64,000 nt of DNA from an uncultured Actinomycetota bacterium (GTDB lineage: Bacteria; Actinomycetota; Actinomycetes; Streptosporangiales; Streptosporangiaceae), in the NCBI GenBank assembly GCA_963851085.1, contig CAWKNX010000003.1, positions 261,318 to 325,317 of the forward strand. Direction: 5' to 3'. The notes under the pieces were generated by a model. That model worked only from the letters and a program-made list of their open reading frames with translations. It was not told the DNA's origin and searched no databases. The stretch's first letter is position 1, and every line of letters starts with the position of its first letter. This document shows positions 1 through 64,000 of this stretch, piece by piece. The position numbers were made by a program, and so were the translations under genes.

Positions 1-168
1 GTAGAGCGGGGCGCCGCTGCTCAGCGCGGCGCCGCCGGACCGGTAGATGCGCAGGTCACCGAACGGCGCGTGCCCGCTGCTCGCAAGCACACAGCACACC
101 GCCGCCGACAGGGCATAGCAGGCCGCGGTGAGCAGCGTCGCGCCGTCAGGCAGCTTGGGGCCCCGCAC
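1..168 (-). CDS. N-terminal part of a membrane glycosyltransferase-like protein (DUF2029/GT87-like); continues past the left window edge
   Basis: Not in the ORF track because there is no stop in the window. Minus strand from GTG at 166-168 reads VRGPKLPDGATLLTAACYALSAAVCCVLASSGHAPFGDLRIYRSGGAALSSGAPLY. A hydrophobic helix followed by DLxIYxxGG resembles N-termini of actinobacterial DUF2029 mannosyltransferases. Family call is from memory only. Confidence 0.3.
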   Translation of the reverse strand, partial: MRGPKLPDGATLLTAACYALSAAVCCVLASSGHAPFGDLRIYRSGGAALSSGAPLY

Positions 169-233
169 CCAAGTACGGTCTCATGCCGGGTGCCCCGGCC
201 GTGCACACACCCGGGCCGCCGCCGACGACCGCT

Positions 234-1379
234 CTACTCCGCAGTGTCGGGCAGGTCGTGGCCGGCCGAGCGCATCCCGGCGGTCCAGCGCTCCTCGATC
301 CGGCCGACCCGCCAGATGATCAGCGCGGCCATCCAGGTGAGCACGAACAGGCCCACGATGATGAAGCCCAGCGTGTTGATGTTCAGCCCGGCCACCCAGG
401 TCCAGAACGATCCGCCGAGGTTGTACTCGGAGGCGATCAGGCCCAGGATCTCGACCGTGCCGATAAGCAGCGCCACGGCCACCGACAACCCGGTGATCGT
501 GATGTTGTAGTAGACCTTGCGGACCGGCTTGGAGAACGCCCAGCCGTAGGCGAAGTTCATGAACGAGCCGTCCACCGTGTCGAGCAGGCTCATCCCGGCG
601 GCGAAGAGCACGGGCAGGCACAAGATCGCATACCACGGCAGCCCGCTCGCCGCGCCGGTGCCCGCGAGCACGAGCAGCGCGACCTCGGTGGCGGTATCGA
701 AGCCGAGACCGAAGAGCAGGCCGACCGGGTACATCTGCCATGGCTGCCTGATCGACCGCATCACCCGGCCGAACATGCGGTTCATGAAACCGCGGCTACC
801 CAGATGGTGTTCCAGCGCGGCCTCGTCGTACGCGCCGCGGCGCATCTCACGGAAGACCTTGAGAATCCCGGCCAGGATGACCAGGTTGATCACCGCGATG
901 ATGTAAAGGAACGTGCCCGACACACCCGTGCCGATGACACTGGTGACCTGGTGCAGTGAGGAGTTGCCGTTCCTGACCGGGCCGACCAGGGCCTTGACCC
1001 CGAAGGAGAGCAGGAACGCCAGCGCGAACACGATGCTGGAGTGGCCGAGCGAGAAGAAGAACCCGACCGAGAGCGGACGCTGGCCGTCGTCCATCAGTTT
1101 GCGTGTGGTGTTGTCGATCGCCGAGATGTGGTCCGCGTCGAAGGCGTGCCGCATGCCGAGGGTGTAGGCCGTCACCCCGATGCCGATGCCGAAGGTCTTG
1201 GCGCCCAGGCTGTAGTGCCCAGGCACCACGAAGGCGATCAAGGTAACCCAGCCGACCACGTGGAGGCCGACGACGGCCGCGGCCATTCCGCCCGCCCGCG
1301 CCCACTCCGGCCCGGTCAGCGCGTACCTGATCCGGTGCAGGCGCGACCTCGGCTCTGCCACGAGCACCTTGCCGGGCAT
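234..1379 (-). CDS. hoxN: HoxN/HupN/NixA (NiCoT) family nickel/cobalt transporter
   Basis: 381-aa ORF with multiple TM segments. It carries the NiCoT signature region GMRHAFDADHISAIDNTTRKL and LGHSSIV. Confidence 0.9.
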   Translation of the reverse strand: MPGKVLVAEPRSRLHRIRYALTGPEWARAGGMAAAVVGLHVVGWVTLIAFVVPGHYSLGAKTFGIGIGVTAYTLGMRHAFDADHISAIDNTTRKLMDDGQRPLSVGFFFSLGHSSIVFALAFLLSFGVKALVGPVRNGNSSLHQVTSVIGTGVSGTFLYIIAVINLVILAGILKVFREMRRGAYDEAALEHHLGSRGFMNRMFGRVMRSIRQPWQMYPVGLLFGLGFDTATEVALLVLAGTGAASGLPWYAILCLPVLFAAGMSLLDTVDGSFMNFAYGWAFSKPVRKVYYNITITGLSVAVALLIGTVEILGLIASEYNLGGSFWTWVAGLNINTLGFIIVGLFVLTWMAALIIWRVGRIEERWTAGMRSAGHDLPDTAE

Positions 1380-1458
1380 GTGCGGAGGTCACCTGCCATC
1401 CGTTGGGCATCATGCGAGATCACTGCGGTGCGTCAAGTCAAACGCATATGCATCGTAG

Positions 1459-1475
1459 TTGCAAATACATTGCAG
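1459..1475. promoter_or_regulatory. Nur-box-like operator (TTGCAA-N5-TTGCAg) upstream of the nickel transporter
   Basis: ttgcaaatacattgcag lies about 80-96 nt upstream of the hoxN start (1379, minus strand), in a locally AT-richer stretch. It matches the Streptomyces Nur consensus tTGCaa-N5-ttGCAA as I recall it. Confidence 0.45.
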
Positions 1476-1510
1476 TAAGGGCCTGCCGCAGGTCGCGCGC
1501 CGCGGCCGTG

Positions 1511-1531
1511 GGTTCTGGGCCGCCCAGAACC
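1511..1531 (-). terminator. Perfect GC-rich palindrome directly after the aminotransferase stop
   Basis: ggttctgggc c gcccagaacc gives 10-bp arms and abuts the stop codon at 1532-1534. There is no U-tract, so function as an intrinsic terminator is uncertain. Confidence 0.3.
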
Positions 1532-2968
1532 TCAGATCCGTGTCCAGGCTTCGGTCAGCACCGACCGCAGGATCTGCTCAATCTCATCGAAGTGCTCCTG
1601 CGTGCACACCAGTGGTGGTGCCAGTTGCACGACCGGGTCGCCGCGGTCGTCGGCACGGCACACGAGGCCGGCGTCGAACAGCGCCTGCGAGAGGAACCCG
1701 CGCAGCAGCCGTTCGGATTCGTCGTCGTCGAACGTCGTCCTGGTCGCCTTGTCCTTGACCAGTTCGATGCCGTAGAAGTAGCCGTCGCCGCGCACATCGC
1801 CGACGATCGGGAGGCCGTGGAGCTTCTCCAGCGTCGCGCGGAACGCTCCTTCGTTCGCCCGCACGTTCTCGAGCAGGCCTTCCTTCTCGAACACGTCGAG
1901 GTTGGCGAGGGCGACAGCGGCTGAGACCGGGTGGCCGGCGAACGTGACGCCGTGCAGGAACGTGGCGGCTCCTTCGCTGAACGGTTCCATCAGCCGGTCG
2001 CTCACCAGCATCCCGCCGAGGGGTGCGTAACCGGACGTCACACCCTTGGCGAACGTGATGACGTCCGGCGTGTACCCATACCGCTCGGACCCGAAGTAGT
2101 GGCCCAGCCTGCCGAAGGCGCTGATCACCTCGTCCGACACCAGCAGCACGCCGTAACGGTCGCAGATCTCGCGGACCCGCTGGAAGTACCCGGGCGGCGG
2201 CGGGAAGCAGCCGCCGGAGTTCTGCACAGGCTCGAGGAAGACGGCCGCGACAGACTCGGGGCCCTCGCGCAGGATCGCCCGCTCGATCTCATCGGCCGCC
2301 CAGCGGCCGAACTCGGTCAGGTCGCCCGCCACGAAGTCGGGCGCGCGGTAGAAGTTGGTGTTCGGCACCCGGACCCCGCCAGGCGGCAGCGGCTCGAATG
2401 GCGCCTTGATCCCGCTGAGGCCGGTGATCGCGAGCGCGCCCATGGAGGTGCCGTGATAGGCGATGTCACGGCTGATGACCTTGTAGCGGCCGGGCTCACC
2501 GATCACCTTGAAGTACTGCTTGGCCAGCTTCCACGCGGACTCGACCGCCTCTGACCCGCTCGTGGTGAAGAACACCCGGTCGAGCCCGGCGGGCGCGCGC
2601 TCGGCGAGCCGCTGCGCGAGTTCGATGGCCCGTGGGTGCGCGTAGGACCACAGCGGGAAGTACGCGAGCTCGGACGCCTGCCGCGCGGCGGCCTCGGCGA
2701 CCTCCTTGCGGCCGTGCCCGATCTGGGTGACGAACAGCCCGGACAGGCCGTCCAGATACCGCTTGCCGTGCTGGTCGAACACGTAGGGCCCGGAGCCGCG
2801 GACGATCAGGGGGATGTCGCCGCCCTCATAGGCGGACATCCGGGTGAAGTGCAGCCACAGATTCCGCTTGGCCGCTTCCTGCAAGGCGGCGGCGGAAGCG
2901 ATCGTCTGACTGCCGGTCTGACTGCCAGTCTGGCTGCGGGCCGGCTGGTCGCCAGGCGGCTGTGTCAT
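1532..2968 (-). CDS. Class III (omega) PLP aminotransferase, putrescine/GABA-type
   Basis: ORF 1532..3091 was trimmed to the ATG at 2966-2968 (MTQPPGDQ...), which overlaps the Lrp stop as ATGA. Typical class-III features are TSGSEAVESAWKLAKQYF, DEVISAFGRLG and FAKGVTSGYAPLGG. Confidence 0.9.
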   Translation of the reverse strand: MTQPPGDQPARSQTGSQTGSQTIASAAALQEAAKRNLWLHFTRMSAYEGGDIPLIVRGSGPYVFDQHGKRYLDGLSGLFVTQIGHGRKEVAEAAARQASELAYFPLWSYAHPRAIELAQRLAERAPAGLDRVFFTTSGSEAVESAWKLAKQYFKVIGEPGRYKVISRDIAYHGTSMGALAITGLSGIKAPFEPLPPGGVRVPNTNFYRAPDFVAGDLTEFGRWAADEIERAILREGPESVAAVFLEPVQNSGGCFPPPPGYFQRVREICDRYGVLLVSDEVISAFGRLGHYFGSERYGYTPDVITFAKGVTSGYAPLGGMLVSDRLMEPFSEGAATFLHGVTFAGHPVSAAVALANLDVFEKEGLLENVRANEGAFRATLEKLHGLPIVGDVRGDGYFYGIELVKDKATRTTFDDDESERLLRGFLSQALFDAGLVCRADDRGDPVVQLAPPLVCTQEHFDEIEQILRSVLTEAWTRI

Positions 2969-3549
2969 CTGGTCCCCCAGGAATAGGTCTGCTTGCGGAG
3001 TTTGAGGTACACGAAGGTTTCGGTGCTCGTTACCGAGGGGACCATCCGCACCCGGCTCAAGATTTCCAGCAGGTGGTCGTCGTCCTCGCACACGGCCTCG
3101 ACGAGCAGGTCGAATGAGCCGGCGGTGATGACGACGTAGTCGATCTCCTCCATACCTGCCAGATGGTCGGCGACGCGTGCCGGATCGCCTTCACACTTGA
3201 TGCCGATCAAGGATTGCCTGCGGAATCCGAGGGTGAGGGGATCGGTCACCGCCACGATCTGCATCACGCCCGCCTCGAGCAGGCGCTGGACGCGCTGCCG
3301 CACAGCGGCCTCGGACAGGCCGACAGCCTTGCCGATCGCCGCATACGACCTGCGGCCGTCCTGTTGAAGCTGTTCGATGATCTGCATCGAGATGCCATCG
3401 AGCACGACAGGAGGTGAGATGGGGGCGTCACCACGGGCAGAGCCCGCGCCGCCACTGCCGCCCGTCGTGCCGCGCCGGCGTCCCTTGTCCGCGGCCGGCT
3501 GCCCGTCCAGTTCTCCCGCGGCGGGGGTAGTCCCCGGGGTGTGCGCCAT
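2965..3549 (-). CDS. Lrp/AsnC family transcriptional regulator
   Basis: HTH region is [46 protein letters not shown]. It is followed by an AsnC-type ligand domain ([20 protein letters not shown]). The Gly/Arg-rich N-terminal extension is uncertain. Confidence 0.9.
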
Positions 3550-3793
3550 CGCATGCCTCCTCGCTGGGCAATGGTGCCACGCGACGCTAAAATGTCAACT
3601 GATTTCGTTGCGATACGCTAACTGGACGACGGAATCGCTTGCGCCTTGGGCGATGATCTGCAAAGGTTCAAGACTCACCACAGAAGTGCCCGACTGCGGC
3701 TCGACGACGGCTCATCCGCTGATCAGCCACGACACAGCTATACGTACTCAGCAACCGGGGCTCTTCGGTCAGCCGCGTGCTAGGAGGCCTACC

Positions 3794-5257
3794 GTGACAG
3801 GCACCGCAACCACACGGAATCCGCAGCAGGCAGCGGTCCTGCGGAACTTTGTCAACGGCGAATACGTCGACGCCAAATCCGGGCGCACCAGCGACGTGGT
3901 CGATCCGTCGACCGGCGAGGTCTATGCGCAGGCGCCCGTCTCCGGCCCCGAGGACGTCGACGCCGCACTGCACGCGGCGGCCGCCGCCTTCGGGACCTGG
4001 CGGGACGCTGTGCCAGCCGAGCGGAGCCTCGCGCTGCTGAAGATAGCCGATGCGGTCGAGGCGCGGGCCGAGGAACTCGTGGCCGCCGAGACCAGGAATA
4101 CCGGCAAGCCGGTGGCGCTGACCATGTCGGAGGAGATACCGCCGGTCGTGGACCAGTTGCGGTTCTTCGCCGGGGCGGCACGGCTCCTCGAGGGGCGGTC
4201 GGCCGGGGAGTACATGCGCGACCATACCTCGATGGTCCGCAGAGAGCCGGTCGGGGTCTGCGCGCAGGTCACGCCCTGGAACTACCCGATGATGATGGCG
4301 GTATGGAAGTTCGCGCCAGCGCTTGCCGCGGGTAACGTCACGGTGCTGAAGCCCTCCGACACGACGCCGGTGAGCACGCTGATGCTCGCCGAGATCGCGG
4401 CGGACCACCTGCCCCCGGGTGTGTTCAACGTGGTCTGCGGAGACCGGGATACCGGCCGGGCGCTCGTCGCCCACGAGATCCCGCAGATGGTATCGATCAC
4501 CGGCTCGGTACGTGCGGGCATCGAGGTCGCCACGGCCGCCGCGGGCGGCCTCAAGCGGGTGCACCTTGAACTGGGCGGCAAGGCACCAGTGATCGTGTTC
4601 GACGACGCCGACGTCGAGGCGACGGCCGCGGGCATCGCCGGCGCGGCCTACTTCAATGCGGGCCAGGACTGCACCGCCGCCACCCGCGTGCTCGCAGGGC
4701 CCGGCGTAACCGGCGATCTCACCGCTGCGCTTGCGGAGCAGGCGCGCGGCACGAAGGTCGGCGGCCTCGACGTGCCCGACGCGGACTATGGCCCCGTCAA
4801 CAACGCGAACCAGCTTGCCCGCGTGCAGGGCTTCATCGACCGCCGCCCCAGCCACGCGGAGGTGGTCACGGGTGGCCAGCGGCTCGGCGATCGTGGCTAC
4901 TTCTTCGCCCCGACCGTGGTCAGCGGGCTGCGCCAGGACGACGAGATGATCCAGGACGAGATTTTCGGCCCGGTGATCACCGTGCAGCGGTTCAGTTCCG
5001 AGGATGAGGCCCTGAGCTGGGCGAACGGGGTAAAGTACGGCCTTGCGGCGAGTGTCTGGACAAAGGACCATGGCCGCGCGATGCGGATGGCACGCGGGCT
5101 CGACTTCGGTGCGGTCTGGATCAACACGCACATCCCGATCGTGGCCGAGATGCCGCACGGCGGCTTCAAGCACTCCGGCTACGGCAAGGACCTGTCGATG
5201 TACGGGTTCGAGGACTACACGCGGGTGAAGCACGTCATGAGCTACATCGGCGGCTGA
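3794..5257 (+). CDS. NAD(P)-dependent aldehyde dehydrogenase (gamma-aminobutyraldehyde/betaine-aldehyde DH-like)
   Basis: GTG at 3794 is preceded by aggagg at 3783-3788. ALDH motifs present are [27 protein letters not shown] and [11 protein letters not shown]. The longer 626-aa ORF overlaps the divergent Lrp gene. Confidence 0.9.
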
Positions 5258-5341
5258 CACTGGGCGATCGGTGGGGGCCAGGCCAGGGGTAGGGAAGCAG
5301 GGATACCTGTTTGCTATGACCGAAACTCATGCGGCCGAAGA

Positions 5342-5623
5342 GTGGGTCCCACGCTGGATCCGTACATCGAGGAGGCCGCGCGCGATCTCGGTGCCGGGCC
5401 GTGGGATACGTTCAGGCTCGTCACGTTCCCGATGATCTTCCCGGGCGTCCTCGCGGGCGCGCTGCCCGCCGTCGCGCGGTCGATCGACGACTTCGTCACG
5501 ACCAACTTCGTCGCCGGCCTGCGGGTGCAGACGTACCCGCTGTGGATCTGGGGCGCGGAGAAGGAGGACCTGCCACCGCAGGTCGATGTATTCGGCACGA
5601 TCATCTTCGCGGCGGCGTGCTGA
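5342..5623 (+). pseudogene. 3' remnant of a polyamine-type ABC transporter permease (PotB/PotC-like)
   Basis: The 93 aa cover only the C-terminal third of a binding-protein-dependent permease: EEAARDLGAGPWDTFRLVTFPMIFPGVLAGALPAVARSIDDFVTTNF. No upstream TM part, ATPase or binding-protein gene is present. Confidence 0.7.
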
Positions 5624-5850
5624 TCGCGATCGCCGCCGCGGTGCGGCCCCGCCGCGGTGCGGCCCCGCCGCAGCGCGGTCTGAGCATCGCCGATACGGCC
5701 AGGCCACCGGTACGCGGCGGTTGCGCATCATCTCGCTCCCGCGGGCTGCGGGATCTTGCGGTGATGATCTCGGCGGGCTAGCGTTCGGCCAAGTCGAGCA
5801 AATGATGCTCTTCAGGGCAGGTGCTGGCCGAGTTGGGGGGCGTTACGCAG

Positions 5851-7431
5851 ATGACTGTCGTCGATCAGACTCTGGAGCCGCACGACCAGCCGACGGAAAA
5901 GGGGCTCAAGGCCGGGGCTCTGGGGCTCGTCTCCAGCGTGGTCATCGGCGTCGCCTCGACGGCACCGGCCTACAGCCTCGCGGCGACCCTCGCCTTCGTC
6001 GTGGCGGCCGTCGGGCTGCAGTCCCCGGCGGTGGCAGTCCTCGCCTTCGTGCCGATGCTGCTCACGTCGATCGGGTACAGCGAGCTGAACAAGGCCGACC
6101 CGGACTGCGGCACCACCTTCACCTGGGCGACGCGAGCCTTCGGCCCGAAGACGGGCTGGCAGGGCGGCTGGGCGATCGTCGTGGCGGACGTGCTTGTCAT
6201 GGCCAGCCTCGCCCAGGTCGCCGGGCAGTATGTCTTCCTGCTCTTCAACGCCAATGGCATCGGCGGCAATCCGACCAGCGGCTGGGTGCTGCTCGTCGGC
6301 GTGCTGTGGATCGTCGCGATGACGTACATCTGTTACCGCGGCATCGAGGTCTCGGCGAACTTCCAGAAGGTGCTGCTGTCCATCGAAGTCGTCATGCTGG
6401 CGGTGTTCGCCGTGGTCGCCCTGGTCAGGGTCGGCACCGGGCATCACCCGGCCGGCTCGCTGCACCCGTCCGTGTCCTGGTTCAACCCGTTCCACATTTC
6501 GAGCTTTCAGGCGTTCGTCACCGGCCTGATCCTGATGCTGTTCATCTACTGGGGCTGGGACACCGCGGTCGCGGTCAACGAGGAGACCGAGAACCGCGAG
6601 AAGACCCCAGGCCGCGCGGCCATCATCTCGACCGTCCTGCTGCTCATCACCTACGCGCTCGTGATCGTCGCCGCGCAGTCGTTCGCCGGAACCCGCGCGA
6701 CGGGCATCGGCCTGCTCAACCCGACCAACTCAGGTGACGTCATCTCGGTGCTCGGTGAGGCCGTGTTCGGGTCCACCTGGTTCGGTACCTTCCTCAGCCA
6801 CCTGCTCATCCTCATGGTGCTCAGTTCGGCCGCCGCCTCGACCCAGACGACGATCCTGCCCACGGCCCGCACAACCTTGTCGATGGCCTCGTACAAGGCA
6901 CTGCCGCGCGCGTTCGGCAACATGCACCCCCGCTACCTCACGCCCACCTTCTCCACGATCGTCATGGGCGCGGTCTCGATCGCCCTGTACGTGCCGTTCA
7001 ACTACCTGTCGGGTGGGAACATCATCCCGGACGCGGTCACCGCGATCGGGCTCTACATCGCCTTCTACTACGGCCTCACCGGCTTCGCCTGCGCCTGGTA
7101 CTACCGCCATACCCTGCTGCACAGCATGCGGCATCTGTGGATGCGCGGCATCCTGCCCGTGCTCGGCGGGCTCATCCTGTACTTCGCCGGCGGCTGGAGT
7201 GTATGGACCGCCTGGGATGTGGCCACCGGCGACAGCTACACCTCGTGGAAGATGCCGTTCGCGCCGTACTGGCAGATCGGCGGGGTATTCATGATCGCGT
7301 TCGTCTCGGTCGTGATCGGTGTGGTGGCGATGATCGCGTGGCGGTACACCCGGCCCGGGTTCTTCAAGAAGGAGACGCTCACCCGCCACACGCCGACGCT
7401 CGTGCCCGAGCCAGGCTCCGAGAGCGACTGA
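5851..7431 (+). CDS. APC superfamily amino-acid/polyamine permease
   Basis: About 12 TM segments. The N-terminal KGLKAGALGLVSSVVIGVASTAPAYSL is typical of APC transporters. ATG at 5851 was chosen over the GTG at 5821. Confidence 0.85.
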   Translation: MTVVDQTLEPHDQPTEKGLKAGALGLVSSVVIGVASTAPAYSLAATLAFVVAAVGLQSPAVAVLAFVPMLLTSIGYSELNKADPDCGTTFTWATRAFGPKTGWQGGWAIVVADVLVMASLAQVAGQYVFLLFNANGIGGNPTSGWVLLVGVLWIVAMTYICYRGIEVSANFQKVLLSIEVVMLAVFAVVALVRVGTGHHPAGSLHPSVSWFNPFHISSFQAFVTGLILMLFIYWGWDTAVAVNEETENREKTPGRAAIISTVLLLITYALVIVAAQSFAGTRATGIGLLNPTNSGDVISVLGEAVFGSTWFGTFLSHLLILMVLSSAAASTQTTILPTARTTLSMASYKALPRAFGNMHPRYLTPTFSTIVMGAVSIALYVPFNYLSGGNIIPDAVTAIGLYIAFYYGLTGFACAWYYRHTLLHSMRHLWMRGILPVLGGLILYFAGGWSVWTAWDVATGDSYTSWKMPFAPYWQIGGVFMIAFVSVVIGVVAMIAWRYTRPGFFKKETLTRHTPTLVPEPGSESD

Positions 7432-7450
7432 CAGCCCACCGCGGGCTTCT

Positions 7451-7550
7451 TGTCATCGGCCCGAATCATGATCGATGGCCCGCAGGGCACCGGATTGCAT
7501 GATCGCGGTAACTTTGCCGCGGTATCTTCCGGCAAATTACCGCGATCATG
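7451..7550. repeat. Copy 1 of a two-part intergenic element: box tgtcatcg..atcatgatcgatggccc plus a long hairpin
   Basis: Hairpin 7498-7550 is catgatcgcggtaactttgccg / cggcaaattaccgcgatcatg, arms of about 21 bp. The same box and the same stem recur at 61243-61519. Confidence 0.7.
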
Positions 7551-7776
7551 AAGCTGAAGCCTGGCGCTGCCCGCGCGGTGTCCACCAGCGCCGCGGGCCG
7601 GGTGCGCAGGTACCGGCGGCCGAGTTCGACCATCAGCCCGCTGGCTCCGGCAGCGGCAAGCTCGGCCACATACCTGGCGAGCGGGCCCGGCGTGTCGGGC
7701 AGGCCGATCCCGGTGGCAAGCGCACCTACCAGTTCGTCAGTTGGCAGCCGCTTGCGTGGCCCGGCAGACTGGTGAG

Positions 7777-9112
7777 ATGGCAGACTCTGATCTCCACGCC
7801 CGTCACCGCGCAGTCATGCCGGACTGGGCGGCCCTGTACTATCAGCAGCCGATCGAGCTCGTGAGCGGCGAGGGCAGCCGCGTCACGGACTCCGGCGGCC
7901 GTACCTATCTGGACTTCTTCGCCGGCATCCTGACCAACATGATCGGGTACAACGTGCCCGAGGTGCGCGACGCGGTCCAGCGCCAGCTGTCCACGCGGCA
8001 TCGTGCACACGTCCACGCTCTACCTCATCAGGCAGCAGGTCGAGCTCGCCGAGAAGATCGCCAGGCTGTCCGGCATCGAGGACGCCAAGGTCTTCTTCGT
8101 CAACTCGGGCACCGAGGCGAACGAGACCGCGCTGCTGCTCGCCACCTGCGCCCGCCGCAGTGACCAGGTGCTCGCGATGCGGGGCAGCTACCACGGCCGC
8201 TCGTTCGGCGCCGTGGCGATCACGGGTAACCGCGGCTGGAAACCGTCATCGCTCTCGCCGGTCAACGTGCACTACCTGCACGGCGCCGACCGGCAGCTGC
8301 CCGCGTTCTCCGGTATGACGGACAGCGAGTACATCGCGGCCTGCGTCGCCGATCTGCGGCATGTGCTTTCCACCGCCACGGCCGGCGACGTCGCCTGCCT
8401 GATCGCCGAGCCGGTGCAGGGCGTCGGCGGGTTCACTATGGCGCCTGACGGGTTGTTCGGCGCATACCAGGAGGTGCTCGACGCCCACGGGATCCTGTTC
8501 ATCTCCGATGAGGTGCAGACCGGCTGGGGCCGCACGGGAGACAGCTTCTGGGGGATAGGCAACCACGGCGTGACGCCGGACATCATGACGTTCGCGAAGG
8601 GCCTGGGGAACGGGTTCGCTATCGGCGGCGTGGTGGCCAGGGGCGCACTGATGGACGGGCTTCCCGCCGCGGGGATATCCACCTTCGGCGGCAACCCGGT
8701 GGCGGTCTCGGCGGCGAACGCGACCCTCAGCTACGTGCTCGACCACGACCTTCAGGCCAACGCCCGTGTGCTCGGCACGCTGATCATCGACGGCCTCCGC
8801 GAGCAGGCCGGGCGGCTGCCCGTCGTTGGCGACGTGCGCGGCAAGGGACTGATGTTCGCGGTGGACCTCGTCGAGCCTGGCACCGGCGAGCCGAGCCCGC
8901 GGCTGGCTTCGCAGGTGCTCGAGGAGACCCGCGTGCGCGGCCTGCTGATCGGCAAGGGGGGTCTGACGGGCAACTCGCTGCGGATGGCTCCGCCGCTGAC
9001 CCTCACGGAGGCGGAGGCGAAGGAAGGCCTCGCGATCCTGGTGGACGCGATCAGTGCGGTAAACACCGCGGCGGAGGCCGGCGCCGGCGCGGGCAGGGAA
9101 GGTGCCCGATGA
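7777..9112 (+). CDS. Class III aminotransferase (beta-alanine/AGXT2-like), reading frame broken once in this sequence
   Basis: The N-terminus (MADSDLH...VRDAVQRQLST) is in frame 1 and the rest (GIVHTSTLYLIRQQ...FVNSGTEANE...DEVQTGWGRTG...FAKGLGNG) is in frame 2. The break is at about 7994-7999 (acgcggcatc). The stop overlaps the mmsA start (ATGA). Confidence 0.75.
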
Positions 9113-10680
9113 CGACTCCCGGCGGCGGAGGCCCCGAGCCTGGCCCCGAGCCTGGCCCCGAGCCGCGCCGCATCACCCATTGGATCAACGGCAGGCCCTG
9201 GCCGGGGGCAGAGCCAGGAGCCCGGCAGGAGGCGTCACGGCAGGGCGAGGTCTACGATCCGTCCACTGGCCGGGTGGCCGGGCTCGTGGACCTCGCATCT
9301 CCCGCTGAGGTCGACGCCGCGGTCGCGGCGGCAAAGGCCGCGTTCGCGAGCTGGCGGGAGTCGTCGCTCACCAAGCGGGCGGCTGTCATGTTCGCCTTCC
9401 GCGAGCTGGTCAAGCGCGGGGCGGCCGGGCTGGCCGCGCTGGTCAGTTCCGAGCACGGCAAGGTGCAGACGGACGCGGCAGGTGAGGTCGCGCGCGGCCT
9501 GGAGGTCGTCGAGTTCGCGTGCGGTATCCCGCACCTGCTCAAGGGCGGCTTCTCCGAGAACGTGTCCACCCGTGTCGACTCGTACTCCATCCGGCAGCCG
9601 GTCGGCGTCGCGGCCGGAATCACGCCGTTCAACTTCCCCGCGATGGTGCCGATGTGGATGTTCCCCATCGCCATCGCGTGCGGAAACACGTTCGTGCTCA
9701 AGCCGTCGGAGAAGGACCCGTCCGCCTCGGTGCGGATCGCCGAACTGTGGGCGGAGGCCGGCCTGCCCGAGGGCGTGTTCAACGTGGTCCAGGGCGACAA
9801 GGTCGCGGTCGACGCGCTGCTGCGCCATCCCGATGTCCAGGCCGTCAGCTTCGTCGGGTCCACGCCCATCGCCAGGTACGTCTACGAGACAGGGACCTCG
9901 GCCGGCAAGCGGGTGCAGGCGCTCGGCGGGGCCAAGAATCACATGGTGGTGCTCCCGGACGCCGACCTCGACCTCGCCGCCGACGCCGCCGTCTCCGCGG
10001 GGTTCGGGTCGGCAGGTGAGCGCTGCATGGCGATCTCTGTCGTGGCCGCCGTGGACCCGGTCGGGGACGGGCTGATCGAGAAGATCAAGGACCGGGTGGC
10101 GAAGCTCCAGGTCGGCCCGGGCAGCGACGCGCGATCGGAAATGGGCCCGCTGGTCACCGGCCCGCACCGCGACAAGGTGGCGGGCTATCTCGACACCGGG
10201 GTCAAGGAGGGTGCGACGCTGGCCATCGACGGCCGTGTGCACCCGGTCATCGGCGGCAACGCGGACGGGTTCTGGCTGGGGCCGTCTGTCCTTGATCACG
10301 TCGCGCCGGGAATGAGCTGCTACACCGACGAGATATTCGGCCCGGTGCTCTGTGTCGTGCGGGTCCCCACTTACGATTCCGCGCTCGGCCTGATCAATGC
10401 GAACCCGTATGGCAACGGAACAGCGATCTTCACCAACGACGGTGGAGCCGCCCGCCGGTTCGCCAGCGAGATCGAGGTCGGGATGGTCGGGATCAACGTC
10501 CCGATTCCCGTGCCGATGGCGTACTACTCATTCGGCGGCTGGAAAAACTCGCTGTTCGGTGACACGCATATGCACGGCGCCGAGGGTGTGCATTTCTATA
10601 CGCGCGGCAAAGTGATCACGTCACGCTGGCTCGATCCGAGCCACGGCGGGGTGAACCTCGGTTTCCCCGTGAACGCGTAA
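9109..10680 (+). CDS. mmsA: CoA-acylating methylmalonate-semialdehyde dehydrogenase
   Basis: Motifs are GITPFNFPAMVPMWMFPIAIACGNTFVLKPSEKDP, GERCMAIS and VGINVPIPVP..FGGWK. The N-terminus carries a GPEP x3 microsatellite. Confidence 0.9.
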   Translation: MTTPGGGGPEPGPEPGPEPRRITHWINGRPWPGAEPGARQEASRQGEVYDPSTGRVAGLVDLASPAEVDAAVAAAKAAFASWRESSLTKRAAVMFAFRELVKRGAAGLAALVSSEHGKVQTDAAGEVARGLEVVEFACGIPHLLKGGFSENVSTRVDSYSIRQPVGVAAGITPFNFPAMVPMWMFPIAIACGNTFVLKPSEKDPSASVRIAELWAEAGLPEGVFNVVQGDKVAVDALLRHPDVQAVSFVGSTPIARYVYETGTSAGKRVQALGGAKNHMVVLPDADLDLAADAAVSAGFGSAGERCMAISVVAAVDPVGDGLIEKIKDRVAKLQVGPGSDARSEMGPLVTGPHRDKVAGYLDTGVKEGATLAIDGRVHPVIGGNADGFWLGPSVLDHVAPGMSCYTDEIFGPVLCVVRVPTYDSALGLINANPYGNGTAIFTNDGGAARRFASEIEVGMVGINVPIPVPMAYYSFGGWKNSLFGDTHMHGAEGVHFYTRGKVITSRWLDPSHGGVNLGFPVNA

Positions 10681-10727
10681 CCGAGTGGCACGCACGTGCG
10701 TTCACAGGGAAACCGGCCTGACACTGG

Positions 10728-11003
10728 TCAGGCGTCGGCGGCGGACTTCGACTTGCCGCTGCGCGCCAGGGAAATTCCCGCGATCACGAACAGTGCGACG
10801 GCGACGACGAGGGCGCCGATTCCGCGGACGGTGCGGTGGCCCTTGTGGTGGGGCTCAGCGCCAAGGATGCTCGGAAGCGCCTGCGCCGTCTTGGTGAGGT
10901 AGATGACCCCGGCTACCGCGACGAGCACCGCGACGATGGCCAAGACCACGGCCAGGATCATCGTGCCGCCACGCCGACCGCCCGATGCGCTGACAGAACT
11001 CAA
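10728..11003 (-). CDS. Small two-TM membrane protein (91 aa), paralogue A
   Basis: TTG start. Sequence runs MSSVSASGGRRGG, TM, IYLTKTAQALPS, basic loop, TM, GKSKSA. It is a near-duplicate of 11208-11483. No family is recognised. Confidence 0.5.
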   Translation of the reverse strand: MSSVSASGGRRGGTMILAVVLAIVAVLVAVAGVIYLTKTAQALPSILGAEPHHKGHRTVRGIGALVVAVALFVIAGISLARSGKSKSAADA

Positions 11004-11207
11004 CGTGTCCTCCTCAGGGAACCTTTTGCTGCGTGCCGCACGCTACCGGTTCGGCCGGTAGCTGTGGGTGAGGATGGCCAAACGCCTCATAACACCCTGA
11101 TCACGCCTTTAAGAGCCGGTGGCTCGGGGCCCCAGACCTTGGGGCCCCGAGCTTGCGGACCCGGGCGTGGGCTGACCGGCGTCCCTGGCCAGGCCCGGCC
11201 CGCGGGG

Positions 11208-11483
11208 CTAACTCTGCGGGTCCGCGGACTTGCCGCCGCGCCTCATCGCGAACCCGGCGAGAATCAGGGCGATGACGGCCACGGCGATCGCGGCGACCCG
11301 CGCACGGTGTCGTGGCCGCGTGTTGCCGGCCCTTCGGCCAGGCATGTAGCTGGGCAGCGACTGCGATGCCTTGGTCAGGTAGATGATGCCGGCGATGGCC
11401 GCAAGGATGGCGATGATCACCAGGATGATGGCGAGAACCAAGGCGCCTGTCCGCCGCCCTCCCGATGCGCCGACAGAACTCAT
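11208..11483 (-). CDS. Small two-TM membrane protein (91 aa), paralogue B
   Basis: ATG at 11481-11483 is preceded by gaggaggg. Sequence runs MSSVGASGGRRTG, TM, IYLTKASQSLPS, basic loop, TM. It has the same length and architecture as 10728-11003. Confidence 0.5.
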   Translation of the reverse strand: MSSVGASGGRRTGALVLAIILVIIAILAAIAGIIYLTKASQSLPSYMPGRRAGNTRPRHRARVAAIAVAVIALILAGFAMRRGGKSADPQS

Positions 11484-11583
11484 ATCCCTCCTCGGCGGAG
11501 CCATAACCTGCGTGCCGCAGGTTACTCCGGCGAGTCCGCGGGCGGCGGCATCGTTGGCGTAACGATTGACATTCCGTTGGTTA

Positions 11584-12960
11584 TCGTGGCTGGAGCAAAG
11601 CGCCTGCTCGAGGATGGTCAGGCCCTCGCCAAGAAGATCGTCGCCGATCACCAGCGGAGGCAGGAACCGCAGCACGTTACCGAACGTGCCGCAGGTGAGC
11701 ACCATGAGCCCGGCGCTGTGGCAGGCCGAGGCGACCCGCTTGGCGATCTCGGGGCGGGCTCGAGGGTCCCCGGCGCCGTCAGCTCGATGGCGAGCATCGC
11801 GCCACGGCCGCGGACGTCGGCGATCACCGGGTGACGCGCCGCGAGTTCACGCAGCCGCGGCAGCATCACCGAGCCGATGTGCCGGGCCCGCCCGGCCAGG
11901 TCATGCTCCTCCATCGCCGTGAATCGCGCCGAGGGCGGCGGCGCAGGCGACCGGGTTGCCGCCGTACGTGCCGCCCAGGCCGCCCGCATGCACCGCGTCC
12001 ATTAGCTCGGTGCGGCCGGTGACGGCGGCTAGCGGGCAGGCCGCCCGCGATGCCCTTCGCCGTGGTGACCAGGTCGGGGACGATGCCCTCGTGGTCGGAG
12101 GCGAACCAGTCGCCGGTGCGGCAGAAGCCGGTCTGGATCTCGTCCGCGATGAACACGATGCCGCTTCGCCCGGCAGAACTCCGCGAGCCGCGGCAGGAAG
12201 CCGTCGGGTGGCACGACGAACCCGCCCTCGCCCTGAATGGGCTCGATGATCACCGCGGCCACGTTCTGCTCGCCGACCTGGGTGTGGATCAGCTCGGCGA
12301 CTTCGGCGAACGCCTCCTCCGCGCAATGCTGCGGCCCGGTCGGCCAGCGCAGCGGGTAGGCCATCGGCATCCGGTAGATCTCACCGGCGAACGGCCCGAA
12401 CCGGTGCTTGTAGGGCATGTTCTTCGCCGTCAGCGCCATGGTGAGATTGGTGCGGCCGTGGTAGGCGTGGTCGAACGCGATGAGGGCAGGCCGCCCGGTC
12501 GCGTGCCGGGCGATCTTCACGGCGTTCTCCACCGCCTCAGCGCCGGAGTTGAACAGCGCGGAACGCTTGTCGTGATCGCCCGGGGTCAGCCGGGCGAGCG
12601 CCTCGCAGACGGCGGACGTATCCCTCGTACGGCGCGACCATGAAGCAGGTGTGGGTGAATCTGCGCACCTGCTCGATCACCCGCTCGACAACCTCGGGTG
12701 CGCTGTTGCCCACACTGGTGACGGCGATGCCGGACCCGAAGTCGATGAGAGAGTTGCCGTCCGCGTCCACGAGCACACCGCCGCCCGCGGCGGTGACGAA
12801 TACGGGGAGCACGTGGCTCACGCCCTTGGCGACGCTGCGCTCCCGGCGGGCGAGCAGTTCACGTGACGCGGGTCCGGGGATGTCGGTGACGAGCCTGCGC
12901 TCTTGCGGCAGTGCCGGGCCGCCCGCCAGCCACCTGCGGCCTCGCTGTGTTCGCGGTCAT
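11584..12960 (-). pseudogene. gabT: 4-aminobutyrate aminotransferase, broken into at least 7 frame segments
   Basis: GabT-like pieces lie in different minus-strand frames. In order: MTANTARPQ.., SHVLPVFVTAAGGGVLVDADGN.., ENAVKIARHATGRPALIAFDHAYHGRT.., [104 protein letters not shown]. Two breaks inspected lie at C-runs. Confidence 0.6.
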
Positions 12961-13525
12961 ACTGCCGACAATAGATGGCCGCGTCGAATGGTCCCTAACG
13001 GCTTCGCGGACAGTGTCAAGTGAACTGAAGGTGGCACAACCCTGGCGGGGGGTGCGGGGGGTCGCCGCCCGCGTCACCGGCCCGGGGCGCCGTCCGCGGT
13101 GCCGCTCCCGGACGGCCGGGCCCACTGCGGCCCGCACCGCCGGGCCGCGGCCAGCGCGCCGAGCGTGGGCCAGTCCCCCGAGCTGGCGGCCACGGTGTTG
13201 CGCGCGGACGCGGCCATGCCATCCGATGGCATGGCCGCAAGCCGGATGCGCGGGCCGTCTTGCCGGCTCACTGTGACCTATACTCGGGGGCAATTCGGGA
13301 TTGATGTGCCCGACAGGTGTGGGCTTGCCGCGCAATGGCACAGTGCGGGTGGCGGGGTGGACTGGACGCTCGCCGCACGCAGTGCTCAGTCGCCAACTGG
13401 ACGCCGGATCAGGCGTCTAGTGGCGTGTGCGGCTTACCCTCAGCCGGTCCTGACTTCACCGTCAGACGCCGCACGAAGGAGCCTAAAGTCTGGATATGCA
13501 GTCAATTGGTTACATATGCGACAGC

Positions 13526-14980
13526 ATGGCGGCGGCGCCGACCACCGTTCACCAGCCGGGCCCGCGGCTGCGACCTTGGTCCAGTGTCGGCCCGGGCGGC
13601 GGCAGTGATCCGGTCCATCGCGGCGGCGTACATCATCGTGCAGGTCGGGCTCTGGCACTCGTTCTACGCGGCGCACACGTGGCGCCTGGCCGGGCCCGCC
13701 GTGGCCATCGGCTGGGCCGTCGCGCTCGTGGTCTGGCTTGCGGCGCGCCAACGGCCCGCGGCCTGGCTCGTCGCGGCCGACTCCGCTGTGCTCGTCACCC
13801 TCGCCCTGTCCGGCGCGTGGTGGGTACCGCCGGAAATGCGCGGTGACACGGCGAGCTGGCTCTACATCCTGCTCGCGGCTCAGTCGGTGTTCCCGTTGTG
13901 GTGTGCGCCGATCGGCGCTCGCGGTGCCGCTGGTGCTCGCGTCCTGCGCCGCCTACTGGGTGGGCGTCGTGCTTCTTTCTCCGGTCCTGGCGGCCAACAG
14001 CGCACCTGGCGCCTCGACGGTGCTGATCCTCGTGGTTGCCGCCGTGGCCTGGATCGGCTACCAGATGCTGGATGGCCGTGCCGTCGGGGCTGACACGGCC
14101 CTCGCGGAGGCGGACGCCGCCGAGCACGACCAGTACGTCGCCTTGTGCAGGAACACCGAGCGCCGTGAGCATGAACGCCTGCTGCATGACACCGTCCTCA
14201 ACACGCTCACAGCCCTCGCCCGCCTGGGCCCAGGGCGGCACGGCGACCGCGGCGCCAAGGGCTGCACGCGAGAGCGATCTGAACGAGGTCATCGGCCGCT
14301 GCAGGCACGACGTGGCACTGATGGAATATGTGCTCGGCGGGTCCACGGACGCGGATCAGGCGGCGCATGAGCGAGACCCGGACGGCCGCATACTCGTCGC
14401 GGTCGAGGCCGTCGCCTTGAGATGCGCGCCCGCGGCCTTGACGTGCACGTTCGGTCGACGGCCACGGCCGGAGGCGAGGAAGAGGCCGCCGGGGCCGGGT
14501 CCGCACGGGCCGGTGCCGGTGCCGGTGCCAGTTGTCGCGGCGGTCGCGCGTGCCCTGCGTGAGGCACTCTCCAACGTGGCCCGCCATGCGGGCACCAGCG
14601 AAGCCTGGGTGGATATGTGCCGTACTGAAGCTGGCGCGGGCCCGCAGGAAACTGGCGGCCTTACGGTCACCGTCCGCGATCGCGGCGTCGGGTTCGACCC
14701 TGGCAGCGTCGGGCCCGACCGGCTCGGTATCGGGCGTTCGATCGTAGAGCGAATCGCCGATTGCGGTGGCACCGCGTCGGTGCGGTCCTCGCCAGGAAAT
14801 GGGACCACCGTCACCTTGTGCGTGCCGGTCCGGGCGGAGGCCCTCAGCGCACAGCCCGCGACGGTCGCACGGCGGGCGCCGGTCACCATGGGCGCCGATC
14901 CCACCGCGCACGCCGGTCTCGCCGCGCGTCTGACCCGGCACGCCGGCGCGGGCCGGCTAATGCCGCGGGGCATGCGATGA
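13526..14980 (+). pseudogene. Membrane sensor histidine kinase (HisKA_3/NarL-partner type), several frame breaks
   Basis: TM region is IIVQVGLWHSFYAAHTWRLAGPAVAIGW.. The H-box is EHERLLHDTVLNTLTAL. The ATPase part is ALREALSNVARHAG..VTVRDRGVGFDP..GIGRSIVERIADCGGTASVRSSPGNGTTVTL. These pieces fall in three different frames. Confidence 0.55.
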
Positions 14981-15004
14981 ACCGCGACGTGATGGTGGCA
15001 GGGA

Positions 15005-16135
15005 GTGTACGAGTCCGAGTGGCCGCGCGTGGCCGGCGCGGTGGCGGTCATCTGGCAGCTGGCGTTGCTGCTCCAGGTACTCGCCTACCTCGGCGATTTC
15101 CGTCAGCCCGCCGTGCCGGTCGCGGTGTGGCTCGGCCTGCTCGCCGCCGCGGCGTGGCTGGTGCCACGCGCCCGCGGAGCGGGCTCACCGGGCCGAGTCC
15201 GCCCTCGCTGTCGGGGTCGCCGCTGCCGCGGTGCTGCTTGTCGGCCTGGAGCGCCGCGGGCACGGTGCCACCGGGTCGGTGGACTGGTCGGTCGATCGGC
15301 ACCGGCTGGTTGCTCGCGCTCGTCGCCGCTATGCCGCCCGGCATGGGAGTGGATCTGCGGTGCGCTGTGGTCTTCGCGATCCACGCCGCCGTGGCTGTCC
15401 GCGTCCTCGGTGTGCAGACGCTCGGATTGGTCCGGCTGTCCGTGACTGCTTACACGCTGGTCGTGATATTCGCGGCATTCGCGGCCGTGCGGCCGATGTT
15501 CCGTGCCAGTGCCCGGATAACGGCCCGCCGCGCCGAGCTCGCGAGCCGGTCGGCCGCGGAACGCGCGGCGACCGCAGCGGTGCAGGAGGACCGCGGCCGG
15601 CGCCTGGCCGTGCTTGAAGCCGAGGTTCTCCCGCTGCTGCGCGCGATCGCCGATGGAAGCGGGGACCCGACCGCGGCAGCCGTTCGGGAGCAATGTGGTC
15701 ACAGCGCTGCGATGCTGCGGCATGCGCTGGCTGACCGGGCAGGTGCCGGGGGGGAACTGCTGACCGAGTTCGAGCCAGTGCTTCGCGCGGCGGGCGGACG
15801 CGGCGTGCCGGTCGAGACGCAGGTGGTCGGCGACCCCGGGGTCACCGGGCCGCAGGTGATTCACGCGACGACCGCGGCGCTTGAGCGGATACTCCACGGG
15901 CTCCCGCCGCAGCCGGTGGTGCTCACTGTCCTCGCGACCGTCGACGAGGTCGAGCTCTACCTGACCTTCCGCATCTCCCACGACCCGCTGAATCCCGCGC
16001 CGCGCCTCGTCGACCTGGATGCGGCGGCGCCGCCGGGGTCCGCGCTGGCAGGCCACGATCGACGTCGACGAGGCCGGCGCGGGCTGCCTGGAGGTCCGGT
16101 GGCCGAAGGTGGTTCACGCGATGGCGCAACCGTGA
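15005..16135 (+). pseudogene. Second membrane sensor-like protein of the module (no H/N/G boxes recognised by eye), frame-broken
   Basis: GTG at 15005. TM-rich N-terminus, then a cytoplasmic part (..RRLAVLEAEVLPLLRAIADG..). The end reads WQATIDVDEAGAGCLEVRWPKVVHAMAQP with its stop overlapping the regulator start (GTGA at 16132-16135). The pieces lie in at least 3 frames. Confidence 0.4.
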
Positions 16136-16858
16136 CCACCCCTGACGTGCCGGGCGCCGTCATCAAGGTCGCGGCTGTGGACGATCACCCCATCGTGCTT
16201 GGCGGCATCTCAGCTGGCTCGAGGCGGAGCAGGGCGATATCCGCGTCGTCGGCACCGCGACGACGGTCGATGGCTTGCTGGCATCGGCCCTGGGCGGGAC
16301 GCCGACGTCGTCCTCCTCGATCTCGACCTGGGCGATGGCACGGCTGCCGAGCGTAACGTCGGCGTGATCCTCGCCGCGGGTGCTGCCGTCCTGATCCTCG
16401 CTGCCTCCGACAAACCGCTGTCCGTTCGTGCCGCGATGCGCGCGGGCGCCCTCGGGTACGTCCTCAAGAGCGAGGAGAACCACGCGGTGCGTGCCGCCAT
16501 CCGGGCGGTCGCGGCGGGTGAAGCGTGGGTCTCGCCGAGCCTGGCGTACATCCTTGCCACCGATGACGCACCGGACCGCCCCACCCTGAGCCCGCAGGAG
16601 ACGCGTGCGCTCCGGCTCTACGCCACGGGTATGCCGCTCAAGTCCGTCGCCCGCCGCATGTCGATCGGGGAGGAAACGGTCAAGCAGTACCTGGGGCGGG
16701 TGCGGGAGAAGTACGCCCGCGCCGGGCGCACCGCTGCCACGAAGCTTGATCTGTACCACCGGGCGGTCGAGGACGGGCACCTTCCCCCTCCATCTGCCGA
16801 GACAGCGTCAGTCCAGGGGGACGACCCCCTGGAACCCCCGCATGAGGCCAGCTTCTGA
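16132..16858 (+). pseudogene. NarL/LuxR-family response regulator, two frame breaks near the 5' end
   Basis: The receiver domain is split as VIKVAAVDDHPIVLGGISA / WLEAEQGDIRVVGTATTVDGLLASALG / RDADVVLLDLDLGDG.. The LuxR HTH is TLSPQETRALRLYATGMPLKSVARRMSIGEETVKQYLGRVREKY. Confidence 0.65.
16813..16847. repeat. Family-A GC-rich palindromic element, copy A1 (inside the regulator 3' end)
   Basis: ccagggggacgaccccctggaacccccgcatgagg has the same core as the copies at 20345-20640 (inverted), 33971-34275 and 42806-42849. Confidence 0.65.
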
Positions 16859-16874
16859 CCGCTTGTCGCCGAAT

Positions 16875-17055
16875 CCCCACGAAGGTCCCGCCCTCGACCC
16901 GAGCGGGCGGCCGAGGACGGGGACCAACCCCCCAGAAGGTCCCCGCCCTCGGCGCCATCGGCTGTGTCACGGACGGGTACCTCCCCCCCTTCAGCTTTGG
17001 CGCATCCGGTCGTGACCGCTCCTGACCGGACCCCCTAGAAGGTCCCCACCCACGG
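16875..17055. repeat. Three dispersed copies of a CCCCnnGAAGGTCCCC motif, including a 13-bp-stem hairpin
   Basis: Motifs at 16875-16896, 16928-16952 and 17031-17055. gaggacggggacc (16913-16925) pairs with ggtccccgccctc (16938-16950) with one mismatch. This is probably a degenerate relative of family A. Confidence 0.5.
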
Positions 17056-17165
17056 CTCTGCCGATGTGCACGATGCTAGGTCCGATGTGCGCGGTACGCA
17101 CGACCCCTAATCGGGGGTCATTCCCCGGCCGTTACCCGTGCCATGGATCGGCGTGGCCCGGGCCA

Positions 17166-17189
17166 GAACCGCCGGCCTGCGGCGGGTTC
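17166..17189 (-). terminator. GC-rich hairpin downstream of the fused E1 gene
   Basis: gaaccgccg gcctg cggcgggttc lies about 40 nt past the stop at 17228. No U-tract. Confidence 0.3.
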
Positions 17190-17227
17190 CGCCGAACCCT
17201 GCTCCCATCGGCCTCCAGGCCGGCCTC

Positions 17228-19459
17228 CTACTTGACCAGCTCGCGTGCGGCCATCTCGATGAGCGTCTGCGACAGCAGCACGGTCGCAGCGGCGTCGCCG
17301 AGCGGGACGAAGCTGTCCTCGCTGGCCACCCGGGCGACCCGGCCCGCGAACCCCGCGTCGGCGAGTGCGGTAATGACCCCTTCTGACACTCCGCCGGTTA
17401 GCCGGGTCTCGTCCGCGACAAGCACCCGCCCGGTGGCCGCCGCCTCACGAAGGATGTCGGCGACCGGCAGCGGGGCGATCCAGCGCAGGTCCATCACGCG
17501 GCAGCCGATCCCGTCCGCCCGCAGCCGCGCGGCGGCGCGCAGGCTCATCCGCAGCCCGTTGCCGAACGTCACGATGGTCAGCTCGGTGCCCGCGCCGTAC
17601 GTGCGCGCGCCGCCGAGCGGGACGTGCCAGTCGGGACCGGGGTAGGAGGCGAGCCAGCCGCCGTCGCCCTCGGCGTGCAGGTCCCGCGTGTGGTACAGCG
17701 CGATGGGCTCGAGGTAGACGCAGACGCTGCCGTCCGCCTCCGCCGCGGCCAGGCAGGTCCGCAGCATGGCGGCCGCGTCGTCTGGCCGTGCGGGTGAGGC
17801 GATGACCAGGCCAGGGATGTCACGCAGCGCACCGACCGCGTTGTCGTTGTGGAAATGCCCGCCGAACCCGTGCTGATAGGCGTACGCGGCGATCCGCAGG
17901 ACCATCGGGTTGCGGTACTGCCCGCTGGAGAAGAAGGACAGTGTGGCGGCCTCGCCCCGGAGCTGATCCACGGCGTTGTGCAGGTAGGCGAGGTACTGGA
18001 TCTCCGGGACGGGCAGCAGGCCGGACAGCCCCGCGCCGAGCGCGAGCCCGATGATGGCCTGCTCGTCGAGCAGGGTGTCGAATACCCGTGCCGCGCCGAA
18101 CCGCGCCTGGAGCCCGCGGGTGACGCCGTACACACCGCCCTTGCGCGCCACGTCCTCGCCGAACACCAGCATGCCCGGCCAGGCAGCCAGGCCGTCGGCA
18201 AGCGCCCGGTTGATCGACTGGGCCAGGGTCAGCGGGCCCTGGTTCTCCGGTATCCGCCCGCTGAACACTTCCCTGCGGGTGTCCGCGCCCGCGACACCGG
18301 CACGGGCGGCGACCACGTCGGGCCGCCGCGGCGCGAGCGGCGCCATCACCTCCGTAGCGGAAGAAAGCCGGCGCGCGCCCATCACCTCGCGCGCCTGCGC
18401 CAGCACCTGCGCCCGCACCGCTTCATACCGCACGAGCACCTCGTCGGGTGTCAGCAGCCCGGCCCCGACGAGCAGCCGCGCGGTGCCCGCGAGCGGGTCG
18501 CGTGCGAGGTCGGCGGCGATCTCGCGCGGCGTGCGGTAGCCCTGTTCCACATCGGATCCGGCGTGCCCGTAGAGCCGCACAACCGACAGATGCAGGAACG
18601 CGGGCGTCCGCCGGTCCCTGACCCACGTGGCCGCGGCGAGCGCCGTGTCGTAGACCTGTGCAAGATCACTGCCGTCGGCGTGGAAGTACTCGATGCCCGG
18701 CCTGGCCGCGCAGGCGGCGCGGACCCATCCGGGCGGCGTGCGCACGCTGATGCCGATCCCGTTGTCCTCGCACACGAACAGAACCGGCAGCGGCAGCCGT
18801 TGATGAGCGCAGTAGGAGGCCGTGTTCAGCGCCCCCGCCGCGGTGGAGTGGTTCACGGACGCGTCACCGAAGCTGCACACCACGACCGCGTCATCCGGCC
18901 ACTGCCGCGGTACCCCGAGCTTTGCCGCGCGCCCGATCGCGAGGGCCAGGCCGACCGCCCGCGGCAGGTGGGAAGCGATCGTGGACGTCTGCGGGATGAC
19001 CGCCAGCGCATGGTTGCCGAACACCTTGTGCCGCCCGCCGGCGATCGGCTCGTCCACGGCGGCCACCAGGCCGAGCAGCACATCGCGCACGCCGTCGTGG
19101 GGAGGATCGGCCTGCCCCGCCCTGGCCAGGTAGAACGCGCCGGACCGGTAGTGCAGCAGCGCGGGATCGGTCGGCCGGAGCGCGGCGGCCAGCCCGGCGT
19201 TGCCCTCGTGCCCGGCCGAGGAGATCGTGTAGAAACATGCTCCCTCACTGCGCAGCCACCTCGCGGCGAGGTCGAGGTGGCGGCTCGCGAGCTGGGCCTC
19301 GAAGAGCTCAAGGCATCGCTTGCCGGTCAGTGCGCTGCCGGGCCGCAGCGGATCGCGGACCGGCCGCTCATCATCGTTACCGAACGGCTGCCGCAGCGGC
19401 GTCTGGAGTTCCCACAGCGCCTCGGCGAAGTGTTTTTCCACCGGGTCGCGCTCGGTCAT
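17228..19459 (-). CDS. Fused TPP-dependent 2-oxoacid dehydrogenase E1 (alpha plus beta in one 743-aa chain)
   Basis: The N-terminal half is E1-alpha-like (SSAGHEGNAG.., CSFGDASVNHS..VLFVCEDNGIGIS). The C-terminal half is E1-beta/transketolase-like (FGEDVARKGGVYGVTRGL..FDTLLDEQAIIGLALG). Confidence 0.85.
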   Translation of the reverse strand: MTERDPVEKHFAEALWELQTPLRQPFGNDDERPVRDPLRPGSALTGKRCLELFEAQLASRHLDLAARWLRSEGACFYTISSAGHEGNAGLAAALRPTDPALLHYRSGAFYLARAGQADPPHDGVRDVLLGLVAAVDEPIAGGRHKVFGNHALAVIPQTSTIASHLPRAVGLALAIGRAAKLGVPRQWPDDAVVVCSFGDASVNHSTAAGALNTASYCAHQRLPLPVLFVCEDNGIGISVRTPPGWVRAACAARPGIEYFHADGSDLAQVYDTALAAATWVRDRRTPAFLHLSVVRLYGHAGSDVEQGYRTPREIAADLARDPLAGTARLLVGAGLLTPDEVLVRYEAVRAQVLAQAREVMGARRLSSATEVMAPLAPRRPDVVAARAGVAGADTRREVFSGRIPENQGPLTLAQSINRALADGLAAWPGMLVFGEDVARKGGVYGVTRGLQARFGAARVFDTLLDEQAIIGLALGAGLSGLLPVPEIQYLAYLHNAVDQLRGEAATLSFFSSGQYRNPMVLRIAAYAYQHGFGGHFHNDNAVGALRDIPGLVIASPARPDDAAAMLRTCLAAAEADGSVCVYLEPIALYHTRDLHAEGDGGWLASYPGPDWHVPLGGARTYGAGTELTIVTFGNGLRMSLRAAARLRADGIGCRVMDLRWIAPLPVADILREAAATGRVLVADETRLTGGVSEGVITALADAGFAGRVARVASEDSFVPLGDAAATVLLSQTLIEMAARELVK

Positions 19460-19596
19460 CTATGCCGTCCCTGGGGCCGGGTTGGCGATCGCGTCGCAGA
19501 CGCGGATTCCTCCATTGTCCGCTGCGGCCAAAATCTGCGCCTCCGGTGAGTATGCGTTCCTTGAATCAGAGTCTGCAGCAGTCGTAGTGTCCGATC

Positions 19597-20343
19597 GTGC
19601 CCAATACAGCTAAGCAGCCCCCCTACCCGGGCGAGGATCAGCCGGTGCGGGACCCCGCGGGGAACGCCTACCCCGCGGAGGCGGCTGACCCGTACTGTCT
19701 GCGGGACGGGGAGGCGGCGCGATTATTGGGCGGTCACCCGTGGCGCCGTTTCGTGGTCGTGGGTGACAGCATCGCCGAAGGGCTCGGCGATGCGGCTCCG
19801 GGTTATCCAGATCAGCCCTGGTGCGACCGGATCGCCGCCGAGCTGAAGGCGCACCAGCCGGATCTGGCCTACCTCAACCTGGGCGCCAGGGACACCCCAG
19901 CGGCGCAGGTGCGGGCCGGGCAGTCTGACCGGGCCCTCGCCTTCGCACCGGATCTGGCGCTCGTCGCCTGCGGCGGTTATGACCTGCTGCTGTCGCGCTA
20001 CGACGCCGTCGCGGTCGCAGCCGAGCTGAGGGCGATCGTGTCCGCGTTCGTCGAGGGAAACTGCGATGTGATCACCGTGGGCTTGTTCGACGGGTCGTAC
20101 GCGCCCGGCCTCCCGGAGTGGGCCAGGCGGCCACTTCGTGAGCGGCTGCAGGACCTGTCACGGCGTACGGAGGCGATCTCCGCCGACCTCGGCACCGTGT
20201 ATGTCGGCCTCACCGGGCATCCGGCGACCCGCGATGCCGACATCTACAGCGCGGACCCACGGCACGGCACCATGCGCGGTCACGCGATCGCAGCGGCGGA
20301 AACCATCAGGCGCCTCGGTGCGCATCTGACGGGCGGTCCGGTA
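19597..20343 (+). CDS. SGNH/GDSL hydrolase domain protein (its ORF runs on without a stop into the repeat array and the methyltransferase)
   Basis: GTG at 19597. Block I is VVVGDSIAEGLGD, followed by LGARDT, ACGGYDLL and a C-terminal DPRHGTMRGH resembling the DxxH block. The end of the real product is not defined, because the first in-frame stop is at 22581. Confidence 0.7.
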
Positions 20344-20344
20344 G

Positions 20345-20640
20345 CGGGTTCCGGGGGGTCGTCCTCCCGGGCCTGGCACAGGCGGTCCGGTGGGGGGTTC
20401 CGGGGGGTCGTCCCCCCGGGCCCGCACAGCCCCGGGCGCGAGCGGTGCGAGTGGTCTGGTGGGGGGTTCCGGGGGGTCGTCCTCCCGGGCCCGCGCAGCC
20501 CCGGGCGCGAGCGGTGCGAGTGGTCTGGTGGGGGGTTCCGGGGGGTCGTCCTCCCGGGCCGGCGCAGGCGGTCCGGTGGGGGGTTCCGGGGGGTTGTCCC
20601 CCCGGGCCGGCACAGCCCCGGGCGCGAGCGGGGCCGGCGC
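20345..20640. repeat. Array of 5 family-A palindromic cores (inverted orientation) with two alternating, themselves repeated, linkers
   Basis: The core ggtggggggttccggggggtcgtcc(c/t)cccgggcc starts at about 20345, 20389, 20459, 20527 and 20575, giving spacings of 44, 70, 68 and 48 nt. ccgggggg tcgt ccccccgg forms a hairpin. Confidence 0.85.
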
Positions 20641-20643
20641 CAC

Positions 20644-22358
20644 ATGAGGACAGGCCGCGATGGCGGGCCTGCCACCGGCCGGTCGACAGGGACCGGCCCC
20701 GGGCTGGCCGACCGCGCGCGGCTGATGCAGATCATGTCAAGCCCGTGGGTCGCGCAATCCTGCTACGCCATCACCAAGATCGGGATCCCCGATCTGCTGG
20801 CGGACGGGCCGCGGGCCGCCGCCGACCTGGCGGCGGATTCCGGCGCGCATCCGCACGCGCTCCGCAGGCTGCTGCGGGCACTCGCGTCGGCTGGGCTCTT
20901 CGACGAGCCTGTGCCAGGCGTCTTCGGGCTCACGCCACTCGCGCAGCTCCTCACCTCGGGTGCGGCGAGATCCATCCGGTCCTCCGCGATCATGTTCGGC
21001 GAGGAGGTCTTCCGTTCGTTCGCCGAGATCGAGTACACCCTCCGGACCGGCAATCCGGCTTTCGAGAAGGTCTACGGCCAGCCTTTCTACGACTACCTGG
21101 CCGGGCACCCTGCGGCGGCCGAGACATTCACGGCGGCCATGGGACGAGCCCCAGTGCCACAGGCGCTCGCTGCCTGCGACCTGACCGGCGTGCGCCTGCT
21201 GGTCGACATCGGCGGCGGGAACGGCGGTTTGCTCGCCAGGGTTCTTCGCGCGCACCCGGATGCGCGGGGAGTCCTCCTTGACCTGCCGGAAGCGGTGCGC
21301 CAGGCACGGGACAGCCTAACCGCGGCCGGTGTCGCCGATCGCGTCGATTTCGTCGAGGGCAGCTTCTTCGATGGCGTGCCGGCCGGAGCGGACGTGTACG
21401 TCCTCGCTCGTGTCCTGCATAACTGGGATGACGCCAACGCCGTGGCACTGCTGCGCCGGGTGCGTGAGGCCATGGCCCCCGATTCGCGTCTGCTGGTGCT
21501 CGAGCACCTACTTGGACCGGCCCCTGAAGCCGCGGCGGCACCGGATGCTGGACCGGCCGATGCGCGGGCTGACGGGCAGGAGCACGGCCGCGCTGGGCCG
21601 CTCGCCACCGACGCCGCCGACGACGCCGGCGGGGTTGGCATGCCCAGCCGTGGAGTCGGCGGCAGCGGCGCGGGCGACGAAAGTCACGGCTTCATCGCCA
21701 ATTCTGGGGGCTTTCTCGACGATGCTGGTGATGCCGGTGGTGGCGCTGGTGATCTGAATACTGGTGATGCTGATGCCGATGCTGGTGATTTGGGTACTGG
21801 TGATGCCGGTGCCGAGACTGGGGCCAGCGCCGTTGGCGTCACTGATGGTTCCGGTGTTGCCTCGTCCGGTGCTGCCGGTTCGCTTGCTGCCGGTTCGCTT
21901 GCTGACGGTGCCAGCGGGGATGGCGGTGTGGATGTGGATGGCGGTGCCGGCGGGGCCAATGAGGATCTTGGTGCCAGTGGGGAGCCGGTGGTGAGGATGG
22001 CGGTGCCAGCGGGGATGGCAGTGCCGGCGGCAGTACCAGTGCCGGCGGCGGTACCAGTGCCGGTGGCGGCCCTGCCGCGGATGTCTCCGCGGCCGCTTCC
22101 CGCACGGGTCACGGCGCCGCCCAGGGGCAGGTCATGGACCTGCTCCTGCTGCTCATGGTCCCGGGCTGCGATCGCAGCGAAGCTGAGTACCGTGGGCTGC
22201 TCGCCGCCGCTGGGCTCGACGCGGTATCGGTGCGCCCGCCACCGCTGCGCGCGCCTGGTGCCGAAAGCGTGCTCGAGGCGATACCTGCTCGGGCCCGGCT
22301 GCGACCGGCCCGGCCCCGACCGGCCCGGCCCCGACCGGGCCCGCCCCCACGCGACTAG
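20644..22358 (+). CDS. Class I SAM-dependent O-methyltransferase (Methyltransf_2 type) carrying a roughly 200-aa low-complexity insertion; one frame break inside the insertion
   Basis: Dimerisation and substrate part is LMQIMSSPWVAQSCYAITKIGIPDLLADGP. SAM motif is LLVDIGGGNGGLLARVL..GVLLDLP. After LLVLEHLL comes a Gly/Asp/Ala/Ser-rich stretch. The conserved C-terminus MDLLLLLMVPGCDRSEAEYRGLLAAAGL resumes in another frame from 22134. The shift is near 21975-21990. Confidence 0.7.
21515..22130. repeat. Low-complexity, internally repetitive DNA forming the methyltransferase insertion
   Basis: Reiterated gatgctggtgat / ggtgccggtg / gttcgcttgctgccg units. All frames are largely open. It encodes GDAGGGAGDLNTGDADADAGDLGTGDAG-like sequence. 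Confidence 0.7.
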
Positions 22359-22387
22359 ATCGGCGCCCGGTGCCTTTGTGCGAGTAG

Positions 22388-22470
22388 CAGCAGTGGGCCA
22401 TTGCTGCTACCGGGGCGAGGCAATGGGCCTCCCGCCAGCAGGGTTGCCTCCATGGGCCATTGCTGAGCCC
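22388..22470. repeat. Three copies of the near-palindromic CAATGGGCCATTG-type 13-mer
   Basis: Copies are gcagcagtgggccattgctgctac (9-bp stem), ggcaatgggcctcc and ccatgggccattgctgag. The same motif occurs three times at 61256-61420. Confidence 0.6.
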
Positions 22471-22546
22471 CGTCCCCGCACGCCTGCCAGACACGCGATC
22501 AAGATCAAGAAAGCCGCGTCCCCCACCGCGCAGACCAGGAGAAATC

Positions 22547-23506
22547 ATGCCGCTCGATCCGCAGGTGCAAGCTATCCGTGATCGCCTGGAGCGCGACAGC
22601 GTGCCCAACCTCTGCACGCTCTCGATCGCGGACGCGCGCGAGGCGGATGTCGCGGCGGCGCGGGCGTCCGCGGGAACCGCCGAGCCGGTGCACGAGGTTT
22701 CCGACCGGACCGTTCCCGGGCCCGCCTGCGGCCTTCCGATCCGCATCTACCGGCCGCGGGGCGATGAGCCCTTACCCGCCCTTGTGTACTTCTTCGGCGG
22801 CGGGTGGAGCCTGGGTACCGTCGACACCTGCGACGGTGTGTGCAGATGCCTGGCCAACGCGACCGGATGCGTGACGGTCGCGGCAAGCTACCGGCTCGCG
22901 CCCGAGCACAAATTCCCCGCCGCGGTGCAGGACTGTCACGCGGTTACCGCGTGGGTCGCGTCGCACGCAGCGGAGATCGGTGTGGACCCCGCGCGGATCG
23001 CGGTAGGCGGCGACAGTTCGGGCGGCAACCTCGCCGCCGCCGTTGCGCTGCTCGCGCGCGAGCGCGGCGGACCGCGGATCGTCCACCAGTTACTCGTGTA
23101 CCCGAACACCGATTATCTCGCTGATACCGCGTCGATGCGGGAAGGGACTGACCCGCATCTGTTCAACGCGACCGCGGTCGAGTGGTATTGGGGGATGTAT
23201 CTCGCCTCGCCGGAGGACGGCGCGAATCCACTCGCCTCGCCGCTGCGCGCGGGAGATCTCTCTGGCCTGCCGCCCGCGACCGTGATCACCGCGGAGTATG
23301 ACCCGCTGCGCGATGAGGGGGAGCACTACGCCGCACGCCTGAAGAGTGCGGGCGTCCCGGTCGAGCTAACCCGCTTCGACGGCATGATGCATGGTTTTTT
23401 CACCATGACCGGCGTGCTCGACGGCGCCAAGATTGCCGTGGCCCACGCCGCGAGCCGCCTCCGCGAGGCGTTCGCGCCCGCGGGTGCGCAGCAAGATGGC
23501 AGGTGA
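22547..23506 (+). CDS. Alpha/beta hydrolase, hormone-sensitive-lipase family esterase
   Basis: ATG at 22547 follows aggag. The HGGG-type oxyanion box is YFFGGGWSLGT. The nucleophile elbow is GGDSSGGNLAA. The C-terminus carries DPLRDEG and HGF. Confidence 0.85.
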   Translation: MPLDPQVQAIRDRLERDSVPNLCTLSIADAREADVAAARASAGTAEPVHEVSDRTVPGPACGLPIRIYRPRGDEPLPALVYFFGGGWSLGTVDTCDGVCRCLANATGCVTVAASYRLAPEHKFPAAVQDCHAVTAWVASHAAEIGVDPARIAVGGDSSGGNLAAAVALLARERGGPRIVHQLLVYPNTDYLADTASMREGTDPHLFNATAVEWYWGMYLASPEDGANPLASPLRAGDLSGLPPATVITAEYDPLRDEGEHYAARLKSAGVPVELTRFDGMMHGFFTMTGVLDGAKIAVAHAASRLREAFAPAGAQQDGR

Positions 23507-23509
23507 CCG

Positions 23510-24817
23510 ATGCCGCCTCGCGAACTCACTCTGAGTGGTCTGCATGGCTCGCTCATGGATCCGCTGCTCGGCGCCATGACGTTCCTGAACGAGATCACGT
23601 CACGTTACCCGGACGCGATCTCGTTCGCCCCTGGCAGGCCCAACGAGGAACTGTTCGCGCACGAGCGCATCACCGAATATCTCGATGCGTACACCGCCTA
23701 TATGCAGAACGTGTGCGGCTACTCCCGGGTCCAGGTGCGCGCCGCCTTATTCCAATACGGCCGGACCAAGGGGCAGATCCATGAGCTGATAGCCCGCACG
23801 ATCGCCAATGACGAGGGCATACACGTCGCGCCTGAGGCGATCGTGATTACGGTCGGGGCCCAGGAGGGAATGCTCCTGTCCTTGCGCGCGCTCTTCGCCG
23901 GCCATGGCGATGTGCTGCTGGTGAGTTCGCCCTGTTATGTCGGCATCACCGGTGCCGCCCGGCTGCTCGATATCGAGGTCGCCGGAGTTCCAGAAGGCGC
24001 GGCGGGACCGGACGCGGCGGCAGTCCGCGCGGCAGCCAGGCGCGTCCGGGCGGCAGGCAAACGGCCGCGCGCGTTCTACGCCGTGCCGGACTGCGCGAAT
24101 CCGTCCGGGGTGAGCATGCCGCACGCCGCCCGCGCGCGACTGCTCGAGGCGGCCGCCGAGGAGGGGCTGCTCATCATCGAGGACAATCCCTACGGTTTTT
24201 TCACCAGGCAGGCGGAACCGAGTGCAACCCTCAAGTCGCTTGACCGCGACGCCACCGTCATCTACCTCGGGTCCTTTGCCAAGACCTGCTTCCCCGGCGC
24301 CAGGCTGGGCTATGTGCTCGCCGATCAGGCCGTGGTCGCGCCTGATGGTTCCCGCAGCCTGCTCGCGGACGAAATCGCGAAGATCAAGAGCATGACGACG
24401 GTCAATACGCCGTCGCTCAGCCAGGCAGTGATCGGCGGCATGCTCGTCACGAATGACTGCAGGCTCCGCGACGCGAACTCAGCGGCGATCGCCTTCTACC
24501 GCGCCAACATGACGACTTTGCTTGACGAACTCGAGCACCATTTCCCTGCACACAGGCGACCGCAGCTTGGCGTCTGCTGGAATACGCCTGGCGGCGGGTT
24601 TTTCGTCGTGGTGACCGTACCATTCCCGGCGGACGACAAGGCATTGGGCCGATCCGCCAGTGAACACGGTGTGATCTGGACGCCGATGGCATCCTTTTAC
24701 CTCGACGGGGGCGGATGCCATCAGCTCAGGCTGTCGTGCAGCTATATTTCCCGCGCCCAGGTCGTGGATGGAGCCGCGCGGCTTGCGGGCTTTATCCGCG
24801 AAGCGGCCGCAGGTTAA
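23510..24817 (+). CDS. PLP-dependent aminotransferase of the HpgT/PglE (arylglycine aminotransferase) type
   Basis: 435 aa with [37 protein letters not shown] and [29 protein letters not shown] recall this N-terminal [15 protein letters not shown] pattern from 4-hydroxyphenylglycine transaminases. The subfamily call needs a search. Confidence 0.7.
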
Positions 24818-25020
24818 TCAAGCGCGGCGAAAATGCCGTCCCACAACCGGGATCGCGCCCGCAATGCGGTGATAACCGTCTCCGCGCACGCGTCCAGCTT
24901 GGCTGTGTCGTCGCCGCACAGGTCGGCCACCATCTGCATGGCCATAGGCGTGTGCTGCTCGCCGTCGACCTCGATGTGCCGGGCCAGATAGTCACGGAAC
25001 GTAGCGAGCGTAACGTGACA
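24814..25020 (-). CDS. Small hypothetical protein (about 68 aa), start unresolved
   Basis: The C-terminal part of ORF 24814..25242 reads [65 protein letters not shown]. gggagagg precedes an ATG that is one base out of frame. No family is recognised, and it is not MbtH-like. Confidence 0.3.
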
Positions 25021-25097
25021 TAGCCTCTCCCTCGGCTCGATCTCCCGGCTCTTTGTCGCGCGCCGCACGCGGTCTGTCAACAGTGGCCAGGAATGTC

Positions 25098-26183
25098 TCA
25101 CCAGGGGAGGGCCCGGACGGCTGCCGCGTCGATGTCCGCGAGACGCGGCGTTCCAGCGAGCGCCATGACCTCGCTCAACTCGTCGCGCAGCAGCCTGAGC
25201 ACCGCGCTGACGCCCGCGGCTCCCGAGTGCGCAAGGCCCCACACCACGGGCCGCCCGACGAGGACCGCATGCGCGCCGAGAGCCAGCGCCTTGAACACAT
25301 CCGTGCCGGTACGGACACCGCCATCCACGAGGACAGGGATCCGGCCGGCCGCGGCGGCCACCACTTCAGGTAGTGCGTCAAGGCTGGCGATCGCTCCGTC
25401 AAGCTGGCGGCCGCCGTGATTCGAGACCACGACCGCGTCGATGCCGTGGTCTATCGCCAGGATTGTGTCCTCCGCCGTCGCTAGTCCCTTGAGCATGAGG
25501 GGGAGCGGCGTCTGCGCACGCAGCCAGGCCAGGTCGGCCCACGTGATGGTCGGATCGAACTCGCTGCTCGCATGGCGTTGCAGCGACGACGAGCCGGGCA
25601 CGCGCTCGTGCGCCTCGGCCATGACGGACGAGCCGACGTTAACGGCGCTGACCCCGGGCGGCAGCGTGAACCCGTTGCGGATGTCACGCAACCGCCGACC
25701 GAGGCGCGGCGCGTCGACCGTCAGCATCAGCGCCTGGCACCCGGCGGCGATGGCCCGCCGCAGCAGGGCGGCGAGCGTGTCACGCTGCCGCAGCCAGTAC
25801 ACCTGGAGCCACCATGTGCCGCCCGCGGCGGCGCCGATCTCCTCGAAAGTGCGGCTCGCGAACGTGCTCGCGATGAAAAGCGTCCCAGCGTCGCGCGCGG
25901 CCGCCGCGGCAGCGACCTCGCCGTCCGGATGGGCGAGCCGCTGAACGGCCATTGGCGCGATCACCACGGGGAAGTCAAGCGGCGCGCCGAGCAAGGTGCT
26001 GCTGAGGTCGCGTGCCGATATATCGACAAGAACCCTGGGGCGCACGATGATCCGCTTGAATGCCGCCAAATTAGCGTCAAGTGTGGACTCGGTGCCGCTG
26101 CCACCCTGGACGTAGTCCCAGACATCGTGCGGCAGCCTTGACCGCGCCGCAGTTTCAAACTCTTCCAGCCGTAGCAGTTCCAT
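25098..26183 (-). CDS. FMN-dependent alpha-hydroxy-acid oxidase (hydroxymandelate oxidase/Hmo-like)
   Basis: 361 aa with typical glycolate-oxidase-family blocks: [49 protein letters not shown]. Confidence 0.85.
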
Positions 26184-26409
26184 GCCAGTTCGCGCCTTTG
26201 CTATCCGGACCGATAGAGATCGCCTACCCTTGCCCTGCCATCACGCTGAAGATGATCGGGAGTTCTTGACCACCGTAGCCAGCGTGTGCGAATCTTGCGC
26301 CGGGTCACCCCAAACGTCGTCAAAAGCCATACGTCGTTATTAGCAGGATTCCTTACCATCTCGGTGGCACACCCGAGCCGCCAGGTGGGCATCCTGCCTG
26401 GGGGGAATA

Positions 26410-27834
26410 ATGGATCACGCTCCGCACGTGACAGCGCTGTCGCGGCCGGCCGGATGGGTCGATCAGATCCTTCTTGCGGGTAATGACGGTGATATATGCC
26501 TTTGGTTCGGCAGGCCTGTGGACCGAGGCGCGCTCCGTGACCTGGTCGCTGAGCAGCAGCGCAAGCTTGCCGCGGCGGGATTAGCCGCGGGCGGCACGGT
26601 TTCACTGCGCTTACCACCCTCGCTCGGTTATGTGGCTAGCCTGCTCGCGGCTTGGCGGATCGGCGCGCAGGTGAGCCTCCTCGATCATCGTTTGACCCAG
26701 TATGAGGTCGACCGCGCGCTCCAGCGGCTGGCACCCCAGGTGCTCGTGCAGGTCGCGGACACCGCGCCGCACGTGGTCCGCGCGATGCGCGGCTATGCCG
26801 AGGTGGTGACCGCCGCCCTGCCGCGTGCCGGTGGCCGCCCGGCCGCCACGGGCCACGCGCTCGTACAGCTCAGCTCCGGCTCGACCGGGCCTTCCAAGGT
26901 GATCGCGCGCACCGCGGGCGACCTCGTCGGGGAACTCGACCGCTACTCGGCGCTGGACGGTTACCCGCGCCAGGGTGAGCGGATCGTCTGCCTCGCGTCG
27001 GTTGTGCACGTTCTCGGCCTGGTCGGCGGCTTGCTGCACGGCCTGCACGCGGGCGTGGAGCTCGTATTCGCCGACCGGCTCATGCCTGACGGCATCCTCG
27101 CGGCGGTCGCGGCGGGCGACCGGCCCACGATGATCCTCGGCGTGCCGTTCCACGCCGAGCTGCTGACCTCGGTTGCCGCGCCGCCACCGCTCCCGCAGCT
27201 CGCGCGCATGGTCGTCGCGGGTGAACTGGTACGGCCGCACGTGCCAGGTGCCTTCACCGCCCGCTATGGCGTGCCGCTCGGGACCATGTACGGGATGACC
27301 GAGCTCGGGGTCATCGCCACCGATCTGCACGGCCGCCATCACCCGGCCGTCGCGCCCGCGCCGGGCATGGCCCTGCGGGTGGAGGCAGGAGAACTGCTCG
27401 TGGCGATGGCCGCCTCGCCCTACATCGGCCTGGTCGATCCGACCCGCTGGTCGGACGGCTGGCTGCACACCAGGGACGCCGCGGCCGCCGATCCAGCGAC
27501 CGGCCTGGTGACGATCCTCGGCAGGCTCGATTCGCAGGTGTCCATCGGCGGGCTCAAGGTCGACCTCACCGAGGTGGAGCAGAGCCTGGCGGCGCTGCCC
27601 GAGGTCACCGAGGTGGTCGTGGTCTACGACGACGTGATCAGGGCCTACCTCGCACTGCGCGACGGCGCGGCGGTGGCCGGCGTCGAGCGCGCCATCACCG
27701 AGCAGCTCGCGGCCTTCAAGCGGCCCCGTGACCTCCATGTGCTGCCGAGTCTGCCACGTACGGCCAGCGGCAAGATCGTTCGCGACCGTGCGGTGCTCTG
27801 CCTTCTCGCTGACGGCGAGTCGGTGGCCCGGTGA
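26410..27834 (+). CDS. Stand-alone AMP-dependent synthetase/ligase (short, 474 aa)
   Basis: Adenylation cores are LSSGSTGPSKVI, MYGMTELG, GWLHTRDAA and LPRTASGKIVR. Confidence 0.85.
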   Translation: MDHAPHVTALSRPAGWVDQILLAGNDGDICLWFGRPVDRGALRDLVAEQQRKLAAAGLAAGGTVSLRLPPSLGYVASLLAAWRIGAQVSLLDHRLTQYEVDRALQRLAPQVLVQVADTAPHVVRAMRGYAEVVTAALPRAGGRPAATGHALVQLSSGSTGPSKVIARTAGDLVGELDRYSALDGYPRQGERIVCLASVVHVLGLVGGLLHGLHAGVELVFADRLMPDGILAAVAAGDRPTMILGVPFHAELLTSVAAPPPLPQLARMVVAGELVRPHVPGAFTARYGVPLGTMYGMTELGVIATDLHGRHHPAVAPAPGMALRVEAGELLVAMAASPYIGLVDPTRWSDGWLHTRDAAAADPATGLVTILGRLDSQVSIGGLKVDLTEVEQSLAALPEVTEVVVVYDDVIRAYLALRDGAAVAGVERAITEQLAAFKRPRDLHVLPSLPRTASGKIVRDRAVLCLLADGESVAR

Positions 27835-28013
27835 ACCATCGCGCGGCGCGGGGGGGAGCCCCGCGGGCCGGCGGCGCCGCGCCCCCCGTCCGTGCGCAGC
27901 CTCGTCCGGTCATCCGCTGTTCGGGCCGCATGTGCCCGCCATGCGCAGCGAACGCACTTCGGCCCCGGCCGGCCAGGCTCGGGTCCCGCACCGATGGAAA
28001 GGAAGCCAAGCAG

Positions 28014-28292
28014 ATGCGTGAAGACAAGGACGTGGTCTGCCAGTTCGTCGTCGATTCCCTGCAGAAGATGAACTACGACGTCAGCGACGTCACTCCGGAC
28101 ACCGACCTGGGCCCGGCGGGTCTCGATCTCGAATCGCTGGCACTCGCCGAGCTCGCGATCCAGATCGAGGATGAGTTCGGCGTGCGGTTCGGCGACGACG
28201 ATACCGAGACACTCGCGCTCATGACTCTCGACGAGTTCGGCGCCGAGGTCGCCAGGCGTCTCGCTGCGGAGCCCGCGGCCAGGGCCGAGTGA
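28014..28292 (+). CDS. Acyl carrier protein 1
   Basis: ATG at 28014 follows ggaaaggaag. The phosphopantetheine-site context is DLGPAGLDLESLALAELAIQIEDEFGV. A longer GTG start at 27831 is possible, but the leader contains a REP-like palindrome. Confidence 0.8.
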   Translation: MREDKDVVCQFVVDSLQKMNYDVSDVTPDTDLGPAGLDLESLALAELAIQIEDEFGVRFGDDDTETLALMTLDEFGAEVARRLAAEPAARAE

Positions 28293-28582
28293 GCCCCATG
28301 CCCGCGCTCGATCGTGGCCAGGTCATCGCCCTGCTGGCGACGTTCGGCGACCGCGCGCCCGATGCGGTCGCGGACCAGATCAGCTCGCTGGAACTGACGT
28401 GGCTGATCGCTCAGATCGAGCAGCAATACGGCATCGTGCTCGACTTCAGCGACGATGTGCTTGCGGGAATGTCGACGGTCTCAGGTGCCACGGCGACGCT
28501 GCGCGCCGCGATCGCGGACGCGGATACACCGGCAGGTACACCGGCGGGGACCGAGGCCGATGCGCAGGCGCGGCATGGCTGA
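28289..28582 (+). CDS. Carrier protein 2 (ACP/PCP-like)
   Basis: GTG at 28289 overlaps the ACP1 stop (GTGA). The candidate Ser motif is ADQISSLELTWLIAQIEQQYGIVL, about 40 aa from the N-terminus. Confidence 0.55.
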   Translation: MSPMPALDRGQVIALLATFGDRAPDAVADQISSLELTWLIAQIEQQYGIVLDFSDDVLAGMSTVSGATATLRAAIADADTPAGTPAGTEADAQARHG

Positions 28583-29864
28583 CGAGCAGGCCGGCGGCGG
28601 CGCCGCGCGCGATGGGCCGCCCGCGCGCGATGGGCCGCCCGCGCGGGACGGACCGGCCGGGCGCGATGAGCCGGCCGCGGGCGCACGCGTGGTGCTTGCC
28701 CGAAACGCCGCGGCGCGCGAGATGGCGGTCCGCGGTTCGCCCGCGCACGTGCCTGTGGCCCGGGACGAGGCAGTGCTGACGGGCATGGGAGCCATGTCGG
28801 CGTTCGGCCGGGGGACCGGTCCGCTTTTCGACCGCGTGTCCGTGGGCACGCCCGCCTTCGCTGAGGTCACCCGGTTCGACGTCGCGCAGCGCCGCGTCAA
28901 GGCAGCCGCTCATGCTCCCGGTTCGCCCGAGCTCGCCGCCGAACTGGTGTCAGTCATCGAAGACGCGTGTGCCGACGCGGCGTGGGCACCGGACCAGCGC
29001 GCCGGCTGTCCCCTGCTGCTCGCCGCACACGCCGACCCGTCGGTCACCGGGAACCCGGAGACTCCCGGCCTCGGGCTTGCCGTGGCCGAGCGGTGCGGGC
29101 TGCGCGCCGGACCGCGCGTCTACACGGCGGCGTGCGTGGCCGCGAGTACCGCGGTAGCGGACGCGGCGACCATGATCACCTCTGGCCGCCTCGATCGCGT
29201 GGTGGTGGCGGCGGGTTATCTCGTGGATCCGGGGAACTTCGCGGTCTTCGACGCCGGCCGCGCTCTCGCGAAGGACGGCCGCGTCCGGCCCTTCAGCGCC
29301 CGGCGGCGGGGCATGCTGCTCGGCGACGGGGTTGCCGCGGTGGTGCTCGAGTCGGGGCGGGCCGCGCGCGGCCGGGGCGCGGACGTGCTCGCGAGGGTCG
29401 CCGGCTGGGGGCGTGCCGGTGACGCCTACCACGTCTGCCAGCCCAGGCCGGACGGGGCCGGGCTCGCGAGTGCGGTGCGATCCGCATTCCGGCGCGCCGG
29501 TGTAGCGCCTGCCGAGGTGGGATACGTCAACGCGAACGGCACCGGCACGCCGCAAAGTGACGCGGCGGAGGCGGCCGCGCTGCACCGCGCCTTCGGCGAG
29601 TGCATCGGCGGGGTCCCGGTCAGCTCGACCAAGTCGGTGCACGGCCACGCGCTGGAGGCGTCGGCGCTGCTTGAACTCGTCGTGACGGTGCTCGCCCTTC
29701 GCAGCGGCCTGCTGCCGGTCAACGCCGGCTTCCTGGAGCCTGACGCGGACTGTGAACTCGATCTTGTCCTCGACACGCCGCGTGCGGCCCTGCCGCGATA
29801 TGCGATGAGCGTCAACTTCGCCTTCGGCGGAGCCAACACGGCGTTGCTTGTGGGCGCGGGATGA
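28575..29864 (+). CDS. Beta-ketoacyl synthase (KAS I/II fold, Cys-His-His present)
   Basis: ATG at 28575 overlaps the carrier-protein-2 stop. Active-site contexts are YTAACVAASTAV, GDAYHVCQP and STKSVHGHALEAS. The C-terminus is FAFGGANTALLV. The N-terminus carries an ARDGPP x4 repeat. Confidence 0.85.
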   Translation: MADEQAGGGAARDGPPARDGPPARDGPAGRDEPAAGARVVLARNAAAREMAVRGSPAHVPVARDEAVLTGMGAMSAFGRGTGPLFDRVSVGTPAFAEVTRFDVAQRRVKAAAHAPGSPELAAELVSVIEDACADAAWAPDQRAGCPLLLAAHADPSVTGNPETPGLGLAVAERCGLRAGPRVYTAACVAASTAVADAATMITSGRLDRVVVAAGYLVDPGNFAVFDAGRALAKDGRVRPFSARRRGMLLGDGVAAVVLESGRAARGRGADVLARVAGWGRAGDAYHVCQPRPDGAGLASAVRSAFRRAGVAPAEVGYVNANGTGTPQSDAAEAAALHRAFGECIGGVPVSSTKSVHGHALEASALLELVVTVLALRSGLLPVNAGFLEPDADCELDLVLDTPRAALPRYAMSVNFAFGGANTALLVGAG

Positions 29865-30628
29865 GCCCGCGGCCCTCGGCCGGATGCGTGGCCAGCGAAC
29901 GGGACGCCGCCGCGGGCCGCGGGGTGAATATGCCAGGCGTTCCGGGCGAGCCCGGCTCGCCAGCCGGTCCGGATACCTCAAGGGCTCCGCACGTGCCGGG
30001 GCCTTCGGGTGTTCAAGCCGCTCTGGGCCCGTCGAGTGATCCCGGTGCGCCCGCCGGCGAGGGCCCCACGCAGGACCTGGCCATTCTCGCGCGTGCTCGC
30101 TGGCCGGAGCGGCCTGGCGACACCCTGACACCGATACCCGCATTCGTCGCGTCGTCGTTCAGCCCACTGGTGGCCGAGGTCGCGGACCGGTGCCTTCGTG
30201 CCTGCTACGGAACGCCTCCGGCCGAGCCCGCACGTGGCAGGAGAACCGCGATCGTGCTCGCGAGCAGGCACGGCGACGTGGGCACGTCCGCTGCCGTGGC
30301 GCAGGCTCTCGCCGAGCGCCGCCGCGTTCCACCGCTGCTGTTCTTCCAGTCGAACGTCAACGCGGTGATCGGCCATGTGGCGGCGCGCTGGGGCCTGGCG
30401 GGCCCCATCGTGTGCACCTGCCCGACTGGCGATCTGATCGCCGATGGGCTGGCGTGTGCCGCGTTGCTGTTCGAGGACGGTGACGCCAGCGAGGCGCTCG
30501 TCATTGCCGCCGACCAGGGATATGGCGGCGAATCCGACAGCGCGGCCGCGGTTCTGGCGGCCGCGTGGACGCGGCGGCCCGGCGCCTGGTCCCCCGGCGG
30601 CCAGCAGGAGGCAGGAGGAGTCACATGA
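29861..30628 (+). CDS. Small KS-N-terminal-like partner (chain-length-factor-like, no catalytic triad)
   Basis: The 255 aa, ATGA-coupled to the KS, read FVASSFSPLVAEVADRCL, PPLLFFQSNVNAVIGHVAARWGLAGPIV and ALVIAADQ. This resembles Ketoacyl-synt_2 / ApeC / Iga12-type CLFs from memory. It has a Pro-rich N-terminal extension. Confidence 0.5.
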   Translation: MSPRPSAGCVASERDAAAGRGVNMPGVPGEPGSPAGPDTSRAPHVPGPSGVQAALGPSSDPGAPAGEGPTQDLAILARARWPERPGDTLTPIPAFVASSFSPLVAEVADRCLRACYGTPPAEPARGRRTAIVLASRHGDVGTSAAVAQALAERRRVPPLLFFQSNVNAVIGHVAARWGLAGPIVCTCPTGDLIADGLACAALLFEDGDASEALVIAADQGYGGESDSAAAVLAAAWTRRPGAWSPGGQQEAGGVT

Positions 30629-32247
30629 AGGTCCCGAGCATGCGCGCGGCACTCGCGGCCGATGCCGAGATCGGCGCGGGCAACGTGGTCAGCATCCGGA
30701 TGGCAGGTGGCGCCGGTCTCGACGACCCGGTCGTCACGTTCGACAGCGATGTCGACGGCTCACCCGCCTGGCAGCCGCTGACGGTGCGGCAACTCGACCG
30801 GATGGCCGCGGCGCGCGCCGCGGCGCTGCACGGCCTTGGCATCGGGATGCGTGACCCGGTCGCGGTCATCGCTCCTACCGCTGCCGACACCGCGCTGGCC
30901 TTCCTCGGCCTCACCCGCCTCGGCGCGATCCCGGCGTTGATCAATCCATATCTGCCCACCGAACTCGCCGCGGAGTACATCCGCCGCCTCGGCGCGGTGG
31001 GGCTGATCACCGACGCGGCGCACGCGGAGCAGTTGTCCTCCCACGGCATCGCCACCCCGCGGCTTCCCGACGTCTCGGGCCTTGGCCGCGGCGATCCGGA
31101 AAGCTCTCCGCCCCCCTACAGGTATTACCCCACCGACCCGGTGGCGATCACGCATTCTTCGGGCACGACCGGCCTGCCCAAGGCGGTCGTGCACTCGCAT
31201 GGCAGCCTGTTCGCCGCGATCAGGTACCGGCTGCGACTGCCGAGACCGCAAGGTACCGAGCGGATGCTGAGTGCCCTGCCGTGCCCGCACGCGGCGGGCC
31301 TGATCGTGCTCAACCTCGCGCTGTGCAACGGCGGGCAGATGCTCATGCTGTCCAGGCAGACAGGGCCGAGCGTGCTCGACGCGATCGAACGGTGGCGGCA
31401 GGCCTGCGTGGTCGGATTCTCCACCACCTGGCCGGACCTGGTGAAGGCGGATCTGTCCCAGCGCGATCTGGATTGCGTGGCCCTGTGGTGGAACACCGGC
31501 GACTGCGCCCACGAGGCGCACATCCGGCGGCTGATCGGGCATGGCTCAAGGGACACGGTCACGTCGGCTGGCCGGGTGCGGCAGCCGGGCTCGGTGTTCG
31601 TCGACGGCCTCGGCTCCAGCGAGATGGGGCACTCGCACTTCCACATCGCCCATACCCAGGACTCGAACCGGTACGGCCGGTGTATCGGGCGCGCCCACTC
31701 GTTCGCCGACGCGCGGGTCTTCGGGCCGGACGGCGAGGAACTGCCGCCCGGCGAGGTGGGAGAGCTCGGCACGAGTTCTCCCACGGTTTCGCTCGGCTAC
31801 TGGAACGACTCGGCCACCACCTACCGGACCCGGATCCGCGGCTATTTCCTTACCGGGGATCTGGTCTATCGCGATGAGGAAGGCTACTTCTACCACCTGG
31901 ACAGGAAGGCCGACTCGGTCGATCTCGGCGGCGGCGCGCGCCTCTACACGGCAGCGTCAGAGGAACGGATCCTCGCGCGCTGCCCCGACGTTCTCGACTG
32001 CACGGTCGTGGCGGTTTCCGAGGGTGGGCGGGTGGTCACCGACGTGCTTCTCCAGCTCGATCCGGCGGCGGTCGCCGCCGGGCCGGTCGATCGCACCGAG
32101 CAGGTGCGCGCCGCGCTCGACGAGCGCGTCGCCGCCACGGTACGCCATGTCATACCTGTCGACGACGGCAACATCCCGCTGACTGCGACCGGCAAGGTCC
32201 GCAAGTTCGTGCTGCGGCAGCGCCACCTGGCGGAAGCGTCACGATGA
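30625..32247 (+). CDS. AMP-dependent synthetase/ligase (540 aa)
   Basis: ATG at 30625 overlaps the previous stop (ATGA). Adenylation cores are ITHSSGTTGLPKAV, GSSEMG, YFLTGDLVYRD and TATGKVRK. Confidence 0.85.
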   Translation: MKVPSMRAALAADAEIGAGNVVSIRMAGGAGLDDPVVTFDSDVDGSPAWQPLTVRQLDRMAAARAAALHGLGIGMRDPVAVIAPTAADTALAFLGLTRLGAIPALINPYLPTELAAEYIRRLGAVGLITDAAHAEQLSSHGIATPRLPDVSGLGRGDPESSPPPYRYYPTDPVAITHSSGTTGLPKAVVHSHGSLFAAIRYRLRLPRPQGTERMLSALPCPHAAGLIVLNLALCNGGQMLMLSRQTGPSVLDAIERWRQACVVGFSTTWPDLVKADLSQRDLDCVALWWNTGDCAHEAHIRRLIGHGSRDTVTSAGRVRQPGSVFVDGLGSSEMGHSHFHIAHTQDSNRYGRCIGRAHSFADARVFGPDGEELPPGEVGELGTSSPTVSLGYWNDSATTYRTRIRGYFLTGDLVYRDEEGYFYHLDRKADSVDLGGGARLYTAASEERILARCPDVLDCTVVAVSEGGRVVTDVLLQLDPAAVAAGPVDRTEQVRAALDERVAATVRHVIPVDDGNIPLTATGKVRKFVLRQRHLAEASR

Positions 32248-33530
32248 GCTGGCCAGGGGGGGACTGCGCCGCCGTTACGGGAATCGGCCTTGTCACCCCG
32301 CTCGGCCGCGACACCGGCGAGTTCTTCGACGCGGTCTGCGCGGGCCGCTCCGGCCTCCGCGCACCGCCGGAGAAGCATCCGGTCGCGGAAACGCTCGAGG
32401 TGGTGGGGATCGCGCCGGAAATCGATGCCGCGTCGCTGCTCCCGCCGACCGAGCTGCGATGCGTCGACCGTTTCGTCCTGCTTGCCCTCGCCGCCGCGAC
32501 GGATGCGCTCGCGGACGCGGGAATCGAAGCCGGGCGCGACGTCGACCCGTACCGGATCGCGGTGATCGCCGCCACCGGCGGTGGCGGCCTCGAGACGTTC
32601 GAGGAGTATTCCCACTCGCGTTTCCAGCGCGGGCGCCCCGCCGTGAGCGCGTATCTGCTGCCGGGGATGCTGTCCAACATGGCGACCGCGCGGATCGCCA
32701 TCAAGCATCAGATCCAGGGCTACAGTACGGCGATCGTCACGGCCTGCGCGGCGGGTGCCCAGGCGATCGCGGAAGGCCTGCGTCTCATCCGCGATGGTGA
32801 AGCCGACGTCGTCATCTGCGGGGGCGCCGAGTCGCCCCTGCATCCGACCATCGCCGCCGCTTTCGCCAACGCGCGGGCGCTGGCCCGTGGATGGGCAGAT
32901 CCCACGGCGGCGAGCAGGCCTTTCGACCGTGGCCGCAACGGCTTCGTGCTCGCGGAAGGCGCTTGCATGTTCGTGCTTGAGCGTGCCGCGTTCGCGCAGG
33001 CACGCGGCGCGGCAGCGTACGCCGACCTGATCGGCTGGGGGGCGACGACCGACGCCCATCACCCGACGATGCCCCGTCCGGACGGTGCCGGCGCGGCCGA
33101 GTGCATGCGCAGGGCAATTGCCGGCGCGGGCCTGGGCCCAGCCGACGTCGGCTACGTGAACGCGCACGCGACGAGCACCAAGCGTGGTGATGCCGCCGAG
33201 GCGGCCGCCATCCGCTCCGTCTTCGGCGCCCACCGGCCGGCGGTCAGCTCGATCAAGGGGGTGACCGGCCATCTCCTTGGCGCCTCAGGCGCCGTCGAGG
33301 CCGCCGCGACGGCGCTCGCGGTTGGCCGCGGCGTCCTGCCGCCCACGCACAACCTCACCGATCCCGATCCGGCGTGCGACCTTGACCACGTGCGCGCAGC
33401 GGCCAGGACAGGTCAGGTGCACGCCGCCCTGTCGAATTCCTTCGCCTTCGGTGGCCACAACCTCAGCCTGCTTTTCGGCCGGTCAGGCACCAGCCCGAGC
33501 CGCACGACCACCGCACGAGGTGCACGATGA
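32244..33530 (+). CDS. Beta-ketoacyl-ACP synthase II (FabF-like)
   Basis: Active-site contexts are IVTACAAGAQAI, TDAHHPTMP and SIKGVTGHLLGASG. The C-terminus is NSFAFGGHNLSLLF. Both start and stop overlap the neighbouring genes. Confidence 0.9.
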   Translation: MSWPGGDCAAVTGIGLVTPLGRDTGEFFDAVCAGRSGLRAPPEKHPVAETLEVVGIAPEIDAASLLPPTELRCVDRFVLLALAAATDALADAGIEAGRDVDPYRIAVIAATGGGGLETFEEYSHSRFQRGRPAVSAYLLPGMLSNMATARIAIKHQIQGYSTAIVTACAAGAQAIAEGLRLIRDGEADVVICGGAESPLHPTIAAAFANARALARGWADPTAASRPFDRGRNGFVLAEGACMFVLERAAFAQARGAAAYADLIGWGATTDAHHPTMPRPDGAGAAECMRRAIAGAGLGPADVGYVNAHATSTKRGDAAEAAAIRSVFGAHRPAVSSIKGVTGHLLGASGAVEAAATALAVGRGVLPPTHNLTDPDPACDLDHVRAAARTGQVHAALSNSFAFGGHNLSLLFGRSGTSPSRTTTARGAR

Positions 33531-35007
33531 CCATTCAGGGGATCGACCACCTGGAGTTCTATGTCGCCGACGCGCGGCAGGCCGCTGGCCAGTTATGTGA
33601 TGCCTACGGTTTCCGCGTGCACGGCGAGGGTAGCCCGCGCACCGGGCTGGCGGGCCAGCGGTCGGTGCTCGTCCGGCTGCGGGATATCCGCATCCTGCTC
33701 ACCTCCGGTCTTTCCGCCGATCACCCGGCCGTCAGGTATGTGCGCAGGCACGGCGACGGCGTGGCGGTCATCGCGTTAGCCACCGATGACGCGCACGCTG
33801 CGTTCGCCGAGGCGTTACGGCGGGGTGCCGATCCGGTGGCCGACCCGGTCGTATACGAGCGTGGCGTCAGCCGCACGACGTTCGCCTCGGTGTCAGCGTT
33901 CGGCGACGTCGCCCACAGGTTCGTTCAGCGGCTCGGGCCCGATGACGACTTCGCGCCCGGCGTCATCCGGCGGCAGTCGCTAGGCAGTGCCGCCCCGGGG
34001 GAGCGACCCCCCGGGATCCCCCCGCAGGAGCCGTTGCCGCATCCGCGGCAGTCGCTAGGCAGTGCCGCCCCGGGGGGACGACCCCCGGGATCCCCCCGCA
34101 GGAGCCGTTGCCGCATCCGCGGCAGTCGCTAGGCAGTGCCGCCCCGGGGGAGCGACCCCCCGGGATCCCCCCGCAGGAGCCGTTGCCGCATCCGCGGCAG
34201 TCGCTAGGCAGTGCCGCCCCGGGGGGACGGCCCCCCGGGATCCCCCCGCAGGAGCCGTTGCCGCATCCGCGGCAGTCGTTAAGGATCATGGAGGGTCACC
34301 ACGGCGGACCCGGAGACGAGGATCGGTCGGACGCCCCGGCCGACCGCGATGACGTCCTCGAGGTGATCGACCACATCGCCGCCTGCGTGCCCGCGGGAAC
34401 GCTCGGCGCGGTGGCCGGTGCCTACGGCGACATCTTCGGCTTCTCCCAGATCTTCGCAGAGCGCATCGAGGTCGGCGGCCAGGCGATGGACTCGAGGGTG
34501 GTGCAGAGCCCGTCAGCCGGGGTGACGCTGACCCTGCTGGAGCCCGCCGGAAGCGGGGATCCGGGTCAGATCGACGAATTCCTGCTGTCGCACGGCGGCC
34601 CCGGAGTGCAGCACGTGGCGTTCCGCACGCCAGGTATCGCCGAGGCGGTGCGGATCCTGGAAAAGCGCGGCGTGCGGTTCCTTGCCACCCCGCCCGCATA
34701 CTACGACGCGCTCGAACGCCGGCTTGGCGCGGCGGAGCTTCCGGTGCAGGAACTCCGGGACCTCAATGTGCTCGCTGACCGCGACCCGTGGGGGCTGATG
34801 TTCCAGATCTTCACCCAGTCGGTGCACCCGAGGCGGACTCTCTTCTTCGAGCTGATCGAGCGACGGGGCGCGCTCACGTTCGGCAGCGGGAACATTCGTG
34901 CCCTTTATGAGGCGGTCGCACGTGAGCACGCTGCCGCCGGGCCCCCGCAGGCCGGACCGCCGCCCGCCCCCGGCCAGGGATCCGGCGGCGCGCCGGCTGA
35001 TTCGTGA
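33527..35007 (+). CDS. 4-hydroxyphenylpyruvate dioxygenase family enzyme (HmaS/HPPD-like) with a 4 x 25-aa tandem insertion between its two domains; one frame break inside the repeat
   Basis: The N-domain is IQGIDHLEFYVADARQAAGQL..GDGVAVIAL. The C-domain is VIDHIAACVP..GVQHVAFRT..LADRD..GLMFQIFTQ..FFELIERRG..GFGSGNIRALYEAV. The two halves lie in frames 2 and 1 because one of the four repeat units is 74 nt rather than 75 nt. Confidence 0.8.
33971..34275. repeat. Tandem array, about 4 units of 75 bp, each containing a family-A palindromic core
   Basis: Unit starts (cggcagtcgctagg) at 33971, 34046, 34120, 34195 and 34270, giving periods of 75, 74, 75 and 75. The unit is cggcagtcgctaggcagtgccgccccgggggg(a)cgacccccgggatccccccgcaggagccgttgccgcatccg. 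It encodes RQSLGSAAPG(E/G)RPPGIPPQEPLPHP. Confidence 0.9.
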
Positions 35008-35960
35008 TGCGGCACGGACCGCCGCCTGGGAGGCAGATCATGTCCACGTCGTTCAGGCCCGCGGAGGCGTTCATGCTGACGGCCGGCGAGCGCGGCTTGC
35101 TGCCATCAGACGCCGACGTCCAGTGGTACGCGGAACACGGCTGGTATCTGTCCAAACGGCTGCTCACCGACGAGGAGACCGAGACGCTGCACACCGCGAG
35201 CGAGCGGTACTACGCGGGTCAGCGTGACCGCGTGTTACCGCGGCGGCCACCGAACCTCGCCTACTGGCAGCCGTCACACGGGCAGGTCCAGCGGCACAAC
35301 GACTACGTTCACTACGAAAGCGACGAACTCGCGCGTATTCTCCGCAAGCCGCTCATCGGGGCGGTCGCCGCACGGCTGGCGGGAAGCAGCGAGACCAGGA
35401 TCTTCCAGGCGACGCTCATCTACAAGCCGCCGCTGCGGGACGAGCAGACGAACCTCGTGCCGTGGCACGCCGACCGGCACTACTGGCAGACCTGCACATC
35501 CGAGCGGATGCTGACCGCTTTCATCCCGTTCCACGACTGCGGCGAGGACATGGGCACGATCACGATGATCGACGGGAGTCACCGGTGGAAGGAGCCGCCG
35601 GGCGGAGACGACTCCACCCGCCACTTCGCGCAGCGTGACCGCGGCGAGCTCGAGGCCCTGCTCGCCGAGACGGCACGCTTCAACGGGGCCGAGGTGGTGC
35701 AGACCCCGATGGTGATCCCGAAGGGCCATATGAGCTTCCATCACTGCCGGATCTACCACGGCAGCGGGGCGAACGTGAGTGGCCGCCCACGGCGCAGCGT
35801 GTCACTGCACATGCAGGACGGCGAGAACCAGTGGCGGCGCTACCTCCGCCCGGACGGCGGCACCCTCGTCTACAACAACGACGTCCTCGTCCGCAGGACG
35901 AGCGGCGGCACGCCGGACTACGCCGACCCCGTGTACTGCCCAGTGACATGGAGGGCTTAG
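35004..35960 (+). CDS. Phytanoyl-CoA dioxygenase (PhyH) family Fe(II)/2-oxoglutarate oxygenase
   Basis: 318 aa with the HxD context LVPWHADRHYW, a distal His in FHHCRIYHGSGAN and an Arg in RRSVSLH. The start overlaps the previous stop. Confidence 0.75.
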   Translation: MMRHGPPPGRQIMSTSFRPAEAFMLTAGERGLLPSDADVQWYAEHGWYLSKRLLTDEETETLHTASERYYAGQRDRVLPRRPPNLAYWQPSHGQVQRHNDYVHYESDELARILRKPLIGAVAARLAGSSETRIFQATLIYKPPLRDEQTNLVPWHADRHYWQTCTSERMLTAFIPFHDCGEDMGTITMIDGSHRWKEPPGGDDSTRHFAQRDRGELEALLAETARFNGAEVVQTPMVIPKGHMSFHHCRIYHGSGANVSGRPRRSVSLHMQDGENQWRRYLRPDGGTLVYNNDVLVRRTSGGTPDYADPVYCPVTWRA

Positions 35961-35962
35961 CC

Positions 35963-36934
35963 GTGCCGCAGGCGGCGAGCGAGCTCTACCGGACGATGCG
36001 GCTGATCCGCAGCTTCGAGGAACGGGCGCTGCAACTGGTGAAGTCGGGCGACATCGTCGGTGGCACCCATCCGTACATCGGCCAGGAGGCGGTCGCCACC
36101 GGTGTCTGCGCGGCGCTGCGCGGCGATGACCTCATCACGGGAACGCACCGCGGTCATGGGCACGTTCTCGCCAAGGGCGGCGATCCACGGCGCGTGCTCG
36201 CCGAGCTCGCGGGCAAGGAGACCGGGCTCAACCGTGGCCGTGGCGGCTCGATGCACGCCGCCGACCTCGGGCTGGGCATCCTGGGTGCCAACGCGATCGT
36301 GGGTGCCGCCGCCCCGATCAGCGTCGGTGCCGCGTGGTCGGCGCGCCGGACGGGCAGCGGCCAGGTGGTGGCGACCTTCTTCGGCGACGGCGCGCTCAAC
36401 CAGGGCGTGCTGCTCGAGGCGATGAACCTGGCCTCGCTGTGGAGCCTGCCCGTCCTGTTCGTGTGCGAGAACAACGGCTACGCGACCACGATGCCGTTCG
36501 CGACCTCGGTGGCAGGGACCGCGGCCGGCCGCGCGGAGGCGTTCGGCATCACGGCGCGGTCGGTCGACGGGATGGACGTCGAGCAGGTCCGGGACGCGGC
36601 GGCCGACATGGTCTCCCGCGCCCGTGGCGGGCAGGGCCCGGGCTTCCTCGAGTGCATGACCTATCGGTTCGGCCCGCATCACACGATGGAGTACCGGCTC
36701 AAGCTCTCCTACCGCTCCGCGGCCGAGATAGCACGGTGGAAGGAGCGTGACCCGCTCGACATCGAGGGAGCCAGGCTCGCCGCAGGGGACAGGGAGCGGA
36801 TCGACGAGGAGGTCGCGGCGGTCATCGATGCGGCGGCCGAGTTCGCGCGCTCGAGCCCATCGCCGGATCCGGCGGGCGCGCTCGACTTTCTCTATGCCAG
36901 CGGCCTGCGGCCCCGGGCGGGGGGAGCCGCCTGA
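35963..36934 (+). CDS. TPP-dependent 2-oxoacid dehydrogenase E1 alpha subunit
   Basis: GTG at 35963 lies 7 nt after ggaggg (alternative ATG at 35948). Motifs are YRTMRLIRSFEERA, GTHRGHGH, GGSMH and FFGDGALNQGVLLEAMNLASLWSLPVLFVCENNGYA. Confidence 0.85.
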   Translation: MPQAASELYRTMRLIRSFEERALQLVKSGDIVGGTHPYIGQEAVATGVCAALRGDDLITGTHRGHGHVLAKGGDPRRVLAELAGKETGLNRGRGGSMHAADLGLGILGANAIVGAAAPISVGAAWSARRTGSGQVVATFFGDGALNQGVLLEAMNLASLWSLPVLFVCENNGYATTMPFATSVAGTAAGRAEAFGITARSVDGMDVEQVRDAAADMVSRARGGQGPGFLECMTYRFGPHHTMEYRLKLSYRSAAEIARWKERDPLDIEGARLAAGDRERIDEEVAAVIDAAAEFARSSPSPDPAGALDFLYASGLRPRAGGAA

Positions 36935-37896
36935 TGACCTGGCTGTCGTATGCGAAGGCGCTCAACCGGGCGCTGGGTGACGAGATGGCGCGCGACCCGG
37001 CAGTCTGCGTGTTCGGCGAGGACGTCCAGGCCGGGATCGCCGGGCTGACGTTGGGGCTGCACAAGCGTTTCGGCGGCGACCGCATCGTCGACATGCCCCT
37101 GTCGGAGCAGGCGTTCACCAGCATGGCCACCGGCGCGGCCATGACGGGGACGCGGCCGGTAATCGAATTCCAGATACCTTCGCTGCTTTTCCTGGTTTTC
37201 GAGCAGATCGCCAACCATGCGCACAAGTTTTCATTGATGACTGGCGGCCAGGTAGCGGTCCCTGTCACGTACATCGTGCCGGGATCGGGTTCGCGGATGG
37301 GATGGGCAGGCCAGCACTCCGACCATCCGTACAGCCTTTTTGCCCACGTAGGAGTCAAGACGGTTGTCCCCTCGATGCCGTCCGACGTCTATGGCCTGCT
37401 CGTATCCGCGATCCGCGACGAAGATCCGACCGTGATATTCGCTCCCACCGGTGCGATGGGAGTGCGCGAGGACATTACCTCCGAGCTCGTGGCTGTCCCG
37501 CTCGGCTCGGCGCGAATTCACCGGGGCGGGTCTGATGTCACCGTTGTCGCGGTCGGGCATCTCGTCCACGACGCGCTTGCGGTCGCGGCGGAAATCGCCG
37601 GCGACGTGTCGCTGGAAATCTTCGACCCGCGCACGCTGTACCCCTTCGACTGGGACGCGCTCATGTCGTCGTTGCGCAAGACCCGGCGCCTGGTAGTGAT
37701 CGATGACTCCAACAGGTATTGCGGCTTCGGCGCTGAGGTGATCGCGACTGTCGCGGAGGAACTGCAACTGATCGCGCCGCCCAAGCGGGTGACCCGGCCG
37801 GACGGCGCCGTGCTGCCCTTCGCGCTGGAACTCGACCGGGCTGTTCAGCCGAGCCGAGATCAGCTCGTGGCCGCGATCAGGGCGGTCATGAAGTAG
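36934..37896 (+). CDS. 2-oxoacid dehydrogenase E1 beta subunit
   Basis: The ATG overlaps the alpha-subunit TGA by 1 nt. Motifs are ALNRALGDEMARDPAVCVFGEDV, DMPLSEQAFTSMATGAAMTGTRPVIEFQ and a C-terminal transketolase-C-like part. Confidence 0.9.
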   Translation: MTWLSYAKALNRALGDEMARDPAVCVFGEDVQAGIAGLTLGLHKRFGGDRIVDMPLSEQAFTSMATGAAMTGTRPVIEFQIPSLLFLVFEQIANHAHKFSLMTGGQVAVPVTYIVPGSGSRMGWAGQHSDHPYSLFAHVGVKTVVPSMPSDVYGLLVSAIRDEDPTVIFAPTGAMGVREDITSELVAVPLGSARIHRGGSDVTVVAVGHLVHDALAVAAEIAGDVSLEIFDPRTLYPFDWDALMSSLRKTRRLVVIDDSNRYCGFGAEVIATVAEELQLIAPPKRVTRPDGAVLPFALELDRAVQPSRDQLVAAIRAVMK

Positions 37897-37952
37897 CTGT
37901 TCCCGCGGCCTGACAGACTGGCCCGGACAGCGTCGTCCCCGAGGAGGTCTCC

Positions 37953-38981
37953 ATGCTGCCGTGGTCGGCTGAACTTGCCGGGCGAATCGACCGGCAGGTG
38001 ATCGCCAGCGAGGCGCTGCGGGGCAATCCGCTCGGGGATCCGGCGCAGCGTCCGCTGTGGGTGCAGCTGCCACCTGGTTACGACGACGATCCCGCGCGCC
38101 GCTTTCCCTCCGTCTACGTGCTTCAGGGCTACACCGGTCATCTGTCGATGTGGGCGAACAGGCCAGCATACGGCCAGCCATTCCCCGAACTGGCCGACGA
38201 GGTGTTCGCGAGCGGGCAGGCACCCCCGGCGATCGTGGTGTACGTGGACGCGTGGACGGCCTACGGCGGCAGCCAGTTCGTCGACTCGGCAGGCACCGGG
38301 CGCTATCACACGTACCTGTGCGACGAGGTCGTCCCGTGGGTCGACGCCAGGTACCGCACGCTCGCGGGCCGTGACCATCGCGCGATCAGCGGCAAGTCGA
38401 GTGGCGGCTTCGGTGCGATGATCACGCCGATGCTGCGGCCGGACCTTTTCTCTGCGCTGGCCACGCACGCTGGCGATTCGCTGTACGAGATGTGCTACAT
38501 CCCGGGTCTGGCCACGGCGGTTCGGCACTTGCGCGATTACGACGGGGACATCATGGCTTGGTGGGCGGATTTCCGCTCCCGCCCGAACCTCCAGAAGGAC
38601 GGCGATCTGGATCTGCTGATGCTCCTTGGCGTTTCCGCCTGCTTCTCGGCCGGCGACGACGGCGTGCCCGAGCTGCCGATGGAGCCGGACACGGGCGTAC
38701 TGCGCGAGGGCGTCTGGCAGCGCTGGCTGGACTGGGATCCGGTCCGTATGGTGCCCGCGCACGCGGGCGCACTCCGCTCCATGCGCGCGATCTGGATCGA
38801 CGCCGGCACCAGGGACGACTTCTTCCTCGACTTGGGCGCCGCAGCGTTCCGGCAGGCGCTGGCCAATGCCGGCGTGCGGGACGACGCTATTGCTTTCGAG
38901 CTGTTCGACGGCAAGCACGGCGGTATCGGTTACCGGTATCCGATGGCGCTCGCCTGGCTCTGTGAGCGGATAGCGGCATAA
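37953..38981 (+). CDS. Putative esterase family (PF00756-like) alpha/beta hydrolase
   Basis: It has FPSVYVLQGYTG, the nucleophile elbow ISGKSSGGFGAM and C-terminal FELFDGKHG. Confidence 0.7.
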   Translation: MLPWSAELAGRIDRQVIASEALRGNPLGDPAQRPLWVQLPPGYDDDPARRFPSVYVLQGYTGHLSMWANRPAYGQPFPELADEVFASGQAPPAIVVYVDAWTAYGGSQFVDSAGTGRYHTYLCDEVVPWVDARYRTLAGRDHRAISGKSSGGFGAMITPMLRPDLFSALATHAGDSLYEMCYIPGLATAVRHLRDYDGDIMAWWADFRSRPNLQKDGDLDLLMLLGVSACFSAGDDGVPELPMEPDTGVLREGVWQRWLDWDPVRMVPAHAGALRSMRAIWIDAGTRDDFFLDLGAAAFRQALANAGVRDDAIAFELFDGKHGGIGYRYPMALAWLCERIAA

Positions 38982-38998
38982 CAGGCCCGGGGCTCCGC

Positions 38999-39238
38999 TC
39001 AGCCCAGGTCGTCGAACTCGCCGTCCTTGACTCCCGCGATGAACGCACGCCACTCGGCTTCTGTGAACGCGAGTACCGGTCCGTCCGGGTTCTTGGAGTC
39101 ACGCATGAGGATTAGCCGGCCGGCGCCCGCCTTGTGCGTGGGAACCGCTGCCTCGTCGTCCGTGACGGTGACCTCCACGGATTCTATTTCGCCGGTTTCA
39201 TGGCCGCTTTCCCGCCATGCCGACCCAGAGCTGTCCAT
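38999..39238 (-). CDS. DUF397 domain protein
   Basis: The C-terminal half LILMRDSKNPDGPVLAFTEAEWRAFIAGVKDGEFD matches the DUF397 pattern. The N-terminal SSYS..C motif is absent or divergent, and there is no adjacent XRE partner. Confidence 0.55.
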   Translation of the reverse strand: MDSSGSAWRESGHETGEIESVEVTVTDDEAAVPTHKAGAGRLILMRDSKNPDGPVLAFTEAEWRAFIAGVKDGEFDDLG

Positions 39239-39412
39239 CCCGTATACCCCGCGCTTTCTAGAGCCGACCGCTCCATATGGAGGCTAGTCCTGTGGGCGTC
39301 CTTCCGCCCAGGAGTGTATAGGTGGTCGGCTCAGTAAGGGTTTCCGTTCGGGCATTGTGGGTTGCGCGGCGGCAGGGTGTATCGCGACGGTAGCGTATGC
39401 GGCGCGGCCGGG

Positions 39413-39463
39413 GTGCGCGGCCGGCGTGCGCGGCCGGCGTGCGCGGCCGGCGTGCGGCCGGCC
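39413..39463. repeat. 13-bp tandem repeat (gtgcgcggccggc, about 3.9 copies), intergenic
   Basis: Unit starts at 39413, 39426, 39439 and 39452. Confidence 0.8.
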
Positions 39464-39600
39464 ACGTAGCGCGGCGCGGCAGGGACCTGGCGGCGGCCGG
39501 ATGATGCTGCCGTGCTGCGAAGAAGCCGGTTGAACGGGACAGGCCGCAGGTACGTGCTCTGAAGTATCCCCGGCACCACCCTGAACGGAGAACACACGCG

Positions 39601-40125
39601 ATGCGTAATCGAGTATGGATCATCAGCGGGCTCGCCGCAGTGGCCTTCCTGGCCGCCGCGTGCGGAAGCTCGTCCACTGGTGCGGGAAGCGGAACGGCAT
39701 CCAGCGCCCCCGCTTCGAGCTCGGCCTCGTCCGCGACGGCCCTGAAGACCGCGAAGATCGGTAGCGCGACCGTGCTCACCAATGCCAAGGGCTTCACCCT
39801 CTACTGGTTCGCCCCGGACACCTCGACCAAGTCGAACTGCAACGGCAGCTGCGCCAGCTTCTGGCCACCGGTGCAGGGTCCGGCGACCGCCGGCACTGGT
39901 GTCACCGGCACGCTCGGTACGATCACACGGGACGACGGCTCGACACAGGCCACCTACAACAGCCATCCCCTGTACACCTATGTCCAGGACACAGCCCCTG
40001 GTGAGGCCAAGGGTAACGACCTCAACGCGTCTGGCGGGGTATGGCATGAGGTCACCGTGTCCGGTTCGGCCGCTCCTTCGTCCAGCCCGTCATCCGGCGG
40101 CGGCGGCGGCGGGTACGGTTACTGA
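39601..40125 (+). CDS. Secreted lipoprotein with COG4315/PF03640-type repeats
   Basis: Signal peptide plus lipobox is MRNRVWIISGLAAVAFLAAAC. Two repeat modules are present: VLTNAKGFTLYWFAPDT..CNGSCASFWPP and HPLYTYVQDTAPGEAKGN. Confidence 0.8.
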   Translation: MRNRVWIISGLAAVAFLAAACGSSSTGAGSGTASSAPASSSASSATALKTAKIGSATVLTNAKGFTLYWFAPDTSTKSNCNGSCASFWPPVQGPATAGTGVTGTLGTITRDDGSTQATYNSHPLYTYVQDTAPGEAKGNDLNASGGVWHEVTVSGSAAPSSSPSSGGGGGGYGY

Positions 40126-40343
40126 CGCCGAGGCCAGCCTCGTCTGGCAGCGGCATTGACGCGTGGCTTTCCCGGGAGTGGCATTTCTTCCTCGACGGCC
40201 GGCCGGGCCCAGGAGTTCGCGCCCGGCCGGCCGCCGCGCCGTCGTGGACCCGTCGTCGTGCGCTGTTCGTGCGCCGTTGCGGGGGATGGACGGGTGCGGT
40301 CAGCTTGTACCGGGTGGAGGAAGCCCGAGCTGGCTGCGGATGA

Positions 40344-42794
<2,451 letters not shown>

Positions 42795-42805
42795 CACCGT
42801 CTTGC

Positions 42806-42849
42806 CCCGGGGGGCGACCCCGGGATCCCCGCAGGCCGTGGCGGCCGCT
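42806..42849. repeat. Family-A palindromic element, copy A4 (between convergent genes)
   Basis: ccccggggggcgaccccgggatccccgcaggccgtggcggccgc lies 12 nt after the MFS stop. Confidence 0.65.
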
Positions 42850-42901
42850 CAGCCGGATCGGAATCAGGCTGTTCAGGGGTGGCAGATTGCCGGGCTGGCG
42901 G

Positions 42902-43924
42902 TCAGGCGGGAACGATCACGTTGAGCGCGGCCGGCATCACGCGGATGGTCAGCGGCGATCCGGCCGCGAGCAACTCGCCGTCCGCGCCGACCGGCAGGGG
43001 ACGGTCCACGGTCAGTGTGACCATCGTGGCGCGGCCCGTGCTGACGCTGGGCAGGGTCACGTGCGTGCCGTCCTTGATCTTCATGAGCGCGCGGACGAAC
43101 GTCATCTTCGGTCCGTGCCGCATCGCCACGATGTCGAGCATGCCGTCGGTGTAGCTGGCACCGGGGGCGACCTTCATCCCGGCCCCGAAGTACGGGATGT
43201 TGGCGACCACGACCGCGTAGCCGCGGAATTCGAGCCGGTCCTGGCGCCCATCGGCGCCCGTCGTCTCGACCAGGAACGTGGTGGGTTTCCAGCCGATCAG
43301 CGCCCTGAGCGCCGCGATGTTGTAGACCAGTGGCCCGCGGATGAAGCGGGTCCGGTTCGCGATCTCGCCCGCGACAGACGCGATGCCGACGTACACGCTG
43401 CCCGTGACGATGATGGGCGCCTGGTGTGTGCCAGCACCAGCGCCGGCACCAGCGCCGGCACCAGCGCCGGTCACCGCGATCAGGTCGACGGGCTGCCGCC
43501 GGCCGCCGAGGAGCAGGCGGGCCGCGGCCGCCGGATCGAAAGGTATCCGCATCGTGCGGGCGAAGTCGTTGCCGCGCCCGGCGGGAATGACGCCGAAGGC
43601 GCCGGCCGGTTCGGTCTGCGCGCCGTGCCCGGCGCTGGCCTGCCCGGCCACTGTCTGCGCGCGCCGCTGTGTTGACCCGGTTATCGCCTGGGCGAACGTG
43701 CCCGCGAGAGCACTGGTGAGGCCGTCTCCGCCGAACGCGACAACGGTGTCGCCGCGGCGGGCGGCCCCCGCCGCCAGCGTGCGAGCGTGCTCCATGCTCG
43801 TGCTCTCGGACACCGTGTAGTCAACTCCCGCGGCGTCGAGGACCGCGGCCACCTTTGGCAGGTAACTGGCGGGCCTGCCACCGCCGGCGGCCGGGTTCAC
43901 CACAAGGGTGAGCGGAACGGTCAT
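42902..43924 (-). CDS. Diacylglycerol/lipid kinase (YegS/BmrU family)
   Basis: Start is MTVPLTLVVNPAAGGG at 43924. Motifs are VVAFGGDGLTS and IPAGRGNDFAR. It contains a (GA)n microsatellite insertion. Confidence 0.85.
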   Translation of the reverse strand: MTVPLTLVVNPAAGGGRPASYLPKVAAVLDAAGVDYTVSESTSMEHARTLAAGAARRGDTVVAFGGDGLTSALAGTFAQAITGSTQRRAQTVAGQASAGHGAQTEPAGAFGVIPAGRGNDFARTMRIPFDPAAAARLLLGGRRQPVDLIAVTGAGAGAGAGAGAGTHQAPIIVTGSVYVGIASVAGEIANRTRFIRGPLVYNIAALRALIGWKPTTFLVETTGADGRQDRLEFRGYAVVVANIPYFGAGMKVAPGASYTDGMLDIVAMRHGPKMTFVRALMKIKDGTHVTLPSVSTGRATMVTLTVDRPLPVGADGELLAAGSPLTIRVMPAALNVIVPA

Positions 43925-43955
43925 CGGCTGCCCTCTCAGCGTGTACCCGCACCGG

Positions 43956-45590
43956 TCAGCGTGGCGGGATGAGCTTGCCTGGATTGAGTACACCGCCGGG
44001 GTCGAGCGTGCCGGCGACCGCGCGCAGGACGTCGAGGCCGAGGTCGCCAATCTCGGCGCGCATCCAGCCGCGGTGGTCGGTGCCAACCGCGTGGTGATGG
44101 GTGATTGTGCCACCAGTCGCGGCGATGGCGTCACCCGCTGCGGTCTTCGCGGCCGTCCACCCGGCGATGGGATCGGATCCCAGCGCGCAGACGATGGTGT
44201 AGTAGAGCGACGCCCCGGCGGGGTAGACATGCGAGACATGGCACATGACCAGCGGTGGCGTGCCCGAGGAGGTGAGTGAACAGGTAAGCGCCGACCGCAC
44301 GGCCGCGTCGAGCCGGTGCAAATTCGCCCATGTGGTCGCCGTTTCGAGGGTTTCGGCCAGCACCCCGGCGTCGAGCAGCGCATCGCGCAGGTAGGGCGCG
44401 GTGAACCGGCCTTCACGCCAGGCGGCGACCGGCGGCGGCCCGAGCGTGGTCCCGCCGCCGCCCGCGAGGATCGATGCCGCGGCCACGCGCTGCGCCTGCG
44501 CCGCGGCCCGCGCCCCCTCGTAGCTGGTGACCATGAGGCAGCCAGGGATGGGCCGCCCGCTGCCGGTCAGCGCGAGCACAGATGTTTCTGCCTCGTCACT
44601 AAGCCGAACGACTGACGTGAGCTGACGGCCGTCCTGCGCGAGCGCCCGCAGCGCGGCGATACCACTATCGAAGCCTGCGAACGCCCATGCTTCGTCGATC
44701 ACGGTCTCCGGCCGGAGCCTGACCCGGACTGTGACCTCGGTGATGACGCCGAAGATGCCCTCGGAGCCAAGCAGAAGCTGGCGCAGATCCGGTCCCGCCG
44801 CCGACTGCGGTGCCCGGCCACCAGCGGTGAGGGTGCCGCGGGGGGTGGCTGCGGTGATCGCGAGGACCATGTCATCGAACCGTCCGTAGCCGGCGGAGGC
44901 CTGCCCAGCCGAACGGGTCGCGGCGAAGCCGCCGATGGTCGCGTGCTCGAAGCTCTGCGGCAGGTGCCCGACGGTAAGACCGTGCGCACCGAGCAGGCGT
45001 TCGGCCTGCGGCCCGCGCAGGCCGGCTTCGAGCGTGGCGGTCAGCGAGATGGTGTCGACCGCCACGAGACGGTTCATCCTGCGCAGGTCGAGCGCGACCA
45101 CCGCGGTCAGGCCGCCGCGCAGCGGCTCGACACCGCCGGTGACGCTCGTGCCACCGCCGAACGGCACCACCGCGACGCGGTGCCTGGTGGCTGCGCCGAG
45201 TACGGCGAGAACCTCATCGTGCGTCCGCGGCGTGATGACCGCGTCAGGGAAGGTCAGGCCCGTGCCCGCGCGCTGGCGGAGCAGGTCGCTGGTGCTGCGC
45301 CCCGCGCTGTGCCGCAGGCGGGTGGCGGCGTCGACATGGACCTGCGCCGCACCCACCGCGGATTCGAAGGCCTGCCTGGTGGCCGCGGTGAGCTGGGGAG
45401 GGCGGACACGGACGGCATCGGATCGCACAGGTGCCGGCTGGGCGGCACGGGTGCCGAAGGTCTGTTCGAGCAGGTCGCGTACGCGTCCGGGCAACGGCCG
45501 CGGCTCACCCCAGTGGGCCCAGGGCATGTCAGTCACCTGCCCGGCGGCGAGCTTCGCCGGGGCCCGGTGCTCTCGCGCTGTATCGCCCAT
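43956..45590 (-). CDS. FAD-linked oxidase (alkyl-DHAP synthase/GlcD-like)
   Basis: The FAD_binding_4 region is VVPFGGGTSVTGGVEP..VVALDLRRMNRL. The C-terminal oxidase domain ends ITHHHAVGTDH. The start is uncertain (45590 or 45527). Confidence 0.85.
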   Translation of the reverse strand: MGDTAREHRAPAKLAAGQVTDMPWAHWGEPRPLPGRVRDLLEQTFGTRAAQPAPVRSDAVRVRPPQLTAATRQAFESAVGAAQVHVDAATRLRHSAGRSTSDLLRQRAGTGLTFPDAVITPRTHDEVLAVLGAATRHRVAVVPFGGGTSVTGGVEPLRGGLTAVVALDLRRMNRLVAVDTISLTATLEAGLRGPQAERLLGAHGLTVGHLPQSFEHATIGGFAATRSAGQASAGYGRFDDMVLAITAATPRGTLTAGGRAPQSAAGPDLRQLLLGSEGIFGVITEVTVRVRLRPETVIDEAWAFAGFDSGIAALRALAQDGRQLTSVVRLSDEAETSVLALTGSGRPIPGCLMVTSYEGARAAAQAQRVAAASILAGGGGTTLGPPPVAAWREGRFTAPYLRDALLDAGVLAETLETATTWANLHRLDAAVRSALTCSLTSSGTPPLVMCHVSHVYPAGASLYYTIVCALGSDPIAGWTAAKTAAGDAIAATGGTITHHHAVGTDHRGWMRAEIGDLGLDVLRAVAGTLDPGGVLNPGKLIPPR

Positions 45591-45594
45591 CGGT

Positions 45595-45626
45595 TTATAG
45601 TCTTACATATCATGTCAATCTGTAAT
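45595..45626. promoter_or_regulatory. AT-rich divergent promoter segment with short inverted repeats (candidate TetR operator)
   Basis: ttatagtcttacatatcatgtcaatctgtaa sits between the FAD oxidase (minus) and TetR (plus) starts. It contains ACAT-atc-ATGT at 45605-45615 and TTACA..TGTAA at 45603/45621. Confidence 0.3.
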
Positions 45627-45691
45627 GCTCCGTGTTGCTCGCGGGGATGGGGCACGGATGCGGGTGACACGGCGGAGGAGGGGCCAGCAGC

Positions 45692-46348
45692 TTGAGCAGG
45701 GACCCGGGCCAGCCGGATAGCGGCGGTGTGGGCGGTCACGGCAGCGCCGCGGGCGATGCGGACGGCGCCGATGCCGCCGAGACGGCGATTCTGGACGCGG
45801 CGCGCGAGTGCGTGCTCGCGTTCGGGGTGCGCCGGACATCCCTGTCCGAAGTAGCCCGCAGAGCCCACGTGAGCCGCCCGACCGTGTACCGCCGCTGGCC
45901 AGACCGGACCGCGCTGGTCGCCGACCTGATGACCAGGGAGTGGGCCAGGGTCTTCGGCGCGGCCGAGGTGCGAGAGACAGCAGGCCCGACCGTCCGCCAG
46001 CGGGCGGTCGCCCGGATCGTCGACGTCACACACACGCTGCGCGGGCACCCGCTGCTGCGCAAGATCGTGGACGTGGACCCGGAGCTCCTTCAGCCGTACA
46101 TCTTCGACCGCTTCGGCACGAGTCAGCGAATGGCGATCGCCTACCTTGCCGGATGGCTGCGCGGAGGACAGCAGCAGGGCTCGGTACGGACCGGCGATCC
46201 GGAGGCACTCGCCCGTGCGGTGCTGCTTGCTGTGCAGTCGTATGTACTGTCCGGGCGGCTCGCGAGGGACAAGCTCACCGAGCAGGAACTGGACGCCGAG
46301 CTCGCCATCATGCTCGATCGCTACCTGAGCCCGGGGCTGCCGCGGTGA
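45692..46348 (+). CDS. TetR family transcriptional regulator
   Basis: TTG start follows ggaggagg. The HTH is ILDAARECVLAFGVRRTSLSEVARRAHVSRPTVYRRWPDR. Confidence 0.85.
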   Translation: MSRDPGQPDSGGVGGHGSAAGDADGADAAETAILDAARECVLAFGVRRTSLSEVARRAHVSRPTVYRRWPDRTALVADLMTREWARVFGAAEVRETAGPTVRQRAVARIVDVTHTLRGHPLLRKIVDVDPELLQPYIFDRFGTSQRMAIAYLAGWLRGGQQQGSVRTGDPEALARAVLLAVQSYVLSGRLARDKLTEQELDAELAIMLDRYLSPGLPR

Positions 46349-47919
46349 CCGGATCGTCGTCGCTGAACGCGGCGCGCAGGGCGCGGGAGCTCGCCGACCT
46401 CGCAGACCACGCCCGGGTCGACGTTCTCGTCGTCGGCGGCGGCATCACGGGCGCTGGAGCGGCACTCGACGCCGCCTCACGCGGGCTGTCCGTCGTGCTC
46501 GCAGAACGCCACGATCTGGCCTTCGGCACGAGCAGGTGGAGCTCCAAGCTGGTGCACGGGGGGCTCCGTTATCTCGCCCGCGGCGACTTCGCGATCGCCT
46601 ACGAGAGCGCGGTGGAACGTGGGCTGATCATGACGACGCTCGCGCCGCACCTGAGCCGCGCGCTGCCGATGATGCTGCCCTGGCTGCCAGGCCAGAGCCG
46701 CCGTGCACGCGGGGTCATCATCGCCGGCCTGATGGCTGGCGACGTCCTGCGCCGTGCGGCCCGCACCACGCGGCACACCTTGCCCCGCGGCCGCAGCCTG
46801 ACCAGGACCGAAGTGGCCGCCCTGGTGCCGTGCCTGCGCCGCGACGTGACCGGCGGCGTGCTCTCATGGGACGGCCAGCTCACCGACGACGCCCGTCTCG
46901 TTGTCGCGGTGGCCCGCACCGCGGCCGTGTCCGGCGCGCGCATCCTGACCAGGTGCGATGCCTCGGACGTGGCCGGTGACGGTGCGGTTCTCACCGACCG
47001 CCTGACCGGTCAGGCGGTCCGGGTGCGGGCGGCGGCCGTGATCAACGCGACCGGGGTCTGGGCGGGTGAGCTCGCGCCGGGTGTGGAACTGCGGCCGAGC
47101 CGCGGGACCCATCTCGTGCTGCCCGACGCGGTGCTGCGCGGGCTCGGGGCCGGACTGTTCATCCCGGTGCCCGGCGAGCGCGCGCGGTTCGTCTTCGCGC
47201 TGCCGGTGCCGGGGGAGCGGCGGGTCTACGTCGGGATCACCGACGAGCCCGCGCAGGGCACGCCGCTGGACGAGCCGCAGCCCACGGAAGGGGAGATCAC
47301 GTTCCTGCTCGGTGTGCTCGGCAGCGTGCTCGACGTCGGGATCCGCCGTGACCACGTCATCGGCGCCTTCACGGGCCTGCGCCCACTGCGCGCTGGGCGC
47401 GAGGGTGCGACCGCGGATCTGTCGCGGCGGCACGCCGTGCTCACCTCACCCGATGGCATCATCACGGTCGTCGGCGGCAAGCTCACGACCTACCGGCGGA
47501 TGGCGCAGGACGCCGTCGACGCGGCACTGCGCAGCGCGCCGCTCGCCCGCTGCGCGGCCGGCCGCGCCGCCGGCCCGTGCCGGACACGGACGCTGCCGCT
47601 GGTCGGCGCGGCCGCCCCGCGTGAACTGTCCCGGGTGCGGGCGCCCCGGATGCTCGTGGCCCGCTACGGCACGGAAGCGCCTGGCGTGCTCGCGCTGGCC
47701 GGCGAGGATCCGTCCCTTGCCGATCCGATCGCGGACGGGCTCCAGGTGACCGGCGGTGAGCTCGTTTTCGCGCTCAGGCATGAAGGTGCCCTGGACGAAG
47801 CCGACCTGCTTGACCGCCGGACGCGGATCGGCCTCGTGCCCGCGGACGCGCTGCGCGCGCGTCCGGCCGTTACCCGGATCCTGGCCGGTCAGCCCGGTCC
47901 CCGAACGCCCCTCGCCTGA
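46345..47919 (+). CDS. glpD: FAD-dependent glycerol-3-phosphate dehydrogenase
   Basis: GTG at 46345 overlaps the TetR stop (GTGA). Motifs are DVLVVGGGITGAGAALDAASRGL, GTSRWSSKLVHGGLRYL and GGKLTTYRRMA. Confidence 0.9.
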   Translation: MTGSSSLNAARRARELADLADHARVDVLVVGGGITGAGAALDAASRGLSVVLAERHDLAFGTSRWSSKLVHGGLRYLARGDFAIAYESAVERGLIMTTLAPHLSRALPMMLPWLPGQSRRARGVIIAGLMAGDVLRRAARTTRHTLPRGRSLTRTEVAALVPCLRRDVTGGVLSWDGQLTDDARLVVAVARTAAVSGARILTRCDASDVAGDGAVLTDRLTGQAVRVRAAAVINATGVWAGELAPGVELRPSRGTHLVLPDAVLRGLGAGLFIPVPGERARFVFALPVPGERRVYVGITDEPAQGTPLDEPQPTEGEITFLLGVLGSVLDVGIRRDHVIGAFTGLRPLRAGREGATADLSRRHAVLTSPDGIITVVGGKLTTYRRMAQDAVDAALRSAPLARCAAGRAAGPCRTRTLPLVGAAAPRELSRVRAPRMLVARYGTEAPGVLALAGEDPSLADPIADGLQVTGGELVFALRHEGALDEADLLDRRTRIGLVPADALRARPAVTRILAGQPGPRTPLA

Positions 47920-48055
47920 GCCAAGCGGCCGGCGTCGTGTCCTCGCGTACGCCAGGAACGTCTGACCCCTGCGGTCCACGACGGAATGTGATGAAACAAG
48001 ACGAGAGGTGGTATTTCAAACCTAGAACAATCAGCCTTCGTACTACGGTCACGCC

Positions 48056-48643
48056 ATGGCCTCCAAGACTGCGGTAAGCGTCTTCACCCTGCGGTGTGAA
48101 CTGGACCGCGATGACGTACGCGACGTAATGGCGGCCTCCAGGCTCCTGACGATCCTCCGGCGGTCGTGGATGGTCGCGTGCGCCGTCCTCGTGGCCCTGT
48201 TGGCCGAACTGCTTCTGCTGCTGCGGCTCGTGATCTCCCGGCCGGCGGACCATGCGGCATTTCATGGCCCGGTCAGGCTCGAACTGGGTGTTGGGGCAGC
48301 CTTCTGCGTACTCCTTGTGTGCTGGTCCGTGCTCCGCGTCTGGCGCCTGTCACCGGGCCCGCAGGCTGGCGACGCGCTGGCCCGCGGCGTCTGGCAGCGC
48401 GGGCCGCACCAGTACGAACTGTCCGCGGACGGGGTGACGTGGCGGGCGCCTGATCGCTCGCTCGCGTTTGTGCCGTGGTCGGTGTTCACCGGGATGCGCG
48501 AGACAGAGCGCCTGTTCCTCCTCCTTGACCAGCACGGCCGCCACGTGCGCGGTTTCATACCGAAACGCGGCATTGACGACCCTGTGCGCGTGGCCGAACT
48601 CGGCAGGTTCGTGCGCGGGAGCATCCGGGCCGCGTCCTCCTGA
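48056..48643 (+). CDS. YcxB-like membrane protein
   Basis: Two central TM helices are followed by YELSADGVTWRAPDRSLAFVPWSVFTGMRETERLFLLLDQHGRHVRGFIPKRG. The family call is from memory. Confidence 0.4.
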   Translation: MASKTAVSVFTLRCELDRDDVRDVMAASRLLTILRRSWMVACAVLVALLAELLLLLRLVISRPADHAAFHGPVRLELGVGAAFCVLLVCWSVLRVWRLSPGPQAGDALARGVWQRGPHQYELSADGVTWRAPDRSLAFVPWSVFTGMRETERLFLLLDQHGRHVRGFIPKRGIDDPVRVAELGRFVRGSIRAASS

Positions 48644-48793
48644 CCGGGCCACACCGGTAGCCCCACCCGCGTCCCGCGGATACCCGCATCTGGGCGGCGG
48701 CCGGCCCGGGACTACGCCGCGAGGGCTGGACGACGAGAGCATCGAGGCCCTGTACCGGGACACCTTCCGGGCCACCACTAAGGAGGACGCACT

Positions 48794-48955
48794 ATGACCG
48801 CCGTCCTGCAGTCGCGGGGACTCGGCAAGCGGTACCGGCAGCGGTGGGCGCTGACCGACTGCACGCTGCGCATTCCCGCCGGGAATGTCGTCGGGCTGGT
48901 CGGCCCCATCGCCAGGCATGTGGGCGGCGCCGCAGCGTACGATCAGGTGTCATGA
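48794..48955 (+). pseudogene. 5' remnant of an ABC transporter ATP-binding protein
   Basis: aggagg is followed by an ATG. MTAVLQSRGLGKRYRQRWALTDCTLRIPAGNVVGLVGP stops exactly where Walker A (GPNGAGKS) should continue. It is then out of context, and its TGA overlaps the cutA ATG. Confidence 0.55.
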
Positions 48956-49371
48956 CGGGCCAGGCCCAGGACGCTCGCGGCGGCGACGCGGCGTCTGCCC
49001 AGGACGTTCCGCTCCCGGGGGCCACAGCGTCCCCGCTACCTGCGGAGTTCATCCAGGTGCAGACCACGACAGATTCCCGTGCCGAGGCGGTGGAACTCGC
49101 CCGCGCCGCGGTGGCGGCGAGGCTCGCCGCCTGTGCTCAGGTGGCGGGACCGATTGCGAGTACTTACTGGTGGGAGGGGGAGATGGAGCGGGCAGAGGAG
49201 TGGCTGGTGATGCTGAAGCTCCCCGCCGACCGCTATGCCGACCTTTCCGCCCTGCTTACCAGGCTGCACAGCTACGACGAGCCGGAGATCATCGCGACAC
49301 CCATCTGTGCGGGCTCAGCTGGTTACCTTGGCTGGATTCGTGACGAGACGAGGCAGCCCGATACGACCTGA
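48952..49371 (+). CDS. cutA: Divalent-cation tolerance protein CutA
   Basis: FIQVQTTTDSRAEAVELARAAVAARLAACAQVAGPIASTYWWEGEMERAEEWLVMLK..LHSYDEPEIIATPI matches the CutA1 pattern. Confidence 0.85.
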   Translation: MTGQAQDARGGDAASAQDVPLPGATASPLPAEFIQVQTTTDSRAEAVELARAAVAARLAACAQVAGPIASTYWWEGEMERAEEWLVMLKLPADRYADLSALLTRLHSYDEPEIIATPICAGSAGYLGWIRDETRQPDTT

Positions 49372-49428
49372 CCGGTTTGGGCATGGTTACCTTGGAACAG
49401 AATTCCGTTCTACGAGGGGGCCGATGCC

Positions 49429-50316
49429 ATGGCCATGCCGGATGGGCCGCTGCATCCACGCCACGAAGTCCGCACCGACGATGGCCTGTTCGGCCCCGGT
49501 TCCATCACGTGGCGGATCATGGGCGAACCGATCATGTGGGTGGCCGGATTCCGCGCGCTCTACCTTCAGGCGCTGCACCCGCGCACGATGCGTGGCACCT
49601 GGCAGAACACGGCTTTGATCGATCCGAAGGAAGCCTGGAGCCGGCTCGCGCGGACGACCGCCTACGTGCGGGTCCGCACTTTCGGCAACCTGGCCGACGT
49701 AGACCGGGCCGGGCGCCGCGTCCGAAAGATCCACGCATCGCTCACCGGTGTCGACCCCGATGGCACCAGGTTCCGCATCGACGAGCCGGAGCAGTTGCTC
49801 TGGGTGCACTGCGGTGAGATCGGGTCCTACGTGGACATCGCGCGGCGCAGTGGCATGCCGCTGTGCGTTCACGACCTGGACAGATTCGTGGATGAGCAGC
49901 GCAGATCCGCGGCGGTCGTCGGCCTGGACCCTGCGGACGTGCCGGCCTCGGCGGCCGAGCTCGCCGCCTATTTCGAGAACATGCGGCCGAAACTGCATGC
50001 CTGCGACGAGGCAAAGCAGGCGCTGCGGCTGTCCTTCAACCCGGCGGTACCCCGGGCGCTGCTTGCGCTCAAGCTCATTGCGCCGCCGGTCAACACGCTC
50101 GCCTTTGCGACACTGCCCCGGTGGGCACGCAGGATGTACGGTGCGCCTGGAAATCCGCTGACCGACCTGGCCGCCACGGCGACCCTGACCACGCTGCAGC
50201 GGGCGCTGCGCGGCCTGCCCGAGCGGGTCCGCTACACACCGCCCGTGCGGGAGGCGCGGCGGCGCATCCGTGAGTACGAGCAGCTACAGTGGCAGCGGTT
50301 GCGAGCGGTCTCCTGA
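49429..50316 (+). CDS. DUF2236 (MpaB-type oxygenase) family protein
   Basis: GSITWRIMGEPIMWVAGFRALYLQALHPRTMRG and LLWVHC are typical of DUF2236. Confidence 0.7.
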   Translation: MAMPDGPLHPRHEVRTDDGLFGPGSITWRIMGEPIMWVAGFRALYLQALHPRTMRGTWQNTALIDPKEAWSRLARTTAYVRVRTFGNLADVDRAGRRVRKIHASLTGVDPDGTRFRIDEPEQLLWVHCGEIGSYVDIARRSGMPLCVHDLDRFVDEQRRSAAVVGLDPADVPASAAELAAYFENMRPKLHACDEAKQALRLSFNPAVPRALLALKLIAPPVNTLAFATLPRWARRMYGAPGNPLTDLAATATLTTLQRALRGLPERVRYTPPVREARRRIREYEQLQWQRLRAVS

Positions 50317-50373
50317 GCCCGGACACGCCGCGCTGACCAGGATATGCGGTCGGCGCACTCTCGGCCGGCGCGC

Positions 50374-51480
50374 TCAGACCTGGGCTTCCCGCAGCGTGCG
50401 AGCGGTGTCCTCGGGCAGGATGTCGTTGATGAAGGCGCCCATCGCCGCCTCCGAGCCCGCCAGGTATTTGAGCTTGCCCGGCGCACGCTGTGCGGAGTGC
50501 ACCTGGAGGTGCAGATAACCGAGTTCGCGGTCGATGCGGACCGGGGCTTGATGCCACGCGGAAATGTACGGGATCGGCGAATCGTAGAGTGACGCCATCC
50601 GGCGCAGCACGTCGAGGTAGATGTGGCAGAAATCCGTGCGCTCCGCCTCGCCCAGGTCGGGTAGCCCGGTTACCTGGCGATTCGGATAGAGGTGGACCGC
50701 GAGCGGCCAGTGGGCGGCGAAGGGCACGAATGCCGTCCAGTATTCGGTGCGGGTGACAATCCGTTCACCGCTCCGCATCTCCTCGGCCAGCAGATCCGCG
50801 AACAGATTGCGCCAGGTTCGCTCGCGGTAGCCGCGCGCGGTGGCCATCATCCGCCGGGTGCGCGGCGTCACGAACGGATAGGCGTAGATCTGCCCGTGCG
50901 GATGGCGCAAGGTGACGCCGATCTCCTTGCCGTAATTCTCGAAACAGAAGACCTGCTCCACACCCGGCAGGGCCGACAGGGCGACGGTCCGGTCCACCCA
51001 CGCTTCGAGCACGGTCCGCATCCGCTCGGGCGGCAGGGCTGCGAGCGAGGCATTGTGGTCTGAGGTGTAACACACGACCTCACACCGCCCCACCGCGGGC
51101 TGTCCCGCGTGCAGGGCGGGCGGTATCGCGTCGGCACCCGCGGCCGGCGTCCCCGCTTCTTGCGCCGCGCCTGAGTAGGAGAAGGTCGGGAAGCGGTTCT
51201 CGAAGACAACGACGTCATAGCCGCTCGACGGGATCTCGGTATGCCTGCCCTCGGCGGAGGGGCAGAGCGGGCACTGGTCGTCGGGCGGAAGGTACGTCCG
51301 GTCCTGGCGGTGGCCGGCCACCGCCACCCACTCGTCAAGCGTGGCATCGTATCTCAAGCCGCCGCTGGTGGGCCGGACTGCAATCTGGCGCGGGTCGATG
51401 ACGTTTCTTGTCGCCGTGTCGGATTCGTCAAAGTAGATGAGTTCCCTGCCGTCAGACAGGCGCATCTGCGTCTTCCTCAT
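50374..51480 (-). CDS. galT: Galactose-1-phosphate uridylyltransferase
   Basis: It has the CPLCP zinc motif and the active-site HPHGQIYAYPFVTP. Confidence 0.9.
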   Translation of the reverse strand: MRKTQMRLSDGRELIYFDESDTATRNVIDPRQIAVRPTSGGLRYDATLDEWVAVAGHRQDRTYLPPDDQCPLCPSAEGRHTEIPSSGYDVVVFENRFPTFSYSGAAQEAGTPAAGADAIPPALHAGQPAVGRCEVVCYTSDHNASLAALPPERMRTVLEAWVDRTVALSALPGVEQVFCFENYGKEIGVTLRHPHGQIYAYPFVTPRTRRMMATARGYRERTWRNLFADLLAEEMRSGERIVTRTEYWTAFVPFAAHWPLAVHLYPNRQVTGLPDLGEAERTDFCHIYLDVLRRMASLYDSPIPYISAWHQAPVRIDRELGYLHLQVHSAQRAPGKLKYLAGSEAAMGAFINDILPEDTARTLREAQV

Positions 51481-52286
51481 CAGGCGTCCTGGCCGCGGTC
51501 AGCGGCAACCGGCACCACCTGAAGATCAGCCACGTGCTCCGCGAGCACGGTGCGCGCTTCATTGCTGATCAGACTGTCTGTGACAAGCGTGCTCACCGCC
51601 TCGAGCGGCGCTATCTGGCTCAATCCGATCACCCCCCACTTTGTGTGGTCCGCCACCACGATCAGCCGCCGGGCGGAATCGACGAACGCCCGGTTGGTCT
51701 CGGCCTCGGTCAGGTTGGGTGTGGTCAGCCCGGCCCGCACATCGATCCCGTGCACGCCCATGATGACGACGTCGAAATGGAGCGAGCGGATAGTAGACAC
51801 AGCTACGGCCCCGACCAGCGCCTCTGACGGCGTTCGCACGCCCCCGGTCAGGACGACGGTGAGATCCGCGCGCTCGTTCTGGTAGAGAACCTCGGCGACC
51901 TTGATCGAGTTCGTGACGACGGTGAGGTTCGGGACGTTCCTGAGGTGCCTCGCGAGTGTCCATGTGGTCGTGCCCGCGGTGAGCGCCACGGCCGACCCTG
52001 GCTGGATGAGCGCGGCCGCCAGCGCGGCGATCGCCTCCTTTTCCCGCGGCTCGCGGATCGACTTCGCGGCGAAGCCTGGCTCGTCGGTGCTCCCGTATTC
52101 GATCGTCGTCGCCCCGCCGTGGACCTTGGCGATGAGTCCCTGCCGGGCGAGTGCCTCCAGATCCCGCCTGATCGTCATGTCCGAGACACCGAGCATCTGG
52201 CTGAGGTCGCTGACCCGGACACCACCGGCCTGCTTGACCTGCTCGAGAATCTTTGCCTGCCGCATGGCGGCGAGCATGATGAACAT
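51480..52286 (-). CDS. DeoR family transcriptional regulator
   Basis: Start is MFIMLAAMRQAKILEQV at 52286. The HTH is VRVSDLSQMLGVSDMTIRRDLEAL, followed by a DeoR C-terminal sensor domain. Confidence 0.85.
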   Translation of the reverse strand: MFIMLAAMRQAKILEQVKQAGGVRVSDLSQMLGVSDMTIRRDLEALARQGLIAKVHGGATTIEYGSTDEPGFAAKSIREPREKEAIAALAAALIQPGSAVALTAGTTTWTLARHLRNVPNLTVVTNSIKVAEVLYQNERADLTVVLTGGVRTPSEALVGAVAVSTIRSLHFDVVIMGVHGIDVRAGLTTPNLTEAETNRAFVDSARRLIVVADHTKWGVIGLSQIAPLEAVSTLVTDSLISNEARTVLAEHVADLQVVPVAADRGQDA

Positions 52287-52645
52287 CCTTTCTTCGGACG
52301 AGCCCCGGTTGCTGCGGCCGCCTGCCCCGGTCCGCGGCTGCCTTCTTATCTCCGCTTTCTCCGTTTTGCTGGTTTCCACCCGTCACGGGCAGCGTGCCCG
52401 ATTAAAGCGACCAGAGTCAACACTAACGAACAGCTTGCTTGTTCGGCTGGACCGTCAAATCCGCGCTGCAGTTCCGCGAGGTACCTCCTGGAAGCATTCT
52501 CCGACGGGCCGTGGCAACGTGCTCGGACAGTCCCCGCAGTGATCGCGCGGGCCGCCGAACGCAGGAGCCTGGACTGTGTGAGGACATGCTCGGAAGACGC
52601 GAACATGATTGAGCTTGTTCGATTCCTGATGCGGGTGTGCCGCCG

Positions 52646-53335
52646 TTACCGTGGCACGGGAATGTTCCACCCGGTGATCACCGGTTCACCGTGCTCGGTG
52701 CCGAGAGTCGAGTACGTCCCCGTGTCGAGGTGGAACAGACGGCCTCCCGATGGCGTCAGGCCGAGCCAGCGCGCGGTGAGCACCCGCAGCACGTGGCCGT
52801 GCGCCACAATCACGACATCGCCGGGTTCGTGGGGCGCGCCGCCGGGTTCGTGGGGCGCGCCGCCGGGTTCGTGGGGCGCGCCGCCGCAGTCGTGGGGCGC
52901 GCCGCCGGCACCGGCCAGCGGGCGCACCCGGCGCAGTACGGCGTCCGCGCGCGCGCCGACCTGCTCGACAGTCTCGCCCGGATGGTCCGCATCGCCAGGG
53001 ATCACGCCGTCGCGCCACAGGTACCAGCCAGGGCGCTGCGCCCTGATCTGTTCCGTGGTGCGCCCTTCGTATCCGCCGTAATCCCATTCCCACAGGTCGG
53101 GGTCCTGCTTAGCGCCGTCGAGACCGGCCAGCTTCGCGGTCCGCACCGCGCGCTCCGCGGGGCTGGTGAATACGGCGAGGATCTTCCGCGCCGCGAGCGG
53201 CTGGGCGAGTGCCGCCGCCTGCGCCTCTCCGCGAGCGGTGAGCGGCACGTCGGTCCTGCCGGTGTGCCGGCCCGCGGCGCTCCACTCGGTCTCGCCGTGC
53301 CTGAGCAGAATCAGCTCTCCCATATCCTCCATCAT
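52646..53335 (-). CDS. Histidine phosphatase (phosphoglycerate-mutase-like) family protein
   Basis: The RHG motif is LILLRHGETEWS, and the C-terminus has VIVAHGHVLRVL. It carries a GAPHEPG x4 insertion. Confidence 0.85.
   Translation of the reverse strand: MMEDMGELILLRHGETEWSAAGRHTGRTDVPLTARGEAQAAALAQPLAARKILAVFTSPAERAVRTAKLAGLDGAKQDPDLWEWDYGGYEGRTTEQIRAQRPGWYLWRDGVIPGDADHPGETVEQVGARADAVLRRVRPLAGAGGAPHDCGGAPHEPGGAPHEPGGAPHEPGDVVIVAHGHVLRVLTARWLGLTPSGGRLFHLDTGTYSTLGTEHGEPVITGWNIPVPR
52819..52906. repeat. 21-bp tandem repeat x about 4, inside the histidine phosphatase CDS
   Basis: ccgggttcgtggggcgcgccg starts at 52821, 52842 and 52863, with a degenerate copy at 52884. Confidence 0.85.
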
Positions 53336-53422
53336 CCGGTTTTCCAGAGCCTATTTGCGAACCCCTGCCCCACCAGCGAGGGTTCCCAAACAGGCTCTAG
53401 GCCGCTGTCCTACGGTGGGGGC

Positions 53423-54942
53423 ATGACGAGCATGACCCCCGAGGAGTTCCGCCGCTGCGGGCGGCAGGTGGTCGACTGGATCGCGGACTACTGGGAGCGG
53501 GTCGAGTCGCTGCCGGTCCAGTCGCGGGCATCCGCCGGGGAACTGCGCAAGCTGCTGCCCGCGCATCCGCCCGAGCAATCCGAGCCGTTTGACGCGGTGC
53601 TCGGCGACCTCGACCGCGTCGTGCTCCCCGGCGTCACGCACTGGCAGCATCCGCGGTTCTTCGGCTACTTCCCCTCCAACGTCTCCGGGCCCGCGGTGCT
53701 CGGCGATCTGATCTCGTCGGGTCTGGGCGTGCAGGGGATGCTCTGGGCGACAAGCCCTGCCTGCACCGAACTTGAGCAGCACATGCTCGACTGGCTCGCC
53801 GAGATGCTCGGGCTTCCCGGCCGGTTCAGGTCGGACGGGGCCGGTGGCGGTGTCATCCAGGACAGTGCCTCGAGCGCAGTGCTTGTGGCTCTCGCCGCGG
53901 CCTTGTACAAGGCGACCGGTGGCGCGTGGCGCACAGGTGGCGTAGCCGGTGCGGCTGGCCCGGCCGACTCCGCTGGCCCGGCCGGCTCCGGCGGCCCGTC
54001 GGCGCGGTACGGCGTCTACGTCTCCGAGCAGGCGCACTCGAGCGTGGAAAAGGCGGCCGTGGTCGCCGGGCTTGGTGAGCGGGCCCTGCGCAAGATCCGG
54101 GTCGAGCGGGAAACGCTCGCCATGGACGTGGGTCATCTGCGCGAATGCGTGGCGGCCGACCTCGCCGCCAGGGTGACCCCCGTGATGGTCGTGGCCACGG
54201 TCGGCACCACCTCCACCAACGCCATCGACCCGGTCCGCCCTATCGGTGAGGTGTGCCGCGCGAACGGGGTCTGGCTGCACGTGGACGCCGCCTACGCGGG
54301 CGTGGCCGCGGTCTGCCCCGAGTTTCGCTGGCTTAACGACGGCGTAGCCGGCTACGCCGACTCTTACGCCACCAATCTGCACAAGTGGCTGCTCACGAAC
54401 TTCGACTGCGACGCATTCTGGGTCGCCGACCGTGGCCCGCTGATCGCGGCCCTGTCCATCCTGCCGGAGTACCTGCGTAACGCGGCCACGGAATCCGGCC
54501 AGGTCACCGACTACCGTGACTGGCAGATCCCGCTCGGGCGCAGGTTCCGCGCGCTCAAACTATGGGCGGTGATCCGCTGCTACGGGGGGAAGGGCTCCGC
54601 GCGCACATCAGGGGCCACGTCGCCGCCGCCGCCGAATTCGCCGCCTGGATCGACGGCGACGAACGATTCGAGGTCGCCGCTCCACATCCGCTCTCCCTCG
54701 TCTGTTTCCGCCTGCGCCTGCCCGATCTCGCCCCGCCGCAGCAGGACGCGGCCAACATGGCGCTCATGGAGCAGCTGAACGACTCCGGTGAGCTCTTCCT
54801 CACGCACACGCGGATCGGCGGCAGGGTGGCACTGCGGCTTGCCATCGGTGGCACGTTCACCCAGGCGCGCCATGTGGAGCAGGCATGGGAGGCTATCCGC
54901 CGCGCCGCGGCCGGCCTGCGGCTGGCCGGAGAGCCTGCTTGA
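53423..54942 (+). CDS. Pyridoxal-dependent aromatic-L-amino-acid (tyrosine/DOPA) decarboxylase, one frame break at a G6 run
   Basis: Motifs are HWQHPRFFGYFPS, VATVGTTSTNAIDP and the lysine site SYATNLHKWLLTNFDC. The frame changes at gggggg 54584-54589: one more G restores LWAVIRCYGGEGLRAHIRGHV. Confidence 0.8.
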
Positions 54943-55129
54943 GAACCCTCGCTCGCCGCGAGCGGTGATCCAGGCGGTGGCTGGCAAGGCGGAGTGAGGG
55001 AGCATAGCCGGAGGTCCTACGTAACCGAGCGACAACGCAGCCAGCCGCCGTCTGGGCGCCGCGCCGCAGAGCACGGGGTTCTCAGGCAGGCTCTGAAAGC
55101 CTGCGCTGAGCCGGGCCGGTGGCAGCCGA

Positions 55130-55771
55130 TCAGCGGCTTTCGCCCTCTTCGAGGTAGACGCGTGACGCGTACTCCTCGAGCACCTGCTCGCATCGCCCGA
55201 GCGCGGAAACGGCCGCCGCCTGCCCGGACGCGCCAAGCACGTCGCGGGCCCGTACCTTGTCGAACCAGTTCCTCAGCTTCACGAGGTCTTCGTCGTTCTC
55301 CTCGAGTTCGGCGTACGTGAAATGCTCCGCCACGTACTCCTTTTCGACCTGCGCGACGAAGTCCTCACAGCGGTCGACGATCTCCTCGTACTCGTCGTCT
55401 CTTGCCGCGTTGAAGGCCCGCTCGATGTCCGCCTCGCCCGCGAGGACATCGGTGCTGAGCAGATACGCGGTACCACCCATCCCCGTGATCTCCTTGCGCA
55501 GCGCGCGCAGTGCCCGCTCCGCACCGACGGCGTGCGGCAGAGCCGCCGCCGAGTTCTGCACGTATATGGCGCCGAGGCCCTTGATGCGCCGCCACACGGC
55601 CGCGCGCAGCCTGGTCGGCTCGGCGGGCACCCGATAGATCAGCAGCAGCCATCTCCTGCCGTGGGCACCCGGATGCTCGCCCACGGGGCTGGCGCCGCCG
55701 GGCGGTCCCGGGTGCTCGCTCTCCGGGCTGACACTGCTGCCGCCCGCACCCGGCGTCTGCTGGCTAGCCAC
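55130..55771 (-). CDS. ChrB-domain protein
   Basis: RWLLLIYRVPAEPTRLRAAVWRRIKGLGAIYVQNSAAALP resembles the ChrB N-terminal domain. There is no chrA nearby. Confidence 0.6.
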   Translation of the reverse strand: MASQQTPGAGGSSVSPESEHPGPPGGASPVGEHPGAHGRRWLLLIYRVPAEPTRLRAAVWRRIKGLGAIYVQNSAAALPHAVGAERALRALRKEITGMGGTAYLLSTDVLAGEADIERAFNAARDDEYEEIVDRCEDFVAQVEKEYVAEHFTYAELEENDEDLVKLRNWFDKVRARDVLGASGQAAAVSALGRCEQVLEEYASRVYLEEGESR

Positions 55772-55801
55772 GGCCGATCACGGTCTCAGCATACGAGGAC
55801 G

Positions 55802-57241
55802 TCAGCCCTTGCCCCTGATGATCAGATGCCCGCGCCGCGGTGCGCCGGCCGTCACGGCCTCGCCCCGCAGCCACACAGCCCGGACGGCTCCCGCGAGCAC
55901 CCGTCCCTCGTAGGGCGAGACCGGATCGGGTCGCGCCAACGTGGCGCCATGCACAGTGCACAAGGCATCAGGATCGAAGGCAACAAGGTCCGCGTCGCAG
56001 CCCACAGCGAGGCGTCCCTTCCACGACAGCCCGGCGAGCGCCGCTGGCCGCGTCGCCATCCAGCGGACCACGTCCGCGAGGCCGTGCCTGCGCCGCCGCG
56101 CGACCGTCCAGATGGCCTGAAGGCTGAGTTCCAGGGCCGCGATGCCGCTGTCGGCTGTCCCGAAGTCGCCGGTCTCCGCTCGGGCGGCGGCCTTGTCGCG
56201 GGCTCGCCGGCCCTGATCCTGCGGTCGCGCCGCGCGGGGCGAGTGACCGGACGCCACGCAGTCGATCGTGTCGCTTTCGAGACCACGCCAGAGCGCCTCG
56301 CGGTTGATCCCGCCCCTGATCGGCGGGTCGCACTTGAACTCGGTGGCGCCGTCAGGCACCTCCTCAGCGGCGAAGAACAGATAGTGCGGGCAGGTTTCGG
56401 CGGTCAGCGCGATGCCCGCAGCCTTCGCTCCCGCGATCAGGGCGGCGCACTCGGCCGCTGACAGGTGCGCGATGTGTGCCCTGACTCCGGTGGCGGCCGC
56501 GGTGGCGACGACCTTCTCGATGGCGCGCCGCTCGGCACGCGGTGGCCGCGACGCGAGGAACGTGCTGTAGCCGGGGCCCGATGCCGGCCGGATCTCGCTC
56601 CAGTCCTCGGCGTGCACCGCCATCAGCGTGTCCGGGCCGAGGTCGGCGAGCCTGGCGAACGCGGCGCGAAGGCCCGCAGCGTCGAGCGGGACCAAATCCT
56701 CGGTGGCGTCCTGCATGGCACTGGCGCGTGTGCTGCGTACGCTGTCGGCCGCGTCCACCGGGCGGCGGCCGGCCAGGAAGCACTTGAACCCGACAACCCC
56801 CGCGTCGTACAGCGGGCCAAGCTCGGCCAGGTTGCCGGGCACCGCGGCGCCCCAGAACCCGACGTCGACCGCGCACCTGCCTTCCGCCGCGGCCCGTTTC
56901 GCCTGCAAGACCTGGACTGAAATGGTGGATGGCAGCGACGGGACCGGCATGTCCAAGATCGTTGTCACGCCACCGGCCGCGGCCGCCGCGGTCGTTGCCG
57001 CGAAGCCCTCGCCGTCTGAACGGCCCGGTTCATGCACGTGGACGTGCATGTCCACCAGCCCGGGCAGCAGCGCGATAGCCGCGAGATCCTCCTCGCGCAC
57101 CGCATCGAGCCGGGCGTCGTACGGCGCAACCGCGGCGATGCGGCCATCACGCACCGCTACCGCGGCGGGTGCCTCCCCTGCTGGAAGCACGGTCCGGCGG
57201 GAACGCACCACAAGGTCATACCTCAGATCCTGGCTCACCAC
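55802..57241 (-). CDS. Allantoinase-like cyclic amidohydrolase
   Basis: The metal motif is LPGLVDMHVHVHEPG. Also present are GVTTILDMP, GFKCF, MAVHAED and AHIAHLS. The expected SDHSP reads SGHSP, followed by an Arg-rich insertion. Confidence 0.7.
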   Translation of the reverse strand: MVSQDLRYDLVVRSRRTVLPAGEAPAAVAVRDGRIAAVAPYDARLDAVREEDLAAIALLPGLVDMHVHVHEPGRSDGEGFAATTAAAAAGGVTTILDMPVPSLPSTISVQVLQAKRAAAEGRCAVDVGFWGAAVPGNLAELGPLYDAGVVGFKCFLAGRRPVDAADSVRSTRASAMQDATEDLVPLDAAGLRAAFARLADLGPDTLMAVHAEDWSEIRPASGPGYSTFLASRPPRAERRAIEKVVATAAATGVRAHIAHLSAAECAALIAGAKAAGIALTAETCPHYLFFAAEEVPDGATEFKCDPPIRGGINREALWRGLESDTIDCVASGHSPRAARPQDQGRRARDKAAARAETGDFGTADSGIAALELSLQAIWTVARRRRHGLADVVRWMATRPAALAGLSWKGRLAVGCDADLVAFDPDALCTVHGATLARPDPVSPYEGRVLAGAVRAVWLRGEAVTAGAPRRGHLIIRGKG

Positions 57242-58449
57242 TGCTCCGCCCTTTCCTCATGCGCTCGCTTCGCCGCTGAGCAGAGCCAGTCATGCGCGAG
57301 CCGTTCGGCTAGATTCTCGATCAGCGGGCCCGGATCGGTCATGCAGCGCCGCAGGTCGGGTTGAATGCTGGTCAGCGTGTACGCGGCCGCGATGCCCATC
57401 CGGCGCAGGTCGGGCCCGGTCAATGTCGCGACGCCCGCGATCGCGGTGACCGGCACACCTGCCGCGGCCGCTGCCCGCGCCACGCCCGCCGGGGCCTTTC
57501 CGCGCAGGGTCTGGGTGTCCAGCGATCCCTCACCGGTGATGACGAGCCGCGCGCCCTCGATCTGGTGCGCGAAATCGAGATTCTCGAGCAGCACGTCGAT
57601 CCCCCGGCGCATGCTGGCGCCGAGGAACGCGAGTGCGGCGAAACCCAGCCCGCCCGCCGCGCCCGAGCCCGGCAGATCGCGGTACCTGCGGGCGAGCACC
57701 TGCTCGGCGACATCTGCCCAGCGGGCGAGCCCGTCCTCGAGAATGGCCACGTCGCGGCCGGTTGCGCCCTTCTGCGGTGCGTACACAGCGGCCGCGCCCT
57801 GCGGGCCGAGCAGGGGGTTGTCCACGTCGCATGCCACGATCACTTCGGTGGGCGCCGCGAGAGTCGCGGTGGGCGCTGCGAGGGTCGCTCCGGGCGCTGC
57901 GCCGGTCACGGCAGTGCCAGGCGCCCGCAGTCCGGCGAGGTCAAGCCGGTTCAGCAGGCGCAGCGCGCCTCCGCCTGGCGGCAGTGGCGCGCCGTTGCGA
58001 TCGAGCAGCCGCCCGCCTAGCGCCTGCACGAGCCCGGCACCGCCGTCGGTGCAGGCGACCCCGCCGAGGCCGAGCACGATCCTGCGGGCACCGGCCTGGA
58101 GGGCCGCCATGATGAGCTCTCCCGCACCACGGCTGGTCGCGGTCAGTGGTGCGGGTGTACCGCCAGGCAGGCGGCGAAGCCCGCACGCCTCGGCAGCTTC
58201 GAGGATCGCGACGCCGCCGCGGATCGCGAAAGAGGCGCTGACGGGTTCGCCTGTCGGCCCGGGCACCACGGTGCTGATTCGGCTGAAGCCGCTCGCTACG
58301 GCACTGTCGACGGTGCCGTCACCACCGTCCGCCACCGGGAGTGTGATGACGGCAACACTAGGACAGGCACGCCGCAGGCCCGCGGTGACATGCGCGGCGA
58401 CCTGCTGCGCTGTCAGGGTGCCTTTGAACTTGTCCGGCGCGACGACCAC
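57235..58449 (-). CDS. Glycerate kinase
   Basis: MVVAPDKFKGTLTAQQVA..LPVADGGDGTVD..VITGEGSLDTQTLRGKAP. The stop overlaps the allantoinase-like start. Confidence 0.85.
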   Translation of the reverse strand: MVVAPDKFKGTLTAQQVAAHVTAGLRRACPSVAVITLPVADGGDGTVDSAVASGFSRISTVVPGPTGEPVSASFAIRGGVAILEAAEACGLRRLPGGTPAPLTATSRGAGELIMAALQAGARRIVLGLGGVACTDGGAGLVQALGGRLLDRNGAPLPPGGGALRLLNRLDLAGLRAPGTAVTGAAPGATLAAPTATLAAPTEVIVACDVDNPLLGPQGAAAVYAPQKGATGRDVAILEDGLARWADVAEQVLARRYRDLPGSGAAGGLGFAALAFLGASMRRGIDVLLENLDFAHQIEGARLVITGEGSLDTQTLRGKAPAGVARAAAAAGVPVTAIAGVATLTGPDLRRMGIAAAYTLTSIQPDLRRCMTDPGPLIENLAERLAHDWLCSAAKRAHEERAEQW

Positions 58450-58957
58450 ATGGCCGGAAACGCCGGGCGAGCGGTACCTGGAGCGGCGGGCGCGGTCCGG
58501 GGGGCCTGTGGCGGTGCCGTGCGGGCCTGTGGCGGTGTCCTGGGGGCCTGTGGCGCGGTGGCCGTGGCGGGCCTGCGTGGCGCTGTCGTGCGGGCCCGTG
58601 CGCGCCGTGCGGGCCTGCGCGTTTTGCCCCGCGTTGCGTCACGTCGGCCAGGCTCGATGGCACGCCGGTCACGTTGAACGGGCGGAGCATTGATTCCCCT
58701 TCCCGTGTGGCAGCCGGGCTGTGTGCCCGCCGCACCCTCAACTCAACCGCCCAGCAGCCACGATCGCAACGCGCGTCCCCGCCAAGTGACCACAACGTGG
58801 GCGCGGGGGTGGACAGGCTCGCAGGACAATTCGGGCGGCTCGTGGGCATTCGGGACTATCCTTAGTCGCGGCGTCAGTTCGGTGAGCTCTGGCTCGGCGT
58901 GCTCAAATGCGGTGGGCTCGGCGCTTGGGCTTTCGTGACATCGAGGAAGGCGCATCC

Positions 58958-59808
58958 GTGGCAGGAGATTCGTTTCGCGGCGTCATCTCGGCACGAGAGG
59001 GCAATCGGGGGACGTTCGACACCACCGTGGCACATCCGGCCCGCGTGTATGACTACTGGCTTGGCGGCAAGGACAATTTCGCCGTCGACCGTGAGGCGGC
59101 GGAGCAGGCGATCTCGGCGTTCCCCGGTGTCATCCGCGGCGTCCGCGCGAACCGTGCGTTCCTTGGCCGGGCGGTACGTTACCTGGCCGCAGAGGCGGGG
59201 ATCCGCCAGTTCCTCGACATAGGCACCGGGCTGCCCACAGCGGACAACACCCACGAAGTGGCTTAAGCTGTCGCGCCGGAATCGCGCGTCGTGTACGCGG
59301 ACAATGACCCGATTGTGCTGGCGCACGCCCGCGCGCTGCTCACGAGCGGCCGAGGCGCCACCGCATACGTGGATGCTGACATCCGTGACACGGCAAAGCT
59401 GCTCGACGCGGCGCGGCGGACGCTGGACTTCGGCACGCCTGTGGCGATCACAATGCTTGGGGTTTTGCAGCTCGTGCCGGACGAGGATGACCCGTACGCG
59501 ATCGCGGCGATGCTGGCCGGGGCACTTTGCCCAGGCAGTTACCTGGTGATCTCCCATCCGACCAGCGGATCGACACCGAGGCCATGACCGAGATGGCGAG
59601 ACGGCTCAACGAGCGGTCAGCCCCGGCCCAGATGACCCTCCGCACCCACGAGCAGATCAGCCGCTTCTTCGACGGGCTCGAGATGGTCGAGCCCGGACTG
59701 GTCCCGGTGAACCGGTGGCGTCCAGACGTCGGCGATGTCATGCCCGACAGTGACGTCCCCAACTACTGCGGGGTCGCATGCAAGGCCGGTGCGGCCGACA
59801 GCCATTAA
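58958..59808 (+). pseudogene. SAM-dependent methyltransferase (DUF574/PF04672 type) with an in-frame TAA and a later frameshift
   Basis: GTG at 58958 follows gaggaagg. Sequence runs ARVYDYWLGGKDNFAVDREAAEQ..FLDIGTGLPTADNTHEVA-TAA(59264-59266)-AVAPESRVVYADNDPIVLAHAR. The frame shifts near 59560 to ..EAMTEMARRLNE..GLEMVEPGLVPVNRWRPD. Confidence 0.7.
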
Positions 59809-60037
59809 GCCGTGGGCAGCGCGGCCGGGCCCTCCCGCTTCTGGCCCTCCCGCCTCAGTCTCGCGCCTCAGCTGATGGCCGTTGCAGAAGCCGGAATAGG
59901 CGCCACAGCAGCTCGTCGCGGCTGCCCTCGATATGCGGCCGAGCCATGACGATGATCACGTCGCGCCTGCGGATCGCAGCAGGCTGGGCGATGGGCGATG
60001 ACGAAGCTGGTCCGGGGGCTGCGTAGGGAGAGAAATC

Positions 60038-60684
60038 TCAGGGGCCGGTACCTGGCTTGAACGGAGTCACATCGATCGCACCCTGCTGGCATACGCTTCC
60101 GCCTGGCCACGACGTGCTCAGCGTTGTGGTCTCGTCGGGCGGGGTCACATGCAGCACGGTCGGGACGGGCTCGCACGGGTTGGAGGTCTCGCTTGTGGCC
60201 GGGACAACCGTCCAGTGCAGCTGCGAGTAGACGTGCTGGCCTTGCGTCACGGTCAGCAGTTGCGGTGTCGCCGCCACCCGGGAGACGCGGGTGACGATCG
60301 GGCCCGCAGCGTTCGCGAGCTGCATGCCTGGATAACCGAGGACCTGGCAGGTGACGCCCGCGATGTTGGTGAGGACAAGAAAGGCGTAGCGCTGGCCAGC
60401 TCCTGGGCTGCCCAGTGTGACGTGGGCGGACAGCATTGCGGTGTGGCATCGGCCGGGGCCCTGGGCCTGGCTGCCCCCTGTGCTGCTCGGGCTGGCGCTG
60501 GGTGCCACGGTTCCGCTAGCCGTGGGCGCAGTCGTAGCGGGCCCACCGCCCAAGGGCTGGCCGTTGCCGTGGGGGAGCCCGCCGTTCCATTCGAGCCTGA
60601 GCCGCATCCCGCGGCGAGCATCGCGGTCGCGGCGGCCAGGGCGGCGGCCAGGGCGGCGGCCGAAGTCCTTGCATTTATCCTCAT
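60038..60684 (-). CDS. DUF4232-domain lipoprotein, one frame break
   Basis: Signal peptide plus lipobox MRINARTSAAALAAALAAATAMLAAGC is in one frame. The DUF4232 body (CHTAMLSAHVTLGSPGAGQRYAFLVLTN..CQV.GYPG) is in another, with the junction near 60560. Confidence 0.6.
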
Positions 60685-60810
60685 AGCGCCCTCCTCGCAT
60701 CCTTTGCTGGTCTCTATGACGACGGAAGCCGCCTCGCGGTGGCAACCGATTGGTAACAAAATGCTCAAGCGCTCAAGCGACCGTAGCGCTCACAGGCTCA
60801 CTCGCTCACC

Positions 60811-61088
60811 GGGCCTGCGGTGCCTGCGGGGCCAGCGGTGCCTGCACGGCTCGCAGTGCCCGTGTGGCTCGCGGTGCCCCTGCGGCTCGCGGTGCCAATG
60901 TGGCTCCCGGTGTTCGCAGTGCCTGTGCGGCTCCCGGTGCCCGTGCGGTTTGCAATTCCCGTACGGTTCGCGGGTGTTCGCGGTGCCTGTGCGGCTCGCG
61001 GTGCCCGTGCGGCTCGCGGTGCCCGTGCGGCTCCCGGTGCCCGTGCGGCTCCCGGTGCCCGTGCGGCTCGCGGTGCCCGTGCGGGGCT
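60811..61088. repeat. 18-bp tandem repeat array, about 15 copies
   Basis: The unit is ggtgcccgtgcggctcgc. Copies are near-perfect at the right end (60999-61088) and degenerate toward the left. All six frames are open across it. Confidence 0.9.
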
Positions 61089-61242
61089 CACATGCATGCA
61101 CGCCATGCAGCACGATCATGAAATGCTCTGCGCCGCAGGGAACGCTTCCGGCTCGTGCATCCGGTGCCGGGCTCGCAGTCGCCACGCCATCCCGTCCCTC
61201 TCACCCCGGGCAGCCGCGGGCAGATCCCGGTCATCAGGCGGC

Positions 61243-61519
61243 TGTCATCGCCAGGATCATGATCGATGGCCCATTGGGCGCCAGATAACACGCCGGTCAA
61301 CGCATACCATCTAGTCTGCCTCAAGATCAACTTCGGGAGGCTGTGAAGGCCGACGGACAGCGACAGCAATGGCCCATTGCTGCTGCCGGAGTAAGCGGCA
61401 ATGGGCCATCGCTGCTGTGATCGCACGGCCGTCGATATGTACCGTTGCCCCACTCGCGGCGCTTCATGATCGCGGTAACTTCTCGGCGGTATGTGCAGGT
61501 AAGTTACCGCGATCATGAA
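61243..61519. repeat. Copy 2 of the two-part element (box plus long hairpin), with about 170 bp inserted that carry three CAATGGGCCATTG-type motifs
   Basis: The box is tgtcatcgccaggatcatgatcgatggcccattgggcgcc (61243-61282). The hairpin is ttcatgatcgcggtaactt..aagttaccgcgatcatgaa (61463-61519). The stem is identical to copy 1 and the loop differs. Confidence 0.7.
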
Positions 61520-61529
61520 AGCCCGGCGC

Positions 61530-62310
61530 CTAACGCCCGTGTCCGGCCCTCAGCCAGCCGATATAGTCGGCTATTCCGCGTTCGACGTCGTATACGGGCT
61601 TGTAGCCCGTGTCCTCATGGATCCGGGTGATGTCCAGGTAAAAATCCTCACCCGTGCCATCCGGGTCGCGGCCCTCGCGGAGGTCGATGATCGCGTCAGG
61701 GATGACGGTCTTGATCGCGGCAACGATCTCCCTGTGCTTCGTCGGACGGCCCGAACCGACGTTGTAGGTGTGGTGGTTCAGTTTGTCGGCCAGCTAAGGA
61801 GCGCGATGGCCCGGCCGCAATCCTTCACGTAACACATGTCGCCGCCATCATCGGCATACGCGGGCGGGCGCGGCGGCGAGAAATTGGGTGTCTCGCCCTT
61901 AAGCGCCGCATGCACAAGGCGCGGGAGCGCGAAGAACGGCGACTCGGTGCGGCCGAGCGGGCCCCAGATCGCTGCGATCCGAAGGTTCACGATCTCGAAT
62001 CCCACACTGCGTGCGACCAGGGTCGTGAGCAGTTCCGCGCTCTTCTTGAAGGCTGGGATCGGATGGGCAGCGGTCATCGGGAGCGGAAGGTCTTCGCGGA
62101 ACGGATTTTCGGGCACGCCCCCGTAGACCTCTATCGTGCTCGCAATGCTCATGCGGGGAACGCCCCATTCCTGGGTGGCCTGGAGCGCGTTCAGCAGACC
62201 TTGGGTGTCCATCCGGAGGTTGTCTATGGGTCCGAGCGGTCCGATGCCCGCCCCGGTGAGGTGCACAATACCCGTGATCTTGCGGCGCTTGCCGATCTCG
62301 AGGAAGGCCG
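61530..62310 (-). pseudogene. NAD-dependent epimerase/dehydratase, 5'-truncated or decayed, with a frameshift
   Basis: ..AAFLEIGKRRKITGIVHLTGAG..STIEVYGG..YVKDCGRAIALL is in one frame. It is followed in another frame by ADKLNHHTYNVGSGRPT..ADYIGWLRAGHGR-stop (61530). There is an in-frame TAA at about 62314. No GxxGxxG N-terminus was found upstream in any frame. Confidence 0.65.
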
Positions 62311-62588
62311 CTTAGGCGCGCATCCACTGCGGCCTCTCGCGCGCAGTAGCCTGCGCAAGCCTCTGGCCTGCCCGTATCCGTGCGGCGGACCGATACGACC
62401 GGCCCGGGCCGCACATGTCGGCCGCAGACCTAGGCAGGCAGCACTGGAATGGGTTGCGGGTAGCCTGAGGAAACATCGGACTTCTACATGTGGCGTGCGC
62501 GCGACACAGGGGATGGCTTGATGGTGATCACGATCGGCGGCATTGCTCCCGCAGTCGTGAACTGCGTCTGGGCCGCGCCTGGAATGCC

Positions 62589-64000
62589 ATGAACCCGCAC
62601 GACGACGCGGTCGAGCCGCACGGTGATCCGTTTATACCGCACGGTCATCCGGTCATACCGCACGGTGATGTGGCCGGGCCGTCCAGTGCTGCGGCCGGGC
62701 CGTCCAGCGCTGAGGTCACACCACCTGGCTACGCCGTCGCGCCGCCCGGTAACGCGGCCGGGCCGCCCAGCGCTGCGGCCGGGCCGTCCAGCGCTGAGGT
62801 CACACCACCTGGCTACGCCGTCGCGCCGCCCGGTAACGCGGCCGGGCCGCCCAAAACGATCGAGCCATACGACGTAGTGGCGGTTGGCGAGACGATGGCC
62901 GCGCTGGTCATACAGCCGCCAGGGTCGCTGAACGTCGGCGCTCGGATGCTGCTCGACGCCGGTGGCGCCGAGTCCAACGTCGCAGTCTGCCTTGCGCAGG
63001 CCGGTCGCCATGTCGGCTGGGTCAGCCGCCTCGGCGCCGATTCGCTTGGCCGGATGATCAAGGATCGGGTCGGCGGCGCAGGCGTGGATGTCTCACTCGT
63101 CGCCACCGACCCTGACGCGCCAACCGGCCTGTACCTGCGGGAACCCGGCCGGGTCTGGTACTACCGCGCGGGTTCGGCCGCTTCCAGGCTCACATCGGAC
63201 CTCTGGGCCGTACCAGCCCTGCGCGGCGCCCGCATCGTTTATCTGACCGGAATCACACCCGCGCTGTCCGCGTCATGCCACGAACTGGTCGCGGGCGCGC
63301 TGAGAGACCGGCCCATCGCCGACGCGCTTTACGTCTTCGACATCAATCACCGGCCCTCGCTGTGGCCGCCAGGCCGTGCTGCCCCCGTGCTCGCTGACCT
63401 GGCGCGTCGTGCCGACATCGTCTTCGTCGGGCGCGACGAGGCGGCGGCGCTGTGGGGCACGACTGGGCCGGATGACGTCCGCGCGCTGCTGCGGGAGCCG
63501 AGGGTGCTCGTGGTCAAGGATGCCGGCACGGGCGCCACGTCTTATGGGCCGCACGGCCGTGCGCACGTGGCTGCGCTGCGGGTCGAGGTGGTGGACCCGG
63601 TCGGGGCGGGGGATGCGTTCGCGGCCGGTTATCTGCACGGCCTTCTCGGCGGTGCGGACGAGGTGGAGCGATTGGCCTGCGGGCATCGCTTCGCCGCCGC
63701 GGTCCTGTGCGTTGTCGGCGACATCGCCGACAGCGCCCGCTTGGCCAGCGCGGCCGGCGCGCCGGTTGCGCCCGGCGCGCCGCCTGCGCCCGGCGCGCCG
63801 CCCGCGCCCGGCGCGCCCAGCGTGTCGGTCGGGTCCGCCACGTCCGCTGGGATCAACGCGTCGGCAGTGCCCGCCCCATCGGTCGAGCCCGGCGTGCACG
63901 GCGTACCCGGCGCGCCGAGCGCGGTCACCGCATCCGCTGCGCCGGCAGCTGCGCGCAGGAACGCCGCCCGGATGGCGGGAACGAGGAAGGGAAGAAGATC
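62589..64000 (+). CDS. PfkB-family sugar kinase (2-keto-3-deoxygluconate kinase-like), open to the right window edge
   Basis: Not in the ORF track because there is no stop in the window. Frame 3 reads DVVAVGETMAAL..GGAESNVAVCLAQAG..DPVGAGDAFAAGYL. An upstream ATG at 62589 would add a Pro/His-rich repeat-containing leader; an alternative GTG lies at about 62877. A Pro/Ala-rich tail continues to position 64000. Confidence 0.75.
   Translation, partial: MNPHDDAVEPHGDPFIPHGHPVIPHGDVAGPSSAAAGPSSAEVTPPGYAVAPPGNAAGPPSAAAGPSSAEVTPPGYAVAPPGNAAGPPKTIEPYDVVAVGETMAALVIQPPGSLNVGARMLLDAGGAESNVAVCLAQAGRHVGWVSRLGADSLGRMIKDRVGGAGVDVSLVATDPDAPTGLYLREPGRVWYYRAGSAASRLTSDLWAVPALRGARIVYLTGITPALSASCHELVAGALRDRPIADALYVFDINHRPSLWPPGRAAPVLADLARRADIVFVGRDEAAALWGTTGPDDVRALLREPRVLVVKDAGTGATSYGPHGRAHVAALRVEVVDPVGAGDAFAAGYLHGLLGGADEVERLACGHRFAAAVLCVVGDIADSARLASAAGAPVAPGAPPAPGAPPAPGAPSVSVGSATSAGINASAVPAPSVEPGVHGVPGAPSAVTASAAPAAARRNAARMAGTRKGRR
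62691..62858. repeat. 84-bp direct tandem duplication (2 copies), in frame with the kinase ORF
   Basis: gcggccgggccgtccagcgctgaggtcacaccacctggctacgccgtcgcgccgcccggtaacgcggccgggccgccc.. starts at 62691 and 62775. It encodes AAGPSSAEVTPPGYAVAPPGNAAGPP(SA/KT). Confidence 0.85.

Follow-up and report, generated by a model that had tools for sequence, protein, structure and literature searches.

The closest described systems to the locus reported here are the actinobacterial ava and cma clusters for avenalumic acid and p-coumaric acid. The ava genes follow the order A1 ligase, A2 and A3 ACPs, A4 KS, A5 CLF and A6 diazotase (PMC10777205). Both also carry a 3,4-AHBA synthase, AvaB, the diazo-removing reductase AvaA7 and nitrite-forming genes. 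In CmaA6, mutagenesis identified His224, Phe267 and Lys533 as essential for nitrite activation, and its authors proposed that Phe267 fixes nitrite in position through steric hindrance (PMC12207350). The ANL diazotases characterised so far all use an aromatic amine or a hydrazone as substrate, none an alpha-amine. Further precedents are triacsin, with a ligase, two ACPs, a transfer KS, a KS/CLF pair and Tri17; AmcH, which charges an ACP with a 2-oxo acid for use by a KS and its small partner; and the phenylglycine pathway, whose PglB/C are E1-like proteins.

The window analysed is the whole stretch of 64,000 nucleotides from an uncultured Actinomycetota bacterium. Between about 19.6 and 39.0 kb it contains a member of an actinobacterial family of biosynthetic clusters that is conserved and so far uncharacterised. 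The genes, with the models or matches that identify them, are the following:

17228..19459, minus strand: fused E1 alpha-beta (ThDP) protein (E1_dh, Transket_pyr, Transketolase_C)
19597..20330, plus strand: SGNH/GDSL hydrolase, accessory (Lipase_GDSL_2, 56 bits)
20650..22283, plus strand: O-methyltransferase, interrupted (Dimerisation and Methyltransf_2 domains)
22547..23506, plus strand: hormone-sensitive-lipase-type (Abhydrolase_3/HSL) esterase, accessory (Abhydrolase_3, 256 bits)
23510..24817, plus strand: class-I (KAT/AadAT-like) PLP aminotransferase (PF00155, 78 bits)
24817..25008, minus strand: remnant of a HamA-like heme-oxygenase-like oxygenase (HDO), C-terminal 64 residues (tblastn)
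25098..26183, minus strand: FMN-dependent (S)-2-hydroxyacid oxidase, Hmo-like, accessory (PF01070, 444 bits)
26410..27834, plus strand: A1, acyl/aryl-acid:carrier-protein ligase, AvaA1/CmaA1 homologue (AMP-binding, AMP-binding_C)
~28014..28292, plus strand: ACP1, in the AvaA2-like position (PP-binding, 25 bits, cut-off 20.8)
28298..28582, plus strand: ACP2, divergent carrier protein in the AvaA3-like position (profile-profile match to ACP1)
28575..29864, plus strand: KS with a Cys-Asn-His active site (ketoacyl-synt, Ketoacyl-synt_C)
29861..30628, plus strand: small CLF-like partner (PF13723, 34 bits, cut-off 25)
30625..32247, plus strand: DZ, predicted ATP-dependent nitrite-activating ANL enzyme of the diazotase/N-nitrosylase family (NCBIfam AvaA6 model, PDB matches)
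32244..33530, plus strand: FabF-type KS with a canonical Cys-His-His site (TIGR03150, 439 bits)
33527..35007, plus strand: HmaS-type (hydroxymandelate-synthase-like) non-heme-iron dioxygenase (TIGR01263, PDB HmaS 2r5v)
35040..35960, plus strand: PhyH-family Fe(II)/2-oxoglutarate oxygenase (PF05721, 78 bits)
35948..36934, plus strand: E1 alpha, subunit of a ThDP-dependent 2-oxoacid dehydrogenase/decarboxylase (E1_dh, 218 bits)
36934..37896, plus strand: E1 beta (Transket_pyr, Transketolase_C)
37953..38981, plus strand: PF00756 esterase, candidate releasing hydrolase (PF00756, 75 bits)

An earlier note on this DNA had named most of these genes; all those named are present at or near the positions it gave, and each family was confirmed by its model with the exception of the ACP2 ORF. 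Its list did not include the HamA-like remnant or the 1-nt frameshift in the HmaS-like gene, both of which are added here as corrections.

The central operon is collinear and homologous with avaA1-A6 and cmaA1-A6 and is a diverged copy of the avaA1-A6 cassette. Compared with loci of cma type, A1 is about 46% identical, the KS 46-48% and the sixth gene, DZ, 41-43% (41-42% for DZ of L020 and L022). The genes had been read as following aryl-polyene (Ape) and aurachin logic, but these cassettes, in the same order and at 41-48% identity, are nearer relatives. Three outgroup loci, cma-type or ANS-linked (L018, L020 and L022), have A1 proteins that share 46-54% identity with A1 of the window, whose best PDB matches are weak and include 4-chlorobenzoate and benzoate CoA ligases. 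ACP1 carries the motif GLDLESL, conserved across 18 loci. Of the two proposed carrier proteins it is the one that passes its model; the small ACP2 ORF has no Pfam or NCBIfam match, though its profile (16 orthologues) matches that of ACP1 (hhalign probability 80%, E 1.3e-5), and its invariant Ser in a G-S-L/M-E-L motif aligns with the phosphopantetheine Ser of ACP1. The KS starts at about 28575, instead of 28455, and has an N-terminal extension built of an 18-bp repeat (28603-28683). Its motifs TAACVAAS, NANGTGT and KSVHGH are conserved in six aligned orthologues and three further family loci; with NANGTGT, the first KS of the family is Cys-Asn-His as opposed to Cys-His-His, whereas the ava/cma-type KS has NAHGTGT. 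The proposed CLF-like protein scores above the PF13723 cut-off, lacks an active-site Cys, is of low complexity at its N-terminus and matches AmcG weakly (34 bits, cut-off 80). Its orthologues were found in every complete related locus.

The sixth gene had been taken for a second ligase acting as an acyl loader. By its scores and active-site residues DZ belongs not with the acyl ligases but with CreM, AvaA6, CmaA6 and Tri17, a family of diazotases and N-nitrosylases dependent on ATP and nitrite, and N-N bond chemistry was therefore missed in the earlier note. It scores 467 bits against the NCBIfam AvaA6 model, with the next family at 160, and its PDB matches are CmaA6 (382 bits), Tri17 (318) and then ordinary ligases (112). 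The equivalents of CmaA6 His224, Phe267 and Lys533 are found unchanged in the window protein and in each of the 22 relatives examined; feruloyl-CoA synthetase 8wev, the one ordinary ligase in the alignment shown, has Val at the Phe267 position. Two close homologues of DZ carry the JGI name 3-aminoavenalumate diazotase, and at the sister locus L018 (DZ 50% identical) CreE-like and CreD-like nitrite genes lie beside the same cassette.

These data make a reading without N-N chemistry improbable, namely that this is a type II KS/CLF system of aryl-polyene kind whose two ANL enzymes are both acyl or aryl ligases, charging the two carriers with an aryl 2-oxo, hydroxy or amino acid. Both ANL proteins do match AMP-binding, but with DZ the diazotases and Tri17 score three times as high as any acyl ligase. 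It falls below the AvaA6 equivalog cut-off of 975, yet keeps the three essential residues and sits exactly at the A6 position of ava and cma. CreE/CreD nitrite-forming genes are absent from the window and from all 16 family loci, as they are from about half of the ava-like clusters; the sister clade of DZ, however, is linked to such genes. Two ligases load one starter in aurachin, which gives the idea a precedent, but the hallmarks of Gram-negative Ape clusters (KR, DH pair, acyltransferases, export genes) are missing from this cluster.

In place of the 3,4-AHBA synthase, AvaB, AvaA7 and nitrite-forming genes of ava and cma, all lacking here, the window cluster has the canonical FabF-type KS, the HmaS-type dioxygenase, PhyH and E1 alpha/beta. 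The FabF-type KS (motifs TACAAG, NAHATST and KGVTGH) lies immediately 3' of DZ in 15 of 15 complete related loci. The HmaS-like gene is in two pieces, 33527-34132 and 34108-35007, which score 95 and 232 bits with TIGR01263. Its best PDB match is HmaS 2r5v (224 bits, versus 156 for HPPD 1t47), the signatures T-L-L-E-P and N-I-x-A-L-Y are of HmaS type and the His, His and Glu metal ligands are present. The PhyH oxygenase, with weak PDB matches to SnoN, PhyH and SnoK, is found in all 15 related loci reaching that position. E1 alpha carries the ThDP motif GDG...NN and is missing in L006, and E1 beta orthologues are 69-95% identical.

Sixteen loci keep the block A1-ACP-ACP-KS-CLF-DZ-FabF-HmaS-PhyH. 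They come from about seven lineages of actinobacteria (Kitasatospora, Streptacidiphilus, Solihabitans, Micromonospora, Catellatospora, Kribbella and Streptosporangiaceae), and 13 of them have complete E1 alpha/beta genes. The combination, called an orphan in the earlier note, is not unique to this genome and belongs to a large conserved family; as that note stated, no characterised match to it was found, nor was a characterised family member. Comparison of the 16 loci gives as core the HmaS-like, PhyH and FabF-like KS genes and usually E1 alpha/beta. The joining of an HmaS-type dioxygenase, a 2-hydroxyacid oxidase and an aminotransferase to a ligase, two carriers and KS/CLF is supported, but the Hmo-like oxidase (6/16 loci) and the HpgT-like aminotransferase (8/16), presented as main parts, are accessory genes that this subclade has in addition, as are the esterases. 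The best PDB matches of the aminotransferase are archaeal KAT and aminoadipate aminotransferases, and an HpgT-like role is possible. The oxidase scores highest with L-lactate oxidase (363-387 bits), followed by glycolate oxidase (334) and 4-hydroxymandelate oxidase (321). The HSL-type esterase (NCBIfam LipP1 family, 398 bits, cut-off 350) is present in 8 of the 16 loci, always together with the aminotransferase. SGNH hydrolase homologues of 56-75% identity adjoin the block in L005, L008, L009, L012, L016 and L017, and the PF00756 esterase is confined to the window and L005, whose orthologue is 87% identical. The fused E1 lies outside the conserved block, since its matches in related loci are paralogous, to the E1a/E1b genes there, at just ~30%; its membership of the cluster is uncertain.

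An HmaS-type signature, an oxidase about equally close to Hmo and glycolate oxidase, an aminotransferase of class I and an E1 pair similar in kind to PglB/C could also describe a precursor island, feeding hydroxyphenylglycine or phenylglycine to a distant NRPS and unrelated to the PKS. We regard this as very unlikely. HmaS, PhyH and E1 alpha/beta form one same-strand series with the PKS and DZ genes, overlapping or closely abutting (several overlaps are of 4 bp), the block is invariant across the family, and the oxidase and aminotransferase are its dispensable parts. The annotated relatives L003 and L005-L007 have no NRPS call within 10 kb, and, as first noted, no NRPS-sized ORF, KR, DH or cyclase occurs among the ORFs scanned across the 64-kb window.

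The window copy shows some damage. The HDO remnant, 90 bp from the FMN_dh stop codon, is matched by the intact L005 and L003 proteins at residues 197-260 only (tblastn, 94% and 78% identity). The upstream set of O-methyltransferase, SGNH hydrolase, HSL esterase and fused E1 is present as described, but the O-methyltransferase is interrupted: its N-terminal piece (20650-21513) and its C-terminal piece in a different frame (22089-22283) are separated by about 575 bp of low-complexity tandem-repeat DNA (tandem repeats at 21725-22069), on either side of which residues 2-287 and 305-369 of the intact L005 protein align (tblastn). Because the HDO is truncated and the O-methyltransferase interrupted, the window copy may not make the full product. 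The HmaS frameshift, near 34085 within a 75-bp tandem repeat of the interdomain linker, is where repeat copy 2 has C5 and the other copies C6; it has the look of a homopolymer error: one C is lost from a C6 run, as is typical of assembly errors. Taken together these lesions could mean that the cluster is decaying in this genome and gives no product or a truncated one only, which we think unlikely: this frameshift aside, the nine core genes and E1 alpha/beta all keep their full length, at 78-95% identity to those of L005, the closest relative, several other family members also lack HDO and O-methyltransferase, and an independent short-read contig is identical to the window over 31486-33999.

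The explanation we favour, as a rather probable one, is an avaA1-A6-like cluster in which an aryl acid made in situ is loaded and KS-extended and DZ adds N-N chemistry; loading on a carrier protein followed by extension, as first suggested, is a reasonable idea. An aromatic 2-oxo acid such as 4-hydroxyphenylpyruvate would be oxidised at the alpha carbon, HmaS giving a mandelate, the oxidase an arylglyoxylate and the aminotransferase an arylglycine, and E1 alpha/beta with PhyH might provide a parallel or further route of one-carbon shortening and alpha-hydroxylation. The ligase would place the aryl acid on ACP2, and the Cys-Asn-His KS with its CLF-like partner and the FabF-type KS would transfer and extend it with malonyl-ACP1, with fatty-acid synthesis supplying the reductive steps, as it does for ava/cma and triacsin. 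DZ would make AMP-nitrite and couple it to an amine or other N-nucleophile of the intermediate. The resulting N-N bond, diazo or N-nitroso, could be retained or serve as a leaving group, and an esterase would release the product. Arylglycine cannot be the universal nucleophile, because half of the family lacks the aminotransferase and the oxidase in its 10-kb flanks. Against the mechanism stands that nitrite source genes and a gene for an aromatic amine precursor were not found, that the characterised diazotases do not use alpha-amines, that KR, DH and AvaA7-type functions are not encoded, and that DZ scores under the AvaA6 cut-off and differs from CmaA6 at the substrate positions Gln201 and Asn225.

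A transient diazo group, as in ava and cma, is a possible but doubtful alternative. Here an aromatic amine from primary metabolism or a distant gene, e.g. p-aminobenzoate or aminohydroxybenzoate, would be loaded and extended, DZ would diazotise the ring amine for replacement or removal, and HmaS, PhyH and E1 would serve product tailoring or a second building block only. The absence of a nearby aminotransferase in half of the family fits this, as do the diazotisation of aromatic amines by all characterised relatives, the identity of A1 to the ligases of AHBA-type and ANS-linked clusters and the aryl-acid CoA ligases among its PDB matches. On the other hand, homologues of AvaH/AvaI, AvaB and AvaA7 are absent from the window and every family locus, DZ does not keep the substrate contacts Gln201 and Asn225 of CmaA6, and the four invariant core genes standing in place of the AHBA genes (FabF, HmaS, PhyH, E1 alpha/beta) would be left without a role. 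As the supposed second ligase belongs to the family making N-N bonds from ATP and nitrite, the cluster probably makes an aryl polyketide with an N-N bond (or one processed through a diazo group), not a plain aryl polyene.

The cluster is here described as a diazotase-linked type II PKS cassette in which the precursor and tailoring module has been replaced and the KS altered. Nearly all entries of the gene list in the earlier note were matched one-to-one by Pfam and NCBIfam scans, and the starts of ACP1, ACP2, KS and PhyH were refined by comparison with orthologues. The genes are:

upstream of the aminotransferase, a fused E1, an SGNH hydrolase, an O-methyltransferase (OMT, 20650-22283) and an HSL-type esterase
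23510-24817, class-I aminotransferase
25098-26183, divergently transcribed, FMN-dependent 2-hydroxyacid oxidase
26410-27834, plus strand, first gene of the operon, ANL ligase (A1)
28014-28292, plus strand, acyl carrier protein (ACP1)
28298-28582, plus strand, second small protein (ACP2)
28575-29864, plus strand, first KS
29861-30628, plus strand, PF13723 CLF-like partner
30625-32247, plus strand, second ANL enzyme (DZ)
following DZ on the plus strand, FabF-type KS and then HPPD/HmaS-like dioxygenase
35040-35960, plus strand, PhyH oxygenase
following PhyH on the plus strand, E1 alpha, E1 beta and a PF00756 esterase

The FabF-type KS has a canonical Cys-His-His site and the E1 alpha/beta pair an intact ThDP motif, while the PhyH oxygenase has just weak similarity to SnoN, PhyH and SnoK. 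ACP2, earlier read as a second carrier protein, passed no HMM, but its orthologue profile matches that of ACP1 (hhalign probability 80%, E 1.3e-5), with an invariant Ser on the phosphopantetheine Ser. The ORFs of the window include none of NRPS size and no KR, DH or cyclase, as had been noted, and no NRPS was called within 10 kb of the conserved block in the related loci L003 and L005-L007. The flanks are indeed ordinary, with class-III aminotransferases, aldehyde dehydrogenases, a two-component system, an MFS pump, a DAG kinase and a glycerol-3-phosphate dehydrogenase. Within 1532-12532, a class-III aminotransferase gene is twice paired with one for an aldehyde dehydrogenase (1532-3091 with 3377-5257; 8003-9112 with 9109-10680), with an amino-acid permease between the two pairs and an aminotransferase fragment at 12029-12532.

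DZ had been taken for a second ordinary ligase, a reading contradicted by HMM, by structure matches and by its nitrite-site residues. Its best NCBIfam model is the 3-aminoavenalumate diazotase AvaA6 (467 bits), the next family, which is the best ligase model, scoring 160; in the PDB it matches CmaA6 (382 bits), Tri17 (318) and a third relative (240), and the score falls to 112 bits against feruloyl- and fatty-acyl-CoA ligases. Since the score of 467 bits does not reach the 975 set as equivalog cut-off for AvaA6, and DZ and CmaA6 share 43% identity, DZ is, judged by its sequence, a member of the CreM/AvaA6/CmaA6/Tri17 family and no orthologue of AvaA6. The CmaA6 residues His224, Phe267 and Lys533 form the nitrite site and are essential by mutagenesis, and Phe267 is proposed to hold nitrite in place through steric hindrance (PMC12207350). 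They correspond to H222, F265 and K524 of DZ and are invariant across the 23 sequences compared; in the one ordinary ligase aligned, a feruloyl-CoA synthetase, the Phe267 position is Val. Neither Gln201 nor Asn225, which contact the substrate in CmaA6, is kept in DZ or anywhere in the family, and the substrate of DZ therefore differs from aminocoumarate. Conservation of Arg204 was considered as a sign of a carboxylate-bearing substrate and rejected, as Tri17 has the Arg too and the Micromonospora and Kribbella members have Leu.

The substrates of known ANL diazotases are aromatic amines or hydrazones. To our knowledge, every characterised diazotase or N-nitrosylase adjoins genes for an aromatic amine or hydrazine, usually together with a nitrite-forming pair. 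No CreE-like or CreD-like gene was detected in the window or in the 16 family loci by tblastn, using the proteins of the Streptomyces locus L018 as queries. A linked nitrite supply is frequent with enzymes of this kind but no obligatory feature. Nitrite-forming genes are missing from about half of the ava-like clusters too (PMC10777205).

In the ava and cma clusters of Streptomyces sp. RI-77 and Kutzneria albida, which are for avenalumic and p-coumaric acid, a type II PKS of the highly reducing kind is joined by an ATP-dependent diazotase. Their published order is A1 acyl-ACP ligase, A2 and A3 ACPs, A4 KS, A5 CLF and A6 diazotase (PMC10777205). The same six-gene order of ligase, ACP, ACP, KS, CLF and diazotase-family ANL is found in the window, each gene being homologous, and compared with the cma-type loci L020 (Goodfellowiella) and L022 (a Kutzneria MAG) identity is 46% for A1, 46-48% for the KS and 41-42% for A6/DZ. 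Because of this order and these identities, the A1-A6 cassette is, taken as a whole, homologous to that of ava and cma. Both lack a cluster-encoded dehydratase, and the nitrite-site residues of CmaA6 are kept. The window differs in that it is without the 3,4-AHBA synthase (AvaH/I), AvaB, the AvaA7 reductase, the CmaG/AvaA8 reductase and the nitrite-forming genes, and in that it adds the FabF-type KS, the HmaS-type dioxygenase, PhyH and E1 alpha/beta; the Asn in its first KS is a further difference.

L022 carries LysR, a CmaG-like FMN reductase, a DHQS-II AHBA synthase and CmaB-like and CmaA7-like genes. Searches by tblastn for CreE/CreD, AHBA synthase, CmaB, CmaA7 and CmaG covered the window and 21 loci. 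Neither the CmaH-like DHQS-II (AHBA synthase) of L022 nor its CmaA7-like (NAD(P)H-dependent denitrification) and CmaB-like proteins had a match in the window or the family loci; PF01959 was not seen in the window ORFs, and CmaG homologues were not detected in the window or the family loci. The divergent FMN oxidase was rejected as a counterpart of CmaG, CmaG-like proteins being PF03358 FMN reductases. In the published mining for ava-like clusters avaH and avaI served as a search criterion (PMC10777205). Since AvaH/I homologues were required, such mining would miss the family of the window, and AvaH/I as a criterion leaves out a large sister family.

The first KS (28575-29864) carries an Asn where the first of the two catalytic His would stand (NAN[G/A]TGT, a Cys-Asn-His triad) in all nine family sequences in which the motif was read, i.e. 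the window and the orthologues in L003-L008, L013 and L015. The KS of L018 and of the cma-type L020 and L022 keeps the His (NAHGTGT). The Cys-Asn-His KS could have a transfer or chain-joining role. This KS is also without the N-terminal segment of about 30 residues found in FabF.

Of the genes added to the cassette, the dioxygenase had been described as HmaS/HPPD-like, and comparison of residues places it on the HmaS side: its T-L-L-E-P and N-I-R-A-L-Y motifs are identical to HmaS at three of four signature positions, the fourth being Ile to Leu. The signature, read on PDB alignments, we take to be Thr214, Ile216, Ile335 and Tyr339, with Pro, Asn, Phe and Phe as the HPPD counterparts. The protein scores 224 bits to HmaS of A. 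orientalis (2r5v) versus 156 to HPPD (1t47), its His, His, Glu ligands are intact and the motif has the HmaS-type form N-I-x-A-L-Y. The FMN oxidase scores 321 bits with Hmo, 334 with glycolate oxidase and 387 with L-lactate oxidase, and the aminotransferase is a class-I KAT/AadAT-like enzyme. Likeness to the hydroxyphenylglycine (Hpg) pathway of glycopeptides and CDA consists of the HmaS signature and, in the subclade of the window, a 2-hydroxyacid oxidase and a class-I aminotransferase. The differences are that there is no NRPS, that half of the family lacks the oxidase and aminotransferase in its 10-kb flanks, that the window oxidase is not specifically Hmo-like, and that the genes sit inside a PKS/diazotase operon.

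Other known systems resemble parts of the cluster. In triacsin biosynthesis (tri) the ligase Tri29, the ACPs Tri30 and Tri20, the transfer KS Tri13, the KS/CLF Tri6/7 and the N-nitrosylase Tri17 act together: the ligase loads a nitrogen-bearing starter on one ACP, the KS passes it to the second ACP, KS/CLF extends it and the CreM-family ANL adds the nitrite nitrogen. The window shares three KS-type proteins, two ACPs and the 318-bit match of DZ to Tri17, and differs by having no hydrazine-forming genes (Tri26-28), no Tri16/21 nitrite genes, no KR and no DH, and by a starter chemistry based on aromatic 2-oxo acids. The phenylglycine operon pglA-E of pristinamycin, compared by enzyme kinds, also has E1 alpha/beta without E2 or E3 beside an oxygenase, a hydrolase and an aminotransferase, and proceeds from arylpyruvate through arylacetyl-thioester and arylglyoxylate to arylglycine; it differs from the window in its NRPS context. 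In the type II PKS-like system of cispentacin and coronafacic acid (AmcH, AmcB, AmcF-AmcG) the cispentacin ligase loads a 2-oxo acid on an ACP. What is alike is that an adenylate-forming ligase charges an ACP with an unusual acid, and that the KS served by it has a small partner without catalytic function; the NCBIfam matches to AmcF, AmcG and AmcB are weak and none reaches its equivalog cut-off, a hot-dog decarboxylase of the AmcE type is absent, and the starter is aromatic and not 2-oxoglutarate. In fragin biosynthesis (ham), HamA oxidises a carrier-bound alpha-amino acid en route to the N-N bond of the diazeniumdiolate. A HamA_HO-like protein is likewise encoded in nine related loci, whereas the window keeps only a 64-residue remnant and has no HamC or HamD-type NRPS.

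The earlier note had seen in the cluster the logic of aryl-polyene (Ape) clusters. Besides a ligase, a pair of ACPs and KS/CLF, these Gram-negative clusters carry a KR, a paired hot-dog DH, glycosyl- and acyltransferases and export genes. The window shares with them the PF13723 partner and the ACP pair, but much closer homologues are found in the ava/cma cassettes; HMM scans of the cluster ORFs gave no match to adh_short/KR or hot-dog DH. The statement that the gene combination matches no characterised pathway holds, as no pathway of this type was found in the openly accessible literature for the combination or its parts.

The DZ-like protein is present in more than 120 database clusters at 64% identity or more. 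Of the 80 loci listed in a genome scan with a P-loop pattern, which recovered the cma-type L020 and L022, 16 were relevant, and most of the list was taken up by ordinary ligases. Gene tables and tblastn show the block A1-ACP-ACP-KS-CLF-DZ-FabF-HmaS-PhyH to be invariant in 16 family loci, whose hosts are Kitasatospora, Streptacidiphilus, Solihabitans, Micromonospora, Catellatospora, Kribbella and Streptosporangiaceae MAGs. The locus of Kitasatospora sp. NBC_00240 (JAPEMU010000001.1, 8857945-8879564) is one intact member. Around the block, E1 alpha/beta is complete in 13 of the 16 (absent from the complete locus L006, with a partial E1 alpha at the truncated end of L014), the HamA-like heme-oxygenase-like oxygenase (HDO) occurs in nine, aminotransferase and HSL esterase in eight and the FMN oxidase in six. 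The DZ proteins of the family are monophyletic in a neighbour-joining tree and form two subclades: subclade A (Streptosporangiaceae, Kitasatospora, Streptacidiphilus, Solihabitans) with the aminotransferase, oxidase and esterase set, and subclade B (Micromonospora, Kribbella, Catellatospora) in which the oxygenase is placed after PhyH and before E1 alpha. Proteins with a weak ATP-grasp likeness are further encoded in the Kribbella locus, and Micromonospora has an unassigned ORF of similar size at the same position.

The sister lineage and closest outgroup of the family is L018 (Streptomyces sp. NPDC020096, JBEYJY010000009.1). Its A1-ACP-KS-CLF-DZ genes are accompanied by nitrite genes of the CreE-like and CreD-like kinds, by a CmaB-like gene and by genes for a class-II DAHP synthase, a class-III aminotransferase, UbiD and a PPTase; the cluster may be a spinamycin-like one or a new one for an aminoaryl polyene. 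Because the same cassette stands there beside CreE-like and CreD-like genes, this sister placement supports nitrite chemistry for the whole clade. In Nibrella saemangeumensis (Bacteroidota; L021, approximately 7364-10656) a diazotase-family protein (36% identity) adjoins a DHQS-II/CmaH-like gene (43%), and AHBA-plus-diazotase chemistry may therefore reach beyond Actinomycetota.

The core proteins of the window are 78-95% identical to those of the closest relative, L005, and the window departs from it in three ways. The HamA-like oxygenase, intact in the relatives that carry it and found there at two different positions relative to the operon, has lost its first 196 or so residues, the last 64 being left at 24817-25008 on the minus strand. 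The OMT contains about 575 bp (21514-22088) of tandem-repeat DNA rich in Asp, Gly and Ala codons, plus a frame change. The HmaS-like gene has a frameshift in the second copy of a 75-bp tandem repeat, with a run of five C instead of six. An independent short-read contig is identical to the window as far as the repeat start in this gene. The likeliest explanation of the frameshift is an assembly or slippage error, and a split pseudogene was rejected as the likeliest reading, a single C being missing in one repeat copy. The HDO truncation and OMT interruption are larger lesions and possibly genuine; other members of the family can do without either gene. SGNH hydrolase, repeat and OMT together form one open frame of 994 codons without a stop.

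A family of 69-75-bp tandem repeats with the core GGGACGACCCCCCGGAACCCCCC (nine matches, none expected by chance) lies at 20332-20615 (minus orientation) and 33964-34278 (plus), with a single copy at 16818-16841. The two arrays stand between the SGNH and OMT genes and, in frame, in the interdomain linker of the HmaS-like protein as a Pro/Gly-rich insert; the linker of the L005 orthologue is similarly repeated (PGGRPPGIPPQESMPHPRQ). In-frame repeats are also seen in the N-termini of the KS (28603-28683, 18-bp unit, ARDGPP) and of the MFS transporter (40711-40809, 21-bp unit), and the N-terminus of the CLF-like protein (29861-30115) is a low-complexity Pro/Gly/Ala-rich extension in which no tandem repeat was detected. 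Taken together, these N-terminal repeats and extensions and the 75-bp repeats suggest a genome-wide tolerance of repeat expansions within coding regions. The sibling metagenome contig L001 (ENA ERZ25039489 contig_80079) is 95.7% identical to window positions 26189-34133 with 48 gapped positions and a split KS gene. It stems either from a related strain or from the same population, in the latter case through an assembly rich in errors; given these gaps, single-base indels in this data source need checking.

The protein families, the conserved core and the homologous, collinear cassette are provided directly by the analysis, and from them we infer a mechanism. The target of the oxygenases, accessory and core, would in every case be the alpha carbon of an aromatic 2-oxo, 2-hydroxy or 2-amino acid. 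HmaS would convert arylpyruvate to mandelate, the FMN oxidase would form the arylglyoxylate and the aminotransferase the arylglycine, a step that with tyrosine as donor would give back 4-hydroxyphenylpyruvate, like its counterpart in the Hpg pathway; E1 alpha/beta together with an oxygenase would parallel the PglB/C logic of phenylglycine formation. A1 would load the resulting aryl acid onto ACP2 and the KS proteins would transfer and extend it with malonyl-ACP1, with reductive enzymes borrowed from fatty-acid synthesis as in ava, cma and triacsin. Finally, DZ would couple AMP-nitrite to a nitrogen nucleophile. Triacsin and cispentacin biosynthesis are direct precedents. The weak points are that no nitrite or aromatic-amine source is encoded, that the known substrates are aromatic amines or hydrazones, and that the aminotransferase is not family-wide. 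The HamA-like oxygenase of the relatives is a hint that an amino acid may be N-oxidised on a carrier, as it is in fragin biosynthesis. It is a speculative and rather unlikely extension that the family makes a new class of N-N-bonded aryl metabolites, in which the CreM/AvaA6-family enzyme would act on a non-aromatic nitrogen, namely the benzylic alpha-amine of an arylglycine, either bound to a carrier or chain-extended, or its HamA-type N-oxidised form, giving an alpha-diazo carbonyl or a diazeniumdiolate, with the Cys-Asn-His KS turned to transfer or chain joining and the recruited FabF elongating.

ATP-dependent diazotases and N-nitrosylases are few and recently discovered, and are wanted as biocatalysts for diazo, azide and hydrazine chemistry. 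Here a monophyletic DZ branch is fixed in a different context: the alpha-oxidation enzymes HmaS, PhyH and E1 accompany it, there is one FabF more and the KS triad is changed, and no source of amine or nitrite is visible. At least seven lineages of actinobacteria contain the branch, and many of these are in culture (strains of Kitasatospora, Micromonospora and Kribbella). Cultured strains allow a direct test of what a conserved, predicted N-N bond-forming enzyme acts on and of what a common cluster produces.

Follow-up and report, generated by a model that had tools for sequence, protein, structure and literature searches.

The window analysed here (the whole 64-kb stretch of DNA) contains, inside a gene resembling HmaS and HPPD genes, a tandem array of short units built around a palindrome. 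This raises the question of what the array is: a DNA element that has come to reside in a protein-coding gene, a peptide selected by the host, or a product of assembly. If it is an element, the further question is what became of the enzyme, as the gene is split into two open reading frames in the sequence as assembled.

Anatomy of the array and its host gene

The array occupies positions 33971-34269 and consists of four head-to-tail units of 75, 74, 75 and 75 nt. The unit starts that had been given in the initial annotation (33971, 34046, 34120, 34195 and 34270) were matched exactly. TRF delimited the array at 33964-34278, with a period of 75, 4.2 copies, 95% matches and a score of 579; it also gave a 149-nt higher-order period, since unit 3 repeats unit 1 exactly. 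The features of the locus are the following:

33527..35007, + strand: host gene, HmaS/HPPD-like two-barrel VOC dioxygenase (from ORFs, Pfam and structure alignment)
33964..33984, + strand: left boundary, ATCCGGCGGCAGTCGCTAGGC, a degenerate loop-2 and direct-repeat segment of the element
33971..34045, + strand: unit 1, 75 nt, with hairpin 1 at 33994-34015
34035-34050, + strand: hairpin 2 of unit 1, TGCCGC ATCC GCGGCA, extending into unit 2
34046..34119, + strand: unit 2, 74 nt, with hairpin 1 at 34069-34089
34120..34194, + strand: unit 3, 75 nt, same sequence as unit 1, with hairpin 1 at 34143-34164
34195..34269, + strand: unit 4, 75 nt, loop variant GGGGGGACGGCCCCCC, with hairpin 1 at 34218-34239
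34270..34289, + strand: terminal direct repeat and right end of the element, CGGCAGTCGTTAAGGATCAT, encoding RQSLRIM in the host gene

The left boundary runs into the beginning of unit 1, as the phase defined on the element differs from the unit phase used initially. Each of the two junctions of the array was recovered in independent Logan contigs from run ERR11748454. The first of these (L189) ends within unit 1, while the second (L290) starts in the last unit, has a right junction identical to that of the window and thereby backs the right end of the element. The hairpin stems of the window units are 8-9 bp long. No intrinsic terminator or promoter was found within the array, the hairpins being devoid of a T tract, and no known RNA family was detected in the whole window at Rfam gathering thresholds. 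The significance of the fold is weak for a single unit (z = -0.76), because any sequence so rich in G/C folds well; the isolated hairpins gave z = -1.7 to -4.4 and the whole array, folded as RNA, z = -3.3.

Restoring one C gives a host protein of 493 aa, of which 393 aa remain when the array is left out. The array then encodes (RQSLGSAAPG[E/G]RPPGIPPQEPLPHP)x4 at residues 149-248, in line with the earlier estimate that four units of 25 codons add about 100 aa. Pfam matches Glyoxalase_5 and Glyoxalase_3 in the N-terminal part of the protein, and Glyoxalase and Glyoxalase_4 in its C-terminal part. The closest solved structure is 2R5V (E=1.1e-84), which we take to be HmaS of A. orientalis, and 1T47, taken as the nearest chain of a bona fide HPPD, follows at 2.5e-59. 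His283, His363 and Glu442, presumably the metal triad of the enzyme, are invariant alignment columns. As judged from sequence, with two VOC barrels, a conserved putative metal triad and a solved HmaS close by, the host gene can be classed as HmaS/HPPD-like. A FMN_dh gene and an aminotransferase gene are also present in the window, and the window ORFs scanned by Pfam are biosynthetic or transport genes.

In the alignment with 2R5V, the insertion point maps to the interdomain linker. For the blocks at residues 1-150 and 281-470, the AlphaFold2 model gives mean pLDDT values that range from 83 to 98 and mostly exceed 90, while residues 157-160, 162-265 and 267-269 fall below 50, with no secondary structure across the span. 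The model therefore predicts two confidently folded barrels and a disordered insert, low pLDDT alone being no proof of disorder. Pfam, the structure alignment and the model agree in placing the array between the two barrel domains, as had been proposed, and the predicted contrast between confident barrels and a low-confidence insert is consistent with the surface linker that had been anticipated.

A dispersed family of palindromic elements

The units belong to a repeat family whose aligned copies share a core of about 41 nt, with the consensus CGGTGCTGGCCCGGGGGGACGACCCCCCGGAACCCCCCGCC. In the window the palindromic core pattern occurs 10 times, whereas 100 shuffles give an expectation of 0.00, and a search with the family profile (nhmmer) detected 11 copies at 4 sites. 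Apart from the HmaS array, these sites are:

16806..16843, + strand: degenerate single copy (CCAGGGGGACGACCCCCTGGAACCCCCGC), intergenic, found by nhmmer
20346..20615, - strand: second array of the same family, 5 cores with periods of 48 and 69 nt
42797..42835, + strand: degenerate single copy of the HmaS subtype (..GGGATCCCCGCAGG), found by nhmmer

A single 994-aa ORF (19597-22581) contains the second array, which is in frame and separates the GDSL-hydrolase domain from the O-methyltransferase domain. The copy at 42797-42835 begins 3 nt downstream of the TAA stop of an MFS transporter gene; the core thus recurs elsewhere in the window and at a gene end, as first noticed. More than 130 copies of the family were found altogether, with few exceptions in MAGs of Streptosporangiaceae type. 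Among GTDB representative genomes, the degenerate core pattern matched more than 118 stretches; of the matches listed, nearly all are in Streptosporangiaceae or in uncultured 'Actinomycetes' MAGs.

The complete element comprises two hairpins over about 90 nt and is bounded by direct repeats of about 15 nt, the 75-nt unit being one period. The direct repeat, GCAGCCGTTMRGGAT, is present at both the start and the end of composite copies. Hairpin 1, CCGGGGGG-NNNN-CCCCCCGG, is followed by a C6 tract, and hairpin 2, TGCCGC-ATCC-GCGGCA, by the direct repeat again. All copies of the composite family finish in GCGGCAGCCGTTMRGGATCAT. The consensus core folds into an 8-bp G/C stem with a 4-nt loop (-11.3 kcal/mol as DNA, z = -2.5). 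It is free of stop codons in all six frames, and the unit is so in four of six. The repeats that flank the element are conserved in sequence at all loci examined. We considered that the 14-15-nt flanking repeat might be a target-site duplication of HmaS sequence, and rejected this since the same repeat is found at all other loci. A CRISPR-like array was likewise discarded, the 'spacers' between palindromes being repeats themselves.

The unit is also found intergenically in other genomes: at 75-77 nt it forms a two-copy array in contig L087 and occurs as a single copy at L001:133-197, and the 75-nt unit is intergenic in L193-L208 as well. It was detected at 17 stretches in 4 MAGs (L087 and the HmaS copy included), mostly after the same direct repeat. 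These matches support the view that the whole 75-nt unit, and not the palindrome alone, is the dispersed element.

Residence inside genes appeared not to be peculiar to HmaS. Among 120 evaluable copies, 19 (about 16%) lie in a continuous frame with GC3 of at least 0.85 on both sides; the other 101 have no continuous coding frame. In eight of the nine ORFs tested, the copy is located between Pfam domains (HrpA, ValS, MetH, FO synthase, NadE, HemA, oxoprolinase and sarcosine oxidase alpha), and in the ninth, an MMPL protein, it is inside the MMPL match. Across different genes, the core is seen translated in all six frames. Sequence comparison therefore supports in-frame residence between domains as a general habit of the family, in many other genes. 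The site of the ValS copy is a hypervariable loop, in which a relative (L286) bears an unrelated tandem insertion. No clean empty site was found at the ValS copy, and the insertion footprint is not definable from ValS.

Orthologues, unit number and reading frame

Orthologues of the HmaS-like gene carry a remnant or one, two, three or four units. P0001 (contigs L186 and L187) has three in-frame units of 75+75+72 nt. P0002 (L001), otherwise identical to P0001 outside the array, has a single unit, which comes from a k=141 short-read assembly and could be a collapsed three-unit array. P0011 (L185; 96.6-98.2% nucleotide identity to the window) retains an in-frame remnant without hairpin 1. L185 and L188 are error-prone contigs, so that the remnant of L185 could be partly artefactual. 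A PHPRQP remnant is kept in P0004 and P0007, and RQP[F/L] in P0003, P0006 and P0008; the sister clade (P0009-P0013) has none of the unit or remnants. Every orthologue gene call recovered from the protein database is open across the linker. Comparison of orthologues thus showed differing unit counts and a sister clade lacking the array, which is consistent with the copy-number polymorphism that had been suspected. It supports an insertion that would be ancestral to the orthologue clade and would then have expanded or decayed, rather than a recent event in this strain.

A clean empty site was sought for HmaS and none was found, as 'empty' orthologues retain a match to the right end of the element. 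The right module of the subfamily may instead have been captured from HmaS, which would be another origin for it. A metagenome scan for the HmaS left junction returned only WNFJ01692915, which was already known, and a plasmid collection gave no match. Searching proteins with the repeat peptide yielded no candidate beyond the word filter.

The open frame of all recovered orthologue calls, including the one with the 72-nt unit variant (P0001), together with a repeat peptide made of 32% Pro and 14% Gly, could indicate a functional Pro-rich module, such as a spacer or docking repeat, selected by the host and kept for its protein sequence, not as a DNA-level element. We regard this as very improbable. 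The nucleotide sequence is identical in intergenic DNA, the core is translated in six frames depending on the gene, most of the module is lost in several orthologues and its predicted structure is featureless.

The number of units requires separate consideration. The window has four, against two in L188 (assembly ERZ25039489), which is 99.84% identical to it. Head-to-tail units of 40-100 bp in varying copy number correspond to a VNTR or minisatellite, for which collapse in assembly is possible. The element could then be real and the array length an artefact, either the four units being mis-expanded or the two of L188 collapsed. In favour of this, near-identical haplotypes gave four and two units in two assemblies, the short-read Logan contigs break within the first and last units, and units 1 and 3 are identical. 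On the other hand, L188 differs from the window by 5 SNPs and may represent another haplotype in which the copy number really is different, the window contig reads through the array into unique sequence on either side, and the three-unit array of a related species, whose units are distinguishable, is found in both NCBI and JGI metagenome records. An artefactual length appears somewhat unlikely.

The split of the gene has a single cause. The C-run of unit 2 (34082-34086) is C5, while it is C6 in the other units, and this moves the frame between ORF 33527-34132 and ORF 34108-35007, with stop codons at 34130-34132 in the window sequence as assembled. That one difference in G/C-run length splits the ORF, as initially annotated, is therefore confirmed. 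L188 (ENA assembly ERZ25039489) has C6 in unit 2. It differs from the window by three indels in addition to the SNPs, and its other two indels are one of homopolymer length and one single-base deletion outside a homopolymer. Since L188 carries C6, the window frameshift is probably a homopolymer error. The most likely source of the 74-nt unit is an error in the long-read consensus or a slip of very recent date, and not an old inactivation.

The C5 frameshift could nevertheless be a real inactivation, in which case the array and a true 1-nt deletion in unit 2 would have turned the HmaS-like gene into a pseudogene, with loss of the cluster product. The frameshift and the stops are indeed present in the given sequence, and G/C homopolymers in hairpins are natural slippage sites. 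Against this, the frameshift is the only defect, with His283, His363, Glu442 and 80 invariant columns intact; the nearly identical haplotype has C6; the linker is read through in the orthologue gene calls; and the flanking genes of the cluster are intact, the remaining cluster genes being full length when compared with L186. We thus consider a true pseudogene unlikely. Programmed -1 ribosomal frameshifting at the C-run was rejected, by inspection only, as CGA CCC CCG is no canonical slippery heptamer.

Possible origin and relation to known repeats

We think it probable that an element of the family entered the linker-coding stretch of the HmaS-like gene in an ancestor of the clade, expanded there and was tolerated, the C5 run likely being an error. 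A near-pure G/C palindromic element spread throughout Streptosporangiaceae would have entered the linker in the ancestor of the orthologue clade. Slippage or unequal recombination between direct repeats would then add or remove periods of 75 nt (25 codons); since adjacent units share one direct repeat, such events would change whole 75-nt periods. The stop-free core would give a Pro/Gly/Arg-rich peptide, and copies of a length divisible by three would persist, disordered, in surface linkers. The insert would be translated and the enzyme would presumably retain its activity.

A more far-reaching proposal, which we hold to be quite improbable, is that the family, instead of being junk that is passively tolerated, generates linkers and gene fusions in a lineage-specific way. 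Its elements, made of G/C only, open in six frames and carrying self-similar direct repeats, would seed interdomain regions by preference and expand there, with +/-1 slippage at G/C homopolymers leading to contingency-locus-like switching. Neighbouring genes could in this way be joined in a single ORF, for which the GDSL-array-OMT ORF at 19597-22581 would be an example, and the hydroxymandelate-synthase step of the biosynthetic cluster would be reversibly switchable.

Under the reading of a tolerated and expanded element, the locus may be a counterpart, in a further bacterial lineage, to the 'selfish DNA' that Rickettsia carries in frame; it is from Rickettsia that palindromic repeats colonising functional genes are best known. 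Rickettsia palindromic elements (RPEs) are small dispersed palindromic repeats found in frame in many unrelated functional housekeeping genes, where their peptides sit at places that the fold tolerates (PMC10969869). The present family resembles them in having in-frame copies in unrelated intact genes, at positions predicted to be compatible with the fold. It differs in several respects: the host is a free-living, high-GC Actinomycetota; the core is about 40 nt and the composite about 90 nt, against about 150 bp; the core consists almost entirely of G/C and is open in all six frames, while an RPE codes for a single conserved peptide; tandem arrays occur, with unit counts differing between orthologues; and copies are mostly intergenic. 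Given lineage and base composition, homology to the ten Rickettsia RPE families is implausible. A case in a large-genome, antibiotic-producing actinomycete would mean that such colonisation is a general outcome of a stop-free element meeting tolerant linkers. The natural series of 0.5 to 4 units lends itself to asking how much linker an HPPD-fold enzyme accepts. Such arrays also break short-read assemblies and draw homopolymer errors in long-read ones, and can therefore create false pseudogenes and gene fusions in MAG annotation and in the mining of biosynthetic clusters.

REPs are GC-rich stem-loops of 20-40 nt in many copies, mostly extragenic or immediately downstream of genes and occasionally intragenic; one end of the stem-loop carries a tetranucleotide tag, either GTAG or CGTC, by which they are classified (Di Nocera et al. 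2013, PMC3733652). The family shares with them a short, GC-rich, imperfectly palindromic sequence that can fold into a stem-loop, and its numerous dispersed copies are likewise mainly extragenic. In the consensus, neither tetranucleotide is adjacent to the stem, the only CGTC being the reverse complement of the loop. The arrays are head-to-tail with direct repeats, unlike the inverted pairs of REPINs or BIMEs. MITEs such as Correia/NEMIS, ERIC and the QMITEs of Coxiella are small and non-autonomous, with occasional in-frame ORF fusions and stable RNA hairpins (PMC10969869). They have terminal inverted repeats and target-site duplications, whereas the present element has terminal direct repeats of conserved sequence. 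No terminal inverted repeats were found, the palindromes being internal. As the bounding repeats are direct and not inverted, the element is not a classical MITE. Of the REP/MITE-like nature first suggested, the REP-like dispersed family is thus retained, and a classical MITE is not. Actinobacteria also possess MIRU-type VNTRs, which are 40-100-bp head-to-tail repeats present at many loci, with unit counts that vary between strains. These are mainly intergenic within operons and have no strong G/C palindrome core. The family, likened to them by description only, shares dispersed head-to-tail units in the 40-100-bp range and their varying counts.

Array, reading frame and host enzyme

Direct re-measurement and Tandem Repeats Finder (33964-34278, period 75, 4.2 copies, 95% matches, score 579) confirmed the array described in the initial annotation, with unit starts at 33971, 34046, 34120, 34195 and 34270 and lengths of 75, 74, 75 and 75 nt. 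A second, higher-order period of 149 nt was also returned, which reflects the identity of units 1 and 3. The reading frame is indeed split by the length of a G/C run, as had been claimed: the C-run at 34082-34086 is C5 in unit 2 versus C6 in the remaining units, and this single missing base separates ORF 33527-34132 from ORF 34108-35007. Restoring one C gave a 493-aa product in which residues 149-248 read (RQSLGSAAPG[E/G]RPPGIPPQEPLPHP)x4, a peptide containing 32% Pro and 14% Gly.

With the array removed, what remains is a 393-aa protein that its Pfam matches identify as a two-barrel VOC dioxygenase. Its best solved relative was 2R5V (E=1.1e-84), which we take to be the 4-hydroxymandelate synthase of Amycolatopsis orientalis, followed by 1T47 (2.5e-59), presumably the HPPD of Streptomyces avermitilis. 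These matches bear out the HmaS/HPPD-like assignment, and the alignment of the array with the short interdomain linker of 2R5V bears out its placement between the two barrel domains. His283, His363 and Glu442, taken here as the metal triad, are invariant columns among 44 homologues. A structure prediction, suggested in the initial annotation, was made with AlphaFold2 for the repaired 493-aa protein, using an alignment of 44 sequences. Over residues 1-150 and 281-470, most ten-residue blocks had a mean pLDDT exceeding 90 (range 83-98), and pLDDT fell below 50 at residues 157-160, 162-265 and 267-269, in a span without secondary structure. The model fits an insert that is a disordered loop joining two confidently predicted barrels that would fold independently.

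Two genes of the window bear on the function of the host gene.
23510-24817: aminotransferase
25098-26183, minus strand: FMN-dependent dehydrogenase

HmaS, an Hmo-like enzyme and an aminotransferase form the hydroxyphenylglycine route. Since this trio is present in the window, the gene is probably, on sequence grounds, a real HmaS inside a biosynthetic cluster. The surrounding genes encode two AMP-ligase/ketosynthase pairs, a PhyH dioxygenase, E1 alpha/beta subunits and an esterase. L186, an NCBI metagenome record, shares their order over the stretch that runs from the ketosynthase-like gene immediately upstream of the second AMP-ligase to the esterase. The genes at 23510-38981 resemble a biosynthetic cluster containing a hydroxyphenylglycine-type module.

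Over 4.9 kb, contig L188 (contig_80079, ENA assembly ERZ25039489) matches the window at 99.84% identity, with 5 SNPs and 3 indels. Its array has two units, with C6 in unit 2; the second indel is a G5/G4 homopolymer difference, and the third, a single-base deletion outside homopolymers, breaks its own HmaS. The Flye-like contig naming suggests a noisy long-read consensus. L185 (contig_80077) belongs to the same ENA assembly and sample, and several gene calls are frameshifted in both contigs. They appear to be variants at the strain level whose assemblies derive from noisy long reads, and their indels should therefore not be over-interpreted. Both array junctions are confirmed by Logan contigs of run ERR11748454, which match the window at 100% identity: one (L189) stops inside unit 1 and another (L290) starts inside the last unit. 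Because L188 carries C6 and because gene and cluster are otherwise intact, we favour with reasonable confidence a sequence error or very recent slippage at C5 over an established pseudogene; four units are plausible as the true copy number.

A dispersed two-hairpin element

The window has 10 matches to the palindromic core pattern, and shuffled sequences gave an expectation of 0.00. A scan of GTDB representative genomes with a degenerate version of this pattern identified more than 118 stretches; among the matches listed, nearly all are in Streptosporangiaceae or uncultured 'Actinomycetes' MAGs, a few are in cultured Streptosporangiales (Allonocardiopsis, Actinomadura, Thermomonospora), and the remaining handful are poly-G/C junk. 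The aligned copies gave the core consensus CGGTGCTGGCCCGGGGGGACGACCCCCCGGAACCCCCCGCC, with no GTAG or CGTC tag abutting the stem, and the flanks right of the core divide into subfamilies.

The subfamily of the HmaS unit comprises 17 stretches in four MAGs, the HmaS copy included. When these were aligned with their flanks, the element was found to start with a direct repeat, GCAGCCGTTMRGGAT, followed by CTGTGCTGCC, hairpin 1 (CCGGGGGG-GCGA-CCCCCCGG), GATCCCCCCGCACCAATGGA and hairpin 2 (TGCCGC-ATCC-GCGGCA), and to close with a second copy of the direct repeat and CAT; the aligned loci have no terminal inverted repeats. Many of these loci carry tandem arrays in which adjacent units have one direct repeat in common, hence the 75-77-nt period; array periods at other loci vary from 38 to 129 nt among the matches listed. 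A near-identical 2-unit array follows an oxidase gene in intergenic DNA of L087, a contig from another genome, and a single copy of the unit lies at L001:133-197. By its sequence, the 75-bp HmaS unit is thus one period of a dispersed element. Its construction in situ from a palindrome and HmaS sequence was rejected, since the unit is present at these other loci.

One further subfamily (L067, L071, L074, L084, L086, L104, L119, L168 and others) has a second G6-7/C6-7 hairpin right of the core and at least four C6-7 runs inside about 60 nt; on its opposite strand, G-quadruplex formation would be possible in principle.

The family profile located three sites in the window besides the HmaS array.
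16806-16843: degenerate single copy, intergenic
20346-20615, minus strand: five copies, periods 48 and 69 nt
42797-42835: degenerate single copy of the GGGATCCCC-GCAGG subtype, like the HmaS units

The last begins 3 nt past the TAA stop of an MFS transporter gene (40365-42794), in agreement with the earlier claim that the core occurs at gene ends. The five-copy array, translated as SGGGFRGVVPPG..., joins the GDSL-like hydrolase (aa 54-231) and O-methyltransferase (aa 372-646) parts of an uninterrupted 994-aa ORF (19597-22581). No stop codon separates the two enzymes, and internal ATGs precede the O-methyltransferase part. The element may have mediated a gene fusion here, or the ORF may simply run through a stop-free intergenic array. 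Four other tandem arrays of the window (62658-62853, 60817-61084, 40711-40808 and 52819-52908; periods 84, 18/36, 21/42 and 21 nt), some inside ORFs, appear unrelated to the family.

History and spread of the array

Every array state is represented among HmaS orthologues (72-82% identity), and the comparison proposed in the initial annotation revealed copy numbers of three, one or a remnant. P0001 has three in-frame units (75+75+72 nt), found in two metagenome records, NCBI (L186) and JGI (L187); P0002 (L001) has one and is identical to P0001 outside the array. L185 (P0011), which shares 96.6-98.2% DNA identity with the window, lacks window 33977-34245; what is left of the array, RAAPQEPLPHPRQ, is in frame and has no hairpin 1. 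P0004 and P0007 retain PHPRQP, the translation of hairpin 2 and the direct repeat. P0003, P0006 and P0008 retain RQP[F/L] only, and a match to the element's right end persists in their linker DNA (ATCCARCGGCAGCCGTT..). A neighbour-joining tree of HmaS homologues computed without the linker placed the listed orthologues bearing units or remnants in one clade; linkers in the sister clade (P0009-P0013) and in more distant homologues are short and unrelated. All gene calls recovered from the protein database continue across the linker without interruption. The simplest reading of these sequences would be a single ancestral insertion followed by expansion, contraction and palindrome loss. A clean empty site was sought at the HmaS and ValS loci and none was found.

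The element has two hairpins and common direct repeats, and unit counts differ between near-identical sequences. Slippage or unequal recombination between direct repeats may account for unit gain and loss, and palindrome-stimulated deletion for the loss of hairpin 1 seen in three lineages. The dispersed family, the unit counts of orthologues and the linker position support the initial proposal of a REP-like element expanded in frame in an enzyme linker.

Rickettsia palindromic elements are inserted in frame in unrelated functional genes at fold-compatible positions (PMC10969869), as are copies of the present family. The family is likewise similar to the intragenic REPs of Di Nocera et al. (PMC3733652), but lacks the REP tag, and expands in the manner of MIRU-type VNTRs. 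It is set apart by its lineage and by its shorter, G/C-only core open in six frames, and its terminal repeats are direct, not inverted. By the features tested, it is a member of none of them. In a literature search of incomplete coverage, no account of a family of this type in Streptosporangiales was found. The array is real and is a lineage-specific version of an already-known phenomenon, with practical consequences for the annotation of MAGs and biosynthetic clusters.

In-frame copies in other genes

A continuous reading frame with GC3 of at least 0.85 on both sides was found for 19 of 120 evaluable copies. Nine such ORFs were scanned against Pfam, and in eight the copy lies between domains.

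Position of the copy in the nine scanned ORFs
HrpA-like helicase (L170): between Helicase_C and HA2
ValS (L172): between catalytic core and anticodon domain
MetH (L093): between B12-binding and activation domains
FO synthase (L148): between the two radical-SAM halves
NadE (L068): between CN_hydrolase and NAD_synthase
HemA (L069): two copies, between GlutR_N and NADPH domain
Oxoprolinase (L130): between hydantoinase A and B
Sarcosine oxidase alpha (L147): between N-terminal FAD-binding matches and A3 domain
MMPL protein (L139): inside the first MMPL match

Across different genes, copies are read in all six frames; stop codons are absent from every frame of the core and from four of the six frames of the 75-nt unit. 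We infer that selection filters insertions, so that those retained are in frame and in linkers that tolerate them. In L172 the palindromic element occupies a loop of ValS; in L286, from another MAG (ValS locus, about 301-1092), that loop carries a Pro/Ala-rich tandem insertion of PEPAASPERAAP repeats, unrelated to the element. This loop seems to be a general hot spot tolerant of insertions.
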